In this document: piece by piece, positions 1-64,000 of the stretch | Layout: each line of letters starts with the position of its first letter | Position numbering within the stretch: position 1 is the stretch's first letter | Source: a virus | Direction: 5' to 3' (one strand) | DNA length: 64,000 nt | Virus record (IMG/VR): IMGVR_UViG_3300017781_004450 | Coordinates: 1-64,000 of that record | Notes under the pieces: generated by a model | What the model was told of the DNA's origin: nothing | What the model saw: only the letters and a program-made list of their open reading frames with translations | Databases searched by the model: none | Position numbers and translations under genes: made by a program

Positions 1-948
1 ACCGCCTGTATCTTTATAACTTAATGGAAAAGGATTATTATCTTTTCTCATTGCTATGTTATTAATAACATCAATTTTAGGACGTTGCTGTTTTACAACA
101 AGTTCTTGTACATTATCTTCTTTCTTTTCTTCATCATTAATAATTGCTAATAGTTCTTTTTCAGTTTCGTCTACTTCTTGCTGATCTGGTTCAAAACTTC
201 TAAGCATTTTTTCTAGTTCACGCTCGTCTTTGATACCTTTTAATTCTCTGTACAGTTTTGCACCACCATACAGTGCAACAGCAACACCTACTGCTGGAAG
301 TCCATATTTTGTTAATGATTTTACAACTGGGTGATCTAAGAATTTTTCAACCCAATTAAGAGCATCACCAACCCAGTCAATAGTTTTCCATGCGCCTACA
401 AAAAATGTTAAAGCCCATTTGTTGCTCCATAACCATTTAGCAATTTGCATTGAAGTCCTAAGGGTTCCAAGTGCAGGCGCTGCCCATGCAAATTCTTGTA
501 CATTATCTTCTTTAGTTTTTTTCTTTTTGTTTTTAGGAAACAGTTTTTTAACATTCATATACTCTCCGCCGACTGGAACGTCTGCGGTAGCATTTTGTTT
601 TGTTACAATACCAACACCTGCTGCTTCTTCGTTTTTGTTCTTGTTCTTTTCGTATTTTTCAATAGACTTCTTAGCTGACTTTATCATTGCTTTATCATGT
701 GCAGCTAGTTGGCGTTTTGTTTTTTCTCTTTGATCGTCAGCATACCCTTCGGATTTTTTCTTTGCAGGTAAACCTTTATGCTTTGTTTTAGCAAAGTCTT
801 TTACATCAGAAACTTTCATATCTTTAGCAACTTCGCCGGCTTCACCGCCTTTTTTCATGTCGCCCTTTTGCATAGCTCTTACTATACCAAAGAACTGTTG
901 TTGCTTTTTGCTTACTGCTTTTTCAGATACAAATTCAAATGATCTCAT
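1..948 (-). CDS. Probable head-packaged/internal virion protein with DUF3008-like motif (3' end runs off window)
   Basis: Not in the ORF track. ATG at 948 overlaps the TGA of the upstream gene (ATGA). Reads MRSFEFVSEKAVSKKQQQFFGIVRAMQKG...DFAKTKHKGLPAKKK, a motif typical of large-phage internal proteins. Confidence 0.6.
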   Translation of the reverse strand, partial: MRSFEFVSEKAVSKKQQQFFGIVRAMQKGDMKKGGEAGEVAKDMKVSDVKDFAKTKHKGLPAKKKSEGYADDQREKTKRQLAAHDKAMIKSAKKSIEKYEKNKNKNEEAAGVGIVTKQNATADVPVGGEYMNVKKLFPKNKKKKTKEDNVQEFAWAAPALGTLRTSMQIAKWLWSNKWALTFFVGAWKTIDWVGDALNWVEKFLDHPVVKSLTKYGLPAVGVAVALYGGAKLYRELKGIKDERELEKMLRSFEPDQQEVDETEKELLAIINDEEKKEDNVQELVVKQQRPKIDVINNIAMRKDNNPFPLSYKDTGG

Positions 949-1145
949 ATCGGTTTCTCACCTGTAAACTTAGGTAATGAAAACCATAACTTAAACCATT
1001 CAGGGGTGCCTGGTTCAATCTTATGCTTTTTCATTAGTTCTCCCTTCTCATTACCGCTAATACTAATATTGCTGCCTTCCCAAGGAGTGTATCCTTTGAA
1101 TTCATTTATACCGGCAAGTCTAACAATATCGTCTAGTTCAGTCAT
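945..1145 (-). CDS. Conserved phage hypothetical protein (I.PGT.EWF.LWF motif)
   Basis: 66 aa ORF, translationally coupled on both sides; begins MTELDDIVRLAGINE. Confidence 0.6.
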   Translation of the reverse strand: MTELDDIVRLAGINEFKGYTPWEGSNISISGNEKGELMKKHKIEPGTPEWFKLWFSLPKFTGEKPI

Positions 1146-1654
1146 TACATCTTAACGCAGTTGTCTACAGTCTTGCCACCTTTTTTCTTAGTACCCATAC
1201 GCTTGTAGCCTTTCCAACATACCTTGCCGTCAACACCTTTTTGCTTTGCTTCATTGACACTTTCGTACTGTTGTCTAATGCTTTCCGGCATCATTACAAA
1301 TCTTGGTTTAGCACACTCTGGACATATTGATTCATCTTTCTCTTCATGTCCTGGCTTATCCATATCTGGGTTATCAGGTGGATTTTTAACTTTATCTAAA
1401 ACGTCTTTTTGACTCTCTGCCCATTTCATTAACTTCATTATTTTTTCTTGTGGCAGTTTACAACGTTTAACTAGTTCGTCAATATTACGAGCACCACCTG
1501 GTGCACCATAACGTGTTAACTCGTCACCTACTCTTGAAAGCACTAATGACAATGCATCATCTTTAGTAGTGACAGCTTTGTCCATAAGGATCCTACCAAT
1601 TCTAGATAGTGTCGCTCCTTGTGGATGATCATATGCTGATTCTTTATTCATCAT
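1145..1654 (-). CDS. Probable internal virion protein with C-terminal CWKGY..GTKKK.GK.V.NCV motif
   Basis: Start moved to ATG 1654/1651, behind GGGG and overlapping the upstream stop. The C-terminal motif is recurrent in T4-like phage proteins. Confidence 0.55.
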   Translation of the reverse strand: MMNKESAYDHPQGATLSRIGRILMDKAVTTKDDALSLVLSRVGDELTRYGAPGGARNIDELVKRCKLPQEKIMKLMKWAESQKDVLDKVKNPPDNPDMDKPGHEEKDESICPECAKPRFVMMPESIRQQYESVNEAKQKGVDGKVCWKGYKRMGTKKKGGKTVDNCVKM

Positions 1655-2264
1655 TTTCCCCTGTGTTATCATTGATCCCCATACCTTTTCTAACCGCAGC
1701 ATATAATTCATCTGCGTGTTCGCCTGCACCGGTATGTTGTGCAAATTTGTTTATATCTCCATTAGCAGCATCAGCTCTTGCCATTGTACCACTAATACCT
1801 TCAACACCATCGGAACCGTCTTCACGTTGCCCACTGGAGTTAAAATTCATTGTTTCGAATTTATAGTAACCGTGTCCTTTACCTTCGACACCATTATAAT
1901 CTTTTATAAGTTTTGACATCATGTCAAGTCTATCACTACCTGCAACAAACGTTATATGGTTAAAGCCTCTTTCATGTAGTGAAGTACAAATCTTAGGTAG
2001 TGTATTCATGTCTGTATTTTCTACAACATTGTTTGCAAACTCAGGATGTATATTTCTAATGAAACTTACTTTGGTTGAATAATCTAAAGGATTCTTCTTT
2101 GCGTCTTGTGTTTGACTAGTGTATATTTCCATTTCGCCACCAGTCTTTTGCATTGCCTTAAAAACTTGTTTATGACCTAGCGTTGGTGGATTGAACCTAC
2201 CAAAGCAAAATGTCATATGCTTATCACCGTCGTCTTCAGTTAAAAATATTTCGTTAATTCTCAT
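1644..2264 (-). CDS. Cytidyltransferase-like (HIGH-family) nucleotidyltransferase
   Basis: FGRFNPPTLGH, KNPL, VAGSDR and ISGT..R motifs of the T4-like phage cytidyltransferase family. Confidence 0.8.
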   Translation of the reverse strand: MRINEIFLTEDDGDKHMTFCFGRFNPPTLGHKQVFKAMQKTGGEMEIYTSQTQDAKKNPLDYSTKVSFIRNIHPEFANNVVENTDMNTLPKICTSLHERGFNHITFVAGSDRLDMMSKLIKDYNGVEGKGHGYYKFETMNFNSSGQREDGSDGVEGISGTMARADAANGDINKFAQHTGAGEHADELYAAVRKGMGINDNTGENDE

Positions 2265-2592
2265 AGTCGCCGTTCTCTAAATGCATCTCTTGTTCTTTGG
2301 CAATTTGTCTTGCTAACGAAATCATATTTCCTCTAGAAAACTTTTCTTCTGGCTTTTGAACATCAAACTTTTTACAATACATATCACAACAACTTTCTAC
2401 AGGCTTAATATAAAGTTTATAAGCATCTGGGTGACCTCTGTATTTTTCGTGTTTCTTTATTGCTGGAAACATCACATTAGACATCACTTCATTATCATTA
2501 TCGATAAAGACTTTTAAATCGTCATGCCAGTTGATATCATTCTCTTGATCATTTGGTGCACCAACAGGAGAGAAAAGTTCTTTTAATAACAT
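2254..2592 (-). CDS. Hypothetical phage protein
   Basis: Likely start ATG 2592 (MLLKELFS), just after the upstream stop; the longer track start overlaps the neighbouring gene. Confidence 0.6.
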   Translation of the reverse strand: MLLKELFSPVGAPNDQENDINWHDDLKVFIDNDNEVMSNVMFPAIKKHEKYRGHPDAYKLYIKPVESCCDMYCKKFDVQKPEEKFSRGNMISLARQIAKEQEMHLENGDYEN

Positions 2593-2593
2593 A

Positions 2594-2980
2594 TTACCAT
2601 TTCCTACATGACCAGTAACGTGCTTTAGTACGTGGTCCTGGGTTTGAACAATTATGTCTAGCACGGAAACTTTTACGTCTCTTTGGGTTAGACTTCTTAA
2701 TACGCATATTAGGATCACCAAAATTTACTTTCTTAATGTTTTTAGTTTTGGGATCTCTTACATACACTTTAAACTTTTTGACATCACCTCTAGTTGGCTT
2801 GCCAAGTGAAACTTTACGCCCTTGATATTCTGCTTCTTCTACAGGAACATCTTCGTGCCACGGCAGATAGCCGTAGTACTCAAAGAACTCTTCACCATTA
2901 AAGGTTTGCTCTTCAAGATCAGACATCTCTGTTACAGTTTCATTTTCAATTGATTCTAATAATTTCAATAGATCGCGCAT
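2594..2980 (-). CDS. Conserved basic phage protein (KVNFGD...RRKSFRARHNC...ARYWSC)
   Basis: Recognisable T4-like/cyanophage conserved C-terminal domain; GAGG RBS and TAAATA box (3010-3015) upstream. Confidence 0.7.
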   Translation of the reverse strand: MRDLLKLLESIENETVTEMSDLEEQTFNGEEFFEYYGYLPWHEDVPVEEAEYQGRKVSLGKPTRGDVKKFKVYVRDPKTKNIKKVNFGDPNMRIKKSNPKRRKSFRARHNCSNPGPRTKARYWSCRKW

Positions 2981-3031
2981 AGTATACCTCTCTTTACAAG
3001 ATTATACTGTATTTAGCGTTATTAATCAAAC

Positions 3032-3388
3032 TTAGTAGTTATAAAGGACCTGGACTATTTGTCCGTCTTGAACGTTATGACCCACTCTTAGCCATATAAA
3101 TTTGCCTGTAAACGTCTGTGTACCTATGTAATCTTCTATTCCTTGGCCGTAATAAGCACTATCACCACCCCATTCTATTACATCTACCCAGTCATTTTCA
3201 CCTGGCTCTTCTTCTAGTGTGCCTTGCACTTTAATAGCACCCTGAAAGGCATTGACATAGTACGCAACCGTATGCACACCGTCATTGTTTTTATGATATC
3301 CTGCACCCTTCTTCTTGCTGCCATATGTATAGGCTGAATCGGATACAATTGAAGTTACAGGACCTAATAGTTGTCTACTCTCGCTCAT
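3032..3388 (-). CDS. Hypothetical beta-rich, probably structural protein
   Basis: 118 aa ORF; TAAATA (3394-3399) lies 5 nt before the ATG. Confidence 0.55.
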   Translation of the reverse strand: MSESRQLLGPVTSIVSDSAYTYGSKKKGAGYHKNNDGVHTVAYYVNAFQGAIKVQGTLEEEPGENDWVDVIEWGGDSAYYGQGIEDYIGTQTFTGKFIWLRVGHNVQDGQIVQVLYNY

Positions 3389-3392
3389 ACTA

Positions 3393-4100
3393 CTATTTAC
3401 CTGTTTTTATATATTTACGCACAGTGCCTAAGAGGTCGTTACAGCGCAATCTAAGCATCAGTAGTGTACTTTCCGTATCAACGTATATCCAACGTCTAGT
3501 GTTGTATACATCGCGTTTAAGAAGCCAGTTATACGTAGCATCGGTAAATGCAATAGCAGGCTTCCTTGACTTACACCATTCTGCTAAACTTACAAGTTCA
3601 TTATACTTTAACGATGTAGGAGTTTTAAGATCTACTTGATAATTGTACATGCTGTGTGGTAATTCTTTTACAAATATTTCTTGATTGCTATCAAGCAAAG
3701 TGTCTTTCATACCAGGAGCAGGCTCGTGCCTGTTTCTAGTTATATCCGAAAACTCATAACAAAGTGTTTTGTAGAGTGTTTTGTTATTTGTATACACGTC
3801 TAGTATATTTGTTTCAATTCGAATAGTTGCTTCATTCTTTGGTACTGTATTAATAATACCTAAAAAAGATATCCATGTTTTCCCATGCTTTAATATTGAA
3901 TGAGCATTCTTTGTTCGCCAAGATTGGGTAGTAAACATAGCATCATCTGACTGTGGAGGTGGTCGTAAACCAGTCGCAAAGTCCAAGATCTCTTGATGTC
4001 CTAGTGTACGTAAAGCATACGCACCTTCTAATCGTAAGCTAACCTTGTAGATATACTTGTTATAAAACTTCTTTTTAGTTTGTTTTGCTGTCTTAAGCAT
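3393..4100 (-). CDS. Hypothetical protein
   Basis: 235 aa ORF overlapping the clpA stop. Confidence 0.6.
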   Translation of the reverse strand: MLKTAKQTKKKFYNKYIYKVSLRLEGAYALRTLGHQEILDFATGLRPPPQSDDAMFTTQSWRTKNAHSILKHGKTWISFLGIINTVPKNEATIRIETNILDVYTNNKTLYKTLCYEFSDITRNRHEPAPGMKDTLLDSNQEIFVKELPHSMYNYQVDLKTPTSLKYNELVSLAEWCKSRKPAIAFTDATYNWLLKRDVYNTRRWIYVDTESTLLMLRLRCNDLLGTVRKYIKTGK

Positions 4101-6417
4101 CTTTACCAGCCTTGGCGGCTAGCTTTTGTGCCTTCTTCTCTTCTTTAGTTAGAGGCTTAGGCATAGGTGTAACTGTAAATGCAGGTTCGTTATTTTCAAT
4201 GTGAACAGCAACTTTACCACCGTCAACTAAATCTCCAAACAATACTCTTCTACTTAAAGGTGTCTTTATAGTTTTGTCAATCAGTCTGCTTAATGGTCTT
4301 GCACCCATCTTAGGATTGTAACCTTTTTTGGTTAACCAGTTAATAGCGTCTTCATCAAGTTTAATTGCAATGTGTTTTTCTTTTAACTGTGTATTCAATT
4401 CACCAATAAACTTATGAACAATACTCTTAACATTGCTAGTAGATAATTTAGCAAATTTAATTGTGCCGTCTAATCTATTTCTAAATTCAGGAGCAAAGTA
4501 TTTTTTAACTGCTTTATCATCTTCAGAATCTTTTTCATTATCAGCAAAGCCAATTAATTTAGATTCGTTATCAGCAGCACCTAAGTTACTTGTCATAATA
4601 AGAATAGTGTTACGGCCATCTGCACGTTTGCCATTTGACCCTGTAACAAAACCGTTATCCATAAACTGTAACAAAATATTTGATACATCTTTATGTGCTT
4701 TTTCAATTTCGTCTAGCAATAAAATAGCATTTGGTGTTTCTTGCAACTTGTTAATAAGTTGCCCAGCATCATCATCAAATCCTACATAACCTGGAGGTGC
4801 ACCAATCAATCTTGCAACACTGTGCTTCTCTTGATACTCACTCATATCAAAGCGTATCAATGTCATGCCCATTTTGTTTGCAAGTTGTTTTGCTGTTTCT
4901 GTCTTACCTGTACCAGTTGGACCTAAGAATAAAAAACTACCGATTGGCTTATCAGGATCTTTCATTCCACTTTGTGCAACAAAGATCTTATCAAGAATAG
5001 TATCAACTGCTTTGTCTTGGCCAAACACTGCGTCTTTCATAGCAGTATCAAGTCCAGCAAGATTATTACTTTCTTTTTGTGATATAGTTTCAAGAGGCAT
5101 ACTAGTCATTTTAGCAAGTTCGTATGTTACTTGTTCAATATCAACAATCTGTACAACTTCTTCTGTTTCTTCAGTTTCGTTTAACTTGTATCTTGCTGAA
5201 GCACAGTCAAGAATATCAATTGCTTTATCTGGCAACTTCTTATCAGCCATATACTTAATAGATAAGTTTACTGCTTGTTGTATTGCTTCATTTGTAATTT
5301 TAACATTATGATGCTGTTCGTAGTACTTACGCAATCCTTTAAGGATTTTTACTGTAAGTTCTGGTGTTGGCTCGTCAATAGTTACACGTTGGAACCTACG
5401 CATTAATGCTCTATCTTTTTCAAAGTACTTTCTATACTCTTCCCAAGTAGTTGAAGCAATAACTTTCATGTTTCCTTTTGTAAGTGCAGGCTTTAACATG
5501 TTAGCAAGATCGTTTGATCCTTGACTTGCTGAACCAGCACCACTCATCATATGTGCTTCGTCAATGAATAATATAATTTTACCTTTACGCTCAAGTGCCA
5601 TTAGTACTGCTTTAATACGTTCTTCAAAGTCACCTCTGTACTTACTACCAGCAACTAAAGAACCAATATCTAAACTAAACACTAAATGATCTTGAATAAA
5701 CTTAGGTACTTTCTTTTCATGAATCTTACGTGCAAGTCCTTCAGCGATAGCAGTTTTACCAACACCTGGATCACCAACCATAAGTACGTTTGCTTTGCTA
5801 CGTCTTGCTAATACTAATTCAATCTTTTCAATTTCATCGTCACGACCAATAACAGGATCAATAACTCTTTGTTTTGCTTTCATAGACAAGTTAACACAGA
5901 ATTGATTAATAATTCTATCTAACTGATCTGGACTTAGATTGATTTCTTCGTCACCGCCAGGCCCATCATACATCTCTTCTCCGATGTGATGTGCTTGGAA
6001 ATGCTCTACAAACTTCTGCTTATCAATACCGCCCTTTGCTAAGAAGTAAAATGCAAAAGAATTTTTCTCGCTCATAACACTAATGATTACATCAGCAACT
6101 TCGATTTGGTTACGACCGCTAAACAAAACCTGTGTAAAGCATCTATTCAATACACGTTCAACTGATGCAGTTTTCTTAGGATTTATATTCTTATCCTTAG
6201 AAACTATATCACCTAAGTTATTTTTTAAGTAATGCTCTAAGTTCTTTTTAATAAAGTCAACGTCAGCACCAAATTCTTTAAGTCCGCCCGATGTATCTGG
6301 GTCAGCAAAAATTGAGTACACCAAATGCTCGATAGTAATATGCGTGTGCGTATGGTTTTGCGCAACTACTACAGAGGCATCAAAAATCTTTTGTAATTGT
6401 TTACTAGGTTCAATCAT
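4093..6417 (-). CDS. clpA: ATP-dependent Clp protease ATP-binding subunit ClpA
   Basis: Clp N-domain; two AAA+ modules (GDPGVGKT, GPTGTGKT; IDEAH, LDEIEK); RFDMSEY; IGF ClpP-docking loop; PEFRNRLD; MGARPL. Confidence 0.92.
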   Translation of the reverse strand: MIEPSKQLQKIFDASVVVAQNHTHTHITIEHLVYSIFADPDTSGGLKEFGADVDFIKKNLEHYLKNNLGDIVSKDKNINPKKTASVERVLNRCFTQVLFSGRNQIEVADVIISVMSEKNSFAFYFLAKGGIDKQKFVEHFQAHHIGEEMYDGPGGDEEINLSPDQLDRIINQFCVNLSMKAKQRVIDPVIGRDDEIEKIELVLARRSKANVLMVGDPGVGKTAIAEGLARKIHEKKVPKFIQDHLVFSLDIGSLVAGSKYRGDFEERIKAVLMALERKGKIILFIDEAHMMSGAGSASQGSNDLANMLKPALTKGNMKVIASTTWEEYRKYFEKDRALMRRFQRVTIDEPTPELTVKILKGLRKYYEQHHNVKITNEAIQQAVNLSIKYMADKKLPDKAIDILDCASARYKLNETEETEEVVQIVDIEQVTYELAKMTSMPLETISQKESNNLAGLDTAMKDAVFGQDKAVDTILDKIFVAQSGMKDPDKPIGSFLFLGPTGTGKTETAKQLANKMGMTLIRFDMSEYQEKHSVARLIGAPPGYVGFDDDAGQLINKLQETPNAILLLDEIEKAHKDVSNILLQFMDNGFVTGSNGKRADGRNTILIMTSNLGAADNESKLIGFADNEKDSEDDKAVKKYFAPEFRNRLDGTIKFAKLSTSNVKSIVHKFIGELNTQLKEKHIAIKLDEDAINWLTKKGYNPKMGARPLSRLIDKTIKTPLSRRVLFGDLVDGGKVAVHIENNEPAFTVTPMPKPLTKEEKKAQKLAAKAGKDA

Positions 6418-6936
6418 TTATTTTTGTCTCTTTTTTAATTTCTTCATAGCTAATTGTAACTTCAACCGACTCACTTTGTCAACAAAACAAATGCCATTTA
6501 GGTGATCTAATTCATGCTGAAAGCATTTAGCAAGATACCCTTCAACTTTTGCTTCTTTCGTTTCGCCTTTTGAGTTTTGATATTGTGCAACTATCATCTT
6601 AGGTCTTTGCAAATGTAACCATAAACCCGGAAAGCTCAAACAGCCTTCTTTATCTAACACTTGTTCTTCACTTGCTTCTAAAATGACAGGATTAAAAACA
6701 CAGAACGGTTCTGGAAAACCTGGTACGTTTTTTGATCCTATAGCAAACACTCTCTTTTTAATATTTAACTGGTTAGCAGCAAGACCAATGCCGTTGTGAT
6801 TTAGCATAAAGTTACACATATCAAACTCTAATTTTTCTGGGTCTAACTCTTCTTTATCAAAATCCCATACTTCACTAGATTCATTTAGTGCTTTGTGTAA
6901 GCCTAACTTATAATCTAAATCTAATTTATAGTCCAT
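6418..6936 (-). CDS. def: Peptide deformylase
   Basis: GIGLAANQ, EGCLS and QHELDHL motifs. Confidence 0.95.
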   Translation of the reverse strand: MDYKLDLDYKLGLHKALNESSEVWDFDKEELDPEKLEFDMCNFMLNHNGIGLAANQLNIKKRVFAIGSKNVPGFPEPFCVFNPVILEASEEQVLDKEGCLSFPGLWLHLQRPKMIVAQYQNSKGETKEAKVEGYLAKCFQHELDHLNGICFVDKVSRLKLQLAMKKLKKRQK

Positions 6937-7735
6937 GTTTTATTTCCATAATCTTTTTACGTTGTTCGTCTGTGTATTCTCTTGGCATTAGTGCTTTAAT
7001 TCTTACTAACAAGTTTCCTTTCTTCTTTGTTCTTATATTTGGCAAGCCTTCACCGTTACAACTTAGTGTAGTATCGGGTGGTGTGCCTGCTGGTACGTTT
7101 AATTTAATTTGTTTGCCTGAAAGAGTTGTAACGACTGCGTGTGTGCCTAACATTAAATCCCATATAAGGATTTTTTCTTCACATAGTATATTATCTCCGT
7201 AGCGTTGGAACCTGGGGTGATTGCGAACACGGATATGTACCATTAGGTCACCTGGTGGAACGTTTTGGACAGAATTATCTCCCATACCAGCATACCTTAC
7301 AGTTTGACCTTCTTCAACTCCTGCCGGAACATTAATATCGATCAGTTTAGTTCTGCCTGTAGGAAGTTGTACTTCCATAGCAATTTGTTTACCGTTGTAA
7401 ACATCTTCCATTGTTACATCAAGAGCAAGATCAATTTGTCTGTTCTGTGGTCTACGTTGCCCCATGTTAAAACCAAAGTTTCTAAATAGGTCTTCAAACC
7501 CGTTAGGATTCATTCCTTCAAACCCACCTGGACCGAATCCTTGTGGTTGAGGGTTATCATACTGCTGTCTTTTTTGCGGGTCTTTTAGAGTTGAATATGC
7601 TTCGTTGATTTGCTTAAACTTTTCTTCGTTACCACCCCTGTCAGGATGATGTTGCATACTTGCTTTCTTGTATGCTGATTTAAGTTCCTTGTCCGAAGCA
7701 TCTCTATTGACACCTAGTATAGAATAGTAGTCCAT
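6926..7735 (-). CDS. dnaJ: DnaJ-class (type II, CbpA-like) co-chaperone
   Basis: J-domain with HPD, G/F-rich region and C-terminal domain; no zinc finger. Confidence 0.9.
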   Translation of the reverse strand: MDYYSILGVNRDASDKELKSAYKKASMQHHPDRGGNEEKFKQINEAYSTLKDPQKRQQYDNPQPQGFGPGGFEGMNPNGFEDLFRNFGFNMGQRRPQNRQIDLALDVTMEDVYNGKQIAMEVQLPTGRTKLIDINVPAGVEEGQTVRYAGMGDNSVQNVPPGDLMVHIRVRNHPRFQRYGDNILCEEKILIWDLMLGTHAVVTTLSGKQIKLNVPAGTPPDTTLSCNGEGLPNIRTKKKGNLLVRIKALMPREYTDEQRKKIMEIKHGL

Positions 7736-7764
7736 ACTAGTACTTATTTGTAATGCTTAGTAGG

Positions 7765-8073
7765 CTACTTCTTACTGGTTCCAGCGTATAAACCAAACCA
7801 TGCAGCACCAGCACCAACTACAACTGAAACAAGTCCTGACTGTTCCATAGTAGCAGCCGTTCCTAATCCCATGTACCAATGTACAACCTGATATAACAAA
7901 ACAATATACACTGTAATAAACAGTCTTGGAAATATTCTCCAACTGTCTACAGCTTTTGCAAGGTCAATCCAAGTTTGATATTTGTTCTTAGAACTATCAA
8001 CAACATTGGTATCTACTTCAAGTTCAATGTTTACTTTTTTAGTTTGAGTTTCACTCATCTTCTCATCACTCAT
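7765..8073 (-). CDS. Two-TM membrane protein, holin-like candidate
   Basis: WRIFPRLF plus two hydrophobic segments; downstream of the lysis genes. Confidence 0.5.
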   Translation of the reverse strand: MSDEKMSETQTKKVNIELEVDTNVVDSSKNKYQTWIDLAKAVDSWRIFPRLFITVYIVLLYQVVHWYMGLGTAATMEQSGLVSVVVGAGAAWFGLYAGTSKK

Positions 8074-8090
8074 TTTCTTATCGCTCCTGT

Positions 8091-8288
8091 TTATTTACTT
8101 CCGATATATCCTGCTATAATACCGATCAATCCTGTAAGTGCCATTTTCATAAGAGTAATAACACTTTCGTCTACTGGTCTATTTTCTTGTAACGCTACAT
8201 AGTAGTCGCCAATAATGATTACACCTAATAGTGATAGTACTCCTATTACAAGCATCATTATAATTAAGTCTTTAAGATTCTTAATCAT
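8091..8288 (-). CDS. Small two-TM membrane protein
   Basis: 65 aa, two hydrophobic helices. Confidence 0.55.
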   Translation of the reverse strand: MIKNLKDLIIMMLVIGVLSLLGVIIIGDYYVALQENRPVDESVITLMKMALTGLIGIIAGYIGSK

Positions 8289-8569
8289 TTCTTTTTACCT
8301 TCCAGCTTTGCTAGTCTATTTTCTAACTCGTCGATTTTTGATGTGATCTTAGGATACTTAACACGCCAAGCATCTGGATCATCTTGTAACCAAGTCCAAC
8401 CCCAACGTACTGCTAGATAAGCAAGAAAGTTATCAAACTTTGCTACTGCCCATGTTGCCATTTTTGTGTCTTTAAACCAAAACAAGAATGCTGCGCCAAG
8501 TAGAGAACCTGCGATTGCTGTGTAAATCCACAAGCGATCAGTCGCCATTCTTTCTATCATTTCCCACAT
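8285..8569 (-). CDS. Membrane protein with C-terminal coiled coil
   Basis: One TM segment; AGGAG RBS; TAAATA at 8595-8600. Confidence 0.55.
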   Translation of the reverse strand: MWEMIERMATDRLWIYTAIAGSLLGAAFLFWFKDTKMATWAVAKFDNFLAYLAVRWGWTWLQDDPDAWRVKYPKITSKIDELENRLAKLEGKKK

Positions 8570-8601
8570 ATTCGCTCCTAGTTAATTATAGTAGTATTTA
8601 T

Positions 8602-8763
8602 TTAAAATGCACAATTAACTTCAGCTTTGGGCTTGACGTTAGGTAGTTGTTTGGTATTTGTTGATTCGATGCTTACATCTACGCCAGGTTTAAGTTTACA
8701 GCGTAGTTGTTGACAGGAGGCAAGCATAACTAAACATGCTATTATGATCGCCCTTGTTAGCAC
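8602..8763 (-). CDS. Small lipoprotein (not in ORF track)
   Basis: GTG start overlapping the o-spanin stop. MLTRAIIIACLVMLASCQQLRCKLKPG...NCAF, 53 aa, with signal peptide and LASC lipobox. Confidence 0.55.
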   Translation of the reverse strand: MLTRAIIIACLVMLASCQQLRCKLKPGVDVSIESTNTKQLPNVKPKAEVNCAF

Positions 8764-9143
8764 TATTTTTCTTCGGCAGTTTCGCTTTCGTAGTACTCTT
8801 TATAAGCATCAATGATTTTGTTTTGCTTGATCATGTATGCACGGATTTGTGCATAATTTTTTCTGAAGTTTTCGTAATCTTCGTCTGTTAATCCTATGAT
8901 AACAGGATCAATGTTATTCTTTTCTAAGTCTGTAAATACTTGTTCTGCGTTTTCGCGATTAATTATGATCCAGCGAACTTGTTCTAGTGCTGCTGGTTCA
9001 GGTAAAGGTAAGTTTAATGGTCTGCGTTCAACTTCTGTTTTAAAAACTTCTAACGGCTTAATCGTACTACAACTAGTAAGTAACGTAGTTAGGATTAGCA
9101 AGTTCAGGACAAACAGAATTGACCTTTGACTTCTTTGTAGCAT
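8763..9143 (-). CDS. Outer-membrane spanin (o-spanin, Rz1-like) lipoprotein
   Basis: Signal peptide with LTSC lipobox, Pro-rich segment; overlaps the 3' end of the i-spanin. Confidence 0.65.
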   Translation of the reverse strand: MLQRSQRSILFVLNLLILTTLLTSCSTIKPLEVFKTEVERRPLNLPLPEPAALEQVRWIIINRENAEQVFTDLEKNNIDPVIIGLTDEDYENFRKNYAQIRAYMIKQNKIIDAYKEYYESETAEEK

Positions 9144-9558
9144 TTAACTCCTCTTCAGTTAACGGAGAACCGCCTATAATTTCAAAGCAACGTCTCTCGT
9201 GAACTTCATCTTTATTTAAAATTCTTTCAATGGACTTTGGTCTAGTTACTGATAAAGCCCCAATATCTCTCTTATCACCTGCTGCATTTAGTTTATTAAA
9301 TTTTTCATTTAGGTTTCTATTTGCAGTTTCTAGTACTCTATTTAAGTCCTCAAGGTCATTTCGGACTTTAATAATGGCTTCAAAATCTTTTTTCTGCTGT
9401 TCAATTACAGCCTTTTGCTCATTGATGCCATCTTCTAGTTTAACAATGTTTGCTTTTGCTGTGTCAAGATCTTTTTGTAATGCTTTCACATACATAAATC
9501 CGCCACCTGCCGCAGCAAGTACAACTAGAATCATTGCTATTCTAATACTACTGAACAA
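9073..9558 (-). CDS. Inner-membrane spanin (i-spanin, Rz-like)
   Basis: N-terminal TM helix followed by a long coiled coil; adjacent to endolysin and lipoprotein genes. Confidence 0.65.
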   Translation of the reverse strand: MFSSIRIAMILVVLAAAGGGFMYVKALQKDLDTAKANIVKLEDGINEQKAVIEQQKKDFEAIIKVRNDLEDLNRVLETANRNLNEKFNKLNAAGDKRDIGALSVTRPKSIERILNKDEVHERRCFEIIGGSPLTEEELNATKKSKVNSVCPELANPNYVTY

Positions 9559-9778
9559 TGTTCTTCTCCACCTCGTTTAGTAAGTCTTGTACTGTTTCAA
9601 TGTTAAATGTATCTTCTTCTGGAATATTGATTTCTAATTTTTTACAAACTTGATCAGTAACATCAACAATGTCAAAATCATCTCCATCTAAATCATCAAT
9701 GAAATGACTTGCTTCAGTGATCTCTTTTCCAGTACCGAAATGTCTTTCCAGTACTTGCATGACTTGCTCTTTCCACAT
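9548..9778 (-). CDS. Acyl carrier protein homologue lacking the phosphopantetheine Ser
   Basis: Aligns with ACP (FIDDLDGDDFDIVD vs FVEDLGADSLDTVE; IPEE...IETVQD); 76 aa, acidic; GAGGA RBS. Confidence 0.75.
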   Translation of the reverse strand: MWKEQVMQVLERHFGTGKEITEASHFIDDLDGDDFDIVDVTDQVCKKLEINIPEEDTFNIETVQDLLNEVEKNIVQ

Positions 9779-9781
9779 AAT

Positions 9782-9925
9782 TTAATCCTCGTTAGTTTGT
9801 GCTTCGTATTTATACCTTGGATATTGACACACTACTATCTCTATTGGCTTATTGTCTCCATCCTTAAATGTTTCGACTAATCGGCCTTCGTGTTCTCTTC
9901 CACAGTTTTGACAAACTCCGGACAT
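9782..9925 (-). CDS. Small CxxC-containing protein (not in ORF track)
   Basis: MSGVCQNCGREHEG...IVVCQYP, 47 aa; fills the gap between endolysin and ACP. Confidence 0.5.
   Translation of the reverse strand: MSGVCQNCGREHEGRLVETFKDGDNKPIEIVVCQYPRYKYEAQTNED
9807..9814 (-). promoter_or_regulatory. T4-type late promoter TATAAATA upstream of ACP/spanin genes
   Basis: Exact match to the T4 gp55 consensus. Confidence 0.6.
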
Positions 9926-9926
9926 T

Positions 9927-10766
9927 CTACTCCATCAACTTAGCAAGGGTCTTAGGACCTACAATGCCGTCTGCAACTAAACCATTTTTGGTTTGCCACT
10001 CTTTAACAGCCTTTTCAGTACCAGGACCAAAGTCGCCGTCTGCTGCAATACCAAGTTTCTCTTGCATTTGCATAACTGCTGCACCTTTTGCTCCTACTCT
10101 TAAAATACCAACAACTGGTGCTGGTGCTTTACTAGGATCAAAGTTTCCACCTAATACATCTAAGAAATGTTTAAAATGTTTTTTACGATCTTCAAGGCCT
10201 ACTGTTCCGCCGTTAACCTTTTTACTCATAGCAACAATATCTTGATTGTCAGCCATAGCATTAATATTTCTTGTGTCCCAGAACCAACATGCACTTTCTA
10301 ATGCACCTTTGATAGTAGTTACATAATCAATTACTTCTTCAGCAGTCATGCCAATTGTTTTACCAAAGTCAGCATAGTTAGCACGACCAGTTAATTGAAT
10401 AACACCTCTACCACGGAAACGCCAACCATCTCCTGATGCTGTATCTCCATTACCAATTCTATTTGCGTATGTTACGTTTGCAATTTTTTCTGGTTGTCTT
10501 GCATATTCGTTTGCATCTCTGCCACCACGTGCAAAGTATTTTCCAAATACTGCATCTAATGCTTTTGCACTATAGTTTAAATTTTCTTCAAGTACTCTAA
10601 AGTTAAGACTTTCGTGAGCGCATTGTGCTAAAAATCCTGCTGCTCTATCGACAGTATCAATTTCATACTTAGGAAGCATCTCAAGAAGTGCTTCATACCA
10701 TTCGTCTACTTTACTGTTACCGTGCAATACTTCTGCACACATCTCTTTTGTAAACTCAAATTTCAT
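9927..10766 (-). CDS. Endolysin: glycoside hydrolase family 19 plus C-terminal peptidoglycan-binding domain
   Basis: FLAQCAHES, FRGRGVIQLTGRANY and VNGG motifs; PG_binding_1 DG.FGPGT...DGIVGPKT. Confidence 0.9.
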   Translation of the reverse strand: MKFEFTKEMCAEVLHGNSKVDEWYEALLEMLPKYEIDTVDRAAGFLAQCAHESLNFRVLEENLNYSAKALDAVFGKYFARGGRDANEYARQPEKIANVTYANRIGNGDTASGDGWRFRGRGVIQLTGRANYADFGKTIGMTAEEVIDYVTTIKGALESACWFWDTRNINAMADNQDIVAMSKKVNGGTVGLEDRKKHFKHFLDVLGGNFDPSKAPAPVVGILRVGAKGAAVMQMQEKLGIAADGDFGPGTEKAVKEWQTKNGLVADGIVGPKTLAKLME

Positions 10767-11518
10767 TATTCAATCCTTTGTAATATCATGGACTTCTGTC
10801 CATTAGTAAATACGAAGTCAGCGCCAACTTTATTAATATTATAGTCGCCTAGTACTTTGCTTAACCAAAATGTTTCAGCAGAAGCATCTAAACCAATATC
10901 TGAAGTTGCATCAAGACCTTCGATTATATCTTTTGTTGCGCCCTCTTTAATCCATTTCATTTTAATAACATTACCGAAGGGCTTATAAAATGTAATGATA
11001 TCATCTTTAAGTTCTAAGTTATCCATAAGTGTTTTAGTAAAGAAAGACTTAACTTCGTCTGTTCTTACTTGGGCTAACTTTGCTTCATACATTTGTTTGT
11101 CTGAAGGAATAACTTTGCTTAAATTTTCTGTTGTTGCTAACATCTTGTCGTTGTCTTTATAGTACTGAAACTTCCAATCTTCTATACCAGTTAGTTTAGT
11201 TACACCGTACAATAAATCTTTAATGTTTTCTGCTATTTTTTTATTTCTTTCAATCTCTACAAATACAGAATATTCACCTTCTTCGTTTTCACCTGAGCTA
11301 ACATCTGCATCAAGTACAAATGAAAATCCTTTTTCGATAAACTCCATTAAATCTCTTGCTGGGTATCTATCTTTTGCTTGGAATGTTACAACGCATACAT
11401 CTCTATCCTCTCCCATCTTTGATCTAAACTTATCTACTTCAAACATAGGATATACTAGATCTACTAAATCATTTTTACGTAGACCTTCTTCTAATACTTT
11501 ATTGTGCTGCTGTGTCAT
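10766..11518 (-). CDS. Conserved hypothetical phage protein
   Basis: 250 aa ORF in an operon. Confidence 0.6.
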   Translation of the reverse strand: MTQQHNKVLEEGLRKNDLVDLVYPMFEVDKFRSKMGEDRDVCVVTFQAKDRYPARDLMEFIEKGFSFVLDADVSSGENEEGEYSVFVEIERNKKIAENIKDLLYGVTKLTGIEDWKFQYYKDNDKMLATTENLSKVIPSDKQMYEAKLAQVRTDEVKSFFTKTLMDNLELKDDIITFYKPFGNVIKMKWIKEGATKDIIEGLDATSDIGLDASAETFWLSKVLGDYNINKVGADFVFTNGQKSMILQRIE

Positions 11519-12035
11519 CTGCTGGCGCCTCTTGTTGAGCTGCTACTTCTTGTGCTGGCTCAAGGTTCATATTAACTGCATTGTTCGCTAAGATATCATC
11601 TACTTTATTTCTATCAAGGTTCTTATAACCGCGATCAATATTCTTCATTAAACGTTTTGGCATGGCAATTTTAACCATCCAAATGTTATCGTAGTCGATT
11701 TTACCTTTTCTTGTACCAGGTCTAATATCGTCTACTGCTTTAATCTTTCTAACCTTAGCAATAGCAGATTCTGCAAAGCCTACTTTACAACCGTATTCTT
11801 TTAATCTTTTACCGCCTTGTGGCTCAGGCATATTTTCATATGGCCACATAAAAGTACATTCAACAAAGTATCGTGATTCGTTAGGACCAGCGACTAATTC
11901 ACCATCTAGCCAGCCATCATAAACATATACATCTAACTCATCTAAAACACGTTCAAAGTCTTTTAGTATATTTAGGCTGTTATTTGAACCATAAATTTGT
12001 TCAATGTTTCCAATAATATCTTTAGTAGTTGCCAT
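11499..12035 (-). CDS. Conserved hypothetical phage protein
   Basis: 178 aa ORF; TAAATA at 12066-12071 and AGGAG upstream. Confidence 0.6.
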   Translation of the reverse strand: MATTKDIIGNIEQIYGSNNSLNILKDFERVLDELDVYVYDGWLDGELVAGPNESRYFVECTFMWPYENMPEPQGGKRLKEYGCKVGFAESAIAKVRKIKAVDDIRPGTRKGKIDYDNIWMVKIAMPKRLMKNIDRGYKNLDRNKVDDILANNAVNMNLEPAQEVAAQQEAPADDTAAQ

Positions 12036-12125
12036 TTGAGATTTCCTGTTCTCCTATTGTTATTGTATTTATGCTCAAATTTAAACTAAGAGCTTTATAT
12101 ATGAATATATCGAGTAAATATTAGT

Positions 12126-12206
12126 ATGTTCGAACACGGACTTAACATCGCTAATATAGGTATAACTCTGTGTTTGAGCCCAACAAAGCACGGAGGAAAT
12201 GCTTAA
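12126..12206 (+). CDS. Candidate leaderless upstream ORF (26 aa) in the phoH leader
   Basis: TAAATA (12115-12120)-N5-ATG; MFEHGLNIANIGITLCLSPTKHGGNA; stop overlaps the phoH start region. Confidence 0.3.
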   Translation: MFEHGLNIANIGITLCLSPTKHGGNA

Positions 12207-12924
12207 TATGAAGAGTAAAAGAAAACAATCTCACCACTCACAAAACTTCAACAACGTAATAAACATTAATGAAAAGACACGCAAACGTGTAGTCCTAACT
12301 CCAAAAAACAAAGCTCAAGAAACATACTTAGAAATGCTGAACAATGCAGATTCACATATTGTATTTGCATGTGGTCCAGCAGGTACGGGTAAAACCATGC
12401 TAGGTGTACAATGGGCTATTGATGCTTGGAAAGATGGAAACTTTGAAAAAATTATTGTTACGAGACCAGCAGTTAGTGTAGACGAACAACATGGCTTTTT
12501 ACCAGGAGATCTTAATGAAAAGATGGCTCCATGGACAAGGCCAATATTTGATGTCTTTTCCGATAACTTCTGTCAACGTGAAGTCGAGCGACAAATGAGA
12601 GAAAGTATTCTGGAGATTAGTCCTTTAGCATATATGCGAGGAAGAACCTTTAAAAACTCTGTAATAATTGCAGATGAAATGCAAAACGCAACGCCTAGTC
12701 AAATGAAAATGCTTCTCACAAGATTAGGTGAAGGATCTAAGATGGTGGTAACCGGTGACTTGCAACAGGCAGATCGCCCTAGCAACAACGGCTTACTTGA
12801 GTTCCTTGGGTTATATAATAACTTCCGTAACCATCAATATGTTGATATATGTCAGTTTGACAAAACGCATATTGAAAGGCATGAAGCAGTAAAAGAGATT
12901 CTAGAGATCTACGGAGATCAGTAA
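12199..12924 (+). CDS. phoH: PhoH-like ATPase
   Basis: GPAGTGKT, TRPAV, GFLPG, YMRGRTF, DEMQN, TGD..Q.D. Confidence 0.95.
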   Translation: MLNMKSKRKQSHHSQNFNNVININEKTRKRVVLTPKNKAQETYLEMLNNADSHIVFACGPAGTGKTMLGVQWAIDAWKDGNFEKIIVTRPAVSVDEQHGFLPGDLNEKMAPWTRPIFDVFSDNFCQREVERQMRESILEISPLAYMRGRTFKNSVIIADEMQNATPSQMKMLLTRLGEGSKMVVTGDLQQADRPSNNGLLEFLGLYNNFRNHQYVDICQFDKTHIERHEAVKEILEIYGDQ

Positions 12925-12927
12925 AAG

Positions 12928-12953
12928 ATAAGGGAGCGTAAAACCTCCCTTAT
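12928..12953. terminator. Hairpin between convergent genes, likely bidirectional terminator
   Basis: ATAAGGGAG-cgtaaaac-CTCCCTTAT, a perfect 9-bp stem. Confidence 0.6.
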
Positions 12954-13063
12954 TCTTCTTGGAATCTATCGCGGAGTGAGTCTAAAAGCTCAATAAGCTC
13001 GTCTATGAGATTTTGATCTTGTTGTTGAGCTGTGTCAACTTCTACTTCTATTTTGATTTTCAT
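12950..13063 (-). CDS. Small acidic protein (not in ORF track)
   Basis: TAATG coupling to ferredoxin; [37 protein letters not shown], 37 aa. Confidence 0.55.
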   Translation of the reverse strand: MKIKIEVEVDTAQQQDQNLIDELIELLDSLRDRFQEE

Positions 13064-13413
13064 TAGTCTATTTGTACTGCGGGTATAGCTTTAAATAATT
13101 TTGTTTTATCTTCTTTGTAGTTCTCTTTTGCAAAGTCTATATAGTCTTCCATAGGTGGTTGTTCGTCTGCAATGTTTGGCCAGTTAGCGTCATTAGAAAA
13201 ATATTGATTATGCTTAAACCATTTGTTATCTTCGTCATCAGTTTGCCATATTGCATCTTCAGGACATTCAGGAACACACACTCCGCAATCAATACATTCA
13301 TCAGGATTAATTACTAGCATGTTTTCACCCTCATAAAAACAATCTACAGGGCAAACACTTACACAGGTTGTGTGTTTACAGTTAATACATTTGTCGTCAA
13401 CTACATGAGTCAT
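13063..13413 (-). CDS. fdxA: 7Fe ([3Fe-4S][4Fe-4S]) ferredoxin, FdxA type
   Basis: [21 protein letters not shown]...[15 protein letters not shown], closely matching the Azotobacter FdI pattern. Confidence 0.9.
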
Positions 13414-13414
13414 T

Positions 13415-13660
13415 TTATACTAGCCAATTATATATAGCCCTTAATGCTAATAATAGATACATACCTTCCATTAATGCCCTAGGTATATCTTTATCTTTAA
13501 TACCAAAGTAAATCCACATTGCACAACTAACTGTAGCAACTGCCCAGCCTATCCATTGTGTTTCTGGATTAGCGTCTGAAAGAATAAAAGCAGCAATAAT
13601 TGCAAGTAAGAAACCAACCCACCTAGGACCATCTATGTCGTGGTAGTATCTTATCTTCAT
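13415..13660 (-). CDS. Small three-TM membrane protein (PnuC/SemiSWEET-like size)
   Basis: Three hydrophobic segments; ends IYNW. Confidence 0.45.
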
Positions 13661-14571
13661 AGTCTTGCTAACTTAATTAATGTTGCAGCCAAGTTAATCT
13701 CTGGATCAGCAACAAGTGTATGATCTACTAGTCCTTGTTTAATAACAATTACTGCTGTGTCTTGTTTTTCTTCTTCACCGAATATTTCTAAATTATCATA
13801 AAGCCAACGATAGATCTCTTCCATTTCCTCAGCACGTACTTTACCACAAAGCAGTTTACGTGCTTGTGTAATCTTACCTTCTTTAAATAGTTCAACCATT
13901 TCAAACTTCCAGTCAGCTTCACCTTCGTCACCTCTAGTAGGCGAACTTAGTTTAGTACCACTGACGTTTTGTTGCACCATATTAATACATTTACGTAAGT
14001 CTGGGTATGCTACCTTAACATAATTATCAAGTGTATCTAATTCAAACTCTATGTTTTCTTCAACAAGAATAGTTGCAACCCTTGCAGTAAATTCTGTCTG
14101 ATCAATCTTCTCAATATGAAAGCCTTGACACCTGCTGTGAATAGCAGGAATAATTCTATTAGGGTAGTTACAAGTTAAAACAAATCTTGATGTGCTATGA
14201 TATTCTTCCATAACACCACGCAATGCCGCTTGTGCATTAGGCGACAAGTAATCAGCCTCATCTAATAGTACAACCTTAAATGGACCAAATGGAATAGTTT
14301 GTACAAAGCCTGTAATCTTATCTCGAATTTCATCAACAGAGTTATTTCTACTAGCATTAAGTTCTAGTACATCATATCCTTCAATGCCTAGTTCATTAAC
14401 AAGCATCTTTGCCATAGTAGTTTTACCGATACCGGCTGCGCCACTAAACAACAAATGCGGAATACTTTCATCTTTGACCCATGCTTGTACCTGTGCTTTC
14501 TGATGATTGTCTCTAAAAACATAATCTTCAAGTTTCTTAGGACGATACTTTTCTACCCATAACTCTTTCAT
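13657..14571 (-). CDS. Sliding-clamp loader ATPase subunit (RFC small subunit / T4 gp44-like)
   Basis: LWVEKYRP, GAAGIGKTT, ELNAS, LDEAD, SRC. Confidence 0.92.
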   Translation of the reverse strand: MKELWVEKYRPKKLEDYVFRDNHQKAQVQAWVKDESIPHLLFSGAAGIGKTTMAKMLVNELGIEGYDVLELNASRNNSVDEIRDKITGFVQTIPFGPFKVVLLDEADYLSPNAQAALRGVMEEYHSTSRFVLTCNYPNRIIPAIHSRCQGFHIEKIDQTEFTARVATILVEENIEFELDTLDNYVKVAYPDLRKCINMVQQNVSGTKLSSPTRGDEGEADWKFEMVELFKEGKITQARKLLCGKVRAEEMEEIYRWLYDNLEIFGEEEKQDTAVIVIKQGLVDHTLVADPEINLAATLIKLARL

Positions 14572-14978
14572 TCCGACTCCTTAATGCGTTTTCTCAAATT
14601 AGTTGTACTAAATGAGTGTTGTCTTTTATTATAGTGTATTTTAATATTTTTGTCAACACATATTTGTTTGGCAGTAAAGTCTTTATCTTTGTATTCTTCA
14701 CCAATAAAACGTATATCTATTCCGTATGTAAGAAAAATGTCCGTTAAGTCTTTTTCGGATTCATAAGGAATAATTTCGTCAATATACTTACAACCTTCAA
14801 GTTGTACATAACGCTCAAACACACTTTGGATTGGCTTATTCTTATTGGGTCTATCGATTGTAGGATCTGTTTGCAAACCAACAATCATATAGTCGCAGTT
14901 TGCTCTTGCTTCTTTAAGCATAGCAACATGTCCACTATGGAACAAGTCAAATGATGATGCTGTAAACCCTCGTGTCAA
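14568..14978 (-). CDS. Glycerol-3-phosphate cytidylyltransferase-like (TagD family)
   Basis: FDLFHSGH (HxGH) and R.H.FSTT motifs. Confidence 0.85.
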   Translation of the reverse strand: MTRGFTASSFDLFHSGHVAMLKEARANCDYMIVGLQTDPTIDRPNKNKPIQSVFERYVQLEGCKYIDEIIPYESEKDLTDIFLTYGIDIRFIGEEYKDKDFTAKQICVDKNIKIHYNKRQHSFSTTNLRKRIKESE

Positions 14979-15379
14979 AGATCACCTTCTTGTCTGTTTT
15001 CTGAATAGTGAACATCAAACTCACCACCCGGATAACGCTTCTTTAATTTGTTAACATTCTCTGCTACGACCTCATTAGGATCCAGCCCCAATGCACGGCA
15101 ACTATTGACCCAATACCAAATAATATCGCCAAGTTCTCGTTTAGCATGAAACTTAGTTTCATCGTCCATAGGTTTACCTTGAAATATACATTTCTTAACA
15201 ATTTCTGCAAATTCGCCTCCTTCTGATGCAATACCAATAGCACCTGTCATTAATAATGAAATATTAACTTCGTCATTTAATTCATGTAAACGAGCCTGTG
15301 TATAAGCCCAATCGTTTGATTCTTCTGATGTTACTTCTTTTACAAAGTCTTTATACTTGTTTAGATCTACTGTAGACAT
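14975..15379 (-). CDS. mazG: MazG-like nucleoside triphosphate pyrophosphohydrolase
   Basis: SEGGEFAEIVKK...RELGDIIWY...KLKKRYP. Confidence 0.85.
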   Translation of the reverse strand: MSTVDLNKYKDFVKEVTSEESNDWAYTQARLHELNDEVNISLLMTGAIGIASEGGEFAEIVKKCIFQGKPMDDETKFHAKRELGDIIWYWVNSCRALGLDPNEVVAENVNKLKKRYPGGEFDVHYSENRQEGDL

Positions 15380-15407
15380 CTATATTTCCTTTACTGTTTA
15401 TTGCTTT

Positions 15408-15436
15408 ATTATATAATAGTACTTTATACTTGTCAA
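15408..15436 (-). promoter_or_regulatory. Sigma70-type early promoter for the mazG/clamp loader/ferredoxin operon
   Basis: TTGACA-N17-TATAAT, exact consensus. Confidence 0.75.
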
Positions 15437-15489
15437 CCCCTAAGGTAAATATTTTTAACAGCATTCGCTGGTTAACAGGAGAACAACCC

Positions 15490-15678
15490 ATGATTAGAAA
15501 TCTTTCACTAAACCTTGAAGTAGGACAAGAAATCCTTGTCGGTAAAAACAATAAACGTGCTAGAATTACGAAAATAGAGTTCCATGAAAAATCAGGGGAA
15601 GTTACAATTAATACGACCCAAGGCCCACGTAAGGCCTTGACGTTTAGATTAATGCCGGATTTAGAATACGCTTATTGA
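15490..15678 (+). CDS. Small SH3/KOW-like hypothetical protein
   Basis: Start moved to ATG 15490 behind AGGAG; TAAATA at 15446-15451. Confidence 0.55.
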   Translation: MIRNLSLNLEVGQEILVGKNNKRARITKIEFHEKSGEVTINTTQGPRKALTFRLMPDLEYAY

Positions 15679-16067
15679 GCACCGAAGTCACCTGCGTCAA
15701 ATGTAGCAGTGTCACCATCGCTATAATGTTGTCCCCAGTAGGCTAATTCAGGTTCAAAGTCGTCTGTACCAACAGCAAGAATTGCAGACTTTTCAACTTT
15801 TTGTATCTCGACCTCACCTAGGTCGGGATCGTCTACCTTTATCTTTCTTGTCCAACGACCATGTTCAATTAAGATCCAATCGTTTTTTTGGTAATCGTCT
15901 TTGTTCTCAGAACCTTTATCGTAGACTTTTGCCCAACGACTTTTAACACCGTGTGCTTTTGCATCGTCAGCGGCCATGATAATACCGCCTTTAGTTTTAG
16001 TTTCACCGAAATGCATTCCGTATACTAAAACATCATCGTGGAGGGGAGTGAGTTTACCTTTGATCAT
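15672..16067 (-). CDS. groES: Co-chaperonin GroES-like
   Basis: LTPLHDDVLV...ETKTKGGII mobile-loop signature. Confidence 0.8.
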   Translation of the reverse strand: MIKGKLTPLHDDVLVYGMHFGETKTKGGIIMAADDAKAHGVKSRWAKVYDKGSENKDDYQKNDWILIEHGRWTRKIKVDDPDLGEVEIQKVEKSAILAVGTDDFEPELAYWGQHYSDGDTATFDAGDFGAQ

Positions 16068-16089
16068 TTGCCTTGTCCTATCTAAAAAT

Positions 16090-16311
16090 TTATTTTTTTC
16101 TACTTACAATTTCTTCTTTGATTGCTCTTGGATTCTGCTTATAGTAATCTGATAGAACTTCTTCTCTTGTTCTAACAATTTTTCCACCTGCGCCTAACTC
16201 GTCGCCACGTGCATTTACTTTAGCATTACCAACTGCTGGAAGTTCTTCATTTTTGAGATTAAGTTTCTCCATGTCAACTTCCTTACCTCTCATACTTCTT
16301 ACTAGTGCCAT
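16090..16311 (-). CDS. Conserved hypothetical phage protein
   Basis: AVGNAKVNARGDELG.GG motif; AGGAG RBS. Confidence 0.6.
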   Translation of the reverse strand: MALVRSMRGKEVDMEKLNLKNEELPAVGNAKVNARGDELGAGGKIVRTREEVLSDYYKQNPRAIKEEIVSRKK

Positions 16312-16784
16312 TATATTTCTCCTTTAAAGAATTCATTTAGTGGTATATTGTATTTAATACTATCTACCTTGTGTACCCCCATTAAATAGAGTACAAAACT
16401 AGCAACACTACTACCTCTACCAACACCCCAAACAATATTCTTTTCTCTAAGTGTATCTATTATATATGCCATCTGTTTGAGTAGCGGAAATAAATCTCGC
16501 TTCTCATACTCTGCTAGTTCTATATTTACACGTTCCACCTCAGTATCATTCGAACATTTGGCTAACAAATGTTGCTTAATGTCCATGTCTTGATATTTGT
16601 AAGGAAGGAACCAATTGGTAGAATCTATTGATTGTTTAGGAAGAGGATAGTTAAGAAACTCTTTTTCTATCTTATTTTTGTATTTGCTTAGATCATCATT
16701 GCACACACAGTTCTCAAGTATGTCAGGGCCATACTTAACTATGCCTTTAATTAGTTGATCAGTAGTATTATTCTCAGTCCACAT
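16311..16784 (-). CDS. DNA polymerase III alpha (DnaE) fragment, N-terminal part of the catalytic region
   Basis: ERV..EL...WGVGRGSSVAS.V.Y..G...VD..KY...EF, matching the DnaE GRGS motif region; only 157 aa. Confidence 0.75.
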   Translation of the reverse strand: MWTENNTTDQLIKGIVKYGPDILENCVCNDDLSKYKNKIEKEFLNYPLPKQSIDSTNWFLPYKYQDMDIKQHLLAKCSNDTEVERVNIELAEYEKRDLFPLLKQMAYIIDTLREKNIVWGVGRGSSVASFVLYLMGVHKVDSIKYNIPLNEFFKGEI

Positions 16785-17010
16785 TTATTAGTTGATCCAA
16801 ATCTTTCTCTTGTTCTTCGTCAAATTTTGCTTGTATTGCTCTCTGACGTAGTTCATTTCTATATATTGTAACAAAAGTTTGAAGTTGTGTCAACAGTTGA
16901 TTGTTCCCTAAACGCTGGGCTTGGTAATATTTTTTGTTCAATTCGCTTAGTTTAAGCTCTACATCACTAGTAGATACTTCGGATAAGTTTTCTTCTAATG
17001 GATGAAACAT
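16774..17010 (-). CDS. Hypothetical protein
   Basis: 78 aa ORF (MFHPL...). Confidence 0.55.
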   Translation of the reverse strand: MFHPLEENLSEVSTSDVELKLSELNKKYYQAQRLGNNQLLTQLQTFVTIYRNELRQRAIQAKFDEEQEKDLDQLINVD

Positions 17011-17011
17011 A

Positions 17012-17626
17012 TTAACTAAATGTGCCCAAATGCCTCATGTAAATGAACTCTTGGCTGTGTCGCCAAACTTCAATAAACACAGGATCTGTGGTAGAAGTTA
17101 ATGTAAGTGATGCTGGAAAAGCACTATCTTTCTTAATTACAGTGCCGCCTGTAGTTGTAAATGTTACTGCTCTGTCACCAACACCTGAAGCGTATAGTTC
17201 CAAAGTTACTTTACTTACTCCACCTTGTGCTGTTGTTTCTTCACCATTTGCAGGATCTCCTGCAAAGTTTGTGAACTGTAAGTTAAGTGCAGATGATGCG
17301 TTAATAATAAAATAAGAGCCAGTTTGGTAATCAATTTCTGTCGTTGTTCCGCCAACAAGTGGTACTGTACCCAAATTATTAGTTTTATCTCTGTTATTTG
17401 CCATAACAGCTCTAGTAACTTGATTAAGTTGAAAGTCATTAATGTATGACCCACCGCCTGGATTGGATAATCTAGCGGCAGTTGACTCAAGACTAGTAAT
17501 TTCAGTCTTGGCTGTGTTTAAACTTGTTTTAATAGTATCGAAATTATCCCTGAATGTTTGGGTGTCGTTATCGGCACCTGCTACAGGAAAGTTTTCGTTT
17601 ATGCTCAAATAATTTATATTACTCAC
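17012..17626 (-). CDS. Virion structural (baseplate/tail) protein
   Basis: FPVAG.DND.Q.FRDNF..IK coiled N-terminus, beta-rich C-terminus; in the tail operon. Confidence 0.6.
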   Translation of the reverse strand: MSNINYLSINENFPVAGADNDTQTFRDNFDTIKTSLNTAKTEITSLESTAARLSNPGGGSYINDFQLNQVTRAVMANNRDKTNNLGTVPLVGGTTTEIDYQTGSYFIINASSALNLQFTNFAGDPANGEETTAQGGVSKVTLELYASGVGDRAVTFTTTGGTVIKKDSAFPASLTLTSTTDPVFIEVWRHSQEFIYMRHLGTFS

Positions 17627-20097
17627 GGTTTCTTTTCTCCACGTTGCGGGAATACAAAGTATTTATCCTCAATTTGTCCGTCAACTATATCTATTATATA
17701 GCGATCTGCAACAAAGTTAATAGACTTAAAATCAAACGCTTTTTGCTTGATTCTAGCTAAAATACTGTCAGCCTTCCCTGGTTTTGTATAACACAATACT
17801 AGTGCTTTGGTAAATCCAAGTTCATAAGTCTTTGTTTCTTGGATACTTCTCATCCATAAAGGCAAAAACTCTCTGTCTCTTTCCCCAACAGTTTGTATTC
17901 TCTTTCTCATGTTATTTACTGAATTAGGAAAAATTCTTTGATGATCTGAATCACTAACTAACGGAATATCGCTATCAATGCTAATACTGTCGTAACTAAC
18001 AATAATTTTACTGTTAATATTGTCTTTTAGTTCTATTACTTGTGATATGCTTTTACCGTTCTTTTCAAGATCGTCAATTAGATCAACATAGACAACTTCA
18101 TATAAAGTTGATTGTGTAGTTGGATCTTTAGCTACTGCTTTTTTAACATCGCCAAACGTAAAGCGTTTGTTATAGTGATTTTGGCCCATTGCAGAAACAA
18201 ACGTTTGTGCTGTATTACTTTCAATACCTGCAAATAGTAATGCTGTTAGTTCACTTTGTACTCCGTAATTTTTATCACCATAACGATATATGTCATCAGG
18301 TTTAAAAACAGTAGAGTCGGTAATAAAGTTAAACCATGATAATCTTTTCTCTTTCGTTTGTAATGCTCTAACAAGTATGTTTGAGAATACTGTTTGATTA
18401 TCAGCAACAACTTTTATTTTAAACTCTCTTAATGCTTCAGCAAAGTTTGCACCGTCTTGGGCTTTTATTGTAAACTTAAACTCTTTGTCAAACGATGTTC
18501 TTTCTTGATCAAATACTAAACTAAAATTTTTAGAACGAGTTGAAGAATCTTCGCCAGCACTATCTTTTTCATAAAATCTAGTTAAGCCTAACCCTTTATT
18601 GTCTTCAAATTGTTTTACTTTACCTTGTATAAGTCCTGTAGGCAAAAATTCTAAACCTTCAGGTAACTTTCCGCTCTCTAATGTATATAATATTCTACCG
18701 CCGTACAGTAAACTTTTTGCTTCGACGTATAAGTTACTAGGCTCATTGGGTTTAATACTTCCTCTGTCTGAAGGAGTTATCCATTCAATCGAACTTTCGA
18801 TGTCACCAATAATATCTACATTGAATGTTCTTTCAACTGTTGAAACACCTGGTACCCAAAAATCACTATCTGTAGGCAATCTGTTTTGGTTTTGCACAGT
18901 AGCAATGTATATAATACCATCATAAACAATTGCTTCATTAACATTATAAATTCTAGTGCTACTCCAATCACCTACAAGTGTGTAATTAATTGTTGCTAAG
19001 TTTGCAGGAAAGTTTACAGCTCTCATGGTGAACTGATAGTTTTTAGTTACTGCTGCTTGATAAGGAACTTTACCAGAAAGGTCACCTGTTACTGTGTCAA
19101 GTGTAAGTCCAGGTGGTATAGCACTTGCAGTACCGTCTGGATTATTATCAACCAAGAAATAAGTTATTGTACCTGACAACGTAGGTGGATCGTAAACATC
19201 TAATGCAATAGTTACAAAGTTATTTGCTCTATACCTACCTAAGTAAGGATCTGTGATCCATAACGGTTGTCTGTTACCACTGTTGTCTGCTTGGAATAAA
19301 TTTGTATCAACTTGTAGTAATGTGTTATCTGCTTTTAAAAATTCTTCAGTAACAACATAAATTTTAAATGTTCTATGTATAGCGTTAATGCCGTCAGTGA
19401 CTGCAATACTAAAAGTATATTCTCTACTTAACTTTCTAGGTATCTGACTTCCTTCTGCATAGTCAAATCGTTGTGTGTCGTAAAAGTACGTATCAAACCC
19501 TGTTGATGTATTTTTTGCAATATCGAGAGGAACAGTATCAAAAGAATGTGTATCGTATGCACCAGTGTTAGCTGCATTGTACTCTACAGCCTGCACAGGC
19601 TCCGTAAAACCGCTGATCTTTCCTGTTTGGGACAATGACAAGCCAGGAGGTAAAAGACCGCTGTTAGGCACCAAATAATAGCTTAGAACCTCCCCTGCTG
19701 TAATATCTTTGTCTGTTGCTTGTAATTGAAAATCTATCTTAGAATCGTCAAGTGCAAAGTATGCTTCGCCAAGCCCGACATTTAAATATCCTCTTTCTGT
19801 AATCCATTCTGGAAAGTCTGCACCAGTAATTGACATACTAAATGTTCTATCCATACAGCCACCAGTAGTGTCATCTGCTCTAATAACAAATTTCTTAGTT
19901 GTATGTTTTGTAACTTCTCCAGGCGCACCTTTGATGACACCATCGGATAATACACAGCCTGTAGGAAGTGTACCAGCAATTATAGAAAATGTGATTGGGT
20001 TAGAAGTATCTGTAGATGCCTCTATTGGAATGTTGACTGTGATCCTTTCTTCGAAAGTACCTAAGTCTCCTGCTGGCGTTATCCAAGTAATTGCCAT
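17623..20097 (-). CDS. Baseplate wedge-like protein with putative Ig (He_PIG) domains
   Basis: Repeated W.T..G.LG and G.LP.GL.L...G.I.G modules. Confidence 0.65.
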   Translation of the reverse strand: MAITWITPAGDLGTFEERITVNIPIEASTDTSNPITFSIIAGTLPTGCVLSDGVIKGAPGEVTKHTTKKFVIRADDTTGGCMDRTFSMSITGADFPEWITERGYLNVGLGEAYFALDDSKIDFQLQATDKDITAGEVLSYYLVPNSGLLPPGLSLSQTGKISGFTEPVQAVEYNAANTGAYDTHSFDTVPLDIAKNTSTGFDTYFYDTQRFDYAEGSQIPRKLSREYTFSIAVTDGINAIHRTFKIYVVTEEFLKADNTLLQVDTNLFQADNSGNRQPLWITDPYLGRYRANNFVTIALDVYDPPTLSGTITYFLVDNNPDGTASAIPPGLTLDTVTGDLSGKVPYQAAVTKNYQFTMRAVNFPANLATINYTLVGDWSSTRIYNVNEAIVYDGIIYIATVQNQNRLPTDSDFWVPGVSTVERTFNVDIIGDIESSIEWITPSDRGSIKPNEPSNLYVEAKSLLYGGRILYTLESGKLPEGLEFLPTGLIQGKVKQFEDNKGLGLTRFYEKDSAGEDSSTRSKNFSLVFDQERTSFDKEFKFTIKAQDGANFAEALREFKIKVVADNQTVFSNILVRALQTKEKRLSWFNFITDSTVFKPDDIYRYGDKNYGVQSELTALLFAGIESNTAQTFVSAMGQNHYNKRFTFGDVKKAVAKDPTTQSTLYEVVYVDLIDDLEKNGKSISQVIELKDNINSKIIVSYDSISIDSDIPLVSDSDHQRIFPNSVNNMRKRIQTVGERDREFLPLWMRSIQETKTYELGFTKALVLCYTKPGKADSILARIKQKAFDFKSINFVADRYIIDIVDGQIEDKYFVFPQRGEKKP

Positions 20098-20111
20098 TTA
20101 GACTTCGCTCC

Positions 20112-20687
20112 CTATATGCCGCCAACATCTAAATTGATTCCTGAATCATACGTTAGTGTACCAAAATCAATATTAGATCCTTGCAGTGCTAATTGTATGG
20201 CATTTTCAAATCCTGAAGCTCCAACAGGTCCGAAATCGTATGTTGTTAAGTACTCAGTTACAGGTACAATAGTTTTAAATTTAATAGTACTACCTACAGC
20301 GGTAACTTCAATATCTTTGAAACCGTTTTCTGATTGTGGCGCACTAGTACCTTCTAGAGTAATTTGTTGATGCACGTTTGCCAACATACTACCACTGTCT
20401 GTATCAATTCTTGTAAATGCATCTGGTGCTGTACTAGCAACTATAATTGCCTCAGGACCTTCATCAAGTTGCATTTTAGCGCCAGCTACTAATTTTCTAA
20501 AGTTTAAGTTCGAACCAACTTTATCTGCAAACACACTAACACCATTAGCACCTGTATTGGTTGCTGTAATTGTTAGTTCTGCTTCTAGTGTAGAGAAGTT
20601 TGTATTGACTTTCTGGAACGCTGTTCGTAGATCGTCACCTAGCCCATCGTTTACAATATTACCTATGTTTATTAATTGTACTGCCAT
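20112..20687 (-). CDS. Tail/baseplate protein with T4 gp9/gp10-like N-terminus
   Basis: INIG...NDGLGDDLRTAFQKVNTNF. Confidence 0.65.
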   Translation of the reverse strand: MAVQLINIGNIVNDGLGDDLRTAFQKVNTNFSTLEAELTITATNTGANGVSVFADKVGSNLNFRKLVAGAKMQLDEGPEAIIVASTAPDAFTRIDTDSGSMLANVHQQITLEGTSAPQSENGFKDIEVTAVGSTIKFKTIVPVTEYLTTYDFGPVGASGFENAIQLALQGSNIDFGTLTYDSGINLDVGGI

Positions 20688-20696
20688 TTGTCACTC

Positions 20697-20951
20697 CTAA
20701 TGTAGATCCGCCCAGCCTGCTGTACTGTCACCGTTTGCATCAGCAGCGTATCCTTGAAACTTTCCTGTTGTTGTATTATAGATCATCATACCTAACACTG
20801 GTGTAAGTGCATCTACTTCAGTCTGTGTTAGTTGTGGTGGCCCAACATATAATTCTGTAAAGTTAGAATTAATTTTTTCAAACGCCCCACGTAGAGTATC
20901 GCCTGTTCTATCGTTTGCGGATGTTCCAATGTTTACTGTAAGTTTTGCCAT
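20697..20951 (-). CDS. Small tail protein with gp9/gp10-like N-terminus
   Basis: NIGTSANDRTGDTLRGAFEKINSNFTELY...GMMIYNTTT..FQGY. Confidence 0.65.
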   Translation of the reverse strand: MAKLTVNIGTSANDRTGDTLRGAFEKINSNFTELYVGPPQLTQTEVDALTPVLGMMIYNTTTGKFQGYAADANGDSTAGWADLH

Positions 20952-20961
20952 CTATCCGCTC

Positions 20962-23208
20962 CTATACCCAACCGCCGATTGCAATTCTGCCCCAGCCCGT
21001 ACTCTTGCGGACATAGACATAACTGTCATCAACTCTAATTTCGCCAACTTCTGCTGCTTCTGTTTCTGAACCTGGAGCAGCACTGTTCGGTGCAATCTTA
21101 CCTGTAACTGTGCCTGTTGCACCATCAATTACTACAGAAGAGTCATCACCAAATACTGAACCTCTAATATCAATAGTTGCAGTACCATTTAGCACTGCTG
21201 CTGGTATTGTGCTGCTAACAGCGTCTATTAGTAATGTACTATCATCGCCAAACACACTACCTTTAATGTCAGTTACAGGACTTCCTGTGTACGATACTTC
21301 GCCTGTTGTAGCATTGTACATTAGCATAGTTGTACCAACTGCATTTCTAACTGGTTTAACTATAAACTCGCCTGTTTGAGTTGTGTTTAATTCAGTCTCT
21401 GTTTGGGCATTAATCACAATTGTATTTGCGTGTTGATTTAAGTGACCGGCTCTTTCACCAATTGCGATTGCATTTCCGCCTTGGCCTGATTGACCCGCTT
21501 CGTCACCAATTGCAATTGATGATGCCGCCTGGTTTGTTTCACCTGCTTGATGGCCGATTGCTACTGCTTCTTCGGCTTGTGAATTATATCCTGCTTGATA
21601 GCCAATTGCAACTGATCCTCCGAGTTGGGTAAGTTCACCTGCACGGTATCCAATTGCTATTGCAGCCGAACCTTGTGTTGTTTCACCTGCTTGATTACCA
21701 ATTGCAATTGCATTTGAAACTTGGTTCTCTTCACCTGCTTGATATCCAATTGCAATTGCATTTGCACCTTGATTGTTTTGACCTGCTTCGTCGCCAATTG
21801 CCACGGCATCTTCACCTTGGTTTGTTTGGCCGGCCTGTTCGCCAATGGCTATTGCATCACTGCCTTGGTTTGTTTCACCTGCACTTGAACCAAGTGCAAT
21901 TTTTGATTCACTTGTTCTTAAACTTGTTGTGTCTACTGCACCAACAATCTTACCTTCAACACCGTCAACTAGTAATCCTGAGTCGTCTGCAAACACTGAT
22001 CCTGTAATATCAATCTTCGAATCAACTGCAATAGTAATCTTATCGTTGGGTGAATCAAGTGTAATACCAATACCGTAACCAGGTTCAAACGTTAAAATAT
22101 CAGCAGTACTATCTGCTGCTAAACTTGTTTGTCCATCAACAGCAATCTGTTGGAATGTTGGAACTGCCGGAGCACCGTTTGAAACAGTCACAACACCTGT
22201 TGCAGGATCTGTTGAAACTGTAATACCAAAACCTTGTTGTACTTCTAACACACCTGTGTTAGTAAACTGCACAGCACCTGTTGTTGAACTAACAGTAACA
22301 CCTTCGCCTGGTGTTCTTCCTGTTGCTCTGCCAGGAATGTTAGTTGTGTTTTGTGCAGATGTAACACCTGTGTTAGTGAATGTTACATTGCCTGTCGCTG
22401 AACTAACTGTAATACCTGTACTTGCAATTGCTTGTGTTACACCATCGTTAATAAATGTAATACTGTCTGCATCACTTCCTGCTACTAGTTGTACACCAGT
22501 ACCACCGTAAAATGATAAAGTATCATTTGTATGATCAGCTTCAACAATGTCGCCATCATCTAAGTTGATGTATCTGAAATATCTTTTTTCTGGATCAATA
22601 ATTAAGTCACCGTTAATAGTTGAACCAAATGGTAAATCAACTTTACCGCTTTCGCCTTTAACATGTGCTGTACCTAAATACAATCCGTTGTCTTCATTAC
22701 CTGCTGTCGCTAGTGTTTCAGCAACGTGTACTTCTTTCCATTTATGTGTAGCATCACCTAAAACTTTTTGTGCATCGTCTGCTGGCTTAACAGAAGTTGT
22801 AAGTGCTTCTAAGTTAAGTGTACTAAATTCATTTAGTCCTTGTGTTTTACCACCTGATGCATATGCAGTAAAGCCTGTGCCATTAACTGCTGAACTAATT
22901 CCTGCATCTGTGTAAAGAGCAAAAGTGTTACTGGTTAGTACATCCGCATAATAAGTATTACCATTTAGTTGTGTCATACCTACTACATCTGTAATAGTTA
23001 CACGTTGTCCGTCAGTAAGTCCGTGTGCTGTTGAAGTTGTAACTACAACAGGACTTGCTTGGGTCGTATTAGTAATTGTTTTTTGTTCGCCACCTGCAAG
23101 TGTTGCACCGATAGTTACAAAGTTTGCATTGACTTCATCTAATGCACTTTTAAACTTATCCCATAAAAGTGGTGGATTACCTGGCGTTATGTTTGTATTA
23201 TATGCCAT
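20962..23208 (-). CDS. Tail fibre/adhesin with FCCH-like domain and YadA-like head repeats
   Basis: ASPVVVTTSTAHGL.DG..V.I..V.GMT.LNG domain; ten AIAIG..AG repeats; three GSVF.DDS repeats. Confidence 0.7.
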   Translation of the reverse strand: MAYNTNITPGNPPLLWDKFKSALDEVNANFVTIGATLAGGEQKTITNTTQASPVVVTTSTAHGLTDGQRVTITDVVGMTQLNGNTYYADVLTSNTFALYTDAGISSAVNGTGFTAYASGGKTQGLNEFSTLNLEALTTSVKPADDAQKVLGDATHKWKEVHVAETLATAGNEDNGLYLGTAHVKGESGKVDLPFGSTINGDLIIDPEKRYFRYINLDDGDIVEADHTNDTLSFYGGTGVQLVAGSDADSITFINDGVTQAIASTGITVSSATGNVTFTNTGVTSAQNTTNIPGRATGRTPGEGVTVSSTTGAVQFTNTGVLEVQQGFGITVSTDPATGVVTVSNGAPAVPTFQQIAVDGQTSLAADSTADILTFEPGYGIGITLDSPNDKITIAVDSKIDITGSVFADDSGLLVDGVEGKIVGAVDTTSLRTSESKIALGSSAGETNQGSDAIAIGEQAGQTNQGEDAVAIGDEAGQNNQGANAIAIGYQAGEENQVSNAIAIGNQAGETTQGSAAIAIGYRAGELTQLGGSVAIGYQAGYNSQAEEAVAIGHQAGETNQAASSIAIGDEAGQSGQGGNAIAIGERAGHLNQHANTIVINAQTETELNTTQTGEFIVKPVRNAVGTTMLMYNATTGEVSYTGSPVTDIKGSVFGDDSTLLIDAVSSTIPAAVLNGTATIDIRGSVFGDDSSVVIDGATGTVTGKIAPNSAAPGSETEAAEVGEIRVDDSYVYVRKSTGWGRIAIGGWV
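21420..21900 (-). repeat. About 10 tandem 48-nt (16-aa) YadA-head-like coding repeats
   Basis: AIAIGEQAGQTNQGED / AVAIGDEAGQNNQGAN / AIAIGYQAGEENQVSN etc. Confidence 0.8.
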
Positions 23209-26200
23209 TAGTTTCTCCCTACCGCTACTTCAATTGTGCCTATATGATCACTATCATATGCTTCAATTGCTTTACCAATAATTGTACCTGCTCGTACATC
23301 GCTATTAGCTACTGTACCAACACCATGTATGCCTGCACACACAATTAAATCACCTTTTTCAATCTTGCCAACTACTTTACAAGGTACTCTACCTTGCAGT
23401 GCAACAAGATTTTTAAATCCAGGACAACCTGCGTACATAACATATGCTGCTCTATCTGAAACAACACCTGCTACTTTTGGATCTCCTGTTTTATTAGAAG
23501 TTGTAACTTCCTTGTCACCACCAAATACTAACACTGTTCCGACTTCGTATTCCTTGTCACCTTCGTAGTATTCTGCAAGGTCAGCTGCATAAGTTGCTTC
23601 AAACCTTGATTCACTTGGAGTTGTTCCTGTTAATGTCCAACGTCCTGTTACTGTACCTGCTGTAGTATTACCACCAGTTGTTAATGCTGTTGTAACAATT
23701 TGTGATGCTTCGACAGGTGCTAGTGATACACCGTTCTGTGTTCTAAACTTATGATAGTCGTTATCATATAAGTTTCTCTTATCTGTTGCAAGTGAACCGT
23801 TCTGTAAATATATACCACCACTACCACTTGAACCTGTATACAATCTTACGTAACTTGCAGATCCTGATGTACCATAACCTACTGATGTGTTACCGTTAAT
23901 ATTAAATGAGCTTGTAGCGTTCCAAATTCTTGCACTGGCATCTGCGTTACTATCTCTTTGAACAAGTTGACTTGCAGTTGCGTTAGCGGTTGCTTCGATA
24001 ATACCGTAATCAACATCAGCTGTATTACTTGAACTACTGGTTCTTCTTAAGAAACCAGTTGTACTAAATTGTGTTTTCTTAACAGAGCCACCTTGATCAA
24101 CAACAGTTGTCATTAATATATCTGCAGGAGCACTAGCACTTAGTAAGTTATTACCTAATACACTCTTACCAGTAACGTTTTCTAGTTTTGCTTTTGTAAT
24201 TGTGCCATCAGTAAGTGTTACCCAACCGTTTGTAACAGTAAAGAATGTATTATCAAATGCTGCAATACCTTTGTCAGCTTGTGTAATACCGGTATCATTT
24301 GCACGTACTTGAGCATCTGACATGTTCAACTTGCTTTGTTCTATTGCAGCACTAGCATTAACATCAGCGTTATCAATTACGCCTGGTTGAATCTGTGCGT
24401 CAATTGTATTTGCAGTTGAATCAATACCTAAAGCAATATCACCTACAACAGATGCATTAATAGCATCGTTGTTATTACCTGTGAATACAAGTATATCATT
24501 TGCTTCAAGATTGCTTAGTGTAAATTCTTGTAAGTTACCAAATGTTAAGTTTCTTAAGTTAACTACGTCTTGTGGCTGTGTTGGATCACCAACATTGATC
24601 AGTTTAAATCCACCTTGATCAATTGGGCCTTTCATAGCCAGTGAACCGTCCAGCGCCATAAAGCCACCACTGATTGGTGGAATTAAGTTTGCTGATGTTA
24701 CTGGAGCACCACCGTGTGTGGTACCAAGACGTCTTTCAATGTAAAGTCTGGTTGCGTTTTCTGTTGGTACTGTATCAACAGCGTTATCAGTCATACCAGA
24801 GTCTGTACTAAATTCTGAAACAGGAACACCACGTTTAAATCCAATACCGTCCAAGTTACTCAATGCAATAGCTGCTGAGAACGTAACCTGTCCTGTACCT
24901 TGGTCAACTCTAAAGAACGGTCCAACGTTGAAGTTACCAAATTGGTCTGTGGTTACATAGAACACACGTCCAACGTTTCGTTCATCTGTTTCTGTATCAG
25001 GGTTGAACGCATTAACTGATGGTCCATAAATCTCTGTTGGGTAGTTGGTATCAGCATATGATCCTGTACCAATCTCAAGTAAGTCATGAGATGTAACACG
25101 AGTCAATGAAATTCTAATTGTTAGTTTACCATTAGCACCATCTGTTCCTCTTGCTACAGCAGATTTAACTGTATATGATGCTTCATACTGTGTAAGACTA
25201 TCTACTAATGGCCTATCAAGAGTAATCCTTGCCCAAGGATTACCAACTACGGTTTCATCTTCAAACAAGTCAATTACATAAACTTCACCGTTGAAGTTAA
25301 ATGTACTTCCTTGTACCCTTGATCTTTCCTGAGGAGCAACAGCAACAATAGCAAATGAACTATCGCCTACAGCACCTGTTGGTGTATAGTACGAATGTGT
25401 TCCACTTTGAACACCTGTTGTATCAACTTGTACTGCGCCTGACAGTGTTGGATATGCTACACTTATTGTAAATGTGTTTGCATCAAGAACTGTGTGTACA
25501 AAGTAATGTGTACTTGTGTTAATTCCTGTTGGTAATGAACCAGTTGTTGTGAAAACAATTGGATCACCTTGTGTAAAGTTATGCGTTGTTTTTGTAATAA
25601 CAGCCGGAGATGCAACAGATATTGTACAAGTTTCTGTTGTACCTGCTTTTGCTTCGCCTGGCTTGTACAGTGTTAAGTCAATATAGTTGTAGTTCTCTCT
25701 AAGCGTTGTAACAGTTAAGCCTTCAATAATAGCTGAATGTGTACCTGTACCTGTATCTGTTGTAGTTACAGGTGTCGAACCATTAATAGCACTTGAAAGT
25801 TCAAAGTTTGTTGCGGTTAAGTTTTCTTCTCTAACCCAATAAGTTTCACCTGATGTAATTCCTGCTGGTAATGTACCTGTTGAAGTAAAGCTCAATCTAT
25901 AGTTGAATAATTGTTTATGTGGTACAACACATTTAATAGTTGGTGTACCGGTCGTTAGTACTAGTGCCGCGCTTCCAGCACTTGTACTTAAAACTACTTG
26001 ATCGTATTTTGGAACACTAATAACATGATAAGTTGTACTTGCAGTTATTCCATTTGCAGTTGATCTTGGAACAATAGTATCGCCAATAATTAATCCGTGA
26101 TTCTGACTAAACGTAGCAACATTAGTAGTTGCTGTTGTTGCAGTAATAGTTGCAAGGAATGTACCTACACCTGGTGCTGCTGCTGTAAATTCTACTTCAT

Positions 26201-29200
26201 AGTTACCTCTTGAATCAGCTGATGACTCAAACTGTAGAACACGATAAACATCTGTGTATTCTTGTAGTATCAAACCAGTTGATGGTCTTGTAGCAACGTC
26301 AACAAGTTCACCTGTTAACATAACCTGCGAGTTAGAACGCAACGACATTTTAGCATTGTCTGGAATAACAGCAAACAATCCATCGAAGTTACCAGTTGAG
26401 TCACTTGTTAAATTAAGTTTAGCAACACCAGCTGGCAAGTCATTAGTTGAAACTGATGTTACAGGATATCTATAAATTACATTACCATGATCAACTTCAA
26501 GTTCTGAGTTGTTAAGTGGCGTGTAGTCGTATCCGTCAACATAAAGGAACAGTCCACCTTGTGTGTTTGCAAATCCTGCACTTGGGAAATAACTGTAAAC
26601 TGTTTGTGCAAGGTCATTGTATAATGAAGTTGGTGTTGGAACCTCAAGTGGATCCGAACCATCTGCAACCAATGCATAGATACCATGTGCAGAAGAACCA
26701 CCAACGGATCTAATCTGCGCACCGTTAAGTGACATGTACGATGCATAACAGTAATATGTAAACATCGAAACTGCTTCTGTTAAACCACCGTTGGTTGCAA
26801 GTAGGCCGTAACCCATATCAGCAACCTGTGTAAAGTCATTTGATAGCATTGATCTGTTACCAGGCATCAATACTTCATAAATTCTTTCTATTGAGTGTGT
26901 TCCGCTACCAGCACTTGTTGTTGCAACTGATAAACCACCTAGTGAAGTACTAACTTGGAATGTGTTAGTTGTTAAATTAACACCTGAAACAAAGTAATCT
27001 GTACCAACAACTAATCCAGTTGGCAATGCACCTGTTGTTGTAAATCTAACAACAGCACCTTCTTGTAATTTGTGTGCTGATGAAGTAATAACAGCAGGGT
27101 TAGCATTTGTAATTGTAGCAGTAACAGGTCCAGCAGTTCTAGTAAATGGTGTAGTTTCATCTAAGATAAATGATGCTGAAGAACCGTTCTTGTTAAAGAC
27201 AAAATCTCTAACGTAGTTTACTCTGAATACTGTATCATCAACAATAAACGAACAAGGAAGTTGTGGTGTTCTGTCTAGTCCTGTTACTTCAATTCTTGTA
27301 GGTGATGTAGATGAAGCGTGTCTAAATTGTAAGTTACCAGCAAAGCCGTCAACAAACATACCACCTGCAAACGTTTGTGCGTTTTTGGATTTTGAGAATG
27401 ATGCTGATTCTTGACAGTATGGTGACTTAGCAAGGATTTGACCTTCTGGGTCAAGTACCATCATAAAGCCGCCATGCCCTTGACCTGTAACAGCTCTAAT
27501 AATGTTAGCGTCATTCATTAAGAATACGTCTAACTTGTCGTTCTCTTCTGGATAGTTAACACTACCTGATCCGTCAATTACATCTTCAATAGCATCAAAT
27601 AGTTCAGCAACAACTGCTTGTGTTCCTGTTTCTGCTGTAAATGATGTATCAATAATCTGTAGTGCTGTAGTTACTGTTCCTGGAAGTGCTAAGTTTTGTA
27701 CAACATAATCAATTGCTAACTGCGCTCTTTCAAGTCCTGCAATTGTTTGTGAAAGTTGTGTAGTAATTGCTTTCCGACCACTTGCAGTCTGATAATATTT
27801 TAAACCTGCGGAAATAGTTCTATTATATCCGCCGTACTTCAGGTCGAATATCATAGCATCAATAATTAATCCTACATCACGTTTACATTGTGTTTTGATA
27901 TATGTATATGTGTTTGTAAATGGTGCAATGTTTCCAGCAATTTGCGTATCGATCCAATCAACAACTTCGTTTTGAATGAATGATTTATTAAGTTTGAGAA
28001 GTGCTGCTGACTTTCTGTAAGCACCTTTATTATCAATTTTAGGGTAAACTGGTTGTGTTGAGTCTGATAGATAATGATGACCATACAATTGCGTAGCAGT
28101 TGTCAACCCATCGATATTTGTATCTCTTCTAAATTTCTGGAATGCCCAAGGAGAACTAGAAGTTCCCGGTTTTGGCTTAATAAGAACACGTCTAAACTCA
28201 TCACCAATGATTGCAACGTTCTGCGGTACTTTAAGTGGATAGTTTTCTTGATAAATTCCACTTTCAACAAGGACTGCAATTTGAACTTGGTTAGTAATAT
28301 CACCATATGAAATAGGTTCATCAATTAAAAATGTTCCATACTTAATATCTACATCAAATATCTCGTTACCGTTACTATCTAATGATCCGTCGTGTGCAAG
28401 AATCTGCGCAAGTGCGCCTGATGTTTCGCCACGTAAGTGTAAACCTTCTCTAATATCTCTTGTTCTAAATGCTACCGGAGTATCTGTTAATACATCACCT
28501 GTGTAGTCTGTACGATATCCATCTGTTTTTAATAAGAATCTTGGCAAGTCAACTTGAACAGTTCCAACTGTTGTAAATCCACTACCTGCATCTGCAATAT
28601 CAATACCAGTAATAACACCACCGGATATAACTGCTGTACCAAAAGAACCTGTTGCTCCTGTTCCTACAACACGTACAGATACTAAACTGTAACTGTTACC
28701 ACCACTGCTAATATCAACACCGTTTACTTTATATGTTACATCAAATGTAGCACCTATACCAAATGTTGAATCAGAAGTTGTAACAACGCCGCTTGTTCCA
28801 GGTAAAACTGTGTAATCACCTTGTGCTACAAGTTTAAATGTTGTAATAGCACCTGGTGTTGTTGCTGTTGATAATACTTCAATAGTTGCATTTGAACCTG
28901 TACCACCTTGCAGTGTAATAATATCGCCTGCTTGATAGTTTGCACCTGATGCATTCATAGTAATAGTATCAACACTCATTCTTGCACTACCAACAAATCC
29001 TGCACCTGATGAAGGTGACGTATCAATTTGTGCAAGTGTTACAGTGCCTGAGCCGTTATTAAATGTAAGTTGTTTCTTATAAGGACCAATATCGTCTAAT
29101 GATTCTAATACTATTTCTTCAGCACGTTTTAATGCTGCTTCAATTGTTTTATAAGCATAAGCAAGAGCTCTACCTTGTAGTTCTTCACTTACACCTACTC

Positions 29201-29861
29201 TTTCGTCTTGACCTGATGTAGCAACATATAGATTTACCTTACTACCAAATGATGCATTATCAACATATTGTTTAGTTGCAGCAATCAAGCCGTCATATAA
29301 CTCGTCATCTGAAGGTTCTGGGCTTCTGCTTAAAATTAATGGACCAGTCATTGTACCAAATGCTACGTTTGGATTACCTGTTGACGGATCAATAGCATCA
29401 ACACCTGCTCTTGAAATCTTTGTATCTACATATTCTTTGTTTGCTGCTTCATCATCTGAAACAGGAGTATTCATATCTTTAATACGGTATGTGTTACCAC
29501 CTGATGCAACAGATAAGTTACCACCTAGCTGTGGGCTAGGGTCACCTGAGATTTCACTAAACTCAGTCGCAACAATAATTTGGTTTGAATTTGAAGTATC
29601 ATCTACTGTGATACCTAAACCTGCTGTAATCTGCTTAAATTGTAATCCGTCTGTTGTTGGATTAACTGCTAGTACAGCACCTTCTTGACCTAAAAACGTA
29701 GTGGGTGTATCGTCAAGTGCAATAAAAGTAAGTTTTTCGCCAAGTCCTAGCGAGCTATATAGTTCTTTAAAATTATCATTCGTCTTACGAAACGAATCTC
29801 TAATACTATCGCCGGTACCGTCGTTACCTATTGCGCCTATATCTACAATCTTACGTGCCAT
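23208..29861 (-). CDS. Large tail fibre/baseplate structural protein (2217 aa) with C-terminal autoproteolytic chaperone-like domain
   Basis: N-terminal NDGTGDSIRDSFRKTNDNFKELY; Thr/Gly-rich repeats; C-terminal ADLAEYY...VALQGRVPCKV.G.I.KGD peptidase G2/IMC-like motif; TAAATA at 29894-29899 and GGAG RBS. Confidence 0.75.
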   Translation of the reverse strand: MARKIVDIGAIGNDGTGDSIRDSFRKTNDNFKELYSSLGLGEKLTFIALDDTPTTFLGQEGAVLAVNPTTDGLQFKQITAGLGITVDDTSNSNQIIVATEFSEISGDPSPQLGGNLSVASGGNTYRIKDMNTPVSDDEAANKEYVDTKISRAGVDAIDPSTGNPNVAFGTMTGPLILSRSPEPSDDELYDGLIAATKQYVDNASFGSKVNLYVATSGQDERVGVSEELQGRALAYAYKTIEAALKRAEEIVLESLDDIGPYKKQLTFNNGSGTVTLAQIDTSPSSGAGFVGSARMSVDTITMNASGANYQAGDIITLQGGTGSNATIEVLSTATTPGAITTFKLVAQGDYTVLPGTSGVVTTSDSTFGIGATFDVTYKVNGVDISSGGNSYSLVSVRVVGTGATGSFGTAVISGGVITGIDIADAGSGFTTVGTVQVDLPRFLLKTDGYRTDYTGDVLTDTPVAFRTRDIREGLHLRGETSGALAQILAHDGSLDSNGNEIFDVDIKYGTFLIDEPISYGDITNQVQIAVLVESGIYQENYPLKVPQNVAIIGDEFRRVLIKPKPGTSSSPWAFQKFRRDTNIDGLTTATQLYGHHYLSDSTQPVYPKIDNKGAYRKSAALLKLNKSFIQNEVVDWIDTQIAGNIAPFTNTYTYIKTQCKRDVGLIIDAMIFDLKYGGYNRTISAGLKYYQTASGRKAITTQLSQTIAGLERAQLAIDYVVQNLALPGTVTTALQIIDTSFTAETGTQAVVAELFDAIEDVIDGSGSVNYPEENDKLDVFLMNDANIIRAVTGQGHGGFMMVLDPEGQILAKSPYCQESASFSKSKNAQTFAGGMFVDGFAGNLQFRHASSTSPTRIEVTGLDRTPQLPCSFIVDDTVFRVNYVRDFVFNKNGSSASFILDETTPFTRTAGPVTATITNANPAVITSSAHKLQEGAVVRFTTTGALPTGLVVGTDYFVSGVNLTTNTFQVSTSLGGLSVATTSAGSGTHSIERIYEVLMPGNRSMLSNDFTQVADMGYGLLATNGGLTEAVSMFTYYCYASYMSLNGAQIRSVGGSSAHGIYALVADGSDPLEVPTPTSLYNDLAQTVYSYFPSAGFANTQGGLFLYVDGYDYTPLNNSELEVDHGNVIYRYPVTSVSTNDLPAGVAKLNLTSDSTGNFDGLFAVIPDNAKMSLRSNSQVMLTGELVDVATRPSTGLILQEYTDVYRVLQFESSADSRGNYEVEFTAAAPGVGTFLATITATTATTNVATFSQNHGLIIGDTIVPRSTANGITASTTYHVISVPKYDQVVLSTSAGSAALVLTTGTPTIKCVVPHKQLFNYRLSFTSTGTLPAGITSGETYWVREENLTATNFELSSAINGSTPVTTTDTGTGTHSAIIEGLTVTTLRENYNYIDLTLYKPGEAKAGTTETCTISVASPAVITKTTHNFTQGDPIVFTTTGSLPTGINTSTHYFVHTVLDANTFTISVAYPTLSGAVQVDTTGVQSGTHSYYTPTGAVGDSSFAIVAVAPQERSRVQGSTFNFNGEVYVIDLFEDETVVGNPWARITLDRPLVDSLTQYEASYTVKSAVARGTDGANGKLTIRISLTRVTSHDLLEIGTGSYADTNYPTEIYGPSVNAFNPDTETDERNVGRVFYVTTDQFGNFNVGPFFRVDQGTGQVTFSAAIALSNLDGIGFKRGVPVSEFSTDSGMTDNAVDTVPTENATRLYIERRLGTTHGGAPVTSANLIPPISGGFMALDGSLAMKGPIDQGGFKLINVGDPTQPQDVVNLRNLTFGNLQEFTLSNLEANDILVFTGNNNDAINASVVGDIALGIDSTANTIDAQIQPGVIDNADVNASAAIEQSKLNMSDAQVRANDTGITQADKGIAAFDNTFFTVTNGWVTLTDGTITKAKLENVTGKSVLGNNLLSASAPADILMTTVVDQGGSVKKTQFSTTGFLRRTSSSSNTADVDYGIIEATANATASQLVQRDSNADASARIWNATSSFNINGNTSVGYGTSGSASYVRLYTGSSGSGGIYLQNGSLATDKRNLYDNDYHKFRTQNGVSLAPVEASQIVTTALTTGGNTTAGTVTGRWTLTGTTPSESRFEATYAADLAEYYEGDKEYEVGTVLVFGGDKEVTTSNKTGDPKVAGVVSDRAAYVMYAGCPGFKNLVALQGRVPCKVVGKIEKGDLIVCAGIHGVGTVANSDVRAGTIIGKAIEAYDSDHIGTIEVAVGRN

Positions 29862-29942
29862 CTACTAAGTCTCCAAGTATCTTATTCCTAATGTATTTAG
29901 CCAATAATTTTACAAGCCTAATGTAAAATAGTAAATACATGC

Positions 29943-30230
29943 ATGTTCATTAAAACTGAAAAAGTACATACTCACTATAAACGGCAGAGTAAACTTGGCA
30001 AAAAACACGAATATCTTCGTGAAAAAACTGTTGTTCACCTACAGTGTGATAACTGTGATACTGTATTTACCAGGGATCTAAAAAAGATGAACTCAAGCCG
30101 GTTGAACAACAACTACTTCCATGTGTGTACTAACTGTGATGCTAAACGTTTTGCTCAACGCAAAGGTGTAGAACAGAAACAAGTATGGGATTTGCCTGCA
30201 AACACAGACTTACCTTTATCTAAATTCTAG
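29943..30230 (+). CDS. Zinc-ribbon hypothetical protein
   Basis: CDNC and CTNC motifs; TAAATA (29932-29937)-N5-ATG. Confidence 0.6.
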   Translation: MFIKTEKVHTHYKRQSKLGKKHEYLREKTVVHLQCDNCDTVFTRDLKKMNSSRLNNNYFHVCTNCDAKRFAQRKGVEQKQVWDLPANTDLPLSKF

Positions 30231-30408
30231 TAGATCTACTAGTAAGTTCTTTTTTTACTTTTACTATAGTTTTAGGCTTTGCATTACTGCTACCTATATA
30301 GTCTACTAGCTCTTGTGTAGAGGTACACTTCATGTAAAAGTGTTGAGTTTCAGTTTTACCTGTGGATTTATTTCTAATTTTTTGTGATGGTTTAAATTTT
30401 ACTGGCAT
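30220..30408 (-). CDS. Small basic hypothetical protein
   Basis: 62 aa, TAATG-coupled to iscU. Confidence 0.5.
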   Translation of the reverse strand: MPVKFKPSQKIRNKSTGKTETQHFYMKCTSTQELVDYIGSSNAKPKTIVKVKKELTSRSTRI

Positions 30409-30836
30409 TATTCTGGACCGTTATTGTGTTTTCTTTTTAATTTTTTATTATCCCAATTCTCTATTGCTTCTTTGATTGATTCTTCTGCTAGGATTGAACA
30501 ATGTAGTTTCAATGCAGGAAGTTCTAAAGCATCTGCTATATCTTTGTCTTTGATTTGTTGTGCTTGTTCAGTAGTTATACCTGTTAGCATTTCGACAAAC
30601 ATGTGCGAACTTGCAATAGCACTACCACAACCATATGTTTTGAATTTTACATCTTCAATAACATCGGTGTCAGGATTAATTTTTAGATCTAACTTCATTA
30701 CATCACCACATGCAGGTGCGCCAGTCATTCCAGTAGCAACGTTTGGATCTTTAGGATCAAACCTACCAACTCCATTTGCCTCAGGATCATGAAGTACATT
30801 TTTAAATCTGTCTACTACTTTATTACTGTATGCCAT
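30408..30836 (-). CDS. iscU: Fe-S cluster scaffold IscU
   Basis: GAPACGDVMKL, FKTYGCGSAIASS and LP..K.HCS (three Cys ligands). Confidence 0.95.
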   Translation of the reverse strand: MAYSNKVVDRFKNVLHDPEANGVGRFDPKDPNVATGMTGAPACGDVMKLDLKINPDTDVIEDVKFKTYGCGSAIASSHMFVEMLTGITTEQAQQIKDKDIADALELPALKLHCSILAEESIKEAIENWDNKKLKRKHNNGPE

Positions 30837-30853
30837 AATAATTATTTACCTCG

Positions 30854-32125
30854 TTAGTGAGCGTTCCATTTAACCTTACTAAAGTCAACACCGTCCAAAT
30901 ACATATCCCACAGAGGAGATAGTATTCTAAGTTTGCCAATTACATTAAGCATTGTCTCTGCAACACTATCTACTTCTTCTACAGTAGTTGTTCTGCCAAA
31001 ACTAAATCTAATGCTACTGTGTGCTAACTCGTCGTCTCTGCCTATAGCTCTAAGCACATAACTAGGCTCTAAACTAGCACTTGTACATGCACTACCACTG
31101 CTTACAGCAACGTTCTCTAATGCCATAATCAAAGACTCGCCTTCAACAAAATTAAAACTAATATTAAGTATGTTTGGTACTTTGTGATCTAGTGAACCAT
31201 TTATGTATGATTCTTCAATAGTAGTAAGTTTGCTTAACAGTCTATCATGTAGCATTTTAATATGCTGTTTGTTCTTTTCCATTTCAAGTCTTGCGTACTT
31301 GAATGCTTCGCCCATGCCTACTATTTGATGTGTAGGTAATGTGCCTGAACGCATACCTCTTTCGTGTCCGCCACCGTGTATTTGAGCTCTAAGTCTTACT
31401 CTTGGTTTCTTTCTGACATACAGAGCACCAATACCTTTTGGACCATATGTTTTGTGTGCGGATAAACTCATTAAATGTACAGGAAGTTCTTGTAAGTTAA
31501 ACTCTATTTTTCCTGTTGCCTGTGCAGCATCAACATGAAACATTATTTTGTTTTCAAAACAATACTTACCAATGCCTTCTATGTCATTGACAGTACCCAT
31601 TTCATTATTAATATACATAATGCTAACAAGTATAGTATCGTCTCTAACAGCGTCTATAACCATGTCTGCTGTAACTATGCCATCTTCGTTAGGGTCTAAG
31701 TATGTAACTTCAAATCCGTCACGTTCTAATTCTCTACATGGATCTAGTACTGCTTTATGTTCTATCTTGCTTGTTATAATGTGTTTGCCTTTGCTTTGAT
31801 AAAAATCTGCAATACCTTTAATTGCTAAATTATCTGCTTCGGTAGCGCCACTTGTAAATACTATTTCTTTAGGATCTGCACCAATTAATTCAGCTACATT
31901 TTTTCTAGCCTCATCAACAGCATCGTCTGCTTTCCATCCAAAACTATGACTTCTACTTGCTGGATTACCAAATTCACCTTCATCAGTCATGTACTTGACC
32001 ATGGTTTCGACTACACGTTTATCACATGGAGTTGTAGAAGCATAATCCATATAGATTCTGTTACCCGATGACTCTGCATGGGTATCGATGGTCGCTGTGA
32101 CATCTCTGTGTTGCTTATGATCCAT
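30854..32125 (-). CDS. iscS: Cysteine desulfurase IscS
   Basis: [29 protein letters not shown] (PLP Lys), [16 protein letters not shown]-terminus. Confidence 0.96.
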
Positions 32126-32148
32126 TAATGTATATGATTTTTTAGTTT

Positions 32149-32177
32149 ATTGTACAACAATTTAGTAATATTGTCAA
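32149..32177 (-). promoter_or_regulatory. Sigma70-type promoter for iscS-iscU
   Basis: TTGACA-N17-TACAAT; an additional TATAAATA late box lies at 32185-32192. Confidence 0.7.
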
Positions 32178-32262
32178 CCAACTGTATTTATACAACACAA
32201 AAAGACTATATGTAATGATTGGTTTTTATTTTTTATGCCGGGCCTAAGTGTATAAATACAGT

Positions 32263-32826
32263 ATGACCATAAAGTTATACAGAAAAATAGTCATTGAAGC
32301 AGATACAGCTCGTGAAAATCTAGTGCAAGAAAAGTTGCCCTATGAGAAGAATGAGCTTGAAGTAATGAGCAGCGACACACTTGATTATCACTACGGCAAA
32401 CTTGCATCAGCGTATGTTAAAAGATACAATGATAAGGATGGCGATGATGATTTTAATTATGGCGGTGCAAAATTACATAATTTGTTCTTCCCACAGTTAC
32501 AACCTGTTTCTGCAGGTAATAAACCTACAGGCATATCGCAGGAACTTATTGATAGCAACTTTGGTTCTTTTGAAAGTTTCAAAGAAGAATTTTCAAAAGT
32601 AGCTATGGGCATTCAAGGTTCCGGTTGGTTGTACTTAGATACAAAAGGACGAATCAAAACAATTAAAAATCACGGTTATAAACGTGGAATGAAAATTGCT
32701 TTGTTAGTTGACTGGTGGGAACATGCATGGGCACTAGATTATCAAGCAGATAAATCAAAGTACCTTGCTAATATTTGGAAGATTATAAATTGGTCAGTAA
32801 TCAATGACCGCATACAAGGAGAATAA
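32263..32826 (+). CDS. sod: Fe/Mn superoxide dismutase
   Basis: LPY...L, YHYGK, HNLFF, GSGW, DWWEHA; start moved to ATG 32263, 4 nt after TATAAATA (32251-32258). Confidence 0.88.
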   Translation: MTIKLYRKIVIEADTARENLVQEKLPYEKNELEVMSSDTLDYHYGKLASAYVKRYNDKDGDDDFNYGGAKLHNLFFPQLQPVSAGNKPTGISQELIDSNFGSFESFKEEFSKVAMGIQGSGWLYLDTKGRIKTIKNHGYKRGMKIALLVDWWEHAWALDYQADKSKYLANIWKIINWSVINDRIQGE

Positions 32827-32827
32827 T

Positions 32828-32998
32828 ATGAATCCTATTAATTGGGTAAAAGATAGACTAGAAGAAAGAACATCCTGGGACGGTGCAGTCCTTATTGGAG
32901 TTGGTGTAGTTGTTCTAATCGCAGGACCATTTGCGAAATTAGCAGCATATGCAGCAATCGGATATGGTATTTGGACACTATGGAAAAAACAGGACTAG
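32828..32998 (+). CDS. Small membrane protein (ERTSWDG motif)
   Basis: AGGAG RBS, two hydrophobic segments. Confidence 0.6.
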   Translation: MNPINWVKDRLEERTSWDGAVLIGVGVVVLIAGPFAKLAAYAAIGYGIWTLWKKQD

Positions 32999-33312
32999 TT
33001 AAATTAACTCAATCAGCGGTCGATCACATGACCAAGCTGATAGACGAACAAGGTAAACCCATCGTCAGACTTCAAGTCAAGGGCGGTGGGTGTGCCGGTT
33101 TTCAGTATGAATGGTCCATGACTGAAGCCTTAGAAGAAAAAGATGAAGTAGTTGACTTACCAAACGGTCAATTTGCTATTGATCAATTTAGTGTAATGTA
33201 TGTTGCAGGTACTGAAGTTGATTTTATTAAAGAAGTGTTTGGATCCCAACTTATAATTAGAAATCCTAATGCAACGTCAAGCTGCGGCTGTGGCGAGAGT
33301 TTTGCGGCTTAG
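32971..33312 (+). CDS. iscA: A-type Fe-S carrier (IscA/ErpA/HesB family)
   Basis: GGGCAGFQY and NPNA...CGCGESF. Confidence 0.92.
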   Translation: MDTMEKTGLVKLTQSAVDHMTKLIDEQGKPIVRLQVKGGGCAGFQYEWSMTEALEEKDEVVDLPNGQFAIDQFSVMYVAGTEVDFIKEVFGSQLIIRNPNATSSCGCGESFAA

Positions 33313-34326
33313 GTCATAATCTAACAAAGCCTTACTAGCAAGATTTTTTGCCTTGCTTTCGCACATAATATCTGCCGAGTCACGGAAGGACAAAGCCCAG
33401 TCATTAACTGTATTGTTAGGATAGTAATCACTATGGGCTCTAAGTTTTTGCTTTTTGTGGCCTGCCTCTAGTAACTGTTCCATGTTAGGCATTGTGTCGT
33501 GTGCAAAGTCTTGCGGTAACCATTCGTCTCGACTGTATGAATAATGTATCACAGGTCGTACACCACGCCACGAATCTATCATGCGTAGATATCTATCGTC
33601 GGTGGGCAGTATATATTCGCCTGTGCGGACCCAGTGATGGTGTATGTCCAATACCAATGCACATGTGTCGACAAGTTCGAGGGAGGCTTCGATGCCCCAC
33701 GACATTTCGTCGTTCTCGATTGTGATGCAGTTTCTCGCTTCTGGAGAAAGTCTTTTGTTAACTGCGTGTATGATACCGGCTGGACCTTGTCTACCTGATA
33801 TATGGACATTGCACTTGAAGTCTTGGAAGGTCTTGCCGTATCCCATCCAGCGTATGACATCGGTGTGATATTCAAATTCTTCTATGCTCCTCTCTACAAT
33901 TTCGGGGTTGTCGCTCGCAAGTACAGTAAATTGGCCTGGGTGCATCGATAGTCGGACATCGAGGGCTCTTGCCCTTTCGCCGATCGGTGCAAAGTGTTTC
34001 TCACAGTATTCGCGGACGTCTGGCTTACGCCAATAATAGCCCCAAGTAGGCTCAGTATAAACAGGAAGTACATCGCTACCCAGTCGTACCATTCGCAACT
34101 CATCTGTCAAACTCCCTACGTACTCTATCAAATTAGCATAGCTCTGTATGTTGTGGACCATGATATCCCACAAGCGTTGTTCTGCATCTTCACGTGTTTG
34201 CCTGTTGAGCCATTGTACTGTTGTACTGCGAGTATTTAGTGGTCGTTGGATCTCTTCTAGCAGTTTCTTCTTCTGCGTCTGATCGTGCCACATGTATTTG
34301 CAGGCAAAGCCTATTCTCTTATTCAT
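33277..34326 (-). CDS. uvsE: UV damage endonuclease (UvsE/UVDE)
   Basis: RIGFAC, RLSMHPGQF, NVHISG, IENDE, LDIHHHW, HYS, AHSD, CESKAK. Confidence 0.92.
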   Translation of the reverse strand: MNKRIGFACKYMWHDQTQKKKLLEEIQRPLNTRSTTVQWLNRQTREDAEQRLWDIMVHNIQSYANLIEYVGSLTDELRMVRLGSDVLPVYTEPTWGYYWRKPDVREYCEKHFAPIGERARALDVRLSMHPGQFTVLASDNPEIVERSIEEFEYHTDVIRWMGYGKTFQDFKCNVHISGRQGPAGIIHAVNKRLSPEARNCITIENDEMSWGIEASLELVDTCALVLDIHHHWVRTGEYILPTDDRYLRMIDSWRGVRPVIHYSYSRDEWLPQDFAHDTMPNMEQLLEAGHKKQKLRAHSDYYPNNTVNDWALSFRDSADIMCESKAKNLASKALLDYDLSRKTLATAAA

Positions 34327-34328
34327 GC

Positions 34329-35063
34329 TTATAGTATACTATCTTGTGAGGTTGATGTCAATCGTGAATCGCTTAATATTCTAAATGTTTCTTTCCAATC
34401 ATTAACATGATAAATTTTTGAACGTTTAAAGTTTTGTCTTAGTGCTTCGGCAATAGGAAAGTCATTACCTGCAGGATCACAACGATCGCCAAAAAACAAA
34501 ATACTATCGTCTTTATCAAAGTCTACAAGTATCTGACTTTTATCTGAACCTATAGGTGCAATGTCTAACCCTGTTTCTCCACCCACTGTTGCTCTTAAGT
34601 TCTGAAATTCTTTGTTAAACAAGTCAGCAATAAGATTTCTTTCTTTATGTTTAGTATCATACTTTGCATACAACTTACGTTCTCCTATTGTAGCATTACG
34701 ACCTACAACGCTAAAGTTTATCATACCTGGGCGTTCTTCAATATGTAGTCCTGTACGTAATGGAAACTCACTTTCCTCTAATTTGTCTAATAGGAATGTT
34801 TTAGCGTTATGTGGAAGTTTCCAATCGCTTCGTCTTACGTTTTCATTTGACTTGTATACGTCTGAACCGCTACAATTATAAGCACGTCTAGCCAAGCCGT
34901 AGATAACATTACCTACCTGTTCCACAGTTTTCTTTTTATCGCTACCTGTAACGAGATAAACTTTGTTTTCTGTGCAGAAGTCAAAAAAGAACTTTGAAAA
35001 TTCTTCGTCCATCTTCTGACGACTTGGCGTCAATGTACCGTCTACATCAAATATAAACTTCAT
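34329..35063 (-). CDS. HAD-IIB phosphomannomutase (eukaryotic-type PMM)
   Basis: FDVDGTLT, TGSD, IE.R.GMINFS..GR, FFGD....GND. Confidence 0.85.
   Translation of the reverse strand: MKFIFDVDGTLTPSRQKMDEEFSKFFFDFCTENKVYLVTGSDKKKTVEQVGNVIYGLARRAYNCSGSDVYKSNENVRRSDWKLPHNAKTFLLDKLEESEFPLRTGLHIEERPGMINFSVVGRNATIGERKLYAKYDTKHKERNLIADLFNKEFQNLRATVGGETGLDIAPIGSDKSQILVDFDKDDSILFFGDRCDPAGNDFPIAEALRQNFKRSKIYHVNDWKETFRILSDSRLTSTSQDSIL
34333..34361 (-). promoter_or_regulatory. Sigma70-type promoter for uvsE (probably leaderless)
   Basis: TTGACA-N17-TATACT, with the ATG 6 nt downstream of the -10 box. Confidence 0.75.
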
Positions 35064-35068
35064 ACTGA

Positions 35069-35209
35069 TTATTCCTCTACCGGAATATCAGTGTATAGTC
35101 TTTCGTACTGGTCCCAAAACATGTATTCGTCATACACTTGAGAACCGTATAATATTGCAAACTCTAGCAAAACTATTATAACAAGTACTTTTATTATTGT
35201 ATTAAGCAT
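35069..35209 (-). CDS. Small membrane protein
   Basis: Likely start ATG 35209 behind AAGGA; one TM segment. Confidence 0.45.
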   Translation of the reverse strand: MLNTIIKVLVIIVLLEFAILYGSQVYDEYMFWDQYERLYTDIPVEE

Positions 35210-35219
35210 AATGTCCTTT

Positions 35220-36044
35220 CTAAATTTTAGCCTTAGGATTTTTCTTTCTAAAACGATCAAACAGTTGTTTGATACGCTTCACCTTTGCAACAACATTATC
35301 TGTTTTTGCAAACTTGTGATGATTTGCATATGTAAATGCATCTTCAATATCTTTTTCAAGTTGACCAGCTTCATCTATGATAATTTCATGATCATGTAGC
35401 ATACTTCTACTAATAGGCACAAACTGTGCAAGTGGTGTTCCAGCTTTAACTAGAGTTTCTCCTTCTAGTACATGCCAAAATAATTGTATTGGAATGGCAT
35501 GCATGTACATAGGATCAACTATACCATACGCAGCCGTAAATCTTGTTTCATTGTTGTAGGTTACAGGCATTTGCATTAGTAACATATCGTCACTTGCTTT
35601 TACACGCCAAGGCGTTTCAACTTTAACTGCTGAATTCAAGTAAGGTTTGTTTGTGTTATCAGTATCATGAGGAATAAGTGGCTCAGTTTGCCAAGGTGCA
35701 TGCCAATTAATGTAATATTCCCAACCTTGTATATGGTAATTTCCTGTGCTAGGTTTTACAAACTTAAAAGGAACTTCCCAAGCAACACCACTATCTACTC
35801 CGGGACCTGTTTTAATTACAAAATCTGCAGGAGCTCTCATGATATACCCTGACTTCATAAGTGGCTTAATACCAGGACAGTTTTTAGAAAGTTGATTGCC
35901 GCTCTCAGGCCTAACTCTACGTGTTCCAACATCATTGAATCCACGGTCTGCTTTACCAGCAGGCTCAATAGGATACAATTCTGCTACATTTGGATCTAAA
36001 GAATAGAAACGTAGCCAGGATTTTTTCTTTCTAAAGTTAAACAT
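35220..36044 (-). CDS. Hypothetical protein (CPG...GY..APAD...GTPLAQ family)
   Basis: 274 aa ORF with its own consensus promoter. Confidence 0.55.
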   Translation of the reverse strand: MFNFRKKKSWLRFYSLDPNVAELYPIEPAGKADRGFNDVGTRRVRPESGNQLSKNCPGIKPLMKSGYIMRAPADFVIKTGPGVDSGVAWEVPFKFVKPSTGNYHIQGWEYYINWHAPWQTEPLIPHDTDNTNKPYLNSAVKVETPWRVKASDDMLLMQMPVTYNNETRFTAAYGIVDPMYMHAIPIQLFWHVLEGETLVKAGTPLAQFVPISRSMLHDHEIIIDEAGQLEKDIEDAFTYANHHKFAKTDNVVAKVKRIKQLFDRFRKKNPKAKI

Positions 36045-36050
36045 ACTTAC

Positions 36051-36079
36051 AGTATACAGTCATTATTTCCAGTTGTCAA
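36051..36079 (-). promoter_or_regulatory. Sigma70-type promoter (probably leaderless)
   Basis: TTGACA-N17-TATACT, with the ATG 6 nt downstream. Confidence 0.75.
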
Positions 36080-36878
36080 CAATTAACTTGTCTTTTACTT
36101 GTCCAGGATTTGGATCGCCATGAAATACCATGATAGAATTGTCTTTTGGAGCAACTATATCATCTCTAATAGTTTTAAACTGTCTTTGTCCGTCTTTCAT
36201 ATGAAGTTCAGTCTTATCTCGTATTTCCCATTTATAACTCATTACCCATTCTTCAGGCCAAAACTTAAGAACTTCTCTACAATTTTGCCAAATCCAATCT
36301 TGATCTCCATGCAGTCTTTGTGCCTGTGCCGGATTAGCCATAAAGTTATTATAAACGTGAGATTGTGTTCTTGCATTCCATGCCATAACAGAACTATTTA
36401 GGTATTTGTAGTTTGGATGAAACTTTCTATTAAAGTCTCTAATGCCCATAAAATCATCTAACCAAACATTACATAGTTTATCAATGTTCTTATGGATAAC
36501 AACATCTAAGTCCATATATAATATTCTACCTTCTAAAGGAAGAGTAGGATCAAACATGTGAACTTTATGCCACCAACCTCTTGCATAACCTTTATTAGGT
36601 ACAACAATATTGTTTACACCTTCAAGAGGTTTAGGATCGTCTGTTAAACAGTTAAAACGATATGGTACAGTAATATGCCTTGCGACCATGTCACGTAACT
36701 TTATAACATACTCGTTTCCGTACTTGTTGCCAAAGCGTACACAAAGGATTTGTGTAACAGGTCCGTTCTCATTCTTGTCTCGAAAGTTATTTGTCTTTCG
36801 CAGTTCTTTTTCTAACCGCCTGGCAGCCTTTTGTGCTTTACGTTCTGCTTTTGTGAAGTTGTGATTTTCTAATGCCAT
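36063..36878 (-). CDS. Glycosyltransferase (GT-A fold, GT8-like)
   Basis: GWWHK, YMDLDVV (DxD), NSSVM, GDQDWI, VFHG.P.P. Confidence 0.8.
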   Translation of the reverse strand: MALENHNFTKAERKAQKAARRLEKELRKTNNFRDKNENGPVTQILCVRFGNKYGNEYVIKLRDMVARHITVPYRFNCLTDDPKPLEGVNNIVVPNKGYARGWWHKVHMFDPTLPLEGRILYMDLDVVIHKNIDKLCNVWLDDFMGIRDFNRKFHPNYKYLNSSVMAWNARTQSHVYNNFMANPAQAQRLHGDQDWIWQNCREVLKFWPEEWVMSYKWEIRDKTELHMKDGQRQFKTIRDDIVAPKDNSIMVFHGDPNPGQVKDKLIVDNWK

Positions 36879-36884
36879 TCATTT

Positions 36885-37652
36885 TTACTCAGCATGACGG
36901 ACTATACTGTCAACAACAGCTTCAAAGTCATGTAAATGGAGTGCGTTAGGACCGTCACTAGGTGCATTGTCTGGATCTTGATGTACTTCTAAAAAGAAGT
37001 CTCTAATACCCAAAGCACTACCTGCACGACATAAGCCAGGAACGTAATCGCGATTGCCGCCGCTACTACTTCCATTGCCGCCTGGTTTCTGTACTGCGTG
37101 GGTTGCATCAAGAACAATAGGGGTATTATAATTACTAAGCATGTAGTCCAAGCCAGTAAAATCAACGACAAGAGTATTGTATCCAAAACTCGTTCCTCTC
37201 TCAGTTATCCAAACTTCTTTAGCACCTGTTGTCTTTGACAGTATACTTTCAACGTCCCAAGGTGCAAGAAACTGACCTTTTTTAATATTAACAATCTTGT
37301 CTGTAGCACAAGCAGCCTTTACTAGATCTGTTTGTCTACATAAAAACGCAGGAATTTGTAATGCATCAACTACATCGTTGTATGCTTCAGTGATGTATTG
37401 AATTTGTTCTACAGTATGTACATCAGTGATTGTGTTTACTCCAAACTCATTTTTCAATGCTTCAAAGTCGGTAAGTGTTGCGTCCATACCGATACCACGT
37501 ATTCCTTTGATACTAGATCTATTTGCTTTATCAAAACTAGCTTTAAAGTAATAGTCAATACCGTGTTTATCACAAACACGTTTACATTCTTTTGCAATCA
37601 TTGCACTATCAGTTAGTGTCTCGTGTTGACACGGTCCTGCAATTATTCTCAT
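36885..37652 (-). CDS. kdsA: 3-deoxy-D-manno-octulosonate 8-phosphate (Kdo8P) synthase
   Basis: IAGPC, FKASFDKANRSS, QIPAFLCRQTDL, KKGQF, ERGTSFGY, DATHAVQ, SDG. Confidence 0.95.
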   Translation of the reverse strand: MRIIAGPCQHETLTDSAMIAKECKRVCDKHGIDYYFKASFDKANRSSIKGIRGIGMDATLTDFEALKNEFGVNTITDVHTVEQIQYITEAYNDVVDALQIPAFLCRQTDLVKAACATDKIVNIKKGQFLAPWDVESILSKTTGAKEVWITERGTSFGYNTLVVDFTGLDYMLSNYNTPIVLDATHAVQKPGGNGSSSGGNRDYVPGLCRAGSALGIRDFFLEVHQDPDNAPSDGPNALHLHDFEAVVDSIVRHAE

Positions 37653-37658
37653 AATTTA

Positions 37659-38108
37659 CTACCCTTCGTAGATTGCTGAGTTGGCACCATGCTCTGAACA
37701 CTCAACACTTACACAATAGCAACGATTATTTGTTTTTTCTCTAATCAAATTGTTTGCAAAGTTAAATGCATGTTCTGCAAATTTTTCTGCACCAACACCA
37801 TCGAATTGTCTAATCTCTGCAAGTCCAAGTGTTTCTAAACGTAGTAGTTCGTCCTTCATCGGATCTACTTCGTCGATACAAGTTTTGTGATCAAAACTAT
37901 CTTCAAGCCAAGCCTTCAGCGGTTTAAGTCCACCAAAGTCAACTGCCCAATTTTTATTATCTAGATCATTACATCCAAAAGTAAATTTAAATGCTAAACT
38001 ATAACCGTGTAGCAAATGACAATGTGAATGATCTGCGTTCGGCTGCCTAAACACCGCACTAAGGCCAATGTTATGACCATAAGTTTTTGTACTAAAGTAT
38101 TTTCCCAT
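37659..38108 (-). CDS. queD: 6-carboxy-5,6,7,8-tetrahydropterin synthase / PTPS family
   Basis: C..LHGY, VDFGGLK, FDHK and terminal E...NSA motifs. Confidence 0.85.
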   Translation of the reverse strand: MGKYFSTKTYGHNIGLSAVFRQPNADHSHCHLLHGYSLAFKFTFGCNDLDNKNWAVDFGGLKPLKAWLEDSFDHKTCIDEVDPMKDELLRLETLGLAEIRQFDGVGAEKFAEHAFNFANNLIREKTNNRCYCVSVECSEHGANSAIYEG

Positions 38109-38127
38109 ATTTTTATCTCCTATATAT

Positions 38128-38163
38128 GAGCGGCAGAATTGGAAGGGTTGACGCTAAGACCTT
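38128..38163 (-). ncRNA. Candidate pseudoknotted cis-regulatory RNA in the queD leader
   Basis: AAGG-UCUUAGCGUCAAC-CCUU stem-loop whose loop AGCG can pair with downstream CGCU just before the AGGAG RBS. Confidence 0.3.
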
Positions 38164-38179
38164 GTTAAACATATTACTA

Positions 38180-38207
38180 ATTATACACGAATTAAGATAT
38201 TTGTCAA
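38180..38207 (-). promoter_or_regulatory. Sigma70-type promoter for the queD-kdsA-GT operon
   Basis: TTGACA-N16-TATAAT. Confidence 0.65.
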
Positions 38208-38848
38208 GATATTGATTTATAAAATTTTTCAAAGTGAACATTCGGCTTTTGCCATATAGGCGGAAAGTCCCATTCGTGCATATTTTTTATTGTAAAATTT
38301 TTGTGAGGATGATTTTTGAATACTTCGCCAATTTGTATTTTCCAATAACTAGGATCGATTGGATGCGTATCAGCGTCAGCATAATTGTTTGTTCCTTTGT
38401 ATAAGTTATTAACTTTGTCGTTATTACCGTAAAGATCAAAACCTAACAATGTAATATTATCTGACTCAAGAGTTGCAGCAAGTAAAACAGCATAAGGACC
38501 ACTGCCCCAGTTAATAGGCTGATTATGTTTTTGTTCGTCTTTAGGAGATATGTAAGGAACAGAATTTATTCTTTTATCTTTACGAACTTTACGGAAGTAT
38601 TGATAGTTTTCACCACGGACATAAATTTTTGTGTCCTTTGTGTTCTCTCCTTCTGTTGCTTCTAACACCATACGTCTATCACAACACACAAGATGATCAA
38701 CGACCATATCTCTATGTACTGCGTTACAACCTACTATAGTATAATGTGGATATATGTGAGCTAGATCTAGCCCCTTGCGACTTTCTCCGTTACCTAAAAC
38801 TAAAGTCCCGGACACTCCCGCTACCTGATTTCTCCAAACGGTGCCCAT
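38204..38848 (-). CDS. Maf/DUF115- or sialyltransferase-like protein
   Basis: LVLGNGESR, GCNA.HRD, SGP.A and LLGFDL motifs; true start may be GTG 38815. Confidence 0.55.
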   Translation of the reverse strand: MGTVWRNQVAGVSGTLVLGNGESRKGLDLAHIYPHYTIVGCNAVHRDMVVDHLVCCDRRMVLEATEGENTKDTKIYVRGENYQYFRKVRKDKRINSVPYISPKDEQKHNQPINWGSGPYAVLLAATLESDNITLLGFDLYGNNDKVNNLYKGTNNYADADTHPIDPSYWKIQIGEVFKNHPHKNFTIKNMHEWDFPPIWQKPNVHFEKFYKSIS

Positions 38849-39636
38849 ATGCCAGGGTTACCTGCTTGGATACAAACCCAACCAATGTATGACTTCTGTC
38901 TTGCTCTTGAGTTCCAGCAAATATCACCTTGATTAAAGTTACCACCTTGTGGTGCTTCAACGCCGTTGATATGAAGTGCATTGTTGAATTTAATTGCGCC
39001 CCTAACATGTAAGTCAACTGTGCTATCTGGGTTGGAAACACCTACTGCTAGTTTGCCTCCAACAAAGCCGTCTTTAGCAATGCGTACATCGCCGCCAGCT
39101 TCAACAGTTAGTCTTACTTGATTGTCTGTTTTTACATCTAATTGATGGCTACCAAATGTACCAACAAATCCTTTTGTTGATTCATCTGTACCGATAATCA
39201 TTTCTACGCCATCTTCTGCAATACTTACAGCCGCATTTGGCTGCTCAGTACCAATACCTAATCTATCATTATGTGAATTAAAGTAAACGTATTGATTAAT
39301 TGAAACATCACCGTCTACTACCAGTCCTCTTAATCTACCTAGTGATTTTAAGTTACTGTTTACTACACTTGTACCTAGTGTATCTAGTGTTAGTACTTCT
39401 AAGTTGTTTATTTTAACTGCTTTATTTTTAGCAAGATCAATATTCTCTGTTGAAAAGATACTCTTTGTATCTTCCATATAGGATAATTGTTTAGTGTAGT
39501 CTTTGCCAGCCCAGAATAGGCCCTTACCGTTAATGTCGGTAGTGAATTTAATTGACTGATTTGATGCCCATCCACCGTCTGATGTTAGAGCTGATTCTAG
39601 CTCAGTTAGGGCTTGATTAAGTTTTGCATTGTCCAT
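38821..39636 (-). CDS. Tail-fibre-like structural protein
   Basis: V..S.L.S.G.L..L.V.G, RLGIGT..P and GDI.WN....GWVC..AG.PG.W..FG motifs; TAAATA-N5-ATG. Confidence 0.6.
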   Translation of the reverse strand: MDNAKLNQALTELESALTSDGGWASNQSIKFTTDINGKGLFWAGKDYTKQLSYMEDTKSIFSTENIDLAKNKAVKINNLEVLTLDTLGTSVVNSNLKSLGRLRGLVVDGDVSINQYVYFNSHNDRLGIGTEQPNAAVSIAEDGVEMIIGTDESTKGFVGTFGSHQLDVKTDNQVRLTVEAGGDVRIAKDGFVGGKLAVGVSNPDSTVDLHVRGAIKFNNALHINGVEAPQGGNFNQGDICWNSRARQKSYIGWVCIQAGNPGIWAPFGEIR

Positions 39637-39669
39637 ATTAGTATTTATCCTTTATACAGAAAAGCCGGT

Positions 39670-40959
39670 TTATTGCACTTTCAGCAAGATTATATCATTA
39701 TTTATCCGACCGTTCAGCTTTATGTCCACTGCTTTAATGTCATCTAGGAAAGATCTCAACTTGACTTTACCACTATTTTTGAAGTCTTTCAGTTGTTCTT
39801 CAGGTTTACGTAGTGTTTTTTGAATACTTTCTTTTTCGTTGAACCCTGTAATAGTTGTACCTTTTACACTCAGCCCACTACCTTCACGTTGTTGCCCTAG
39901 CGGATCTTGTATATCTGCAACATACTTTCCTATCTTACGTGTTTTACAATTAAACACCCAAAGCTCGTTACATTTAATAATATCTTCAGGATTAATACTA
40001 GCAAGTTGATACTTGTCATCTGTTGTTTTAAATTTTAGTTTTGATACAAGTTTATCTGCACTGTACACCTTACGTTTACGTGGCTTACGTGTTGCTTTAC
40101 TTGAATCAATAACAACCTGACAAGCACCATATAATCTTTCTAGTGCTGTTAGCATGTTCTTAAGTTCTTTTTTAGTTGTAAACTCGTATGCTTCTTGTAG
40201 TTGAGCTGCAAAATCTTTTTCTTTTTCAGTTGCATCTTTTTTCAACTTAGGAGGATTTAGTACTTCTTTAATTTCTTTAAGCTCTGGCTCATACAATCCC
40301 ATAATCTTGCGAGCATGTGCTTGTGTTACTTTCATTTGAGCAAAGTGTTTTGCAAAATCAAATCCTTTAGGATCAAACTTTTTATCTTGATCACTCCACA
40401 CTTCTAACCACATATCAACTTTTTCACAGGCAGCAATTGCTTGTAACTCTATACGTTCTTGAATACTAATTACACGCTTCTGTGGCTTTTCCTTTAGTTC
40501 TTCCTCTTTCTCTTCTTTGTGATCCTTACCTGTTTGTATTGCGATTTCAATTCTCCTTTCAAGAAAGTCAATTGATGATTTTAATTGGCCCATTGTTCCA
40601 GCAAGTGATTCCCAATAATCTGCTTCTTTCTGAGAAAACCTTGGAGCACCCATTGTATCCATACGTGCAACAATACCTGCAGTAATACTAATAGCATGTT
40701 TAGGTGCAGCCTTGATCCATTTAATTTGATCTTTAGTATACTTGTCCTCTTTTTCCATCCAGGCATATACATTAGTGTATAAGTCCTCTGGCTTAAAGTT
40801 TGCATAATACCACTCGTGTGTTGCTCGACGATGCCGATGAAGTTGCTCGCCAGTCATATCTTCCCAACCGTCCCAATTAGGTTCCGTGAGCTTTGCGCCA
40901 CGTTGGATCCGCGGTGCAGCTCTTGGCTTTTTCTTCTTGGTACTTTTAGGCAATGCCAT
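39670..40959 (-). CDS. Conserved hypothetical phage protein
   Basis: 429 aa, C-terminal QKTLRKP...LNGRIN; AGGAG RBS. Confidence 0.6.
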   Translation of the reverse strand: MALPKSTKKKKPRAAPRIQRGAKLTEPNWDGWEDMTGEQLHRHRRATHEWYYANFKPEDLYTNVYAWMEKEDKYTKDQIKWIKAAPKHAISITAGIVARMDTMGAPRFSQKEADYWESLAGTMGQLKSSIDFLERRIEIAIQTGKDHKEEKEEELKEKPQKRVISIQERIELQAIAACEKVDMWLEVWSDQDKKFDPKGFDFAKHFAQMKVTQAHARKIMGLYEPELKEIKEVLNPPKLKKDATEKEKDFAAQLQEAYEFTTKKELKNMLTALERLYGACQVVIDSSKATRKPRKRKVYSADKLVSKLKFKTTDDKYQLASINPEDIIKCNELWVFNCKTRKIGKYVADIQDPLGQQREGSGLSVKGTTITGFNEKESIQKTLRKPEEQLKDFKNSGKVKLRSFLDDIKAVDIKLNGRINNDIILLKVQ

Positions 40960-40984
40960 CTCTTGCTCCTATGATAAAAATATT

Positions 40985-41013
40985 ACTATATGATGATATA
41001 TATCATTTGTCAA
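40985..41013 (-). promoter_or_regulatory. Sigma70-type promoter
   Basis: TTGACA-N17-TATAGT. Confidence 0.65.
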
Positions 41014-41038
41014 GAAAAATCTGCTCTAAACGAATTCT

Positions 41039-41707
41039 TCATGTTAGATTTTTCGCAATAGGAAATATTTCTGAGATGACCTTAGCACACGCTACAGCAA
41101 TGTCCATATGCTCTTTTTGTGTTCCATTTGCACCTCTAAGTTGAATATAATGTACCCAACTCCTAATTGTTCCATTCATGTAAAGACGTGTTTTGGTAAG
41201 TCCTTCAGGCAGTACTTTTCGTGCTTGTTCTTTCGCAATGCCTTTCTTAATGGCCCAGTCGTATTCTTTTTTGGCTAAATGTGCGATACGCATTTGTGCA
41301 TGTAACCAATCAAGTTGTAGTTTTTCATCTTCAACATCGATAGAATTTTGTCTATTCTTAGGATCTTGTAAACGTGCTTCACTGAATTCAAACATTTCGC
41401 CCTGTTCTTTAGGATCAGCGTAACGTTGACTGAACTCTTGAAATGCAAAACTTCGATGACGCACAATCTGATGTGCAATATCTCTAGTTGTGTTAATTTC
41501 TAATACAGCGTTAACCATTTCTAATGGCGACCAATGTTGATGTTTGATTAGATACTTGATTAACCTCTCGCTGGTATCGTTATTAATCTGTGCTTGTGGG
41601 TTTGATACCTTTGCACAAAATGCAATAAGTTCTTGCAAATCTGTTAAACCTTCTTCTTCAAATTCTTCTGTTGCTCGGCTATACGATACTAATTTTACTT
41701 CTGTCAA
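41039..41707 (-). CDS. thyX: Flavin-dependent thymidylate synthase
   Basis: HWSPLE, RHRSFAFQEFSQRY, EQAR.VLP. Confidence 0.95.
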   Translation of the reverse strand: MTEVKLVSYSRATEEFEEEGLTDLQELIAFCAKVSNPQAQINNDTSERLIKYLIKHQHWSPLEMVNAVLEINTTRDIAHQIVRHRSFAFQEFSQRYADPKEQGEMFEFSEARLQDPKNRQNSIDVEDEKLQLDWLHAQMRIAHLAKKEYDWAIKKGIAKEQARKVLPEGLTKTRLYMNGTIRSWVHYIQLRGANGTQKEHMDIAVACAKVISEIFPIAKNLT

Positions 41708-41732
41708 CTTTTTATTCCTTATGTAAAGTAAA

Positions 41733-41756
41733 GTAGGGCTACACTCGTAGCCCTAC
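41733..41756 (-). terminator. Rho-independent terminator after the histone-like gene
   Basis: GTAGGGCTAC-N4-GTAGCCCTAC perfect 10-bp stem, followed by TTTACTTT on the minus strand. Confidence 0.75.
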
Positions 41757-41767
41757 ACATGGGTGGG

Positions 41768-41965
41768 TTACTGTGATACTGCTGCGCTTTTTCTAGCGTT
41801 TTTAGTATCAGTAATCTCTTTTCTACGTTCTTTTGCGGCTTTAGTTATTTCTTGTAATGCTTTACGGGCTCTGGTTCCTGCTGCGCCATTACCGTTTTCG
41901 AACTTTTCGTTTTCTTCTAAAAACGATTCAAATGCTGCTTTTATTGCTTCTACTTGTGTACTCAT
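41768..41965 (-). CDS. Histone H1-like (Hc1 family) DNA-binding protein
   Basis: KF..GN.AAGTRARKAL.E..K....RRKEI. Confidence 0.75.
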   Translation of the reverse strand: MSTQVEAIKAAFESFLEENEKFENGNGAAGTRARKALQEITKAAKERRKEITDTKNARKSAAVSQ

Positions 41966-42014
41966 AATTTATGTTTCCCTTATAATCTATGCTGAGAGTC
42001 TTCTCAACAGTCAT

Positions 42015-42043
42015 AGTATATAAGCCTAGACTGCAAAAGTCAA
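42015..42043 (-). promoter_or_regulatory. Sigma70-type promoter for the Hc1-like gene
   Basis: TTGACT-N17-TATACT. Confidence 0.65.
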
Positions 42044-42070
42044 CTAATAAAGTGATTAAATACGTTCATA

Positions 42071-43132
42071 ATGACACAAAAAGTTTCTGAAGTAACAACA
42101 GTTCATCTGGAATTGACAGATAAATGCCAAGCACAATGTCCAATGTGTGCAAGGAATTTCCACGGAGGTCCTACCAGACCTTTCATTAAGAACGGAGATA
42201 TGAGCATTGATGATTTTAAAAAATGGTTTCCTAAACCATTTCTAGCTCAGTTACAAAACTTTTATAGTTGCGGTAATTACGGTGATCCTGCGTTTGCAAA
42301 AGATTGCTTAGAAATTTATTCATATGTTAGAGAGTGTAATCCTACTACTAGATTAGCAATACACACAAATGGTGGTATGAGAAATCCTGAATGGTGGGCA
42401 AAGTTAGCAAAGGTTATAGGAACAGTTTCGAATAGTACAGTTGTATTTGCAATCGATGGATTCAAAGGCAAACATGAATTATATAGACGTAACACAAATT
42501 TTGATAAAGTTATAGAAAATTTAAAAGCATATATAGATGCTGGCGGCGAAGCAAGGGTAGATAGTTTAGTGTTCAAGCACAATGAAGATGAAGCAGAAGA
42601 ACTAGAAAAGTTTTTGCTAGAGCTAGGAGTCAAAGAAGTTAACTTTGTAAGCACTACACGTTTTTATGAGATGGAAAAATTTAAAGTTGTTAATAACAAT
42701 CTAGAAACAGAATATTTTTTAGAGCCTGCAACAAGACAAAGATTTGCTAAACAGCCAAATGCAAAATTAATTGATTTGTTAGATACAAGTTATCTAAATC
42801 ATGTTATGGAACAAGCAAAAATTAATCCTAAGTGTACTAGCGAAAAAGGTATATATGTTGATCCATACGGACACATAATGCCTTGCTGTTATATAGGTAG
42901 CGATTACTTAGAACAACCAATAGAAGAGATATTACCTATACACAAACTGCGTAATCAGAGTGTGCAAAATACAAAAGATATAATAAACAATATAGGTTTA
43001 AACACTTGCCAGTCAGGCATATTAGACACAGATGGCATTTTATTCGGTGGAATTACTGACTACTGGGAAGGCAAAGACAAGTGCATGACCTGTGTAAAGG
43101 CATGTTCAACTGCCATTGTGGAGCCTAAATGA
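42071..43132 (+). CDS. Radical SAM protein with SPASM/twitch-like C-terminus
   Basis: CQAQCPMC; GNYGDP; HTNG; C-terminal C...PCC...CxxCxxxC. Confidence 0.9.
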   Translation: MTQKVSEVTTVHLELTDKCQAQCPMCARNFHGGPTRPFIKNGDMSIDDFKKWFPKPFLAQLQNFYSCGNYGDPAFAKDCLEIYSYVRECNPTTRLAIHTNGGMRNPEWWAKLAKVIGTVSNSTVVFAIDGFKGKHELYRRNTNFDKVIENLKAYIDAGGEARVDSLVFKHNEDEAEELEKFLLELGVKEVNFVSTTRFYEMEKFKVVNNNLETEYFLEPATRQRFAKQPNAKLIDLLDTSYLNHVMEQAKINPKCTSEKGIYVDPYGHIMPCCYIGSDYLEQPIEEILPIHKLRNQSVQNTKDIINNIGLNTCQSGILDTDGILFGGITDYWEGKDKCMTCVKACSTAIVEPK

Positions 43133-44115
43133 ACGATTTTACTCTAATACCATTCCACAATATTGTTAAGTTTGGACAAACAACAATGCTTCAACAGCCA
43201 TTGTTTAACGTTAGTTGGATACTTGGTCGCTTCTGTAATTATAGTTGTAGTTACTGTTGGCCGTATGCAAACTCAAACGTTCCAGACCATCAAGACTTTG
43301 AAGTATACACAAATGCAATTGATGAAATTAAACGCCAAGCAAGAGCAAATGGATTTACTGAATTTCATTTTAGTTTTAGTGGAGGTGAACCAACAGCATA
43401 TAAAAAGTTTGGTGACCTTGTTGAATATTATGCTAATGACGATGAAGCAAAATATCAAAGCATACACCTTACAACTAATCTAAGCCCAGGTGAGAAATGG
43501 TGGGGAAGATTTATAGACAACACCAGCCACCTAACACGTCGTAGCATCACTGCAAGTTATCACGCAGAATTTGCAAACGAAAAAGACTTTGGAGATAGAT
43601 GCGTACAGCTCATAGAAGGAGGAGTATTTGTTACAATTAATCAAGTTATGGTTCCTGAACACTTTGAAGAATATTATGAACGTTGTAGTAGATTCGCAGA
43701 CAAAGGAATTAACGTCACTCTTAAACCGCAGTCCGACCCTACCGCGTCTAGAATAGTTGACGGGTACACCGATCAGCAAATTGAACAATTGCAAACAGGC
43801 TTTCCACAAAATTGGAAAGGTGAGCAAATCATGCAAATGTATTTAGAAGATGCTAAAGGAAACAATTATGGTTTGGATCAGGCAGAAAGAATGAATGCAT
43901 TTAACTTCAATAAGTTTAAAGATTGGAATTGCAATGCAGGGTATCAAAGCTGCGTTATAAGAGGTGATGAAGTTAAGAGAGCATATAGTTGCAGCGATAT
44001 CCCTTTAGGAACGCTACAGGGCGGTTTTACGCTGTTTAAGACGCCATCTAAATGCATTACTAGCTCTTGTGTAAGTAGTGCAGACAGCAAAATACCTAAA
44101 TTTTTAAAAGTTTAA
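43129..44115 (+). CDS. Radical SAM protein
   Basis: CNYSCSYC; SGGEP; C-terminal C.AG...C...C..C.S.AD. Confidence 0.9.
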   Translation: MNDFTLIPFHNIVKFGQTTMLQQPLFNVSWILGRFCNYSCSYCWPYANSNVPDHQDFEVYTNAIDEIKRQARANGFTEFHFSFSGGEPTAYKKFGDLVEYYANDDEAKYQSIHLTTNLSPGEKWWGRFIDNTSHLTRRSITASYHAEFANEKDFGDRCVQLIEGGVFVTINQVMVPEHFEEYYERCSRFADKGINVTLKPQSDPTASRIVDGYTDQQIEQLQTGFPQNWKGEQIMQMYLEDAKGNNYGLDQAERMNAFNFNKFKDWNCNAGYQSCVIRGDEVKRAYSCSDIPLGTLQGGFTLFKTPSKCITSSCVSSADSKIPKFLKV

Positions 44116-44959
44116 TTTTTTTGGTTTTGGATTTTTCAATTGGTAATGTAATTTTGTTTTCCCATTTACACAAACGACACTGCTCTTGAGGTTCTAATTG
44201 TGTTTTGATCCAAGTTTCAAACTCTTCAGGACTACACCCTAGATCTTGTTTTGCTATATCAGCAAACGGATCTTCTATTTGAAACTTTCTTGATAACTGA
44301 GGAAGTATTGCCTGTTGATGACAGCGATAAAATCTACCATCTACTAGATACATACATTGTATAGCAGGACACTTAGAATGCTGATCATCTTTATCTCTAA
44401 GTTTATCCCAAGTTATTTTGTTACCTTTTTTAACTACAGCAGGGTTTTCGTAAAACTGCCATGCTTCTGTAATTTCACCTCTTTCAATTCCGTCAACAAC
44501 AAGTTTATAATGCCACTCACCATCTTCGTGTCTAGTATCTTTGAATCGCTCACAGGATACATCTGCCCACCTATTGTGTATCCACGACATTACGGTGTCA
44601 AGGTCTTGTTGTGAATGTGCTGATATTTCTATTTTCCAATCACGGTCTATCCATTCAGGATACAGTTCATCAAATTTATCTAGGTCTCTCCCGTTGGTTA
44701 CTACCCATTTTTTAGCATTAGGCCACATACTTTCTAAGTATGCCATCCAATCTCCTAGTGCAGGATTAGACGTAGGCTCACCACCTATAATAAAAACTTC
44801 TTCAAAGTCGACTGTGTCTGGTAGAGCTTTTAATTTTTCTTTAGTTGTATCTGGCTTAAAATGGGTACCCCAATTTAAATGATTAAACGTGCAACAGCTA
44901 TCACACGCCAAAGTACAGGTGTGGGTTATATATACACTTAATTCAGGAAGGAGTAACAT
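44096..44959 (-). CDS. Radical SAM protein
   Basis: CTLACDSC; GGEP; TNG; Cys-rich C-terminus. Confidence 0.88.
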   Translation of the reverse strand: MLLLPELSVYITHTCTLACDSCCTFNHLNWGTHFKPDTTKEKLKALPDTVDFEEVFIIGGEPTSNPALGDWMAYLESMWPNAKKWVVTNGRDLDKFDELYPEWIDRDWKIEISAHSQQDLDTVMSWIHNRWADVSCERFKDTRHEDGEWHYKLVVDGIERGEITEAWQFYENPAVVKKGNKITWDKLRDKDDQHSKCPAIQCMYLVDGRFYRCHQQAILPQLSRKFQIEDPFADIAKQDLGCSPEEFETWIKTQLEPQEQCRLCKWENKITLPIEKSKTKKIKLLKI

Positions 44960-44964
44960 ACTCG

Positions 44965-44981
44965 TATTTATGGCTTAAATA
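44965..44981. promoter_or_regulatory. Back-to-back late promoter boxes, both 5 nt from a start codon
   Basis: TAAATA on - (44965-44970) and on + (44976-44981). Confidence 0.7.
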
Positions 44982-44986
44982 CACTT

Positions 44987-45592
44987 GTGAAAGTAGAACT
45001 TGAAGATATAAAATTTTGGATGGATGCAATTCGCAACAGCGAAGATCGCGACCGCACACTTGAAAGTTTTTGGGGAGGCCAATTAAAATCTAAAGCGTGG
45101 TTGGTTGAAACACTGCAAAAACATCATCATGTTGGTAATGTTAGTTGTGTTATATTTGGCGGATGGAATGGCGTATTAGCAAATTTATTGTTCAACAGCA
45201 CAATAGGATTTAAACATATTACAAGTGTTGATATTGATCCTAAGTGTGCAGAAATAGCAAACACAATGAATAAGCGTTACGAGATGGAAGGAAAATTTAC
45301 AGCAGTTACAGCAGATATGTGTGAGTATGAATATACTGATCAACCTTACATGGTCATTAACACAAGTTGCGAACACCTCACACAACAACAGTACAACAAA
45401 TGGGCAAAACGTGTACCAACAAGTACTGAAGTGATTTTACAATCTAATAATTATTTTGAACTAGAAGAACATGTAAACTGTTCTAATAGTGTTAGCAGTT
45501 TTGAAAAAAAATCTAAATTAAAAACTATACTAGTTAAAGATGAATTAGAGTTACCTAAATATACACGTTATATGTTAATGGGAAGATTTTAA
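44987..45592 (+). CDS. Class I SAM-dependent methyltransferase-like protein
   Basis: IFGGWNG, VDIDP, ADM, INTSCEH. Confidence 0.7.
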   Translation: MKVELEDIKFWMDAIRNSEDRDRTLESFWGGQLKSKAWLVETLQKHHHVGNVSCVIFGGWNGVLANLLFNSTIGFKHITSVDIDPKCAEIANTMNKRYEMEGKFTAVTADMCEYEYTDQPYMVINTSCEHLTQQQYNKWAKRVPTSTEVILQSNNYFELEEHVNCSNSVSSFEKKSKLKTILVKDELELPKYTRYMLMGRF

Positions 45593-46974
45593 TGTCTGAA
45601 TTAGACAAATATACAGACGCCATAGCCAAGGCCGCTGGCACAAAAACATTTTGTGTTTTACCATGGATACACTTTGCAACAAGACCTAACGGAGATATGA
45701 GATTATGTTGTTCGTCAAATGCTAGTGGTGCAGGTGGTGATCACGAAGTAGGTTTAGTTAAAATGAATCATGGCAAGCCTGCAAACTTTGGTCACGAAAC
45801 TCCTATGGAAGCATGGAATAATGATTACATGAAAAATGTAAGAACCACAATGCTTGAAGGTAATATTCCTGCAAGTTGTAAAAAATGCTTTGAGGAAGAG
45901 AAGAAAGGAGTTGCAAGTAAACGTGTTTGGGAAAGTTATACTTGGATGGAAGATGGTGTTGATATACCTGAACTTGTAAGACAAACAAAAGAAGATGGCA
46001 CAGTTCCTGAAAATTTAAAATATTTAGACTTACGTTTAGGACATACATGTAATATTAAATGCGTCATGTGTTCACCACACGATAGTAGCAAGTGGGTCGC
46101 TGACCATAAAAAATTAATTCCTGTATTAGAAGATCCTGAAGTTAAAAGGCAAATGCAATGGGATAGAAAAGAGTTCAATAACAAATGGCATGAAAAAGAT
46201 ACGTTTTGGGAAGAAATGAATGCACAGATTCCTAACTTAAAACAAGTATACTTTGCAGGCGGCGAGCCGTTAATGATTAGAGAACACAAAAGATTTATTG
46301 AAGAAATTATCAGGCAAGGATATCAAGATAAAATACTGTTACGCTATAACAGTAACGGATTGCTAGTTGATGATGATTTGATTGAGCTTTGGTCAAAGTT
46401 TAAGAAAGTTAAATTTGCTGTAAGCATGGACGCTAGTCACGAACGTGACGAATACATACGTTTTCCTACAAACTTTGAAACTGTAGAAAAAACATTACAC
46501 ATGTTAGATAACACACCTGACAACATACAAACAAGTTTAGCAACAGCAATTCAAATATTCAACGTAAAACACTTACCAGACTTTATGAAATGGAAACTAG
46601 AAAGCGGCTTTAAAAAATTAAATGTTGGTGAAGTTCCAGGTGGAGTACAAATGGGCGGTGGGCTAGTTAACATGCACTTACTATACATTCCAACATTTCT
46701 AAGTATACAAATTTTACCTAAAGAAGATAAAGAAGAAGTTAAAGAACGTTTTATGGACTTCAAAGATTGGCTATGGAAAAACTATAGACAAGATGACGAA
46801 TATTGGAAACATAATCCATATGGGTGGAAACGTTGGGAAGCAGTTCTTAATCATATGAATGCACAGGACAACAGTCACTTATTACCAGGCTTCAAGGAAT
46901 ACACAAATAAACTTGATGCTATACGAGGTTTAGAAGCAGCAAAGGTATTTCCAGAGTTAGCACATCTACTATGA
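45592..46974 (+). CDS. Twitch-domain (N-terminal) radical SAM protein
   Basis: FC..PW...CC...C..C N-terminal domain; CNIKCVMC; AGGEP. Confidence 0.9.
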   Translation: MSELDKYTDAIAKAAGTKTFCVLPWIHFATRPNGDMRLCCSSNASGAGGDHEVGLVKMNHGKPANFGHETPMEAWNNDYMKNVRTTMLEGNIPASCKKCFEEEKKGVASKRVWESYTWMEDGVDIPELVRQTKEDGTVPENLKYLDLRLGHTCNIKCVMCSPHDSSKWVADHKKLIPVLEDPEVKRQMQWDRKEFNNKWHEKDTFWEEMNAQIPNLKQVYFAGGEPLMIREHKRFIEEIIRQGYQDKILLRYNSNGLLVDDDLIELWSKFKKVKFAVSMDASHERDEYIRFPTNFETVEKTLHMLDNTPDNIQTSLATAIQIFNVKHLPDFMKWKLESGFKKLNVGEVPGGVQMGGGLVNMHLLYIPTFLSIQILPKEDKEEVKERFMDFKDWLWKNYRQDDEYWKHNPYGWKRWEAVLNHMNAQDNSHLLPGFKEYTNKLDAIRGLEAAKVFPELAHLL

Positions 46975-47975
46975 GAGAATTAATTAAAATTGCTACTACA
47001 CAAGATCCTGAAACATTAGATATTAGGTTCTGGCCAACTGACATTTGTAACTTCTCTTGCGAATACTGTTTTCCAGGTAGTGTTACTAACAGACTTCGCT
47101 ATCCTAAAAATATAGATACAGTAATAAAAAACTTTAGAGCATTATTTGATTATTATACATTAGCACATAATAAAACACATTTTAAGATTAACGTTGTAGG
47201 TGGAGGCGAGCCTACATTATGGCCTCACTTTGCAAAGTTTTGTAAAGAAATAAAAGAAAATCATAGTGTTCATATACAATGTACCACTAACGGAAGTAGA
47301 ACTGTAAGATGGTTTGAAAAAAATACACAAGATGTAGATGAGTTTGTTTTAAGTTGCCATCAAAAAGATGTAGACATTGATAACTTTATTGCAGTTGCTG
47401 ATCATCTCTTTGGAAGAGGAACAGATGTAACCGCACTTATGTTAATGGATGCAACAGCGTGGGATAGATGTATCGAACTAATTGAGAAAATGAAAACCAG
47501 TAAGCAACGCTGGATTATACAAGCAAAAGAAGTAGTAGATGCTCCCGGCTACGATATAGGTAGTTACAATGATGAACAAATGAAATACTTGCAGCAGCCA
47601 ATAAAACGTGCTCCAGATTCGGATTGGATTATATCTAACCTACATAGATTTAGAATACATGAAAGTATAGCAATATATGATAACGATGCTATAGTACCTG
47701 CAACACCAAACAAATATATTATGGAACAGGCAAACTATTTTAAAGGCTGGAAATGCAACGTTGCTATAGAAAATTTAGTTATTACACATGACGGTAGAGT
47801 TACAGGTAGTTGTCAAGAACAAGTATTTGCTGATGCAAATATTAGTATGTTTGCAGAGGATTTTATTTTAAGATTTAATAAAGCACAAATGGATTTAAAA
47901 ACTATTATTTGTCCAAGGACTAGTTGTAGTTGTCAACCTGACACACACATTACGAAATGGAAAGTTCCTTTGTAA
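46971..47975 (+). CDS. Radical SAM protein with SPASM/twitch-like C-terminus
   Basis: CNFSCEYC; GGGEP; TNG; C...C...C.C..D. Confidence 0.9.
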   Translation: MRELIKIATTQDPETLDIRFWPTDICNFSCEYCFPGSVTNRLRYPKNIDTVIKNFRALFDYYTLAHNKTHFKINVVGGGEPTLWPHFAKFCKEIKENHSVHIQCTTNGSRTVRWFEKNTQDVDEFVLSCHQKDVDIDNFIAVADHLFGRGTDVTALMLMDATAWDRCIELIEKMKTSKQRWIIQAKEVVDAPGYDIGSYNDEQMKYLQQPIKRAPDSDWIISNLHRFRIHESIAIYDNDAIVPATPNKYIMEQANYFKGWKCNVAIENLVITHDGRVTGSCQEQVFADANISMFAEDFILRFNKAQMDLKTIICPRTSCSCQPDTHITKWKVPL

Positions 47976-48861
47976 GAGGGATGTCAGCGGCACAAGTACA
48001 CCACTTACGAGTACAAGTTATCCAATCTTCCGGTTGTTCAAAACTACCGTCATAAATGTTACCTATACTTCCGCCAACTCTACAAGTAGCACGGTGAACT
48101 TCACCGTCCCAATTAATCATTAGGCTTTCTATACCTGCACTACACTTCCAACCTTCAAATTGATTTAGATGTTTTTTAATAACATCGTTGGCATGCATTT
48201 CTTCTTTATCGTCAATAATAACATTAGGCTTTGCTGTTGATGTTTGATTAAGTATCCATTCTAAATCTTTACCTTCATATTTTAAATCATCAAACACATC
48301 ATGGTCACCTTCTGTCCATCGTATTCGTCTTACAACATAAGGAATGCTGTGTCCGTCAAACATTGTAGCACATTCTTTTACTCTATCCATAAGTTTATGA
48401 TGTGCCATTAAGTTGACTTGAAATGGCTTTTTTGTATATGCACCTTCATTTATCTGAGAAAACATTAATACAGTTTCTGCACATCTTCTCCAATGTTCAT
48501 CGTCTTCTACATGCAAACTAAACACAATATGATTTACATTAAGATCACTGTAGTACTGTGCTGTCCGTGTGCCGTTAGTAGTTACATTGATCCAATCAAC
48601 ACGCTGACTTGCATGATCAACAAGTTCCGTAAACTTTGGGTGTACGCAAGGTTCACCGCCTGTAAAACTTACACGCATTGATTTATCAATTTCAGATAGT
48701 GCATCAACTGCATCTAACAATACTTTAATATTTGTATGTGGGCTGGTGTTATCGTGTATTTCTGTTGGGCAGTAACTACAATCAAAGTTACAACGTTTGC
48801 CAAGGTTCCACTCAACATGAACACTATCTTGATGCGGCCATTTGCTTATTACTTTATGCAT
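47950..48861 (-). CDS. Radical SAM protein with SPASM/twitch-like C-terminus
   Basis: CNFDCSYC; TGGEP; C.AG...C...C..WCTC.AD. Confidence 0.9.
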   Translation of the reverse strand: MHKVISKWPHQDSVHVEWNLGKRCNFDCSYCPTEIHDNTSPHTNIKVLLDAVDALSEIDKSMRVSFTGGEPCVHPKFTELVDHASQRVDWINVTTNGTRTAQYYSDLNVNHIVFSLHVEDDEHWRRCAETVLMFSQINEGAYTKKPFQVNLMAHHKLMDRVKECATMFDGHSIPYVVRRIRWTEGDHDVFDDLKYEGKDLEWILNQTSTAKPNVIIDDKEEMHANDVIKKHLNQFEGWKCSAGIESLMINWDGEVHRATCRVGGSIGNIYDGSFEQPEDWITCTRKWCTCAADIPLTKELSIS

Positions 48862-49658
48862 TGTACACCTTTAACTTCATTATATTTTTTTAAATGTGTT
48901 ATGTCAATATCTTCAATTAGATCTGCTACAGGAATCATTCCTAAATTAAAATTTTTAAATTTAAATGATTGTAACTTTATCCATAAATTTATATAAATTT
49001 TTCTTAGTAAGTACATTGGATAAGGTATTGTAGGACCAAACTTAACCATAAAATCTGCACTATAAAATTCTTGAGGTCTTATTCCTTTGGCTACACCATC
49101 TTTGTCTTTAAAGATATCTAAAACTGTTTTTCCAACTTGACAATAATTTATGTATACAGTTCCGTGAGTCCATTGAAATGTAAAGTGTTTCATATCTTCT
49201 TGTGATAGGTTCATCACAGGTCTATCTTTAAAAGTAACTACTACTGTAGGATGATTCGTTGTTCGTAACTCTGCTTCTAATTTATGTATAAGAATATTAA
49301 AACGCTCTACGCATTTTTGTATTTTCTTTGGAGAATTATTAAACCATTCTGTTCCTATGGTTGCTTCGCCACGTAAGTCTTCAAAAAATTTATGCAGATA
49401 GTTTAAATCTTGTTGCATACTAGTACTATTAGTACTGATATATCGATCAATATAAACTCCACTGTGTTTTATTTCTTTAATACATTGATTAAGTTCATCA
49501 ATAAGATTATGCGTACCCCAGTTAGTAAATCTATCTATTTCGTATAATTTATAATTTTTTAAAAGTTCTTTGTGCCATTTTTTAGCAATACTAGTATTTC
49601 TAACTTTAAATGGTATACTAGTATCTTCTTTGCCGTTTGTTAATATAAGGTTAAACAT
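48849..49658 (-). CDS. Hypothetical protein associated with radical SAM genes
   Basis: 269 aa, overlaps both neighbours; LN.LH..FE, N..IH..E and Y.QVGK motifs. Confidence 0.6.
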   Translation of the reverse strand: MFNLILTNGKEDTSIPFKVRNTSIAKKWHKELLKNYKLYEIDRFTNWGTHNLIDELNQCIKEIKHSGVYIDRYISTNSTSMQQDLNYLHKFFEDLRGEATIGTEWFNNSPKKIQKCVERFNILIHKLEAELRTTNHPTVVVTFKDRPVMNLSQEDMKHFTFQWTHGTVYINYCQVGKTVLDIFKDKDGVAKGIRPQEFYSADFMVKFGPTIPYPMYLLRKIYINLWIKLQSFKFKNFNLGMIPVADLIEDIDITHLKKYNEVKGVQCIK

Positions 49659-50919
49659 AAGGAGCGAACTCAGGGTTGGCTGTGAGAAAGTCTTGCCCCC
49701 TAGTTTTATCTAAATTATGGTTGAATGCTATACAGTCTTGCCAATGTGTGTCGTGCATACATTTAGCCTGTAAAAAATTAATGTTGTCTTGTATTTGTTG
49801 TAGAGTAACTTTTTTAAGCAATTCATTTTCTTTTATAGCATCATAATTTAAAACTTTAGTTTTCATTGCTTCTAAGTCTTTTATTACTTTTTCTTTTAGT
49901 TCTGGCGGCACTACTTGTGCTGACAAAGACATAGGATAGTTTACTCTATGTGAGTAAAATATAATACCCATATCATTTAAGAAATAATCAATAACATCAC
50001 AAATCTGCATAATGTTATTTGCTTGGACTGTAAAAGCGCCTACTACTCTACTTACGTTAGGAAAGCTCTTAAATACTTTTACGTTTTCTTCTACTTCACT
50101 AAACTTACCATTGCCTCTAATATATTCATATGTATCATGCAAACCATCTATACTTATATTTACTGCAACACTTTTAAACTTAGGCCAGTAGTCATGAATA
50201 GTACGTCCACCTTTAATACCTAATGTTGTGCCGTTAGTAGCATACTTAATTTCTATATTTTCTCCATACTCTGCTAGTCTATCTAAAATTTTATAGTGGT
50301 ATGGATCCATCAATGGTTCACCGCCTGCAAATTCTACACGCCTAAAGAAAGGCAATAGTTTTTCAAAACTACTCCACCAGTTATCTGAGTTATCAAACGG
50401 ACCTATATACTTTCCAGGTGTATCAACTAGTTTTTCAACAGTAGGAATAAGATAGTTGTTTTCTTTTTTATAAAATTCAGTAACTTGATTCCAATCTTTC
50501 CATTGTGTGCTATCTAATGGATTGCACATACGACACTTTAAATTACAAAGATTGTTAAGTTTTATTTCCATAGTAGGAAGTTCAAACGGCATTGTATAAT
50601 CTTCGTTTAAAGCGTCTAAAGCATCAGGGTATAAGTTTACCCTTGCTTCAGGTATTACTCCTGCTATATGACGCTGTCGTAAGCTCTCTACACCCTGATC
50701 TTCAAGATCAAAGCACGGCTTACAAACATCTGGTCGCTCGTCATTCATTACCTGGCGTCTGACTTCTTTCATCTTGTCGCCATTCCACACTTCTTCTACT
50801 GTTTCATTTTGTATCCAACCAATTGGTTGACTACGACAGCATACCTTAATGGCTCCGTCTTCTCTTGTTGCCAAGCCTGTAAAAGGGTGCATACAAAATG
50901 TTTTACTTTTGCATGGCAT
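49651..50919 (-). CDS. Twitch-domain radical SAM protein
   Basis: FCMHPF...CC...C..C; CNLKCRMC; AGGEP; paralogue of 45592-46974. Confidence 0.9.
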   Translation of the reverse strand: MPCKSKTFCMHPFTGLATREDGAIKVCCRSQPIGWIQNETVEEVWNGDKMKEVRRQVMNDERPDVCKPCFDLEDQGVESLRQRHIAGVIPEARVNLYPDALDALNEDYTMPFELPTMEIKLNNLCNLKCRMCNPLDSTQWKDWNQVTEFYKKENNYLIPTVEKLVDTPGKYIGPFDNSDNWWSSFEKLLPFFRRVEFAGGEPLMDPYHYKILDRLAEYGENIEIKYATNGTTLGIKGGRTIHDYWPKFKSVAVNISIDGLHDTYEYIRGNGKFSEVEENVKVFKSFPNVSRVVGAFTVQANNIMQICDVIDYFLNDMGIIFYSHRVNYPMSLSAQVVPPELKEKVIKDLEAMKTKVLNYDAIKENELLKKVTLQQIQDNINFLQAKCMHDTHWQDCIAFNHNLDKTRGQDFLTANPEFAPYV

Positions 50920-51640
50920 TCATTACTCCCCATTGTCTTTCTTGACACCAAAAACATTTTTTGCATGTTGGTACATACTGTCCAGGTGTGTATGTTGTAT
51001 AATCTAGTCCTTTAAAAACTTCTGGATATGCATCATTGTCGCCTTCACAACTTCTAGTGATGTTTAACAGTTCAGCAATATCATTTTTTATGTATTGTTC
51101 TATAACCCAGTCTTTCTTACTTGCAACAAACGGATGGCAAACTGTTACTCCCATGTGTTCCATTATAGTATCTATAGTAGGTTCTTGTCTATCGCTCATT
51201 GCACCATCAAATTCTACATCTGGATTTAGTGTCACTGCTGCATACCAAGCATCTAAGTTTACCTTGTGTGCAAGATATTCGTTAAAAGACCTCAATATAA
51301 TTCTGTTACCTGGTTTCATTTTTCCGTAGGCATCTTTAATCATAGTTGAATTAGGCTCTTCAAGTTCAGGCGGTATAAAATTAACATGCCTTTCAAATTC
51401 AAGATCAGGAAAGTATCCCACAAACCAATCAAATACTTCTGCTGAAATATGTTCTTGCCATGGGCGTGATTTCCACATTCTAACTTGTGTGCTGATGTGT
51501 ACCTTGCAGTTGTCATGTAGATTTTTGCAAATCAAGTACGCAAGTAACGCACTATCTGCTCCTCCACTTAAACTAATACCAATGTTTTTCCATTTTATAT
51601 CGACTGGAATGGACACATTGTCGATCTTTATCTTACGCAT
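50903..51640 (-). CDS. QueC-like PP-loop ATPase
   Basis: SLSGGADS; TRSC...CKKCFWCQER; start moved to ATG 51640 (TAAATA-N5-ATG). Confidence 0.75.
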   Translation of the reverse strand: MRKIKIDNVSIPVDIKWKNIGISLSGGADSALLAYLICKNLHDNCKVHISTQVRMWKSRPWQEHISAEVFDWFVGYFPDLEFERHVNFIPPELEEPNSTMIKDAYGKMKPGNRIILRSFNEYLAHKVNLDAWYAAVTLNPDVEFDGAMSDRQEPTIDTIMEHMGVTVCHPFVASKKDWVIEQYIKNDIAELLNITRSCEGDNDAYPEVFKGLDYTTYTPGQYVPTCKKCFWCQERQWGVMNAMQK

Positions 51641-51694
51641 AACGATATTTACCAAGTTTTATACGCACATATCGTAGTTCCGGTAAATATGCAT

Positions 51695-52351
51695 ATGATC
51701 CAAAATACCAAATATACAGTACCTTTAGAGGTGATAGAGGGTGTAATGGGCGATGTTTACGAAATAGGAAAGTTTAATATTTCAGAACAGACTGGCAGTT
51801 TCTTTTATGATCCTTGGCAGTTAAAACCAGAGTACTTGGGTACACAATGGGAATCTATTTGGAATAGTTTACCAGAACCTAAAGGACAAGCTAGAATTAT
51901 TATTTTAGAATCGCCTAGTTGCTATACTTCACATGCAGACATTGACAATCGATGGCACTTAAATTTATGTGGCGACGAAGCCTATCTTATTGACTTAGAA
52001 AAAGAAGAAATGTTTAAAACTGTGCTTGACGGTAAATGGTATGACATGGACGCAGGTATTCCACACACTGCAATGAATATAGGTGCTCACATAAGAGCTC
52101 AACTAGTTGTAAGAAAGTTACTACCTAAGAATATTATTAATGATCCAAAGCATGTTAGAATAACAGGCTCAGAAGGAAACGTAAGATACGAGTTTGATAA
52201 GTATCTAAGTCCATGGTTAAACAGAGCAGCAAACAATCAAAAAGTCATTAGCAACGTAAAAGTTGTTGAGCAAGGTATAGAGTTTGACATTGAAGCAGGA
52301 TTAGTAAATCAAATTCCTGTTCCACCAAATATGAAATTAATAACGGTGTAA
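51695..52351 (+). CDS. 2OG-Fe(II)/AspH-like double-stranded beta-helix protein
   Basis: HAD...H(TAMN)...R motif; start ATG 51695 (TAAATA-N5-ATG). Confidence 0.65.
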   Translation: MIQNTKYTVPLEVIEGVMGDVYEIGKFNISEQTGSFFYDPWQLKPEYLGTQWESIWNSLPEPKGQARIIILESPSCYTSHADIDNRWHLNLCGDEAYLIDLEKEEMFKTVLDGKWYDMDAGIPHTAMNIGAHIRAQLVVRKLLPKNIINDPKHVRITGSEGNVRYEFDKYLSPWLNRAANNQKVISNVKVVEQGIEFDIEAGLVNQIPVPPNMKLITV

Positions 52352-52681
52352 TACCAATAAAGTATTTGCACTAACTTCTATTACAGTTCTTCCTTTATTT
52401 TTACGTTTTACTTCTTCCATCATAGCAGTATTGCATACATGAATGGCAGCATAGTTTAGATTATGCTCTTTTACTTTTTCAATAAGTGTAGAATACTTTT
52501 GTTGCACATCACTGCTAATTGTTAAAGATTCATCGTAAATTTTTAGTAGATACCAATCACTTATGTAAAAAGCAGCGTCACTGTTACCGTTTGTTTCTAC
52601 TAGTATTTTAACATCATCAGGTATATCGTTATAACCTTTTGCGGTCTGCCTGAATTCTTTAATAGTAGCACTTTTTAGCAT
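52337..52681 (-). CDS. Hypothetical protein
   Basis: Start moved to ATG 52681 (TAAATA 52687-52692, N5). Confidence 0.5.
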   Translation of the reverse strand: MLKSATIKEFRQTAKGYNDIPDDVKILVETNGNSDAAFYISDWYLLKIYDESLTISSDVQQKYSTLIEKVKEHNLNYAAIHVCNTAMMEEVKRKNKGRTVIEVSANTLLVLHRY

Positions 52682-52710
52682 AAGTATATTTATTATATGG
52701 AGTATTGGCA

Positions 52711-53622
52711 ATGAAAATTTTAATGACAGGATCATCTGGATTCATAGGTTCTCATTTATCCGAAAGACTAAAGAATCACGAAGTGCATCATTTGAAAAGC
52801 GATTTGCTAGATCATCAATCAGTTGCTGGCGAAGTATTATTAGTAAAACCTGATATTATTGTTCATCTTGCTGCACGTACAGAAGTCGAACAAAGTTTTT
52901 ACGAGCAGATTACATTTAGTGAAATTAATTATGTTGGCACAGTTAACTTAATTGAAACAGCAGCCAAGGTAAAAAATTTAAGAAACTTTGTGTTTGCAAG
53001 TACAATGGAAGTGTACGGGTGGCAACCTATTTCAGATGAAATTGAAGAACACGGTACACCAAAGCAATCTATAGCATTTGACGAAAACACTGTTCCTAAT
53101 CCTAATGCTCCGTATGCAGTTGCAAAGTATGGTTGTGAAAAGTATTTAGAATATGCACATCGTTGTTATGACTTTCCTTTTACAGCTCTAAGGCAAACAA
53201 ACTGCTATGGCAGAAAGGATAATGAGTTTTTTGTAACTGAACAAATTATTAATCAAATGTTAACTAATCCAGACAAGTGTAACTTAGGTTATGCTGAGCC
53301 GTATCGTAATTTTATTTTTGTTGACGATATGCTAGATGCCTGGGAAACAGTAATTAACAATCCTGATAAATGTAATGACGGAAGTATTTTTACAATTGGT
53401 CCGGATAATCCTATTAAGATTAGAGACTATGCAGAACTAATTGCTAAAAAGTTAGACTGGAAAGGAACTATCAACTGGGATACAAAACTATTTCGTGCAG
53501 GAGAGATTTACTGGCTTAACTCTAACAATACACTAATTAAGAAAAAACTAGGGTGGGAACCAAAAGTTACATTAGACGAAGGACTTGATAAAACTATCGA
53601 GATATGGAAGGCTATTGTATGA
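52711..53622 (+). CDS. NAD-dependent epimerase/dehydratase (extended SDR, nucleotide-sugar)
   Basis: GSSGFIG, HLAA, YAVAK, R.F..V.D, LGWEP; GGAG RBS. Confidence 0.9.
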   Translation: MKILMTGSSGFIGSHLSERLKNHEVHHLKSDLLDHQSVAGEVLLVKPDIIVHLAARTEVEQSFYEQITFSEINYVGTVNLIETAAKVKNLRNFVFASTMEVYGWQPISDEIEEHGTPKQSIAFDENTVPNPNAPYAVAKYGCEKYLEYAHRCYDFPFTALRQTNCYGRKDNEFFVTEQIINQMLTNPDKCNLGYAEPYRNFIFVDDMLDAWETVINNPDKCNDGSIFTIGPDNPIKIRDYAELIAKKLDWKGTINWDTKLFRAGEIYWLNSNNTLIKKKLGWEPKVTLDEGLDKTIEIWKAIV

Positions 53623-54302
53623 AATGGAACCATTACTTAAAACTTGATAGCATTGGCCGTCCTTGTATGGCACAACAAACTTATGAACCTCTTGTAAGTG
53701 AAGATGGAAAAACATTTTGTAAGAACTACGGATTTCCAAACGAATACGCATATAGAGATATACAGCATCGACCATTGTATACAAAAGAAGTTGTTGATTG
53801 GTTTTTTCAAAACGAATTAACTTATCTTGAATTATTCAAAGATAAAAAGTATGCACCAGAGGTAAAAGATATAGATTACAAAAATCAAAAAATTTACATC
53901 AAGTGGTATGGTAAAAGTTGTAACCAAGTAATTTATGATACTGAAGTTGAAGAGTGGCCAGAGTATATGTGGCGTAGACAAATTAGAGATATAATTGTTG
54001 ATCAATTTGACGAAGGTATATACAAATTAACAATGTATCCACATTGTCATTATATTACAGATTACAAACAAATGAAATGTATAGACTGGTACGGCTGTGT
54101 TCCTATTGATGATCCTTATATTGAAGAAAAGTACATGCAAGGTATTATACACGATACAGCACAATTTAGGTTAGATGAAACAGGTGAGCTTGTTGAAGAC
54201 AAAATAAACTTAGAAATTATGTTTAAGCGTAGTTTAAGCACACATGTTTTATGGGGAGATCAGAATATGAGTTACATATACGAGGAGTTATTCAATGCCT
54301 AA
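53619..54302 (+). CDS. Kinase-like-fold protein, paralogue of 58561-59253
   Basis: E..YL...APE...ID...IYI; G.YK..P; IDW; ATGA-coupled start. Confidence 0.45.
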   Translation: MKWNHYLKLDSIGRPCMAQQTYEPLVSEDGKTFCKNYGFPNEYAYRDIQHRPLYTKEVVDWFFQNELTYLELFKDKKYAPEVKDIDYKNQKIYIKWYGKSCNQVIYDTEVEEWPEYMWRRQIRDIIVDQFDEGIYKLTMYPHCHYITDYKQMKCIDWYGCVPIDDPYIEEKYMQGIIHDTAQFRLDETGELVEDKINLEIMFKRSLSTHVLWGDQNMSYIYEELFNA

Positions 54303-54867
54303 ATTTTTTGGTAGTACACAATCTATTATTGATTGGGATCCTATTGTAAAGAAATGTATGGAATGTACTACAGGTGATAAGAATACAGTTACAAGTGTAG
54401 TTGACCGTAGCGAAGCAGAATCAGATGGTCCACTACTTCAAAGTTATAGAGATATTATAGGAACATGGCAAGGTGCTGGTTATAATTTAGAAGAAATATA
54501 CTGGCATGACTACTATCCAGGTGAACATTTTGATATTGAAATACAAAATAAGTTTGCAAAACTAGTAAACGCACAGCCATTAAGAGTTTTTGTAAGCGAA
54601 GTTGATCCTGGGCGTAATGTTCCATATCATTGGGATGTCGAAGATAAAGAAGAAGAATGGTTATCATTAGGAGAGCTAAAACGTTGGGTATGCTTTATAG
54701 ATAAGCCAAGGTGGGGTAATGTTCTTATACTAGAAAACCAGTGCTTCCATAATGAAATACAAGGTAGCATATATGAATGGGATAATTATAGAAGCCATCA
54801 TGCAGGAACAAGTATGGGAATACACAAACAATACCTGTTTCATTTTTTAGGAAGGCCAAACAAATGA
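54295..54867 (+). CDS. 2OG-Fe(II)/AspH-like oxygenase
   Basis: PG...PYHWD...H.G motif. Confidence 0.65.
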   Translation: MPKFFGSTQSIIDWDPIVKKCMECTTGDKNTVTSVVDRSEAESDGPLLQSYRDIIGTWQGAGYNLEEIYWHDYYPGEHFDIEIQNKFAKLVNAQPLRVFVSEVDPGRNVPYHWDVEDKEEEWLSLGELKRWVCFIDKPRWGNVLILENQCFHNEIQGSIYEWDNYRSHHAGTSMGIHKQYLFHFLGRPNK

Positions 54868-55439
54868 AAATTAGAAATGCATTAGCAATGGGAATGACAA
54901 AGTTTTTTAGATTCTTTGCAGATACATTTTTTGCTAAAAGATATGGACACAGAGCAGTTGTACTAGAAACAGTAGCAGGTGTGCCTGGTATGGTTGCAGG
55001 CATGTGGTTGCATTTTAAAAGTTTGCGTAAAATGAAAACAGGTTTTGGTCCTGATATCAGAGAGATGTTAGAAGAAGCAGAAAATGAAAGAATGCATTTA
55101 ATGTTTTTCATTGCAATTGCTAAACCTAATGTGTTTGAAAGACTATTAGTTGTGTTAGCACAAATCATTTTTATGATATTCTATTTTATAATTTACATTA
55201 TCAGTTATAGACTTGCACACAGAATGATTGCATACTTTGAAGAAGAAGCAGTTAGGAGTTATACAGACTATCTAGCAATGGTAGAGAATGGAGAAGTAGA
55301 AAATGTTCCTGCTCCACAACTAGCAATTGATTATTACAAGATGAAAAAGACTGCTAGACTGTCAGACTTAATTAAATGTGTAAGAGCAGATGAAGAACAT
55401 CACAGTAAAGTAAATCATAGGTATGCAGATGCAGATTAA
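54864..55439 (+). CDS. aox: Alternative oxidase (di-iron ubiquinol oxidase)
   Basis: LETVAGVPGMV, EAENERMHL, FEEEAV.SY and RADE..H: all four AOX iron-binding motifs. Confidence 0.93.
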   Translation: MKIRNALAMGMTKFFRFFADTFFAKRYGHRAVVLETVAGVPGMVAGMWLHFKSLRKMKTGFGPDIREMLEEAENERMHLMFFIAIAKPNVFERLLVVLAQIIFMIFYFIIYIISYRLAHRMIAYFEEEAVRSYTDYLAMVENGEVENVPAPQLAIDYYKMKKTARLSDLIKCVRADEEHHSKVNHRYADAD

Positions 55440-55962
55440 ACATTTAGGAATATGTAACACTATTGATTGGGATAGTGTAATTGATCAATGTGCAAGTGTT
55501 GATCCTGAATATGTAGGACCTAGCCATAAACGTGGTGATACTGTTCCTGGATTAGATCCTATATTAGATATGTGGGAACAAGCAGGATATAAAACTGTAC
55601 ACGAAGGTGGCACAGCAGGTTGGGATATGTTTATTCCAGGCAAACAGTTTGACCAAAGCATAGTTGATGCTTGGAACGAGTTTTACGGATTAGACTGTAA
55701 AAATGTGTGGATAAGTAGAATACACCCAGGACGTTTTGCACCTATTCATTGGGACGTACATGACAATGAAGAAAGTATTCCTGATTGTCCTAGATATCAT
55801 TGCCATATAGGTAGTCCGCAATGGGGGCATATTTTTATTGCAGGCAATGAAACATTTTATAATATTCCACAAGGTGCAACATACGAGTGGGTAGATAGAA
55901 AGATTTGGCACGCCGGAACTAATTGCGGAACAGTGCCTAAGTACATATGGAACGCATGGTAA
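55423..55962 (+). CDS. 2OG-Fe(II)/AspH-like oxygenase
   Basis: PG.FAPIHWD...WHAGTNCG; paralogue of 54295-54867. Confidence 0.65.
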   Translation: MQMQIKHLGICNTIDWDSVIDQCASVDPEYVGPSHKRGDTVPGLDPILDMWEQAGYKTVHEGGTAGWDMFIPGKQFDQSIVDAWNEFYGLDCKNVWISRIHPGRFAPIHWDVHDNEESIPDCPRYHCHIGSPQWGHIFIAGNETFYNIPQGATYEWVDRKIWHAGTNCGTVPKYIWNAW

Positions 55963-56993
55963 TGGAAACAGGAATAGTACAGTGGTTCAATGACGCAAAA
56001 GGTTTTGGCTTTGTCAAGACTGATAAGGGCGATCAGATTATATGTGAGAAATGGCACATGATTAGTGAACCAAAGACTATGAAAGAAAGACAAAAGATTT
56101 CTTTTGAAAGATTTATGTACAACGGTAAAGAACACGCTGGGCAGATAACTGTTTTAGAAGATGATGCCGTTCCGTTGCCAGTATTAAATATGGCTAAAGG
56201 TAGAATATATTGTGAAGAACCTCTTATCATAGTTTTTGACAATGCTGTCTCAGAAGACATGTGTGACGAAATTATTGCTAAACACATTGCAGATGGAATG
56301 AATCCAGACAGCGGAAAGCAGAGCAGACAAGAAAGTTATACACAGGTAACAGAAGATGTGGAACAAAGAGGTATTAGTCTTGGTATGGATCCACATCACT
56401 ATAATACTATTGCAAATTCAATTGTAGATAACTGCGGACTACAACACTCTCATATTGAAGCTATTGACATATACAATTATGATAAAGGTAGATACTTAGA
56501 CTTACACCACGATTATCCTTATTTCCCTGATAAAATTAATTACTACTCTCACGGAAGCAATGATAGAGTAGGAACTGCTATACTGTATCTTAATGATGAC
56601 TACGAAGGTGGCACAACATTCTTTCCAAAGTTAAACGTTGATGTAAAACCTAAGAAAGGAAGCATGTTATACTTTAAGCAATCTTACGATGAAGCCAAGA
56701 ATTGGAGTACAATACACGAAAGTACAGTAATTAGTAAAGGAACAAAATGGATAGCCAGTTGTTTCTTTAGTGAAACAAACAGAGTAGGTTTTACAGACAG
56801 GGAGGACTTTGTGCCAGAAGAAAATCCAACATTTGATGATACATTTTACGTTAAAAAGTTTATGGATATTCAGCGAGGTAACGTAGTGCTATATCGCAAA
56901 CTTAAAAATTTAGAAAACAGTAAACTACGACAGGTAATTGAAAATCATTTAGGTGACGACTTTTTCGATAATCTAGATGACCTAGTAAAATGA
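55962..56993 (+). CDS. Cold-shock domain fused to a prolyl-4-hydroxylase-like 2OG-Fe(II) oxygenase
   Basis: G.V.WFNDAKGFGF (CSD RNP1); HHD...T.ILYLNDDYEGG.T.F...H....V.KG.KW. Confidence 0.85.
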   Translation: METGIVQWFNDAKGFGFVKTDKGDQIICEKWHMISEPKTMKERQKISFERFMYNGKEHAGQITVLEDDAVPLPVLNMAKGRIYCEEPLIIVFDNAVSEDMCDEIIAKHIADGMNPDSGKQSRQESYTQVTEDVEQRGISLGMDPHHYNTIANSIVDNCGLQHSHIEAIDIYNYDKGRYLDLHHDYPYFPDKINYYSHGSNDRVGTAILYLNDDYEGGTTFFPKLNVDVKPKKGSMLYFKQSYDEAKNWSTIHESTVISKGTKWIASCFFSETNRVGFTDREDFVPEENPTFDDTFYVKKFMDIQRGNVVLYRKLKNLENSKLRQVIENHLGDDFFDNLDDLVK

Positions 56994-57439
56994 AATTTTA
57001 TATAGTAGGAAGCAACAAAGGATTAGGATTACATTTACGCAAAGAATTTAATTGCGTAAATTTTGATAGACCTTATGACCTTTCACAAGACATAGATGCT
57101 ATATGCTCTCACATTGATTCTGACAGTGTTGTTATTTTAAACGCACACGCAAAAGGTGCTCAGATCAAATATGTAGAAGCATTAAAGGATAGATGTAGAC
57201 TAGTTGTATGTGGCAGTATTGCTTCAACGTTTAAAGATTTTAGTATGCCAACATACAGTGAACAAAAGTTAGAACTTGAAAATTATGTAGTAGAGCAGTC
57301 GTTGCACAGCAAACATCCTATGCTCTATTTGAGATTAACCAGCAGCAGTTATGCCAACTATGACCTAATTAGTAATACTATTAAGTTTTGGTTAGATAAC
57401 CCAGGCTTTACATTTGCAGGATACGATATAAATGAGTGA
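56990..57439 (+). CDS. Minimal SDR/Rossmann-fold protein
   Basis: VGSNKGLG, LNA, GS, YSEQK. Confidence 0.6.
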   Translation: MKFYIVGSNKGLGLHLRKEFNCVNFDRPYDLSQDIDAICSHIDSDSVVILNAHAKGAQIKYVEALKDRCRLVVCGSIASTFKDFSMPTYSEQKLELENYVVEQSLHSKHPMLYLRLTSSSYANYDLISNTIKFWLDNPGFTFAGYDINE

Positions 57440-58034
57440 AAATAAAATTGTAATTACAGGACATACCAAAGGTATTGGTAAAGCAATATTTGATAAGTTT
57501 ACAGAAGTTAGTTGTCATGAGATTATAGGTATGAGTCGTAGTAACGGTTATGACATTGAAAAAGACTTTGATAAGATTGTACAAGAAGCTACTGGTGCAG
57601 ACTTTTTTGTAAACAATGCATATAGGGACGGACAGCAATTAAAACTGTTCCACGCACTTAAAGACAAAGTGAATATGATGGTTGTTATGGGCAGCGTTAG
57701 TAGACACTATCCTGAGCTTATTCCTACAGACTATGTGCATGATAAACAAGCACTTGCAGAAGCATGTAGGTTAGAGAGTATTAATCCTAACGGCATTCCT
57801 ATACTGCATTTAGATTTAAGTTTTATAGAAGGCACCGAAATACAAGGTGACGATACTACAGCGTTTTTAAGCGATTACAATACACCATTAAATGATATTG
57901 TTGACACAATTATGTTTTGGGCACAGAAGCCTACTATAAGGCAAATTGAATTTAGGTGGAAACTAACTGAACACGTTAGAAAAGAATTAGAACGTATTAA
58001 TCCTAACTTAGACCCATCTAGGGTACAATTCTAA
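57432..58034 (+). CDS. Short-chain dehydrogenase-like protein
   Basis: ITGHTKGIG, NNA, GS, Y..DK. Confidence 0.7.
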   Translation: MSENKIVITGHTKGIGKAIFDKFTEVSCHEIIGMSRSNGYDIEKDFDKIVQEATGADFFVNNAYRDGQQLKLFHALKDKVNMMVVMGSVSRHYPELIPTDYVHDKQALAEACRLESINPNGIPILHLDLSFIEGTEIQGDDTTAFLSDYNTPLNDIVDTIMFWAQKPTIRQIEFRWKLTEHVRKELERINPNLDPSRVQF

Positions 58035-58568
58035 ATTAGCATAAAATTTATCGGGGTGTATTTCCCAAACTGTTTGGTCAGTATGCCTGTAATGCACTTC
58101 TTTGACTTTGCTTACAACACCTATCTTAGCAAGTGTAGGAAAGTATATTGAATGTACTAAACGTTGACTTCCTTCTTTACTTTTGTTTGAAGTTGCATAC
58201 ACTCTACCTTTACCTTTTGTCCATTCTAAACAAGCAGGAAGCATAAACTGATCTGTCAAGTTTTGATGTTCAGCACAAAGCCTATTTGCTTTTACTAATC
58301 CGTTGTGTGGTCTTGCTTCTCCAAACGTACATACTCTTGTAAGTATTCTATATGAGTTAGGCCCCATAACATCATCAAAGGAGTGAGCTGCTACACTCCC
58401 TATTGCTTTGTCATCACTATAAAGTATCCAAGCATTCCATTCACGTTCATTGTGAAAGCAGTCGATCATTACTTTTTGACTTGCGTTATTAACAAAGCCG
58501 CGGCGACCTGCTTCATTGTAAAACTCAGACAAGTCTAAGTCTTTGTGCCACCGTACCATCTTATGCAT
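58008..58568 (-). CDS. GNAT-like protein
   Basis: W......IG..A.H...YRI..R pattern; start inferred at 58568 or 58559. Confidence 0.4.
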   Translation of the reverse strand: MHKMVRWHKDLDLSEFYNEAGRRGFVNNASQKVMIDCFHNEREWNAWILYSDDKAIGSVAAHSFDDVMGPNSYRILTRVCTFGEARPHNGLVKANRLCAEHQNLTDQFMLPACLEWTKGKGRVYATSNKSKEGSQRLVHSIYFPTLAKIGVVSKVKEVHYRHTDQTVWEIHPDKFYANLELYPRWV

Positions 58569-59253
58569 AGATTGCTTTTGCCTTTTCCATAACTTCATCA
58601 GGGAAGTTTGTTTTAAAACTATCAAATGCTAGTAACTGTATTTGTGAATGAGGAGTATCTTTGTTTACGTCGATTCCAGCAGCTTCCATTTTAGGAAATA
58701 AGTCTGCTTGTCTATCTTCACTGATGTGACTCATTACACTGCGTAAACTAATACCAAGATCCTGATCACTATATGTAAAGAAGTAATTAATACTTTTTAG
58801 TTTCCCCTCAACTACAAAATAACTGCTAGGGTGCATACTGTATTTGTACAACCCCAAGTCCTTGTGTGCTTGAATAATCTCAAGCATTTGTTCTTCCCAA
58901 TTATCAACTACACTGTAGTCGTTACCTTCACAGCCTGCTAGTTCCCACATGTCAGGCCCATCAATTTTTAAGTATAATTTTTTATTGATAAAGTCAATAT
59001 CTTGTATTTCTGGCACATGCTGTGGGTACTTCATTTCCATTTGCTGTATAAAGTTAATTTCACGTAACCATTTTTCCTCCATTAGGTTAGGATCCACTAC
59101 TTGATTATGCCCGCCATGATATTGTTCATCATTGTAGTACCATTGGCAAAATGTCTTTTTATCCTTACTAATCAAACTGGTGTATATTAGATTATTTCGG
59201 CATTGACCTTTACCAGGAACTGTGTTATAATAATATTCAAAGTTGTTACTCAT
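58561..59253 (-). CDS. Kinase-like-fold protein, paralogue of 53619-54302
   Basis: Shared Y..L.S.D.KTFC..Y, PE..DID....K.Y and G.YK..M.P motifs; TAAATA-N5-ATG. Confidence 0.45.
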   Translation of the reverse strand: MSNNFEYYYNTVPGKGQCRNNLIYTSLISKDKKTFCQWYYNDEQYHGGHNQVVDPNLMEEKWLREINFIQQMEMKYPQHVPEIQDIDFINKKLYLKIDGPDMWELAGCEGNDYSVVDNWEEQMLEIIQAHKDLGLYKYSMHPSSYFVVEGKLKSINYFFTYSDQDLGISLRSVMSHISEDRQADLFPKMEAAGIDVNKDTPHSQIQLLAFDSFKTNFPDEVMEKAKAIYA

Positions 59254-59258
59254 AGTAC

Positions 59259-59274
59259 TATTTAACGGTAAGTA
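59259..59274. promoter_or_regulatory. Back-to-back late promoter boxes
   Basis: TAAATA on - (59259-59264) and TAAGTA on + (59269-59274), each 5 nt from an ATG. Confidence 0.7.
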
Positions 59275-59279
59275 TATAC

Positions 59280-60095
59280 ATGATTAGAGGAATTGGCGGA
59301 AAGCCTTACATTAACTTAGATTCACACCTAGACATTTCGTCTTTCAAAGATCTGCATCCTGAGATTGCTAGAGGGTTTGCATTAGCAAGAGATTATGCAA
59401 AAGAAGGTACTTGGATGGCTCCTGGCTTTGAATGGAAGGATAGCAGTTATATTCTTAATTGGAAACCAATTTACAAAGCATGGGACGAGTATCAAGCATT
59501 AGATGATAACGATCCTATTAAAATCGAAGGTAACAAAATATTGCCTACAGACTTTGGCGATTACAAACAGCGTAATATATTCACACGCTATTTAAAAGCA
59601 ACAATGGGTGCTAATGATCCATACATTTACTACTTCCTTTGGAATGAAGGTGACTGGAATGAACGTAACGCTGAAAGACAAAAGACTGAAGAAAGCAAAT
59701 ACTTTCCAGGTGTCGTAAAATGGGTAGAAGATTTACAAGCAAATAATATCATTGAACGCATTGGTAGAGTTATTTTCTTTCACTGCGATCATAATGGTAG
59801 AGCATTTGAACACAGAGACCTAGATGCAGACAACGGAGTACACGATGATAAACAATATAGTCCGCACAATAATGAATTCATACATATACGCTATCGCACA
59901 AAGAGAGGATTTTATATTTGGGATCCAGAGAGCGAGAACAAACATTACTTAAACTGTAACGCTGCTTTTTGGAATGACCAAGACTGGCACGGCGGAGAAA
60001 ACAGTGTAGAAGTTGAATACGGTTTACGCATTGACTGTAAATTTACAAACGATTTTAGAAAGAGGCTAGGGATTGATCATCTCAAAACATATTAG
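59280..60095 (+). CDS. 2OG-Fe(II) oxygenase-like protein
   Basis: EHRD...WHGG...RID. Confidence 0.6.
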   Translation: MIRGIGGKPYINLDSHLDISSFKDLHPEIARGFALARDYAKEGTWMAPGFEWKDSSYILNWKPIYKAWDEYQALDDNDPIKIEGNKILPTDFGDYKQRNIFTRYLKATMGANDPYIYYFLWNEGDWNERNAERQKTEESKYFPGVVKWVEDLQANNIIERIGRVIFFHCDHNGRAFEHRDLDADNGVHDDKQYSPHNNEFIHIRYRTKRGFYIWDPESENKHYLNCNAAFWNDQDWHGGENSVEVEYGLRIDCKFTNDFRKRLGIDHLKTY

Positions 60096-60099
60096 AAAC

Positions 60100-60600
60100 A
60101 TGGAGTGGATAGGTAACTTCGGTAAGGATCTAAGCAGAGACCTTAATGACCTTGTGATGATTACAGAAGGACAAGCCCGTCCTGGAGATTGGAAACCTGT
60201 AAACGAAGTTGAAAAAGCACTTTGGGAAAAAGGAAAATCCGCACTAGATTTTAGTAAGACAATGTGGTATGTATACGAGCAACAAGACCTACAGATAGAT
60301 TTAACATTTCCTTGGGCAGACGGTAAATGTCATTGGTGGATTACTAAACTTCTACCTGGGCAAATGATGCCTATGCACACAGATCCACATACTCATGATG
60401 ATCAAAACTGTAAACGTTATTGGGTTCCTTTACAAGATTTTATTCCGGGACATGTTTTTATATACGGTAACTCAATGGTAGCAAATTACAAGAGAGGTGA
60501 TGTGTTCCAATATGAAAACTCACAAGACGAACACGGTGCTGCTAATCTTTCTTTTGTTCCAAGAATAGTATTACAGGTGACTGAATACTCATGCCACTAA
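60100..60600 (+). CDS. 2OG-Fe(II)/AspH-like oxygenase
   Basis: PGQMMPMHTD...HGAAN....R..LQ. Confidence 0.7.
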   Translation: MEWIGNFGKDLSRDLNDLVMITEGQARPGDWKPVNEVEKALWEKGKSALDFSKTMWYVYEQQDLQIDLTFPWADGKCHWWITKLLPGQMMPMHTDPHTHDDQNCKRYWVPLQDFIPGHVFIYGNSMVANYKRGDVFQYENSQDEHGAANLSFVPRIVLQVTEYSCH

Positions 60601-61223
60601 CAATAGGATTTTACGGAGATAGTTTCTGTTGCGAAACATCTAACCCACATAGCATTGCAAAAAGTTACGATACTTATATTGAAAAACTAAGAAATCATCA
60701 CGATGCAAAAATTACAAATTTAGGATATGGCGGAAGCTCAGTGTGGGATGTCATGTTAAAACAATTTAATGAAAGTGATGTACCTGATATTTCTATCTTT
60801 TGCTGGACAGACTATAACAGGTTGTACGATGCTAAACTTAGAAACATTACAAAAGGCAGTATTGAAAACAAACAATGGAAGGATTATTCTTTCAAGGATT
60901 TATTCTTTCGTAAAAAAATTAATGCAGCAGCAGAATATTTTAAACATTTACACGACTACGAAAAAGCAAGTGTTGAGCAAAAAGCAGCACTGCAATACTT
61001 TGACCTAAATGTATTAAGCAAGGTAAAAAGTAAAATAATCCATATGTGGAGTTTTGAAAAAACATATGATTGGAAACACGGAGTTGAAATAGAAACTCCT
61101 TTGTATAATTTTGTTGATCAAGACATAAAAGGGTTTGACACATGGGCAGCCAACCATATAGGTGGTAACAAAAATAATCAAGATGTGTTTGAGTTAATTA
61201 ATGCCCAGCATCAGCTTTCATAG
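60591..61223 (+). CDS. SGNH/GDSL hydrolase-like protein
   Basis: YGDSF, NLG.GG.S, WT...R, terminal NH. Confidence 0.65.
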   Translation: MPLTIGFYGDSFCCETSNPHSIAKSYDTYIEKLRNHHDAKITNLGYGGSSVWDVMLKQFNESDVPDISIFCWTDYNRLYDAKLRNITKGSIENKQWKDYSFKDLFFRKKINAAAEYFKHLHDYEKASVEQKAALQYFDLNVLSKVKSKIIHMWSFEKTYDWKHGVEIETPLYNFVDQDIKGFDTWAANHIGGNKNNQDVFELINAQHQLS

Positions 61224-62292
61224 TAAAGTTAATCTTTACATCAGATACTGTATCTAGTACCTTTAATAATTTGTTTTGTGCAGTTAGCCTTTGTTCTAAA
61301 CTGTACTTTGCTGCTGTGCCTTCATAACAGAATACGTTAGATAAGTTAACCAATGTTTTTAGATTAACATCTAAGTAGTTTATAAGGTTCTGTTCTTCAA
61401 GCAAATTAGTATACACAAACAAGTAATCTATGCCGTCCTTACGTGGACATGTTTCTTTCCAGTAGTCTAGTGCTTTTTTATTATAATCATAAAACACTAC
61501 ACGCCCTTTATCTATTAAGTCTAAGTATAGTGTTCCACTAGCAGGTAGCACAACTTGTTCATACTTTTCTGTAATGCCAGTTGTCCATTCTGTGTTGTCA
61601 GTATGTACGAATTCTTCCTCGCAGTATTTTAATTTGTGATCAATATGTTCTTTCTGTTTTAAAAAGTCCTCTGTGCTTTCAGGATAGTAATGGCATTTGT
61701 TATTACGAATACTATCGTCAAATACAATAACAGGCAAGTTCCATTCAAATGCTACTTTTAATAGATTCCATCCATGACATCTGTTAGCATACGTAACCTG
61801 CTTGTACCCTTTTGCTACAGTTATAGGCGTATAGTCGTCGTGTATGTTGTCTACGCTGCGTTTAGGTTCTAGTTGGGTATGTACTATGTCTTTTTCTAAA
61901 GCGCCTACTGTAGGGCGTTTAAATGCGTTGTAGGCATCCATATTAATTACATAACATTGATGATGCAGTTCATAATAAGCATTGTGCATAGTACGATCTA
62001 ATATATGTCCTGCTACAAAAAAGTCTTGTTCTACTAGTTTATCTAGTGCTTCAAAGAACGCAAAGCCGTTAATAAATTCTGTGCCAGGACTCATTACTAC
62101 TGCATGTTTATAACCTTTTAGATTTTGTAATAGTTGATCTTCGTTTTTACCTATGTTTACTGTATACCCTTTGGTACGCAGATTGGATATTGTAAAGTCA
62201 ACAATATTTCTAATAGTTTGTTTAATGCTATCGTTTTTATATGTATCTATATCATCTACAATACAGAATGCTAATTTGTCATTTAAGTCCAT
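61198..62292 (-). CDS. Hypothetical protein
   Basis: 364 aa; TATAAATA box 6 nt before the ATG. Confidence 0.6.
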   Translation of the reverse strand: MDLNDKLAFCIVDDIDTYKNDSIKQTIRNIVDFTISNLRTKGYTVNIGKNEDQLLQNLKGYKHAVVMSPGTEFINGFAFFEALDKLVEQDFFVAGHILDRTMHNAYYELHHQCYVINMDAYNAFKRPTVGALEKDIVHTQLEPKRSVDNIHDDYTPITVAKGYKQVTYANRCHGWNLLKVAFEWNLPVIVFDDSIRNNKCHYYPESTEDFLKQKEHIDHKLKYCEEEFVHTDNTEWTTGITEKYEQVVLPASGTLYLDLIDKGRVVFYDYNKKALDYWKETCPRKDGIDYLFVYTNLLEEQNLINYLDVNLKTLVNLSNVFCYEGTAAKYSLEQRLTAQNKLLKVLDTVSDVKINFTMKADAGH

Positions 62293-62320
62293 GACAAATA
62301 TTTATAGCATAAATATTGGT

Positions 62321-62968
62321 ATGAACATCGAACTGATAGATCTTAACACATATAAAGACTTCCCTAAATTGCAGCCTTTTATTGATAGTTTTAAAGACTT
62401 TGATATTAATGCTGCGATAAAGTTTTTGGAAGATAAAAATGTCAAAGATACAGAGGATATGGATGCCGAATATTGGCATAATGCTGTCGGTACTGATACA
62501 GGAACAACATATACAAGTAATTGGATAATGCAAGAAGAGGACGAAGAATACCTCGATGATCCTGATGACTTTAAAGGTGCATGGAAATACATAAAATTTT
62601 ATTCACCTGAAGAATATATTCCAGACTTCTTAATGGAGTACTTTAAAAAGCACATTGACGCTTTGGCTTTTGATTATGAAGTTGAACTACATAGCCTTGC
62701 AAGTGGAGCAAGAATAGAGGATCATGTAGATAAGCCAGGAGTTCCTGTAGGTGAGTCTTCTAATAGAAACTTGGTTATTAGTTTGCAATATCCTAAAGGA
62801 CTACCACCTGACACCATAGGTGTTCATGTAGACAATAAAGCGTTTACTCCAGAAGCAGCACCAATGTTTATGTTTGACTCACAGTACCTACACGGTGCGT
62901 GGAACAACTCAGACGAGCCTTGGGTGTTTGCTGTAGTTTATATTCCTAGTGATAAGATAGATTTATAA
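62321..62968 (+). CDS. Aspartyl/asparaginyl beta-hydroxylase-like 2OG-Fe(II) oxygenase
   Basis: GA.I..HVD...FDS...HGAWN; start moved to ATG 62321 (TAAATA-N5-ATG). Confidence 0.7.
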   Translation: MNIELIDLNTYKDFPKLQPFIDSFKDFDINAAIKFLEDKNVKDTEDMDAEYWHNAVGTDTGTTYTSNWIMQEEDEEYLDDPDDFKGAWKYIKFYSPEEYIPDFLMEYFKKHIDALAFDYEVELHSLASGARIEDHVDKPGVPVGESSNRNLVISLQYPKGLPPDTIGVHVDNKAFTPEAAPMFMFDSQYLHGAWNNSDEPWVFAVVYIPSDKIDL

Positions 62969-63967
62969 TCTATTTTTTGCGTACTTGGGTAGTACGTTTT
63001 GTTCATTTTGTTTTACTTGATTAACATTTTTAGGACACATATTACAAGCATCTATATGTGAGTAGTGTGTATTATAAAAATTGTTTATAGCGTCTTGATC
63101 GTTAAGTGTTAAGTCCACCGGTTTGTAATTTAAGTACGGCTGCCAATCTTCATCGTCTAATTGTTTTGTTTTTGTTAGTACATTTTTAAGTGTACCTAAT
63201 GCTCCGCATTTGTAAACTTTCTTGTTAATTAGCATTGCACAAAAACAACTAGGACAACCATTCCAATATGATGATTCAGGATCTCCTTGATTAAACGGCC
63301 TTAATTTTCCTAAGTCATCTCTGTTATGTATTTTTTGAAAACTATGAGCTTCCATATAATATATGCCACTTTTCCCATTCATCCATGCTGCTTCGTTAGG
63401 AGACTCTTCCATGGTTAAGTCCATACCTTTTCGTCTATTAAACTCTTGCCAAGCAGCATTGCCACCTCCCAAGTTCATTATAGAAGACCACCAACTGCTT
63501 GTAGGTTCAACTTTATCATATCCTACACGAGCTGCAAGATCGTATACATTTTCTAACATTTGATTATGCTTTGCTAAAACGTCCCATGCTGCTACATGAC
63601 TACAAATTTGCATCCATACATTATGTTTTGTAATTAACTCTACAGCAAGATCCATTACCTTTGGTTTGTTTAATGCAATACCATTAGTAGGAAAGAAGAT
63701 AACTTTATCTTTTTCTTTTTCTAAACTTCGAATATGTTCAATAATTGCTATAACTGTATCTGTGTATAAGAAAGGTTCTCCGCCTAACACACTCCAACAC
63801 TCTACATTAAACTGTTGGCTAGCAAGTGTAACACTTTCTAAAATGTTATCAAGTGTAGGATCAAATTCTCCGTGTCGTATGTAGTCACTCCTTGTATCGC
63901 AGTGATCACAAGCAAGTTGACATTTGTTGCCGTAGAATATATCTAATATTTTAATACTATCGTTCAT
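62963..63967 (-). CDS. Radical SAM protein
   Basis: CQLACDHC; LGGEP; TNG; C-terminal C..C...KC...C.MC; related to 44096-44959. Confidence 0.88.
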   Translation of the reverse strand: MNDSIKILDIFYGNKCQLACDHCDTRSDYIRHGEFDPTLDNILESVTLASQQFNVECWSVLGGEPFLYTDTVIAIIEHIRSLEKEKDKVIFFPTNGIALNKPKVMDLAVELITKHNVWMQICSHVAAWDVLAKHNQMLENVYDLAARVGYDKVEPTSSWWSSIMNLGGGNAAWQEFNRRKGMDLTMEESPNEAAWMNGKSGIYYMEAHSFQKIHNRDDLGKLRPFNQGDPESSYWNGCPSCFCAMLINKKVYKCGALGTLKNVLTKTKQLDDEDWQPYLNYKPVDLTLNDQDAINNFYNTHYSHIDACNMCPKNVNQVKQNEQNVLPKYAKNRL

Positions 63968-64000
63968 TCTGTTTCCTATAACTTCTTGCTATAAGTTCCA

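Follow-up and report, generated by a model that had tools for sequence, protein, structure and literature searches.

The 64 kb stretch of DNA analysed here (the window) belongs to a 77,087 bp IMG/VR contig and carries an iscS-iscU pair that is divergent from genes for a superoxide dismutase (SOD), a small membrane protein and an A-type Fe–S carrier, along with genes for a 7Fe ferredoxin, an alternative oxidase (AOX) and several radical SAM enzymes. The contig, with a CheckV completeness of 21%, is a fragment of a marine jumbo myovirus whose full genome is roughly 350 kb. It belongs to a jumbo-phage clade whose nearest named phage is Pseudomonas phage PA5oct (55% for the clamp loader), and it probably infects an aerobic, SAR86-like gammaproteobacterium. 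We scanned 84 ORFs in the window and 99 across the contig against Pfam and NCBIfam, and compared them with 81 related contigs, 50 from the phage's own clade (clade 1) and further ones from a sister clade (clade 2). The features of the window are as follows.

13063..13413, − strand: FdxA-type 7Fe ferredoxin, 116 aa (NF045490, 124.3 bits; cut-off 135, not reached)
30220..30408, − strand: 62-aa basic ORF after iscU, no family match in Pfam or NCBIfam; not acidic, unlike IscX
30408..30836, − strand: type 2 IscU scaffold (NifU_N, 131.8 bits; TIGR01999, 152.6, below the cut-off of 192.4)
30854..32125, − strand: IscS cysteine desulfurase, 423 aa (NF010611, 688.4 bits; cut-off 548)
32149..32177, − strand: predicted sigma-70-like promoter facing iscS-iscU (TTGACA-17-TACAAT, 11 of 12 positions, consensus match only)
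32248..32826, + strand: compact Fe/Mn SOD-like protein with an N-terminal extension (Sod_Fe_C, 85.6 bits; Sod_Fe_N, 27.0 bits)
32804..32998, + strand: hydrophobic (membrane) ORF of 64 aa, with sod before it and iscA after it
32971..33312, + strand: A-type Fe–S carrier, IscA/ErpA-like (TIGR00049, 103.8 bits with a cut-off of 58.8; Fe-S_biosyn, 62.6)
42071..43132, + strand: radical SAM 1 (PF04055, 45.5 bits; CX3CX2C from residue 19; 13 Cys)
43129..44115, + strand: radical SAM 2 (PF04055, 48.6 bits; CX3CX2C from residue 36; 10 Cys)
44096..44959, − strand: radical SAM 3 (PF04055, 30.1 bits; CX3CX2C from residue 15; 11 Cys)
45592..46974, + strand: radical SAM 4, N-terminal twitch type (NF033640, 394 bits with a cut-off of 170; SPASM, 23.3 bits)
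46971..47975, + strand: radical SAM 5 (PF04055, 45.3 bits; 12 Cys)
47950..48861, − strand: radical SAM 6 (PF04055, 54.1 bits; 11 Cys)
49651..50919, − strand: radical SAM 7, N-terminal twitch type (NF033640, 327 bits with a cut-off of 170; SPASM, 33.5 bits)
54864..55439, + strand: AOX, di-iron quinol oxidase, 191 aa (PF01786, 227.9 bits)
62963..63967, − strand: radical SAM 8 (PF04055, 39.1 bits)
Contig 64606-65490, 65503-66384 and 69572-70489, outside the window: three further radical SAM genes (PF04055)

The iscS-iscU and sod-iscA loci

The genes that an earlier note had read from this DNA (iscS, iscU, sod, the membrane ORF, iscA, the ferredoxin and AOX) were all recovered intact and in place, with one shift: the note began sod at 32263, which is indeed its first ATG, but the ORF opens at a GTG at 32248. 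IscS aligns with Escherichia coli IscS at 593 bits, exceeds both NCBIfam cut-offs for IscS equivalogs and retains the PLP-lysine motif and the catalytic-cysteine loop SSGSACTS. IscU keeps the equivalents of Cys37, Asp39, Cys63, His105 and Cys106, while its chaperone motif LPPVK is altered to LPALK. iscS lies 17 bases upstream of iscU, an order and spacing found in SAR86-like host operons, and a 122 bp spacer separates the pair from the divergent sod; the predicted promoter lies in this spacer and is the best-scoring such site within 29800-33500. The 62-aa basic ORF also follows type 2 iscU in G007 (86% identity) and G009 (45%).

Phage IscS proteins form a clade with 100/100 support that is sister to a SAR86-like clade, and the type 2 IscU is likewise sister to SAR86-like IscU. 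IscS and IscU of the contig under study (G000) share 91% and 90% identity, respectively, with their counterparts in G002, a sister-clade phage, whereas the other proteins shared by these two contigs are 36–62% identical; in G007, a syntenic and roughly 90% identical relative, iscS is absent and IscU is 78% identical. These trees and identities suggest that the original source of iscS-iscU was a SAR86-like isc operon and that the pair most likely reached this phage sub-lineage from the sister phage clade.

The phage SOD aligns with a solved Fe-SOD at 110.9 bits, and its four metal ligands (H48, H77, D155 and H159) are invariant across nine phage copies. The 64-aa hydrophobic ORF is 100% identical in G007 and has copies of about 50% identity at other positions in G002, G004 and G005; G059 has no such ORF between sod and iscA. 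The carrier preserves its cysteines (C...CGC) in GGGCAGF and SCGCGESF, and scores 105.7 against the NCBIfam ErpA model, below the cut-off of 117. Exactly matching contigs from RNA libraries (four libraries, four studies) span sod, the 64-aa ORF and the start of iscA, although DNA carry-over is possible; parts of iscS and of radical SAM genes also occur in such contigs, which give no expression levels and are open to the same carry-over.

Ferredoxin, alternative oxidase and radical SAM genes

The ferredoxin aligns with Azotobacter vinelandii ferredoxin I at 99 bits and has the full 7Fe pattern (CxxCxxxxCxxxCP and CxxCxxCxxxCP) intact. Homologues occur in 20 of the 50 clade contigs and adjoin the clamp loader gene in all 20, rather than being grouped with isc or radical SAM genes. 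AOX aligns with trypanosomal AOX (TAO) at 134 bits with its four di-iron motifs (LET, NERMH, EEEA and RADEEHH) intact, and is 82.5% identical to a copy in G057, where aox adjoins fdxA.

Of the 84 window ORFs, 8 matched PF04055, and the whole contig has 11 such matches. The earlier note spoke of at least eight multi-cluster enzymes, but SPASM or twitch models identify multiple clusters in only 3 of the 11. All 11 carry CX3CX2C and 5–10 further cysteines, and these cysteine counts suggest that the remaining enzymes may be multi-cluster too. Radical SAM genes have a density of about 3–4 per 100 kb in both clades, and a genome of this kind probably encodes about 10–14 such enzymes, most with auxiliary clusters.

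Conservation and linkage among related phages

Among the 50 same-clade contigs, an A-type carrier lies within 1.4 kb of all 17 IscU matches and a SOD-like gene within about 1 kb of 13 of them. The genes sod, iscU and iscA form one same-strand unit that occurs at three different genomic loci: it occupies the orf95/UvdE site in G019, G028, G046 and G047 and lies 89 kb away from UvdE in G033, while in G009 the isc genes stand without sod in the pdf/DnaJ region. Further linkages are found in the sister clade, namely sod-aox, fdxA-aox, ferritin-iscS-iscU and desulfurase-peroxiredoxin (the last two in G002), as well as iscU-rSAM-iscA in G059, where iscU, a B12-binding radical SAM gene and iscA overlap on one strand as an operon. 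The sister-clade contig G056 (340 kb, 91% complete) combines 11 radical SAM matches with sufB-sufC-sufD-sufS, sod-aox and fdxA. All seven contigs of at least 199 kb (G028, G046 and G056-G060; 53–91% complete) contain at least two radical SAM matches and at least one Fe–S assembly gene. The conserved unit, the sister-clade linkages and the abundance of radical SAM genes in both clades bear out the view that these are not unrelated AMGs. However, almost every compared contig is a fragment and the clades are related to each other, so co-occurrence at the clade level represents few independent events. Of 50,697 GenBank phage records searched by tblastn, 8 had IscU and 11 had the A-type carrier, and chance is not a plausible source of the gene set.

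The proposal that this kit is self-contained and matched to the radical SAM load was not supported. HscA, HscB, the [2Fe-2S] ferredoxin, frataxin and IscR were detected in none of the 99 contig ORFs, and searches with positive controls found neither iscS nor AOX in any of the 50 clade-1 contigs, so that neither is a fixed part. Across the 19 contigs of at least 60 kb, IscU, SOD, carrier and FdxA presence showed no association with radical SAM density (Fisher p = 1; Mann-Whitney p = 0.33-0.52), nor was one seen within clade 2 (p = 0.45). G047 has the module and no radical SAM match in 86 kb, including the 25 kb beyond ThyX where relatives have their island, while G011 (11 radical SAM genes, 67 kb) and G045 (5, 56 kb) lack the module. 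iscS-iscU is present in G002, G004 and G005, with no radical SAM match in 159 kb. Complete phage genomes of other lineages that bear IscU or the carrier have 0–1 radical SAM genes (one match in C48C1, which has IscU; none in two huge carrier-bearing phages of 595-636 kb), and Atu_ph07 has four matches without either gene.

Proposed function and alternative explanations

Taken as a whole, the explanation that we favour, with moderate confidence, is that this phage lineage carries modular, horizontally shuffled genes for Fe–S supply and for oxygen and ROS management, which would constitute a flexible accessory repertoire rather than a fixed system scaled to radical SAM number. In this phage the set would comprise iscS-iscU, faced by a predicted host-type promoter, the divergent sod-membrane ORF-carrier genes, the 7Fe ferredoxin in the replication module and AOX. 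IscS would pass persulfide sulfur to the IscU scaffold, and the A-type carrier would hand [4Fe-4S] clusters to apo-proteins; SOD may limit the harm that superoxide does to clusters, both nascent and installed, and AOX may drain the quinol pool and consume O2. The host would still have to supply HscBA, [2Fe-2S] ferredoxin and iron donors. The phage radical SAM enzymes and FdxA are plausibly the main added Fe–S demand in the infected cell.

It is possible, though we consider it rather unlikely, that these are general host-physiology AMGs with no special relation to the phage radical SAM enzymes, sustaining host Fe–S enzymes (of respiration, central metabolism and nucleotide synthesis) and redox balance while a jumbo phage completes a long infection in surface water that is oxic and poor in iron. 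The missing association with radical SAM density, the near absence of radical SAM genes from other-lineage phages with IscU or the carrier, and their absence alongside iscS-iscU in G002, G004 and G005 all point this way, as does a repertoire that extends to ferritin, peroxiredoxin, cytochrome c, cupredoxin and chaperones; Fe–S assembly AMGs are, moreover, reported generally from photic-zone viromes in the text on these genes by Nishimura et al. (2017; PMC5332604). Against this stand the radical SAM density of both clades, which represents a large phage-borne Fe–S demand, and the iscU-rSAM-iscA operon of G059, and such a role is in any case compatible with the accessory Fe–S supply that we favour.

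The N-terminal extension of the phage SODs, about 10–12 residues ending in (L/I/V)xE, is common to all nine copies and not present in cellular SODs, which would fit a targeting tag on an internal virion protein that is cut by a head protease and delivered at entry, making the isc adjacency incidental. We regard this as improbable, since a loose form of the tag occurs in only 2 of 98 contig ORFs, neither a head protease nor a head module was found on the contig, and sod travels with iscU-iscA between loci; a packaged SOD could, besides, still act inside the cell. Least probable, and very unlikely, is that IscS serves non-Fe–S sulfur trafficking, for instance towards thiolated tRNA or DNA or towards thio-cofactors. 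In cells IscS acts as a general sulfur hub, and the phage protein scores 444 bits against the DndA model, though below its cut-off of 480; yet it passes the IscS equivalog cut-offs, its gene precedes iscU in host operon order, a ferritin-like gene precedes iscS in G002, and dnd, tus and thiI were not found among the 99 ORFs scanned.

Comparison with known systems

The core idea, phage Fe–S assembly for phage Fe–S proteins, is already published for T4-like marine phages: the text of Nishimura et al. (PMC5332604) describes environmental viral genomes with an A-type carrier and/or IscU and up to 12 radical SAM genes, the largest named being 183 kb, and proposes that these proteins assemble clusters for Fe–S proteins of the virus as well as of the host. 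The IscU of those genomes has a gammaproteobacterial, SAR86-like source, and the contig under study shares with them both this origin of IscU and the presence of Fe–S scaffold or carrier genes alongside many radical SAM genes (PMC5332604). It differs in belonging to a jumbo-phage clade nearest PA5oct with a conserved sod-iscU-iscA unit, and in its added iscS, a gene named nowhere in the text of that paper; the paper's Fe–S section likewise does not name SOD, AOX, 7Fe ferredoxin or the SUF operon (PMC5332604).

As in the bacterial ISC operon (iscR-iscS-iscU-iscA-hscB-hscA-fdx-iscX), the phage IscS, IscU and A-type carrier have all catalytic and ligand residues, and the iscS-iscU arrangement is that of SAR86-like operons. 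Unlike that operon, the contig is without IscR, HscB, HscA, [2Fe-2S] ferredoxin and IscX, its IscU has LPALK for LPPVK, and its carrier is ErpA-like and encoded on the opposite strand behind the SOD gene. The sister-clade contigs G056 and G058 have sufB, sufC, sufD and sufS in the order of the cellular SUF operon; this operon is not on the contig under study or on the five largest clade-1 contigs, and represents an alternative Fe–S machinery of related phages only.

Cyanophage plastoquinol terminal oxidase (PTOX) is an AMG with a presumed role in relieving an over-reduced quinone pool, and the AOX described here is, like it, a phage-borne di-iron quinol oxidase. Unlike PTOX, it aligns with AOX of the mitochondrial/proteobacterial type, the probable host is a heterotroph, and in related phages aox is linked to sod or fdxA.

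Contig and phage lineage

The linear IMG/VR record of 77,087 bp, of which the window is the first 64 kb, is 21% complete according to CheckV. It encodes T4-type baseplate gp9/10 domains, a clamp loader, PhoH, MazG, ThyX and peptide deformylase, along with DnaJ, ClpB-like and Cpn10-like chaperones. Among 50,697 GenBank phage records, the best match of the clamp loader was Pseudomonas jumbo phage PA5oct (54.9%), followed by Agrobacterium phage Atu_ph07 (46.5%) and then by other phages of 300–490 kb. Since its clamp loader is nearest to those of such jumbo phages, the contig is, judged from sequence, a fragment of the roughly 350-kb genome of a marine jumbo myovirus, a placement that excludes a T4-sized phage. 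The lineage is abundant, with 8000 clamp-loader relatives scored at E <= 1e-30, the best 120 of them 79–99% identical. A megablast search of window positions 30001–55000 gave no match among GenBank phages, a set from which close records may be missing.

Fe-S assembly and oxygen-protection genes

Profile searches and alignments located all the genes that the earlier note had named, each in its place:

13063–13413, minus strand: 7Fe ferredoxin (FdxA, Azotobacter FdI type), full 7Fe cysteine pattern, 99 bits
30408–30836, minus strand: IscU, NifU_N 131.8 (cut-off 22), TIGR01999 152.6 (below the curated equivalog cut-off of 192.4)
30854–32125, minus strand: IscS, NF010611 688.4 (cut-off 548), TIGR02006 685.3 (cut-off 643.2)
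32248–32826, plus strand: SOD-like (Fe/Mn), four metal ligands, Sod_Fe_N 27.0 (at the cut-off of 27, over 34 residues only)
32971–33312, plus strand: A-type carrier (IscA/SufA/ErpA), GGGCAGF and SCGCGESF motifs, TIGR00049 103.8 (cut-off 58.8)
54864–55439, plus strand: alternative oxidase (AOX), PF01786 227.9 (cut-off 22.7)

Aligned with its E. coli counterpart, IscS keeps the PLP-binding lysine motif and the catalytic cysteine loop. IscU likewise keeps the three cluster-ligand cysteines, Asp39 and His105 (APACGD, YGCGSAIAS, LHCS), with the HscA-recognised LPPVK motif altered to LPALK. A sigma-70-type promoter match, at 11 of 12 consensus positions, faces iscS within the 122-bp divergent spacer. 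The [3Fe-4S] and [4Fe-4S] cysteines of the ferredoxin all align with A. vinelandii FdI over 92 residues, its score being narrowly under the NF045490 cut-off (124.3 versus 135). The four di-iron carboxylate motifs of AOX (E, ExxH, E, ExxH) are all present as LET, NERMH, EEEA and RADEEHH, and the protein is 82.5% identical to the AOX of G057, a contig of the sister clade described below. The carrier misses the ErpA equivalog cut-off (105.7 versus 117).

The SOD ligands H48, H77, D155 and H159 are invariant in the nine phage sequences compared and align with those of a solved Fe-SOD; the equivalog cut-off was missed (NF007832, 84 versus 348), the N-terminal hairpin domain is below full length and the helical hairpin loop of the putative enzyme is shortened. 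An N-terminal extension of about 10–12 residues ending in (L/I/V)xE (window 32263–32300) is common to the nine phage SODs and absent from cellular SODs. Possibly, as a rival or additional reading, SOD carries a capsid-targeting tag and is packaged in the virion, an idea that the extension fits; against it, the loose form of the tag fits only 2 of 98 ORFs on the window contig, and a head module was not found there.

A tblastn search found IscU in 8 and the A-type carrier in 11 of the 50,697 GenBank phage records and, because both are so rare, the gene combination in the window is no chance assortment. The same search for IscS matched 58 records, mostly short, unannotated or multi-contig and at 27–64% identity, which were left unused and are probably for the most part cellular carry-over.

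The earlier note had further described this Fe-S supply as self-contained, which the gene content does not bear out: the 99 contig ORFs did not include HscA, HscB, a [2Fe-2S] ferredoxin, frataxin or IscR, the contig itself being about 21% of the genome. The 62-aa ORF after iscU was ruled out as IscX, being strongly basic and without a family match, and the phage DnaJ (6926–7735) was ruled out as HscB, as its domains are DnaJ and DnaJ_C and an HscB domain is not among them.

Radical SAM genes

PF04055 matched eight ORFs among the 84 in the window and 11 places across the whole contig, all 11 over the cut-off. Every one of these radical SAM (rSAM) genes has the CX3CX2C motif and 5–10 further cysteines. 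The earlier note had put forward at least eight multi-cluster enzymes; a SPASM/twitch model matches only 3 of the 11, with Pfam SPASM matching those three and NF033640 over its cut-off in two. The remaining eight have 7–10 extra cysteines and no auxiliary-cluster domain match.

The rSAM island (window 42071–63967 and positions 1–13000 of contig stretch L001) mixes oxygen-sensitive rSAM genes with oxygen-dependent enzymes, namely Asp/Asn beta-hydroxylases, 2OG-Fe(II) oxygenases (one a cold-shock-domain fusion) and AOX. It also contains a methyltransferase, an epimerase/dehydratase and an aminotransferase-like gene, with an Mtd_N tail-fibre-like gene near its end. The ORF leading into the island is separated from the divergent thyX by a 55-bp spacer holding a GC-rich inverted repeat, GTAGGGCTACACTCGTAGCCCTAC (window 41708–41762).

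Gene neighbourhoods in two phage clades

Clamp-loader alignment retrieved 80 IMG/VR contigs at 75–98% identity (clade 1), of which the 50 longest (24.8–270 kb, 2,994 kb in total) were searched and 30 shorter than 24.6 kb were left out.

Table. Gene families on the 50 clade-1 contigs
rSAM: 19/50 contigs, 17 over cut-off, up to 14 on the 270-kb contig G028
IscU: 17/50 contigs
A-type carrier: 34/50 contigs
SOD-like: 17/50 contigs
FdxA-like: 20/50 contigs, 9 over cut-off
Class-V aminotransferase (IscS): 0/50 contigs; the same search detects the window contig's own copy
AOX: 0/50 contigs; the same search detects the window contig's own copy

The carrier lies at most 1.4 kb from IscU in all 17 clade-1 matches, with a SOD gene within about 1 kb in 13 of them; SOD adjoins the carrier in all four SOD-bearing contigs that have no IscU, and FdxA, wherever present (20 contigs), adjoins the clamp loader. 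UvdE, sod, iscU, iscA, orf95 and baseplate genes follow one another on a single strand in G019, G028, G046 and G047, sod-iscU-iscA is 89 kb away from UvdE in G033, and G009 has two iscU copies and iscA in its pdf/DnaJ region. The composition of sod-iscU-iscA is thus constant while its place changes, which argues for selection on the combination. The G009 iscU copies differ in origin and stand in tandem with iscA (L121, G009:C1:16000-30000, 6611–7982, minus strand), and in the genome search the type-1 copy had one in-frame TGA.

For the sister clade (clade 2), the clamp loader of G002 retrieved 80 contigs, and the 31 that reach at least 55 kb (3,289 kb in total) were searched. rSAM genes were detected in 27 of the 31 (26 over cut-off), IscU in 3 and a class-V aminotransferase in 10. 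On G056 (340 kb, 91% complete) there were 11 matches to rSAM, and IscU and the carrier were not found; the contig carries sufB-sufC-sufD-sufS in a row between phage core genes (L227, G056:C1:126000-135000, ORFs 7590–8927, 6598–7293, 5349–6605 and 4135–5355, all on the minus strand). In this contig aox directly follows sod and fdxA adjoins UvdE; G058 is alike in all these arrangements. In G057, a cupredoxin (plastocyanin/azurin-like), a 63-aa ORF, fdxA and aox are in a row (L225, G057:C1:1-9000, 2434–4178, minus strand), and a class-3 lipase-like gene lies near them.

G059 has, on a single strand, overlapping genes for iscU, a 566-aa B12-binding rSAM protein and iscA (L222, G059:C1:83000-93000, 4624–7024, plus strand), the only direct scaffold-client operon found here, and a separate sod-iscA elsewhere. 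Ferritin-like, iscS and iscU genes are contiguous on one strand of G002 (L009, G002:C1:20001-40000, 304–4119); this run also includes bS21-like, sugar nucleotidyltransferase and cytochrome c genes. Further along (L009 8103–10193), Hsp20, ClpS, a SufS-like desulfurase and a peroxiredoxin occur together, and the desulfurase-peroxiredoxin pair recurs in G065. In the two clades taken together, gene neighbourhoods link Fe-S assembly with iron storage, ROS removal, terminal oxidation and low-potential electron carriers in one connected network whose hub is SOD.

Origin of iscS-iscU

The clade-1 contig G007 is syntenic with the window at about 90% protein identity. Its order is UvdE, iscA, the small hydrophobic ORF (64 aa in the window), sod and then a divergent iscU; the sod-iscU gap is just 105 bp and iscS is absent from it. 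IscU is only 78% identical between the two, versus 97% for sod. Between the window and G002, in turn, IscS and IscU are 91% and 90% identical, versus 36–62% for the remaining shared proteins (61% for the clamp loader). Phage IscS forms a single clade in the trees (100/100), whose sister (95/89) holds SAR86 and allied marine gammaproteobacteria; the window's copy is nested within the diversity of G002, G004 and G005. The window-type IscU clade (99/97) is likewise sister to that cellular group, and the IscU of G028, G033 and G046 is placed elsewhere among proteobacteria. In the cellular relatives, iscS-iscU-iscA is contiguous. These data suggest that iscS-iscU was captured from a SAR86-like host and then passed between phage clades into the window's sub-lineage.

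Relation to radical SAM content

The Fe-S supply had also been proposed to match the rSAM load. At contig level, no association of isc, sod or fdx genes with rSAM content was found by Fisher or Mann-Whitney tests. Over all 50 clade-1 contigs there were 4.6 rSAM matches per 100 kb with IscU versus 2.9 without; for the 19 of at least 60 kb, median densities were 4.2 and 3.7 (Mann-Whitney p = 0.43), and the 2x2 table for IscU and rSAM was 9/5 against 4/1 (Fisher p = 1). Density tests for SOD (p = 0.33), FdxA (p = 0.52) and clade 2 (p = 0.45) were similar.

With UvdE and ThyX as site markers for the sod-iscU-iscA module and the island, both were present on seven contigs (the window's, G007, G008, G028, G030, G046 and G051). 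The 86 kb of G047 include the module and give no rSAM match, and G037 has the module and no match in the 23 kb past ThyX, with four rSAM matches further off. Conversely, G011 (11 rSAM matches) and G045 (5) are without the module, and the 146-kb G022 has one rSAM match, with IscU and SOD not found. Such contig-level comparisons are uninformative, because absence from a fragment differs from absence from a genome: G035, without the module, is collinear with G033 at a constant offset of 60,732 bases, and the G033 module is 58 kb upstream. Each of the seven contigs that reach 199 kb carries rSAM genes along with one or more genes for Fe-S assembly.

Table. Complete phage genomes outside both clades
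C48C1: IscU; 1 rSAM match
LR756504: carrier; 0 rSAM matches
LR756511: carrier; 0 rSAM matches
PA5oct: neither IscU nor carrier; 0 rSAM matches
Atu_ph07: neither IscU nor carrier; 4 rSAM matches

Coupling of IscU or the carrier to rSAM does not fit these complete genomes. The proposed match comes down to clade-level co-occurrence and a single direct operon, without scaling to rSAM number. The integrated system of the earlier note is partly supported: rSAM-rich marine jumbo phages do have a lineage-wide, modular repertoire for Fe-S and oxygen management, which is neither self-contained nor demonstrably matched to the rSAM load.

Interpretation and previous work

In 16 marine viral genomes, Nishimura et al. 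(2017; PMC5332604) found genes for an A-type carrier, IscU or both; they also reported a gammaproteobacterial, SAR86-like origin of phage IscU, and a T4-like genome of 183 kb that combines a carrier with 12 rSAM genes. Virally encoded Fe-S proteins were, in their proposal, clients of the assembly proteins, and the central interpretation is therefore already published. The word 'iscS' is absent from the text of the paper, relative to which the jumbo-phage setting, iscS, SOD, AOX and FdxA are additions. In the literature searched, which covered neither subscription journals nor supplements, we found no marine jumbo phage described as carrying sod-iscU-iscA as a unit, iscS-iscU or sufBCDS.

We tentatively propose, as a reading that is possible if still rather doubtful, that two abundant marine jumbo-phage clades maintain a horizontally shuffled, virus-encoded set for Fe-S maturation and oxygen shielding (ISC or SUF, ferritin, SOD or peroxiredoxin, AOX and low-potential carriers), which would let about 10–14 oxygen-sensitive rSAM enzymes work in aerobic, iron-starved SAR86-like cells; sod-iscU-iscA would be a selected operon and SOD perhaps also packaged in the virion. 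If so, ocean phages would assemble interchangeable ISC or SUF pathways together with ROS and oxygen control, beyond single borrowed Fe-S genes, for the purpose of running oxygen-labile radical chemistry inside aerobic cells. This would amount to a concrete case in which viruses reprogramme how iron and sulfur are used in iron-limited surface waters, and would offer a natural toolkit for expressing rSAM enzymes aerobically as well as a handle on the products of large phage rSAM islands. The sod-iscU-iscA operon is a small unit and directly testable.

RNA-library contigs and other features

Four RNA-library runs, from four studies, contain exact contigs of 733–802 bases that join sod to the small ORF and the beginning of iscA. 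Further exact pieces cover iscS, and parts of rSAM genes are covered in two of the four runs (X2 and X4). These contigs show presence only, as such libraries may hold DNA. Gaps in the cover of the rSAM island in three of the four runs were rejected as a sign of silence, since the runs were found with the stretch at 30–40 kb and the data are contigs.

Elsewhere, an acyl-carrier-protein-like ORF (PP-binding) lies at window 9548–9778 (minus strand), and an RNA polymerase omega/Rpb6-like ORF at 13573–13923 of L001 (minus strand). The heptamer TAAATAC was rejected as a common promoter motif, with no overall enrichment (23 matches versus 20.2 expected) and with the copies near genes split into two distance classes. 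About half of the copies are sense-oriented and directly upstream of genes, either 25–32 nt from the start (window 3009, 8594, 9806, 12065 and 29893) or 5–8 nt from it (29932, 39641, 42057, 44964 and 44976); TAAATAC is possibly a phage promoter or leader element.

What the first reader, a model, noticed from the sequence alone, without database searches (positions are those of the whole stretch)
42071..64000. Phage-encoded, late-expressed radical SAM / 2OG-oxygenase tailoring island (>22 kb)
Seen: 28 consecutive genes, including 8 radical SAM enzymes (CxxxCxxC, most with twitch/SPASM-like auxiliary Cys motifs), 7 HxD...H 2OG-Fe(II)/AspH/P4H-like proteins, a QueC-like PP-loop ATPase, a methyltransferase, a sugar epimerase, 2 SDRs, a GNAT-like protein, an SGNH protein, 2 kinase-like paralogues and AOX. 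The island continues past the window end. Nearly every transcription unit starts at a TAAATA/TAAGTA box, the same box that precedes the tail and lysis genes; I saw no TTGACA-type promoter reading into the island. Established: SPASM/twitch radical SAMs and AspH/P4H oxygenases frequently modify peptides and proteins, and T4-type TATAAATA promoters fire late. Inference: this is a dedicated biosynthetic or post-translational tailoring system active during morphogenesis, most plausibly decorating virion proteins or their glycans (or making a small molecule), rather than a set of early metabolic AMGs or DNA-modification genes. No precursor peptide is evident in the window.
Basis: partly seen in the sequence, partly recalled or inferred. 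Interest (0 to 1): 0.88.

Follow-up and report, generated by a model that had tools for sequence, protein, structure and literature searches.

The report
Radical-SAM and oxygenase island, marine jumbo phage
A widespread marine giant phage carries a conserved 31-kb block of iron-dependent tailoring enzymes that appears to be switched on late in infection together with tail and lysis genes, but what these enzymes modify is still unknown.

Summary
Window 42071-63967 has 28 tightly packed ORFs, and 8 of them are radical SAM (rSAM) enzymes. On the 77,087-bp contig the island runs on to about 73,210, giving 11 rSAM genes. Three are N-terminal-twitch rSAMs (NCBIfam NF033640), a family that looks almost wholly viral. 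At least 9 AspH/P4H-type Fe(II)/2OG proteins, a PP-loop ATPase, an NDP-sugar epimerase, AOX and a GT-A-like protein are also present.

The core is conserved in all 80 IMG/VR loci examined (293 relatives found). These come from a marine jumbo-phage lineage of roughly 0.3-0.37 Mb. The periphery turns over gene by gene.

Nearly every transcription unit starts at a TAAATA/TAAGTA box, usually 11 nt before the start codon, which suggests leaderless mRNAs. The same box heads tail-fibre, virion and lysis units. Replication and nucleotide genes have TTGACA-type promoters instead. Relatives encode a gp55-like late sigma factor.

The phage also encodes IscS, IscU and SOD about 10 kb upstream.

The substrate is not shown. 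Late tailoring of proteins or glycans is the best guess (about 0.4). Nucleic-acid modification, small-molecule synthesis and an unlinked accessory-gene hotspot all remain open. Marine phage genomes with about 12 rSAM genes plus Fe-S assembly genes were catalogued in 2017.

The parts
30408..30836 (-). IscU-type Fe-S scaffold (NifU_N). It has a TAAATA box at -12. It is a support function for the island.
   Evidence: Pfam PF01592, 131.8 bits. Box seen. The pair with IscS is kept at 82-99% identity in IMG/VR relatives.
30854..32125 (-). IscS/NifS-like cysteine desulfurase (class V aminotransferase), under a TTGACA-type promoter
   Evidence: Pfam PF00266, 290 bits. Promoter match at 32177(-).
32248..32826 (+). 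Fe/Mn superoxide dismutase
   Evidence: Pfam PF02777, 85.6 bits, and PF00081
42071..43132 (+). rSAM enzyme with C-terminal Cys cluster. It is the first gene of the island, with the box at -14.
   Evidence: PF04055, 45.5 bits. CQAQCPMC motif. phrog_21308, E 6e-25. A relative lacks exactly this gene (joint 42069/43128).
43129..44115 (+). rSAM enzyme, core gene
   Evidence: PF04055, 48.6 bits. Found in 78 of 80 loci, median 67% identity.
44096..44959 (-). rSAM enzyme. It is a variable cassette and has the box at -11.
   Evidence: PF04055, 30.1 bits. Present in only 2 of 80 loci. A relative lacks it cleanly (joint 44096/44988).
44960..44986 (.). 27-nt divergent intergenic region with two opposed TAAATA boxes, each 5 nt from its start codon
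   Evidence: Read
44987..45592 (+). Class I methyltransferase-like protein, core gene
   Evidence: Methyltransf_25 at E 1.8e-4, below the cut-off. Found in 79 of 80 loci. A 31% identical homologue sits two genes downstream of the N-twitch rSAM in Ralstonia phage RsoM2USA.
45592..46974 (+). N-terminal-twitch rSAM (NF033640). It is the most conserved gene of the island.
   Evidence: NF033640 at 394 bits against a cut-off of 170. SPASM hit at residues 21-99, ahead of the rSAM core at 150-332. Found in 80 of 80 loci at 84-100% identity.
46971..47975 (+). rSAM enzyme, core position but divergent
   Evidence: PF04055, 45.3 bits. Found in 77 of 80 loci, median 33% identity.
47950..48861 (-). rSAM enzyme, core gene
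   Evidence: PF04055, 54.1 bits. Found in 76 of 80 loci.
48849..49658 (-). MUG113/T5orf172-like ORF inserted between two rSAM genes. It is present in only some relatives.
   Evidence: PF13455 at E 5.6e-4, below the cut-off. Found in 16 of 80 loci. Its presence or absence is seen.
49651..50919 (-). N-terminal-twitch rSAM (NF033640), second conserved copy
   Evidence: NF033640 at 327 bits. Found in 80 of 80 loci, median 83% identity. AF2 model has pLDDT 88, and only generic rSAM neighbours appear in the PDB with TM <= 0.38.
50903..51640 (-). PP-loop ATPase with a C-terminal Cys4 motif. It is QueC-like only in part. Its likely start is the ATG at 51640, which has the box at -11.
   Evidence: Invariant SGGADS and CxxC..CxxC. 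phrog_1550 matches residues 165-248 only, E 3.7e-7. Pfam QueC gives no match. Start and box read.
51695..52351 (+). AspH/Cpz10-like Fe(II)/2OG hydroxylase, core gene. Its likely start is the invariant Met at 51695, which has the box at -11.
   Evidence: Profile A1 matches Cpz10 (7V4F) at E 2.7e-14. Start and box read.
52705..53622 (+). NAD-dependent NDP-sugar epimerase/dehydratase. The box is at -24 with a Shine-Dalgarno sequence.
   Evidence: PF16363 at 142.6 bits and PF01370 at 133.8 bits. Box seen.
53604..54302 (+). Protein-kinase-fold-like protein, paralogue of 58561r
   Evidence: 28% identity to 58561r. Profile A4 matches Ser/Thr kinases and Bud32 at E 0.002-0.008. This is weak.
54295..54867 (+). 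Small cupin-type HxD...H protein (A2 family)
   Evidence: Invariant PG, HxD and distal H. hhalign to the Cpz10-like family gives probability 84%.
54864..55439 (+). Alternative oxidase (AOX/PTOX type)
   Evidence: PF01786 at 227.9 bits. 60% identity to Kyanoviridae phage C48C1. Found in 2 of 80 loci.
55423..55962 (+). Small cupin-type HxD...H protein (A2 family)
55947..56993 (+). Cold-shock domain fused to a prolyl-4-hydroxylase-type 2OG oxygenase. The box is at -9.
   Evidence: PF00313 at 34.4 bits and PF13640 at 45.1 bits. The closest PDB chains are named prolyl 4-hydroxylase (3ITQ, 5HV0), E 1.4e-24. The box is kept in 4 of 4 relatives.
56990..58034 (+). Two short SDR-like paralogues (56990-57439 and 57432-58034)
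   Evidence: 26% identity to each other. adh_short at E 0.0048, below the cut-off. Gly-rich TGxxxGxG-type motif in both, and NNA and YxxxK in 57432 only.
58008..59253 (-). Kinase-fold-like 58561-59253 (box at -11) followed by unknown 58008-58625
   Evidence: The box is kept in 6 of 7 relatives.
59254..59279 (.). 26-nt divergent intergenic region with two opposed boxes
59280..60095 (+). Conserved unknown protein with an H-x-D...H pattern. The box is at -11.
   Evidence: Alignment A5. No Pfam, PHROG or PDB relative.
60073..60600 (+). Small cupin-type HxD...H protein (A2 family)
60591..61223 (+). Unknown protein with an N-terminal GDS motif. SGNH-like by motif only.
   Evidence: Sequence read. 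No family hit.
61198..62292 (-). Two-domain protein with a GT-A-like/nucleotide-sugar-type fold. It is linked to AspH-like hydroxylases by adjacency and by gene fusion. The box is at -12.
   Evidence: AF2 model has pLDDT 77.6. Foldseek gives weak matches to glycosyltransferases, LH3 and COLGALT1 with TM 0.2-0.32. Residues 79-204 are homologous to a 679-aa protein that has an AspH domain at residues 521-660.
62293..62320 (.). 28-nt divergent intergenic region with two opposed boxes
   Evidence: Sequence read
62321..62968 (+). AspH-like hydroxylase. The start is corrected from 62153 to the ATG at 62321, which has the box at -11.
   Evidence: PF05118 at 25.9 bits. Start and box read.
62963..63967 (-). 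rSAM enzyme, last gene wholly inside the window. The island goes on to contig position about 73,210. That stretch holds AspH-like 63957r, rSAMs 64606r and 65503, aminotransferase-like 66365, paralogues 67278 and 68410, N-twitch rSAM 69572, and 70531, 71580 and 72083.
   Evidence: PF04055 at 39.1 bits. The downstream genes are covered.

Best explanation
This is the window's share of a roughly 31-kb accessory island (contig positions 42,071 to about 73,210). The island is conserved in an abundant marine jumbo-phage lineage with genomes of roughly 0.3-0.37 Mb.

It encodes 11 radical SAM enzymes, three of them N-terminal-twitch rSAMs of family NF033640. It also encodes at least 9 AspH/P4H-type Fe(II)/2OG proteins, a PP-loop ATPase, a methyltransferase-like protein, an NDP-sugar epimerase, SDR-like and kinase-fold-like proteins, a GT-A-like protein and AOX.

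It is cut into about 14 short transcription units. Each is headed by a TAAATA/TAAGTA box, usually 11 nt before the start codon.

Shown: the gene content, the conservation, the phased box, and its sharing with tail-fibre, virion-protein and lysis units.

Inferred:
- The box is a T4-type late promoter read with a gp55-like sigma factor. The island is therefore expressed late, and largely as leaderless mRNAs.
- The enzymes act as a toolkit for covalent tailoring of macromolecules made late, namely virion or envelope proteins and their glycans. The chemistry would be hydroxylation (P4H- and AspH-like), sugar handling and transfer (epimerase, SDR-like, GT-A-like protein coupled to AspH-like genes), and radical chemistry by the rSAMs.
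- The phage's own IscS and IscU, together with SOD and AOX, supply and protect the many Fe-S clusters in an oxic host.
For: Content.

Conservation. There are 293 relatives, and the best 80 are 84-100% identical for 45592. Core genes are found in 34-80 of the 80 loci and in conserved order. Five larger relatives hold 6-13 rSAM matches each.

Genome size. CheckV completeness is 21% for the 77,087-bp contig and 44% for a 159,618-bp relative. Family members sit on contigs of 355,908 and 313,180 bp.

Late regulon. The box is at -11 in 9 of 100 ORFs against about 0.08 expected. It heads the island units and also the tail fibre, virion-like 38821, the lysis-side units and IscU. It is kept at unit heads in relatives: 6 of 7, 4 of 4 and 4 of 13. 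TTGACA-type promoters head the replication and nucleotide genes instead. A gp55-like sigma factor is found in 3 of 5 relatives.

Protein or glycan leaning. 55947 is closest to solved prolyl 4-hydroxylases, E 1.4e-24. 61198r has a weak glycosyltransferase-like fold and is fused to, or adjacent to, AspH-like domains elsewhere. An epimerase lies in the island, and PMM, KdsA and a nucleotide-sugar transferase-like gene lie upstream.

Fe-S support. IscS, IscU and SOD are present and the IscS-IscU pair is conserved. AOX is in the island. PMC5332604 (passages read) already linked viral Fe-S scaffold genes with many viral rSAM genes.
Against: - No substrate is identified.
- The tail-fibre-type proteins on the contig have no collagen-like G-X-Y runs and no EGF-like AspH consensus.
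- The rSAMs match no peptide-maturase equivalog above its cut-off. They have no room for an N-terminal peptide-recognition domain, because CxxxCxxC starts at residues 15-36 in 8 of the 11.
- The closest solved relative of the AspH-like core protein is Cpz10, which acts on a small nucleoside (PMC9814697, abstract).
- The glycosyltransferase-like fold of 61198r rests on TM scores of 0.2-0.32.
- 55947 carries a nucleic-acid-binding cold-shock domain.
- QueD, a PP-loop ATPase and ThyX lie in or beside the island.
- No gp55-like gene was found on this contig itself, although the contig is only about 21% of a genome.
- Timing was not measured. RNA-library contigs cover the island thinly and evenly and cannot be told from DNA carry-over.
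- Gene-by-gene turnover fits a set of independent cassettes as well as it fits one pathway.
Confidence: 0.4

Rival explanations
1. The island is a hyperplastic accessory-gene hotspot. The genes are independent cassettes, each with its own promoter, that have piled up and duplicated at one permissive site. Their targets are unrelated (metabolic tweaks, counter-defence, stress handling) and there is no common pathway.
For: - There are about 14 separate units of 1-5 genes.
- Single genes come and go cleanly. 44096r is in 2 of 80 loci, AOX in 2 of 80 and 48849r in 16 of 80. Relatives lack exactly the 42071 gene or exactly the 44096r gene.
- Gene order is reshuffled among relatives.
- Conservation is very uneven, from 22% to 93% identity within one locus.
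- A homing-endonuclease-like ORF sits between two rSAM genes.
Against: - Two enzyme superfamilies dominate, with 11 rSAMs and at least 9 cupin-type oxygenases, which argues for a theme.
- A nine-gene core keeps its order in relatives.
- The N-twitch rSAM and methyltransferase pairing recurs in the distant Ralstonia phage RsoM2USA.
- All units share one promoter class.
Confidence: 0.25
2. The island modifies nucleic acids. The target would be phage DNA before packaging, or RNA/tRNA, giving hypermodified bases that evade host restriction or retune translation.
For: - QueD/PTPS lies at 37659-38108.
- A PP-loop ATPase with QueC-like C-terminus is in the conserved core.
- Several small rSAMs give their best, sub-threshold, hits to nucleotide-acting rSAMs such as MoaA, viperin, QueE and NrdG.
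- 55947 carries a cold-shock (nucleic-acid-binding) domain on an oxygenase.
- A methyltransferase-like protein, kinase-fold-like proteins and an aminotransferase-like protein are present.
- ThyX sits directly next to the island.
- Recalled: phage thymidine and 7-deazaguanine hypermodification pathways use rSAM, PLP, kinase and PP-loop enzymes.
Against: - No QueC, QueE or TGT/DpdA family membership was found. Pfam QueC gives no match. No QueE model is above its cut-off. TGT is absent from this contig and from 5 relatives, 0 of 6 records, all of them fragments.
- ThyX makes ordinary dTMP.
- No riboswitch or other Rfam family is present.
- The oxygenase part of 55947 is closest to protein prolyl hydroxylases.
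Confidence: 0.2
3. The island makes a small molecule, either a modified nucleoside or sugar, a cofactor, or an antibiotic-like compound. It would be released or used late in infection.
For: - The core AspH-like protein is closest to Cpz10, a hydroxylase of a nucleoside-antibiotic pathway (PMC9814697, abstract).
- Structural neighbours of the N-twitch rSAM include the small-molecule enzymes DesII, BlsE, MoaA and TYW1 as well as peptide maturases.
- An epimerase, SDR-like proteins, an aminotransferase-like protein, a methyltransferase-like protein and a PP-loop ATPase are typical tailoring enzymes.
- No precursor peptide is present.
Against: - There are no scaffold-forming enzymes (NRPS, PKS, terpene or sugar-nucleotide synthase) and no exporter among the island ORFs scanned.
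- Gene-by-gene turnover would break a linear pathway.
- All structural matches are generic, with TM <= 0.38.
Confidence: 0.12

Closest known systems
Marine T4-like environmental viral genomes with many rSAM genes plus Fe-S assembly genes (Nishimura et al. 2017, mSphere, PMC5332604; passages read)
   Same: That paper describes a 183-kb marine phage genome with 12 rSAM genes and an Fe-S carrier gene. It proposes that viral Fe-S scaffold proteins serve virally encoded Fe-S enzymes. The contig here shows the same pattern, with 11 rSAMs plus IscS and IscU.
   Different: That report is a gene catalogue. It does not describe the island structure, the N-terminal-twitch family, the AspH/P4H-type partners, the promoter class or the conservation. 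The lineage here looks much larger (about 0.3-0.37 Mb) and carries IscS+IscU, not the A-type carrier. I could not compare sequences, and the paper's supplements were not seen.
N-terminal-twitch rSAM clusters in cultured large phages: Vibrio phage K566 (255 kb) and Ralstonia phage RsoM2USA (344 kb)
   Same: K566 has four N-twitch-type rSAM genes within about 7 kb, three of them annotated only as radical SAM and one as hypothetical. RsoM2USA has one N-twitch rSAM two genes upstream of a homologue of the 44987 methyltransferase-like gene, and an epimerase nearby.
   Different: Identity is only 21-31%. Those clusters lack the cupin-type oxygenases found here, as far as tblastn shows. None has been characterised.
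rSAM-SPASM/twitch peptide (RiPP) maturase clusters
   Same: Both have rSAM enzymes with auxiliary Cys clusters. Structural neighbours include SkfB, CteB, SuiB and EpeE.
   Different: There is no precursor peptide gene, no recognisable peptide-recognition domain, and no equivalog model above its cut-off. In three of the enzymes the auxiliary domain is N-terminal instead of C-terminal.
Hydroxylase-glycosyltransferase pairs for proteins (human LH3/PLOD3, COLGALT1; mimivirus collagen-modifying enzymes, recalled)
   Same: A GT-A-like protein (61198r) is adjacent to AspH-like hydroxylases and is fused to one in other viral proteins. LH3 and COLGALT1 are among its structural matches.
   Different: The matches are weak (TM 0.2-0.32). 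The hydroxylase is AspH-like and not lysyl-hydroxylase-like. No collagen-like substrate is seen on the contig.
T4 late regulon (gp55 sigma, TATAAATA promoters; recalled)
   Same: The TAAATA core is shared by structural, lysis and island units. A gp55-like sigma factor is present in relatives. The clamp loader is T4-type.
   Different: The box is a hexamer with an A/G wobble. It sits a fixed 5 nt from many start codons, which would give leaderless mRNAs. That is not the usual T4 arrangement.
Phage 7-deazaguanine (queuosine-precursor) gene sets (recalled)
   Same: QueD/PTPS, a PP-loop ATPase and rSAM genes are all present.
   Different: QueC and QueE family membership is not met, and no DpdA/TGT was found.

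Membership tests
Radical SAM superfamily (PF04055) | CxxxCxxC cluster-binding motif, and a Pfam score above the gathering cut-off | tested here: met
   11 of 11 genes have the motif and score 30.1-54.1 bits against a cut-off of 29.5.
NF033640 N-terminal-twitch rSAM | Whole-protein score above the curated cut-off of 170 bits | tested here: met
   45592 scores 394 bits, 49651r scores 327 and 69572 scores 186. The other 8 rSAMs score below 43.
NF033640 N-terminal-twitch rSAM | Cys-rich auxiliary-cluster domain placed before the rSAM core | tested here: met
   The Pfam SPASM hit lies at residues 21-99, 9-69 and 4-62, ahead of the core. C66 and C69 are invariant, and C9 and C28 nearly so.
NF033640 N-terminal-twitch rSAM | Known reaction or substrate | not testable with these tools
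   No solved structure matches by sequence. Only generic fold matches are found. No paper on the family turned up.
rSAM-SPASM RiPP maturase system | Precursor peptide gene next to the maturase | tested here: not met
   Intergenic gaps in the island are at most about 54 nt and no small ORF fits. A precursor elsewhere in the unsequenced roughly 80% of the genome is not excluded.
rSAM-SPASM RiPP maturase system | Match to a peptide-maturase equivalog model above its cut-off | tested here: not met
   The 10 rSAMs scanned give only sub-threshold hits, for example PapB at 36 bits against 340.
QueC (7-cyano-7-deazaguanine synthase) | Pfam PF06508 match | tested here: not met
   No match at E <= 0.1 on the contig, whereas 12 of 14 control genomes are above the cut-off.
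QueC (7-cyano-7-deazaguanine synthase) | PP-loop SGGxDS motif and C-terminal Cys4 zinc site | tested here: met
   SGGADS and CxxC..CxxC are invariant in 15 sequences. This feature is shared with other PP-loop families.
Phage 7-deazaguanine DNA modification set | DpdA/TGT-family transglycosylase and QueE | tested here: inconclusive
   TGT is found in 0 of 6 records, all of them fragments. No QueE model is above its cut-off. QueD is present.
Aspartyl/asparaginyl beta-hydroxylase family (PF05118) | Pfam score above the cut-off, or a profile match to a solved member, together with the HxD...H triad | tested here: met
   62153 scores 25.9 bits and 63957r scores 35.3 against a cut-off of 22.6. The 51689 family matches Cpz10 at E 2.7e-14. 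The triad is invariant.
Prolyl 4-hydroxylase-type 2OG oxygenase (PF13640) | Domain score above the cut-off and closest solved relatives being P4Hs | tested here: met
   55947 scores 45.1 bits against a cut-off of 27. 3ITQ and 5HV0 match at E 1.4e-24. The substrate was not tested.
T4-type late regulon | Shared AT-rich -10-type box upstream of structural and lysis genes, with no -35 element | tested here: met
T4-type late regulon | Phage gp55-like late sigma factor | tested here: inconclusive
   None on this contig. It is present in 3 of 5 relatives that carry the island, with phrog_12791 at E 8.8e-75.
T4-type late regulon | Late timing of transcripts, and transcript starts at the box | not testable with these tools
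   Only assembled contigs of RNA libraries were available. These cannot show transcript starts, strand or timing.
ISC Fe-S assembly pair | Class V aminotransferase (IscS/NifS type) next to a NifU_N scaffold | tested here: met
   The two score 290 and 131.8 bits. The adjacent pair is kept in relatives.
Alternative oxidase (PF01786) | Pfam score above the cut-off over nearly the full model | tested here: met
   227.9 bits, covering model positions 19-216 of 216.

The most novel reading that the evidence does not exclude
The island is a self-sufficient, virus-encoded post-translational tailoring factory. A virus-specific class of N-terminal-twitch radical SAM enzymes, together with small AspH/P4H-type hydroxylases and a coupled glycosyltransferase-like protein, would chemically decorate virion or envelope proteins late in infection. 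They would run on the phage's own Fe-S assembly (IscS and IscU) and oxygen management (SOD, AOX). They would be expressed as a leaderless late regulon from minimal 26-28-nt bidirectional promoters. The rapidly turning-over paralogues would then be a diversification engine for virion surface chemistry in one of the ocean's abundant jumbo-phage lineages.
Probability: 0.25. Interest if true: 0.85.

Novelty: new variant of a known kind. Interest (0 to 1): 0.62.

Why it matters
The exact sequence is present in seawater metagenomes from at least 11 studies. The signature enzyme family has at least 2,894 sequence clusters at 90% identity. The island therefore belongs to an abundant, uncultured marine jumbo-phage lineage that spends roughly 8-9% of its genome on oxygen-sensitive radical enzymes and oxygen-dependent hydroxylases of unknown purpose.

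The N-terminal-twitch rSAMs are a named family with no known reaction, and they look almost exclusively viral. Finding their substrate would probably reveal new enzyme chemistry.

The pairing with phage IscS, IscU, SOD and AOX gives a concrete and testable reason why marine phages carry Fe-S assembly genes.

The phased box, 5 nt from start codons, suggests a leaderless late regulon with unusually compact bidirectional promoters. This can be tested directly by 5'-end mapping once a host is available.

Tried and rejected
- DNA similarity search of the island against 50,697 phage records found nothing.
- RNA evidence. Four RNA-labelled runs were laid on 41000-60999. Thin, even cover by assembled contigs (X15 had some depth in 30 of 30 bins) cannot be told from DNA carry-over. 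It shows no starts, strand or timing, so I draw no conclusion on expression.
- Cellular context of N-twitch rSAMs. The big protein search with A8 returned only near relatives from metagenomes, so no cellular neighbourhood was obtained.
- Fold of the N-twitch rSAM. The model is confident, but only generic rSAM neighbours appear, so no substrate can be inferred.
- Profiles of the PP-loop protein, 59280 and 61198r against PDB sequences gave nothing useful.
- hhalign of 59280 and of 61198r against the AspH-like profile showed no relation.
- A search for longer, fused forms of rSAM 42071 found none.
- No tRNA and no Rfam family is present on the contig.
- Collagen-like or EGF-like hydroxylation motifs are absent from the tail-fibre-type proteins.
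- The clamp loader and IscS were not found on five fragmentary relatives. These are fragments, so this carries no weight.
- The PA5oct paper gives only sigma70-type motifs and no late promoter (passages).
- Literature searches for a description of this island or of the N-twitch family in phages found only the 2017 catalogue (PMC5332604). I therefore cannot say that nothing else is in print, only that these searches found nothing. Supplementary tables of that paper and of the PA5oct paper were not seen and may bear on gene lists and promoter sets.

Full report
WHAT IS THERE

The window is the first 64,000 bases of a single 77,087-bp viral contig. From 42071 to 63967 there is a chain of 28 ORFs with overlapping or nearly touching ends.

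Pfam places 8 of them in the radical SAM superfamily above the gathering cut-off: 42071, 43129, 44096r, 45592, 46971, 47950r, 49651r and 62963r. All 8 have CxxxCxxC and further Cys clusters.

Other clear calls in the window:
- an NAD-dependent sugar epimerase/dehydratase at 52705;
- an alternative oxidase at 54864;
- a cold-shock domain fused to a P4H-type 2OG oxygenase at 55947;
- an AspH-family protein at 62153.

Thirteen of the 28 ORFs have no Pfam family at E <= 0.01, and PHROGs adds almost nothing for them.

The island continues on the contig. The added genes are AspH-like 63957r, rSAMs 64606r and 65503, aminotransferase-like 66365, a 44%-identical paralogue pair at 67278 and 68410, rSAM 69572, and 70531, 71580 and 72083. 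A tail-fibre-like Mtd_N protein at 73202r closes it.

The total is 11 rSAM genes in about 31 kb.

ENZYME FAMILIES

Three rSAMs (45592, 49651r, 69572) have their SPASM/twitch-type Cys domain in front of the rSAM core. This order looked odd to me, but it is a named NCBIfam subfamily, NF033640. All three pass its cut-off, at 394, 327 and 186 bits against 170. None of 14 control cellular genomes has a member above the cut-off. The nearest ESM-Atlas clusters are 97-100% viral.

An AlphaFold model of 49651r is confident (pLDDT 88). Its PDB neighbours are only generic rSAMs, namely SkfB, TYW1, CteB, DesII, MoaA and BlsE, with TM <= 0.38. The other eight rSAMs reach no curated family cut-off.

For the unnamed small proteins I built alignments from relatives.
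- The 51689 family has an invariant HxD...H and matches the caprazamycin beta-hydroxylase Cpz10 (7V4F) at E 2.7e-14 (PMC9814697, search listing and abstract).
- The 54295/55423/60073/71580 family has an invariant PG..HxD...H. It aligns to the 51689 family with hhalign probability 84%.
- Adding 55947, 62153, 63957r and 74791r gives at least 9 cupin-type Fe(II)/2OG proteins on the contig.
- The '2OG' half of 55947 is closest to solved prolyl 4-hydroxylases, E 1.4e-24.
- 50903r has an invariant SGGADS PP-loop and a C-terminal Cys4, but it fails Pfam QueC.
- The 53604/58561r pair is weakly kinase-like.
- 61198r folds with moderate confidence (pLDDT 77.6). Its weak matches are mostly GT-A glycosyltransferases, ADP-glucose pyrophosphorylases and the collagen enzymes LH3 and COLGALT1, with TM 0.2-0.32.
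- 61198r is adjacent to AspH-like genes here and in relatives. Its residues 79-204 are homologous to part of a 679-aa protein that ends in an AspH domain.

WHOSE GENOME, AND IS THE ISLAND CONSERVED?

The contig has a tail fibre, an endolysin, a T4-type clamp loader and ThyX. The clamp loader is 55% identical to that of the Pseudomonas jumbo phage PA5oct. It is 44-47% identical to those of Atu_ph07 and RsoM2USA.

CheckV completeness is 21% for this contig and 44% for a 159,618-bp relative. Family members lie on contigs of 355,908 and 313,180 bp. By my arithmetic the genome is therefore roughly 0.3-0.37 Mb.

A scan of IMG/VR with 45592 found 293 relatives, and the best 80 loci are 84-100% identical. 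Within those 80 loci, many of which are truncated, the genes were found as follows:
- 45592 in 80;
- 49651r in 80;
- 44987 in 79;
- 43129 in 78;
- 46971 in 77;
- 42071 in 76;
- 47950r in 76;
- 50903r in 42;
- 51689 in 34.

Gene order in 13 long loci shows the same core with a shuffled, paralogue-rich periphery. Five larger relatives hold 13, 10, 10, 7 and 6 rSAM matches.

Single genes behave as cassettes. 44096r is in 2 of 80 loci and AOX in 2 of 80. The MUG113/T5orf172-like ORF 48849r is in 16 of 80. Contigs of a related strain skip exactly gene 42071 or exactly gene 44096r.

The exact sequence is held (at least 98% of sampled words) by 14 seawater or marine metagenome runs from 11 studies, some of which may be the source.

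More distant cultured phages show the same theme. Vibrio phage K566 has four N-twitch rSAMs within about 7 kb. RsoM2USA has one N-twitch rSAM two genes upstream of a homologue of 44987, with an epimerase nearby.

PROMOTERS

TAA[AG]TA occurs 129 times on both strands of the contig. It starts exactly 11 nt before the start codon in 9 of 100 ORFs, where about 0.08 is expected, and in the -15..-11 bin in 13.

Reading the sequence, three more island genes fit once their starts are moved to a conserved downstream ATG: 50903r at 51640, 51689 at 51695 and 62153 at 62321.

The island then falls into about 14 units. Twelve have the box at -9 to -14 with no Shine-Dalgarno sequence. Two (52705 and 70531) have it at -24 or -33 followed by a Shine-Dalgarno sequence.

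Three divergent gene pairs are separated by only 26-28 nt holding two opposed boxes. A fourth pair, 50903r and 51689, has 54 nt after the start corrections.

The same box heads the following non-island units:
- the 2,217-aa tail fibre;
- 38821, which resembles a virion structural or tail-fibre protein (phrog_6002, E 3e-13);
- the units upstream of the endolysin;
- IscU.

TTGACA-N17-TATACT-type promoters head the clamp-loader, UvdE, KdsA/QueD, IscS, ThyX and Rpb6-like units.

In relatives the box is kept where a homologue heads a unit: 6 of 7, 4 of 4 and 4 of 13. It is absent where the homologue sits inside an operon: 0 of 23, 0 of 55, 0 of 80 and 0 of 52.

A gp55-like late sigma factor is not on this contig. 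It is on 3 of 5 island-bearing relatives, with phrog_12791 at E 8.8e-75.

From memory, T4 late promoters are TATAAATA and start transcription about 6 nt downstream. If that holds here, a box ending 5 nt before ATG gives leaderless mRNAs. Late timing and leaderless starts are inferences and have not been measured.

SUPPORT GENES

Ten kilobases upstream lie an IscS-type cysteine desulfurase (290 bits), an IscU scaffold (132 bits) and an Fe/Mn SOD. The IscS-IscU pair is kept at 82-99% identity in the loci where both lie in view.

AOX lies in the island. Together they give a coherent inference: the phage supplies Fe-S clusters for its many rSAMs and limits oxidative damage to them.

Nishimura et al. 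2017 (PMC5332604, passages read) already described a 183-kb marine T4-like genome with 12 rSAM genes and an Fe-S carrier. They drew the same link, so the general phenomenon is catalogued even though it is not explained.

WHAT IT DOES

Nothing here identifies a substrate. I rank the readings as follows.

1. Late tailoring of proteins or glycans (0.4).
   - In favour: the shared late-type promoter, the P4H-type enzyme, the GT-A-like protein coupled to AspH-like hydroxylases, the sugar genes, and the tail-fibre genes at both ends of the island.
   - Against: no collagen-like or EGF-like motif in the fibres, no peptide-maturase features, and Cpz10, a small-molecule enzyme, as the closest solved AspH-like relative.
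2. An accessory-gene hotspot without a common pathway (0.25). The cassette turnover favours it. The two-superfamily theme and the ordered nine-gene core count against it.
3. Nucleic-acid modification (0.2).
   - In favour: QueD, the PP-loop ATPase, the cold-shock-domain fusion and the ThyX neighbour.
   - Against: no QueC, QueE or TGT membership.
4. Small-molecule synthesis (0.12).

VERDICT

The finding is a new, well-defined variant of a catalogued but uncharacterised kind of phage gene set.

Noticed in passing
window 30408-32826: The phage encodes an IscS-type cysteine desulfurase, an IscU scaffold and an Fe/Mn superoxide dismutase side by side. IscS has a TTGACA-type promoter, while IscU has the late-type box at -12.
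   Followed up: partly
window 44960-44986, 59254-59279, 62293-62320; also 51641-51694: Divergent gene pairs are separated by only 26-28 nt (54 nt in one case). Each gap carries two opposed TAAATA/TAAGTA boxes, each 5-6 nt from its start codon, with no Shine-Dalgarno sequence. This looks like minimal bidirectional promoters giving leaderless mRNAs.
   Followed up: partly
window 51647-51688: An inverted repeat ATTTACC ... GGTAAAT spans the gap between the PP-loop gene and the AspH-like gene. It is kept in relatives. It is made of the two opposed boxes, but it could also be an operator.
   Followed up: no
window 48849-49658 (-): A MUG113/T5orf172-like ORF (GIY-YIG-related by my recollection) sits between two rSAM genes. 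It is present in only 16 of 80 related loci, as a mobile endonuclease-like insertion would be.
   Followed up: partly
window 33277-38108 (-): A block under TTGACA-type promoters holds UvdE UV endonuclease, a eukaryote-type phosphomannomutase, a nucleotide-sugar transferase-like gene, KDO-8-phosphate-synthase-like KdsA and QueD/PTPS. In other words, sugar and pterin/deazaguanine genes sit in the early-type class next to the late-type island.
   Followed up: partly
window 41766-41965 (-) and 41734-41757: A small basic, Lys/Ala-rich ORF of about 66 aa lies on the minus strand, downstream of the sigma70-type promoter at 42043. It is followed by a 10-bp GC-rich hairpin and a T-rich run before ThyX. 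The plus-strand ORF 41763-42023 is probably spurious.
   Followed up: no
L001 14573-14923 (-) = contig 76573-76923: A 116-aa ORF matches RNA polymerase Rpb6/omega (PF01192, 40.3 bits). It is preceded by a sigma70-type promoter. This is unusual for a phage.
   Followed up: no
window 4093-6417 (-): A 774-aa ATP-dependent protease (phrog_4871, E 5e-251) is encoded by the phage.
   Followed up: no
window 17623-23208 (-): Tail-region proteins carry He_PIG Ig-like domains (17623-20097) and a ubiquitin-E1 FCCH-like domain (20962-23208).
   Followed up: no
L001 11202-12716 (-) = contig 73202-74716: A tail-fibre-like protein with an Mtd_N (major tropism determinant N-terminal) domain closes the island. 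It is preceded by tandem TAAATA and TAAGTA boxes.
   Followed up: no
L042 and G001 (159,618-bp relative), positions about 120-122 kb: Besides the main cluster, this relative has three further rSAM matches about 90 kb away, so the lineage may have a second rSAM site.
   Followed up: no
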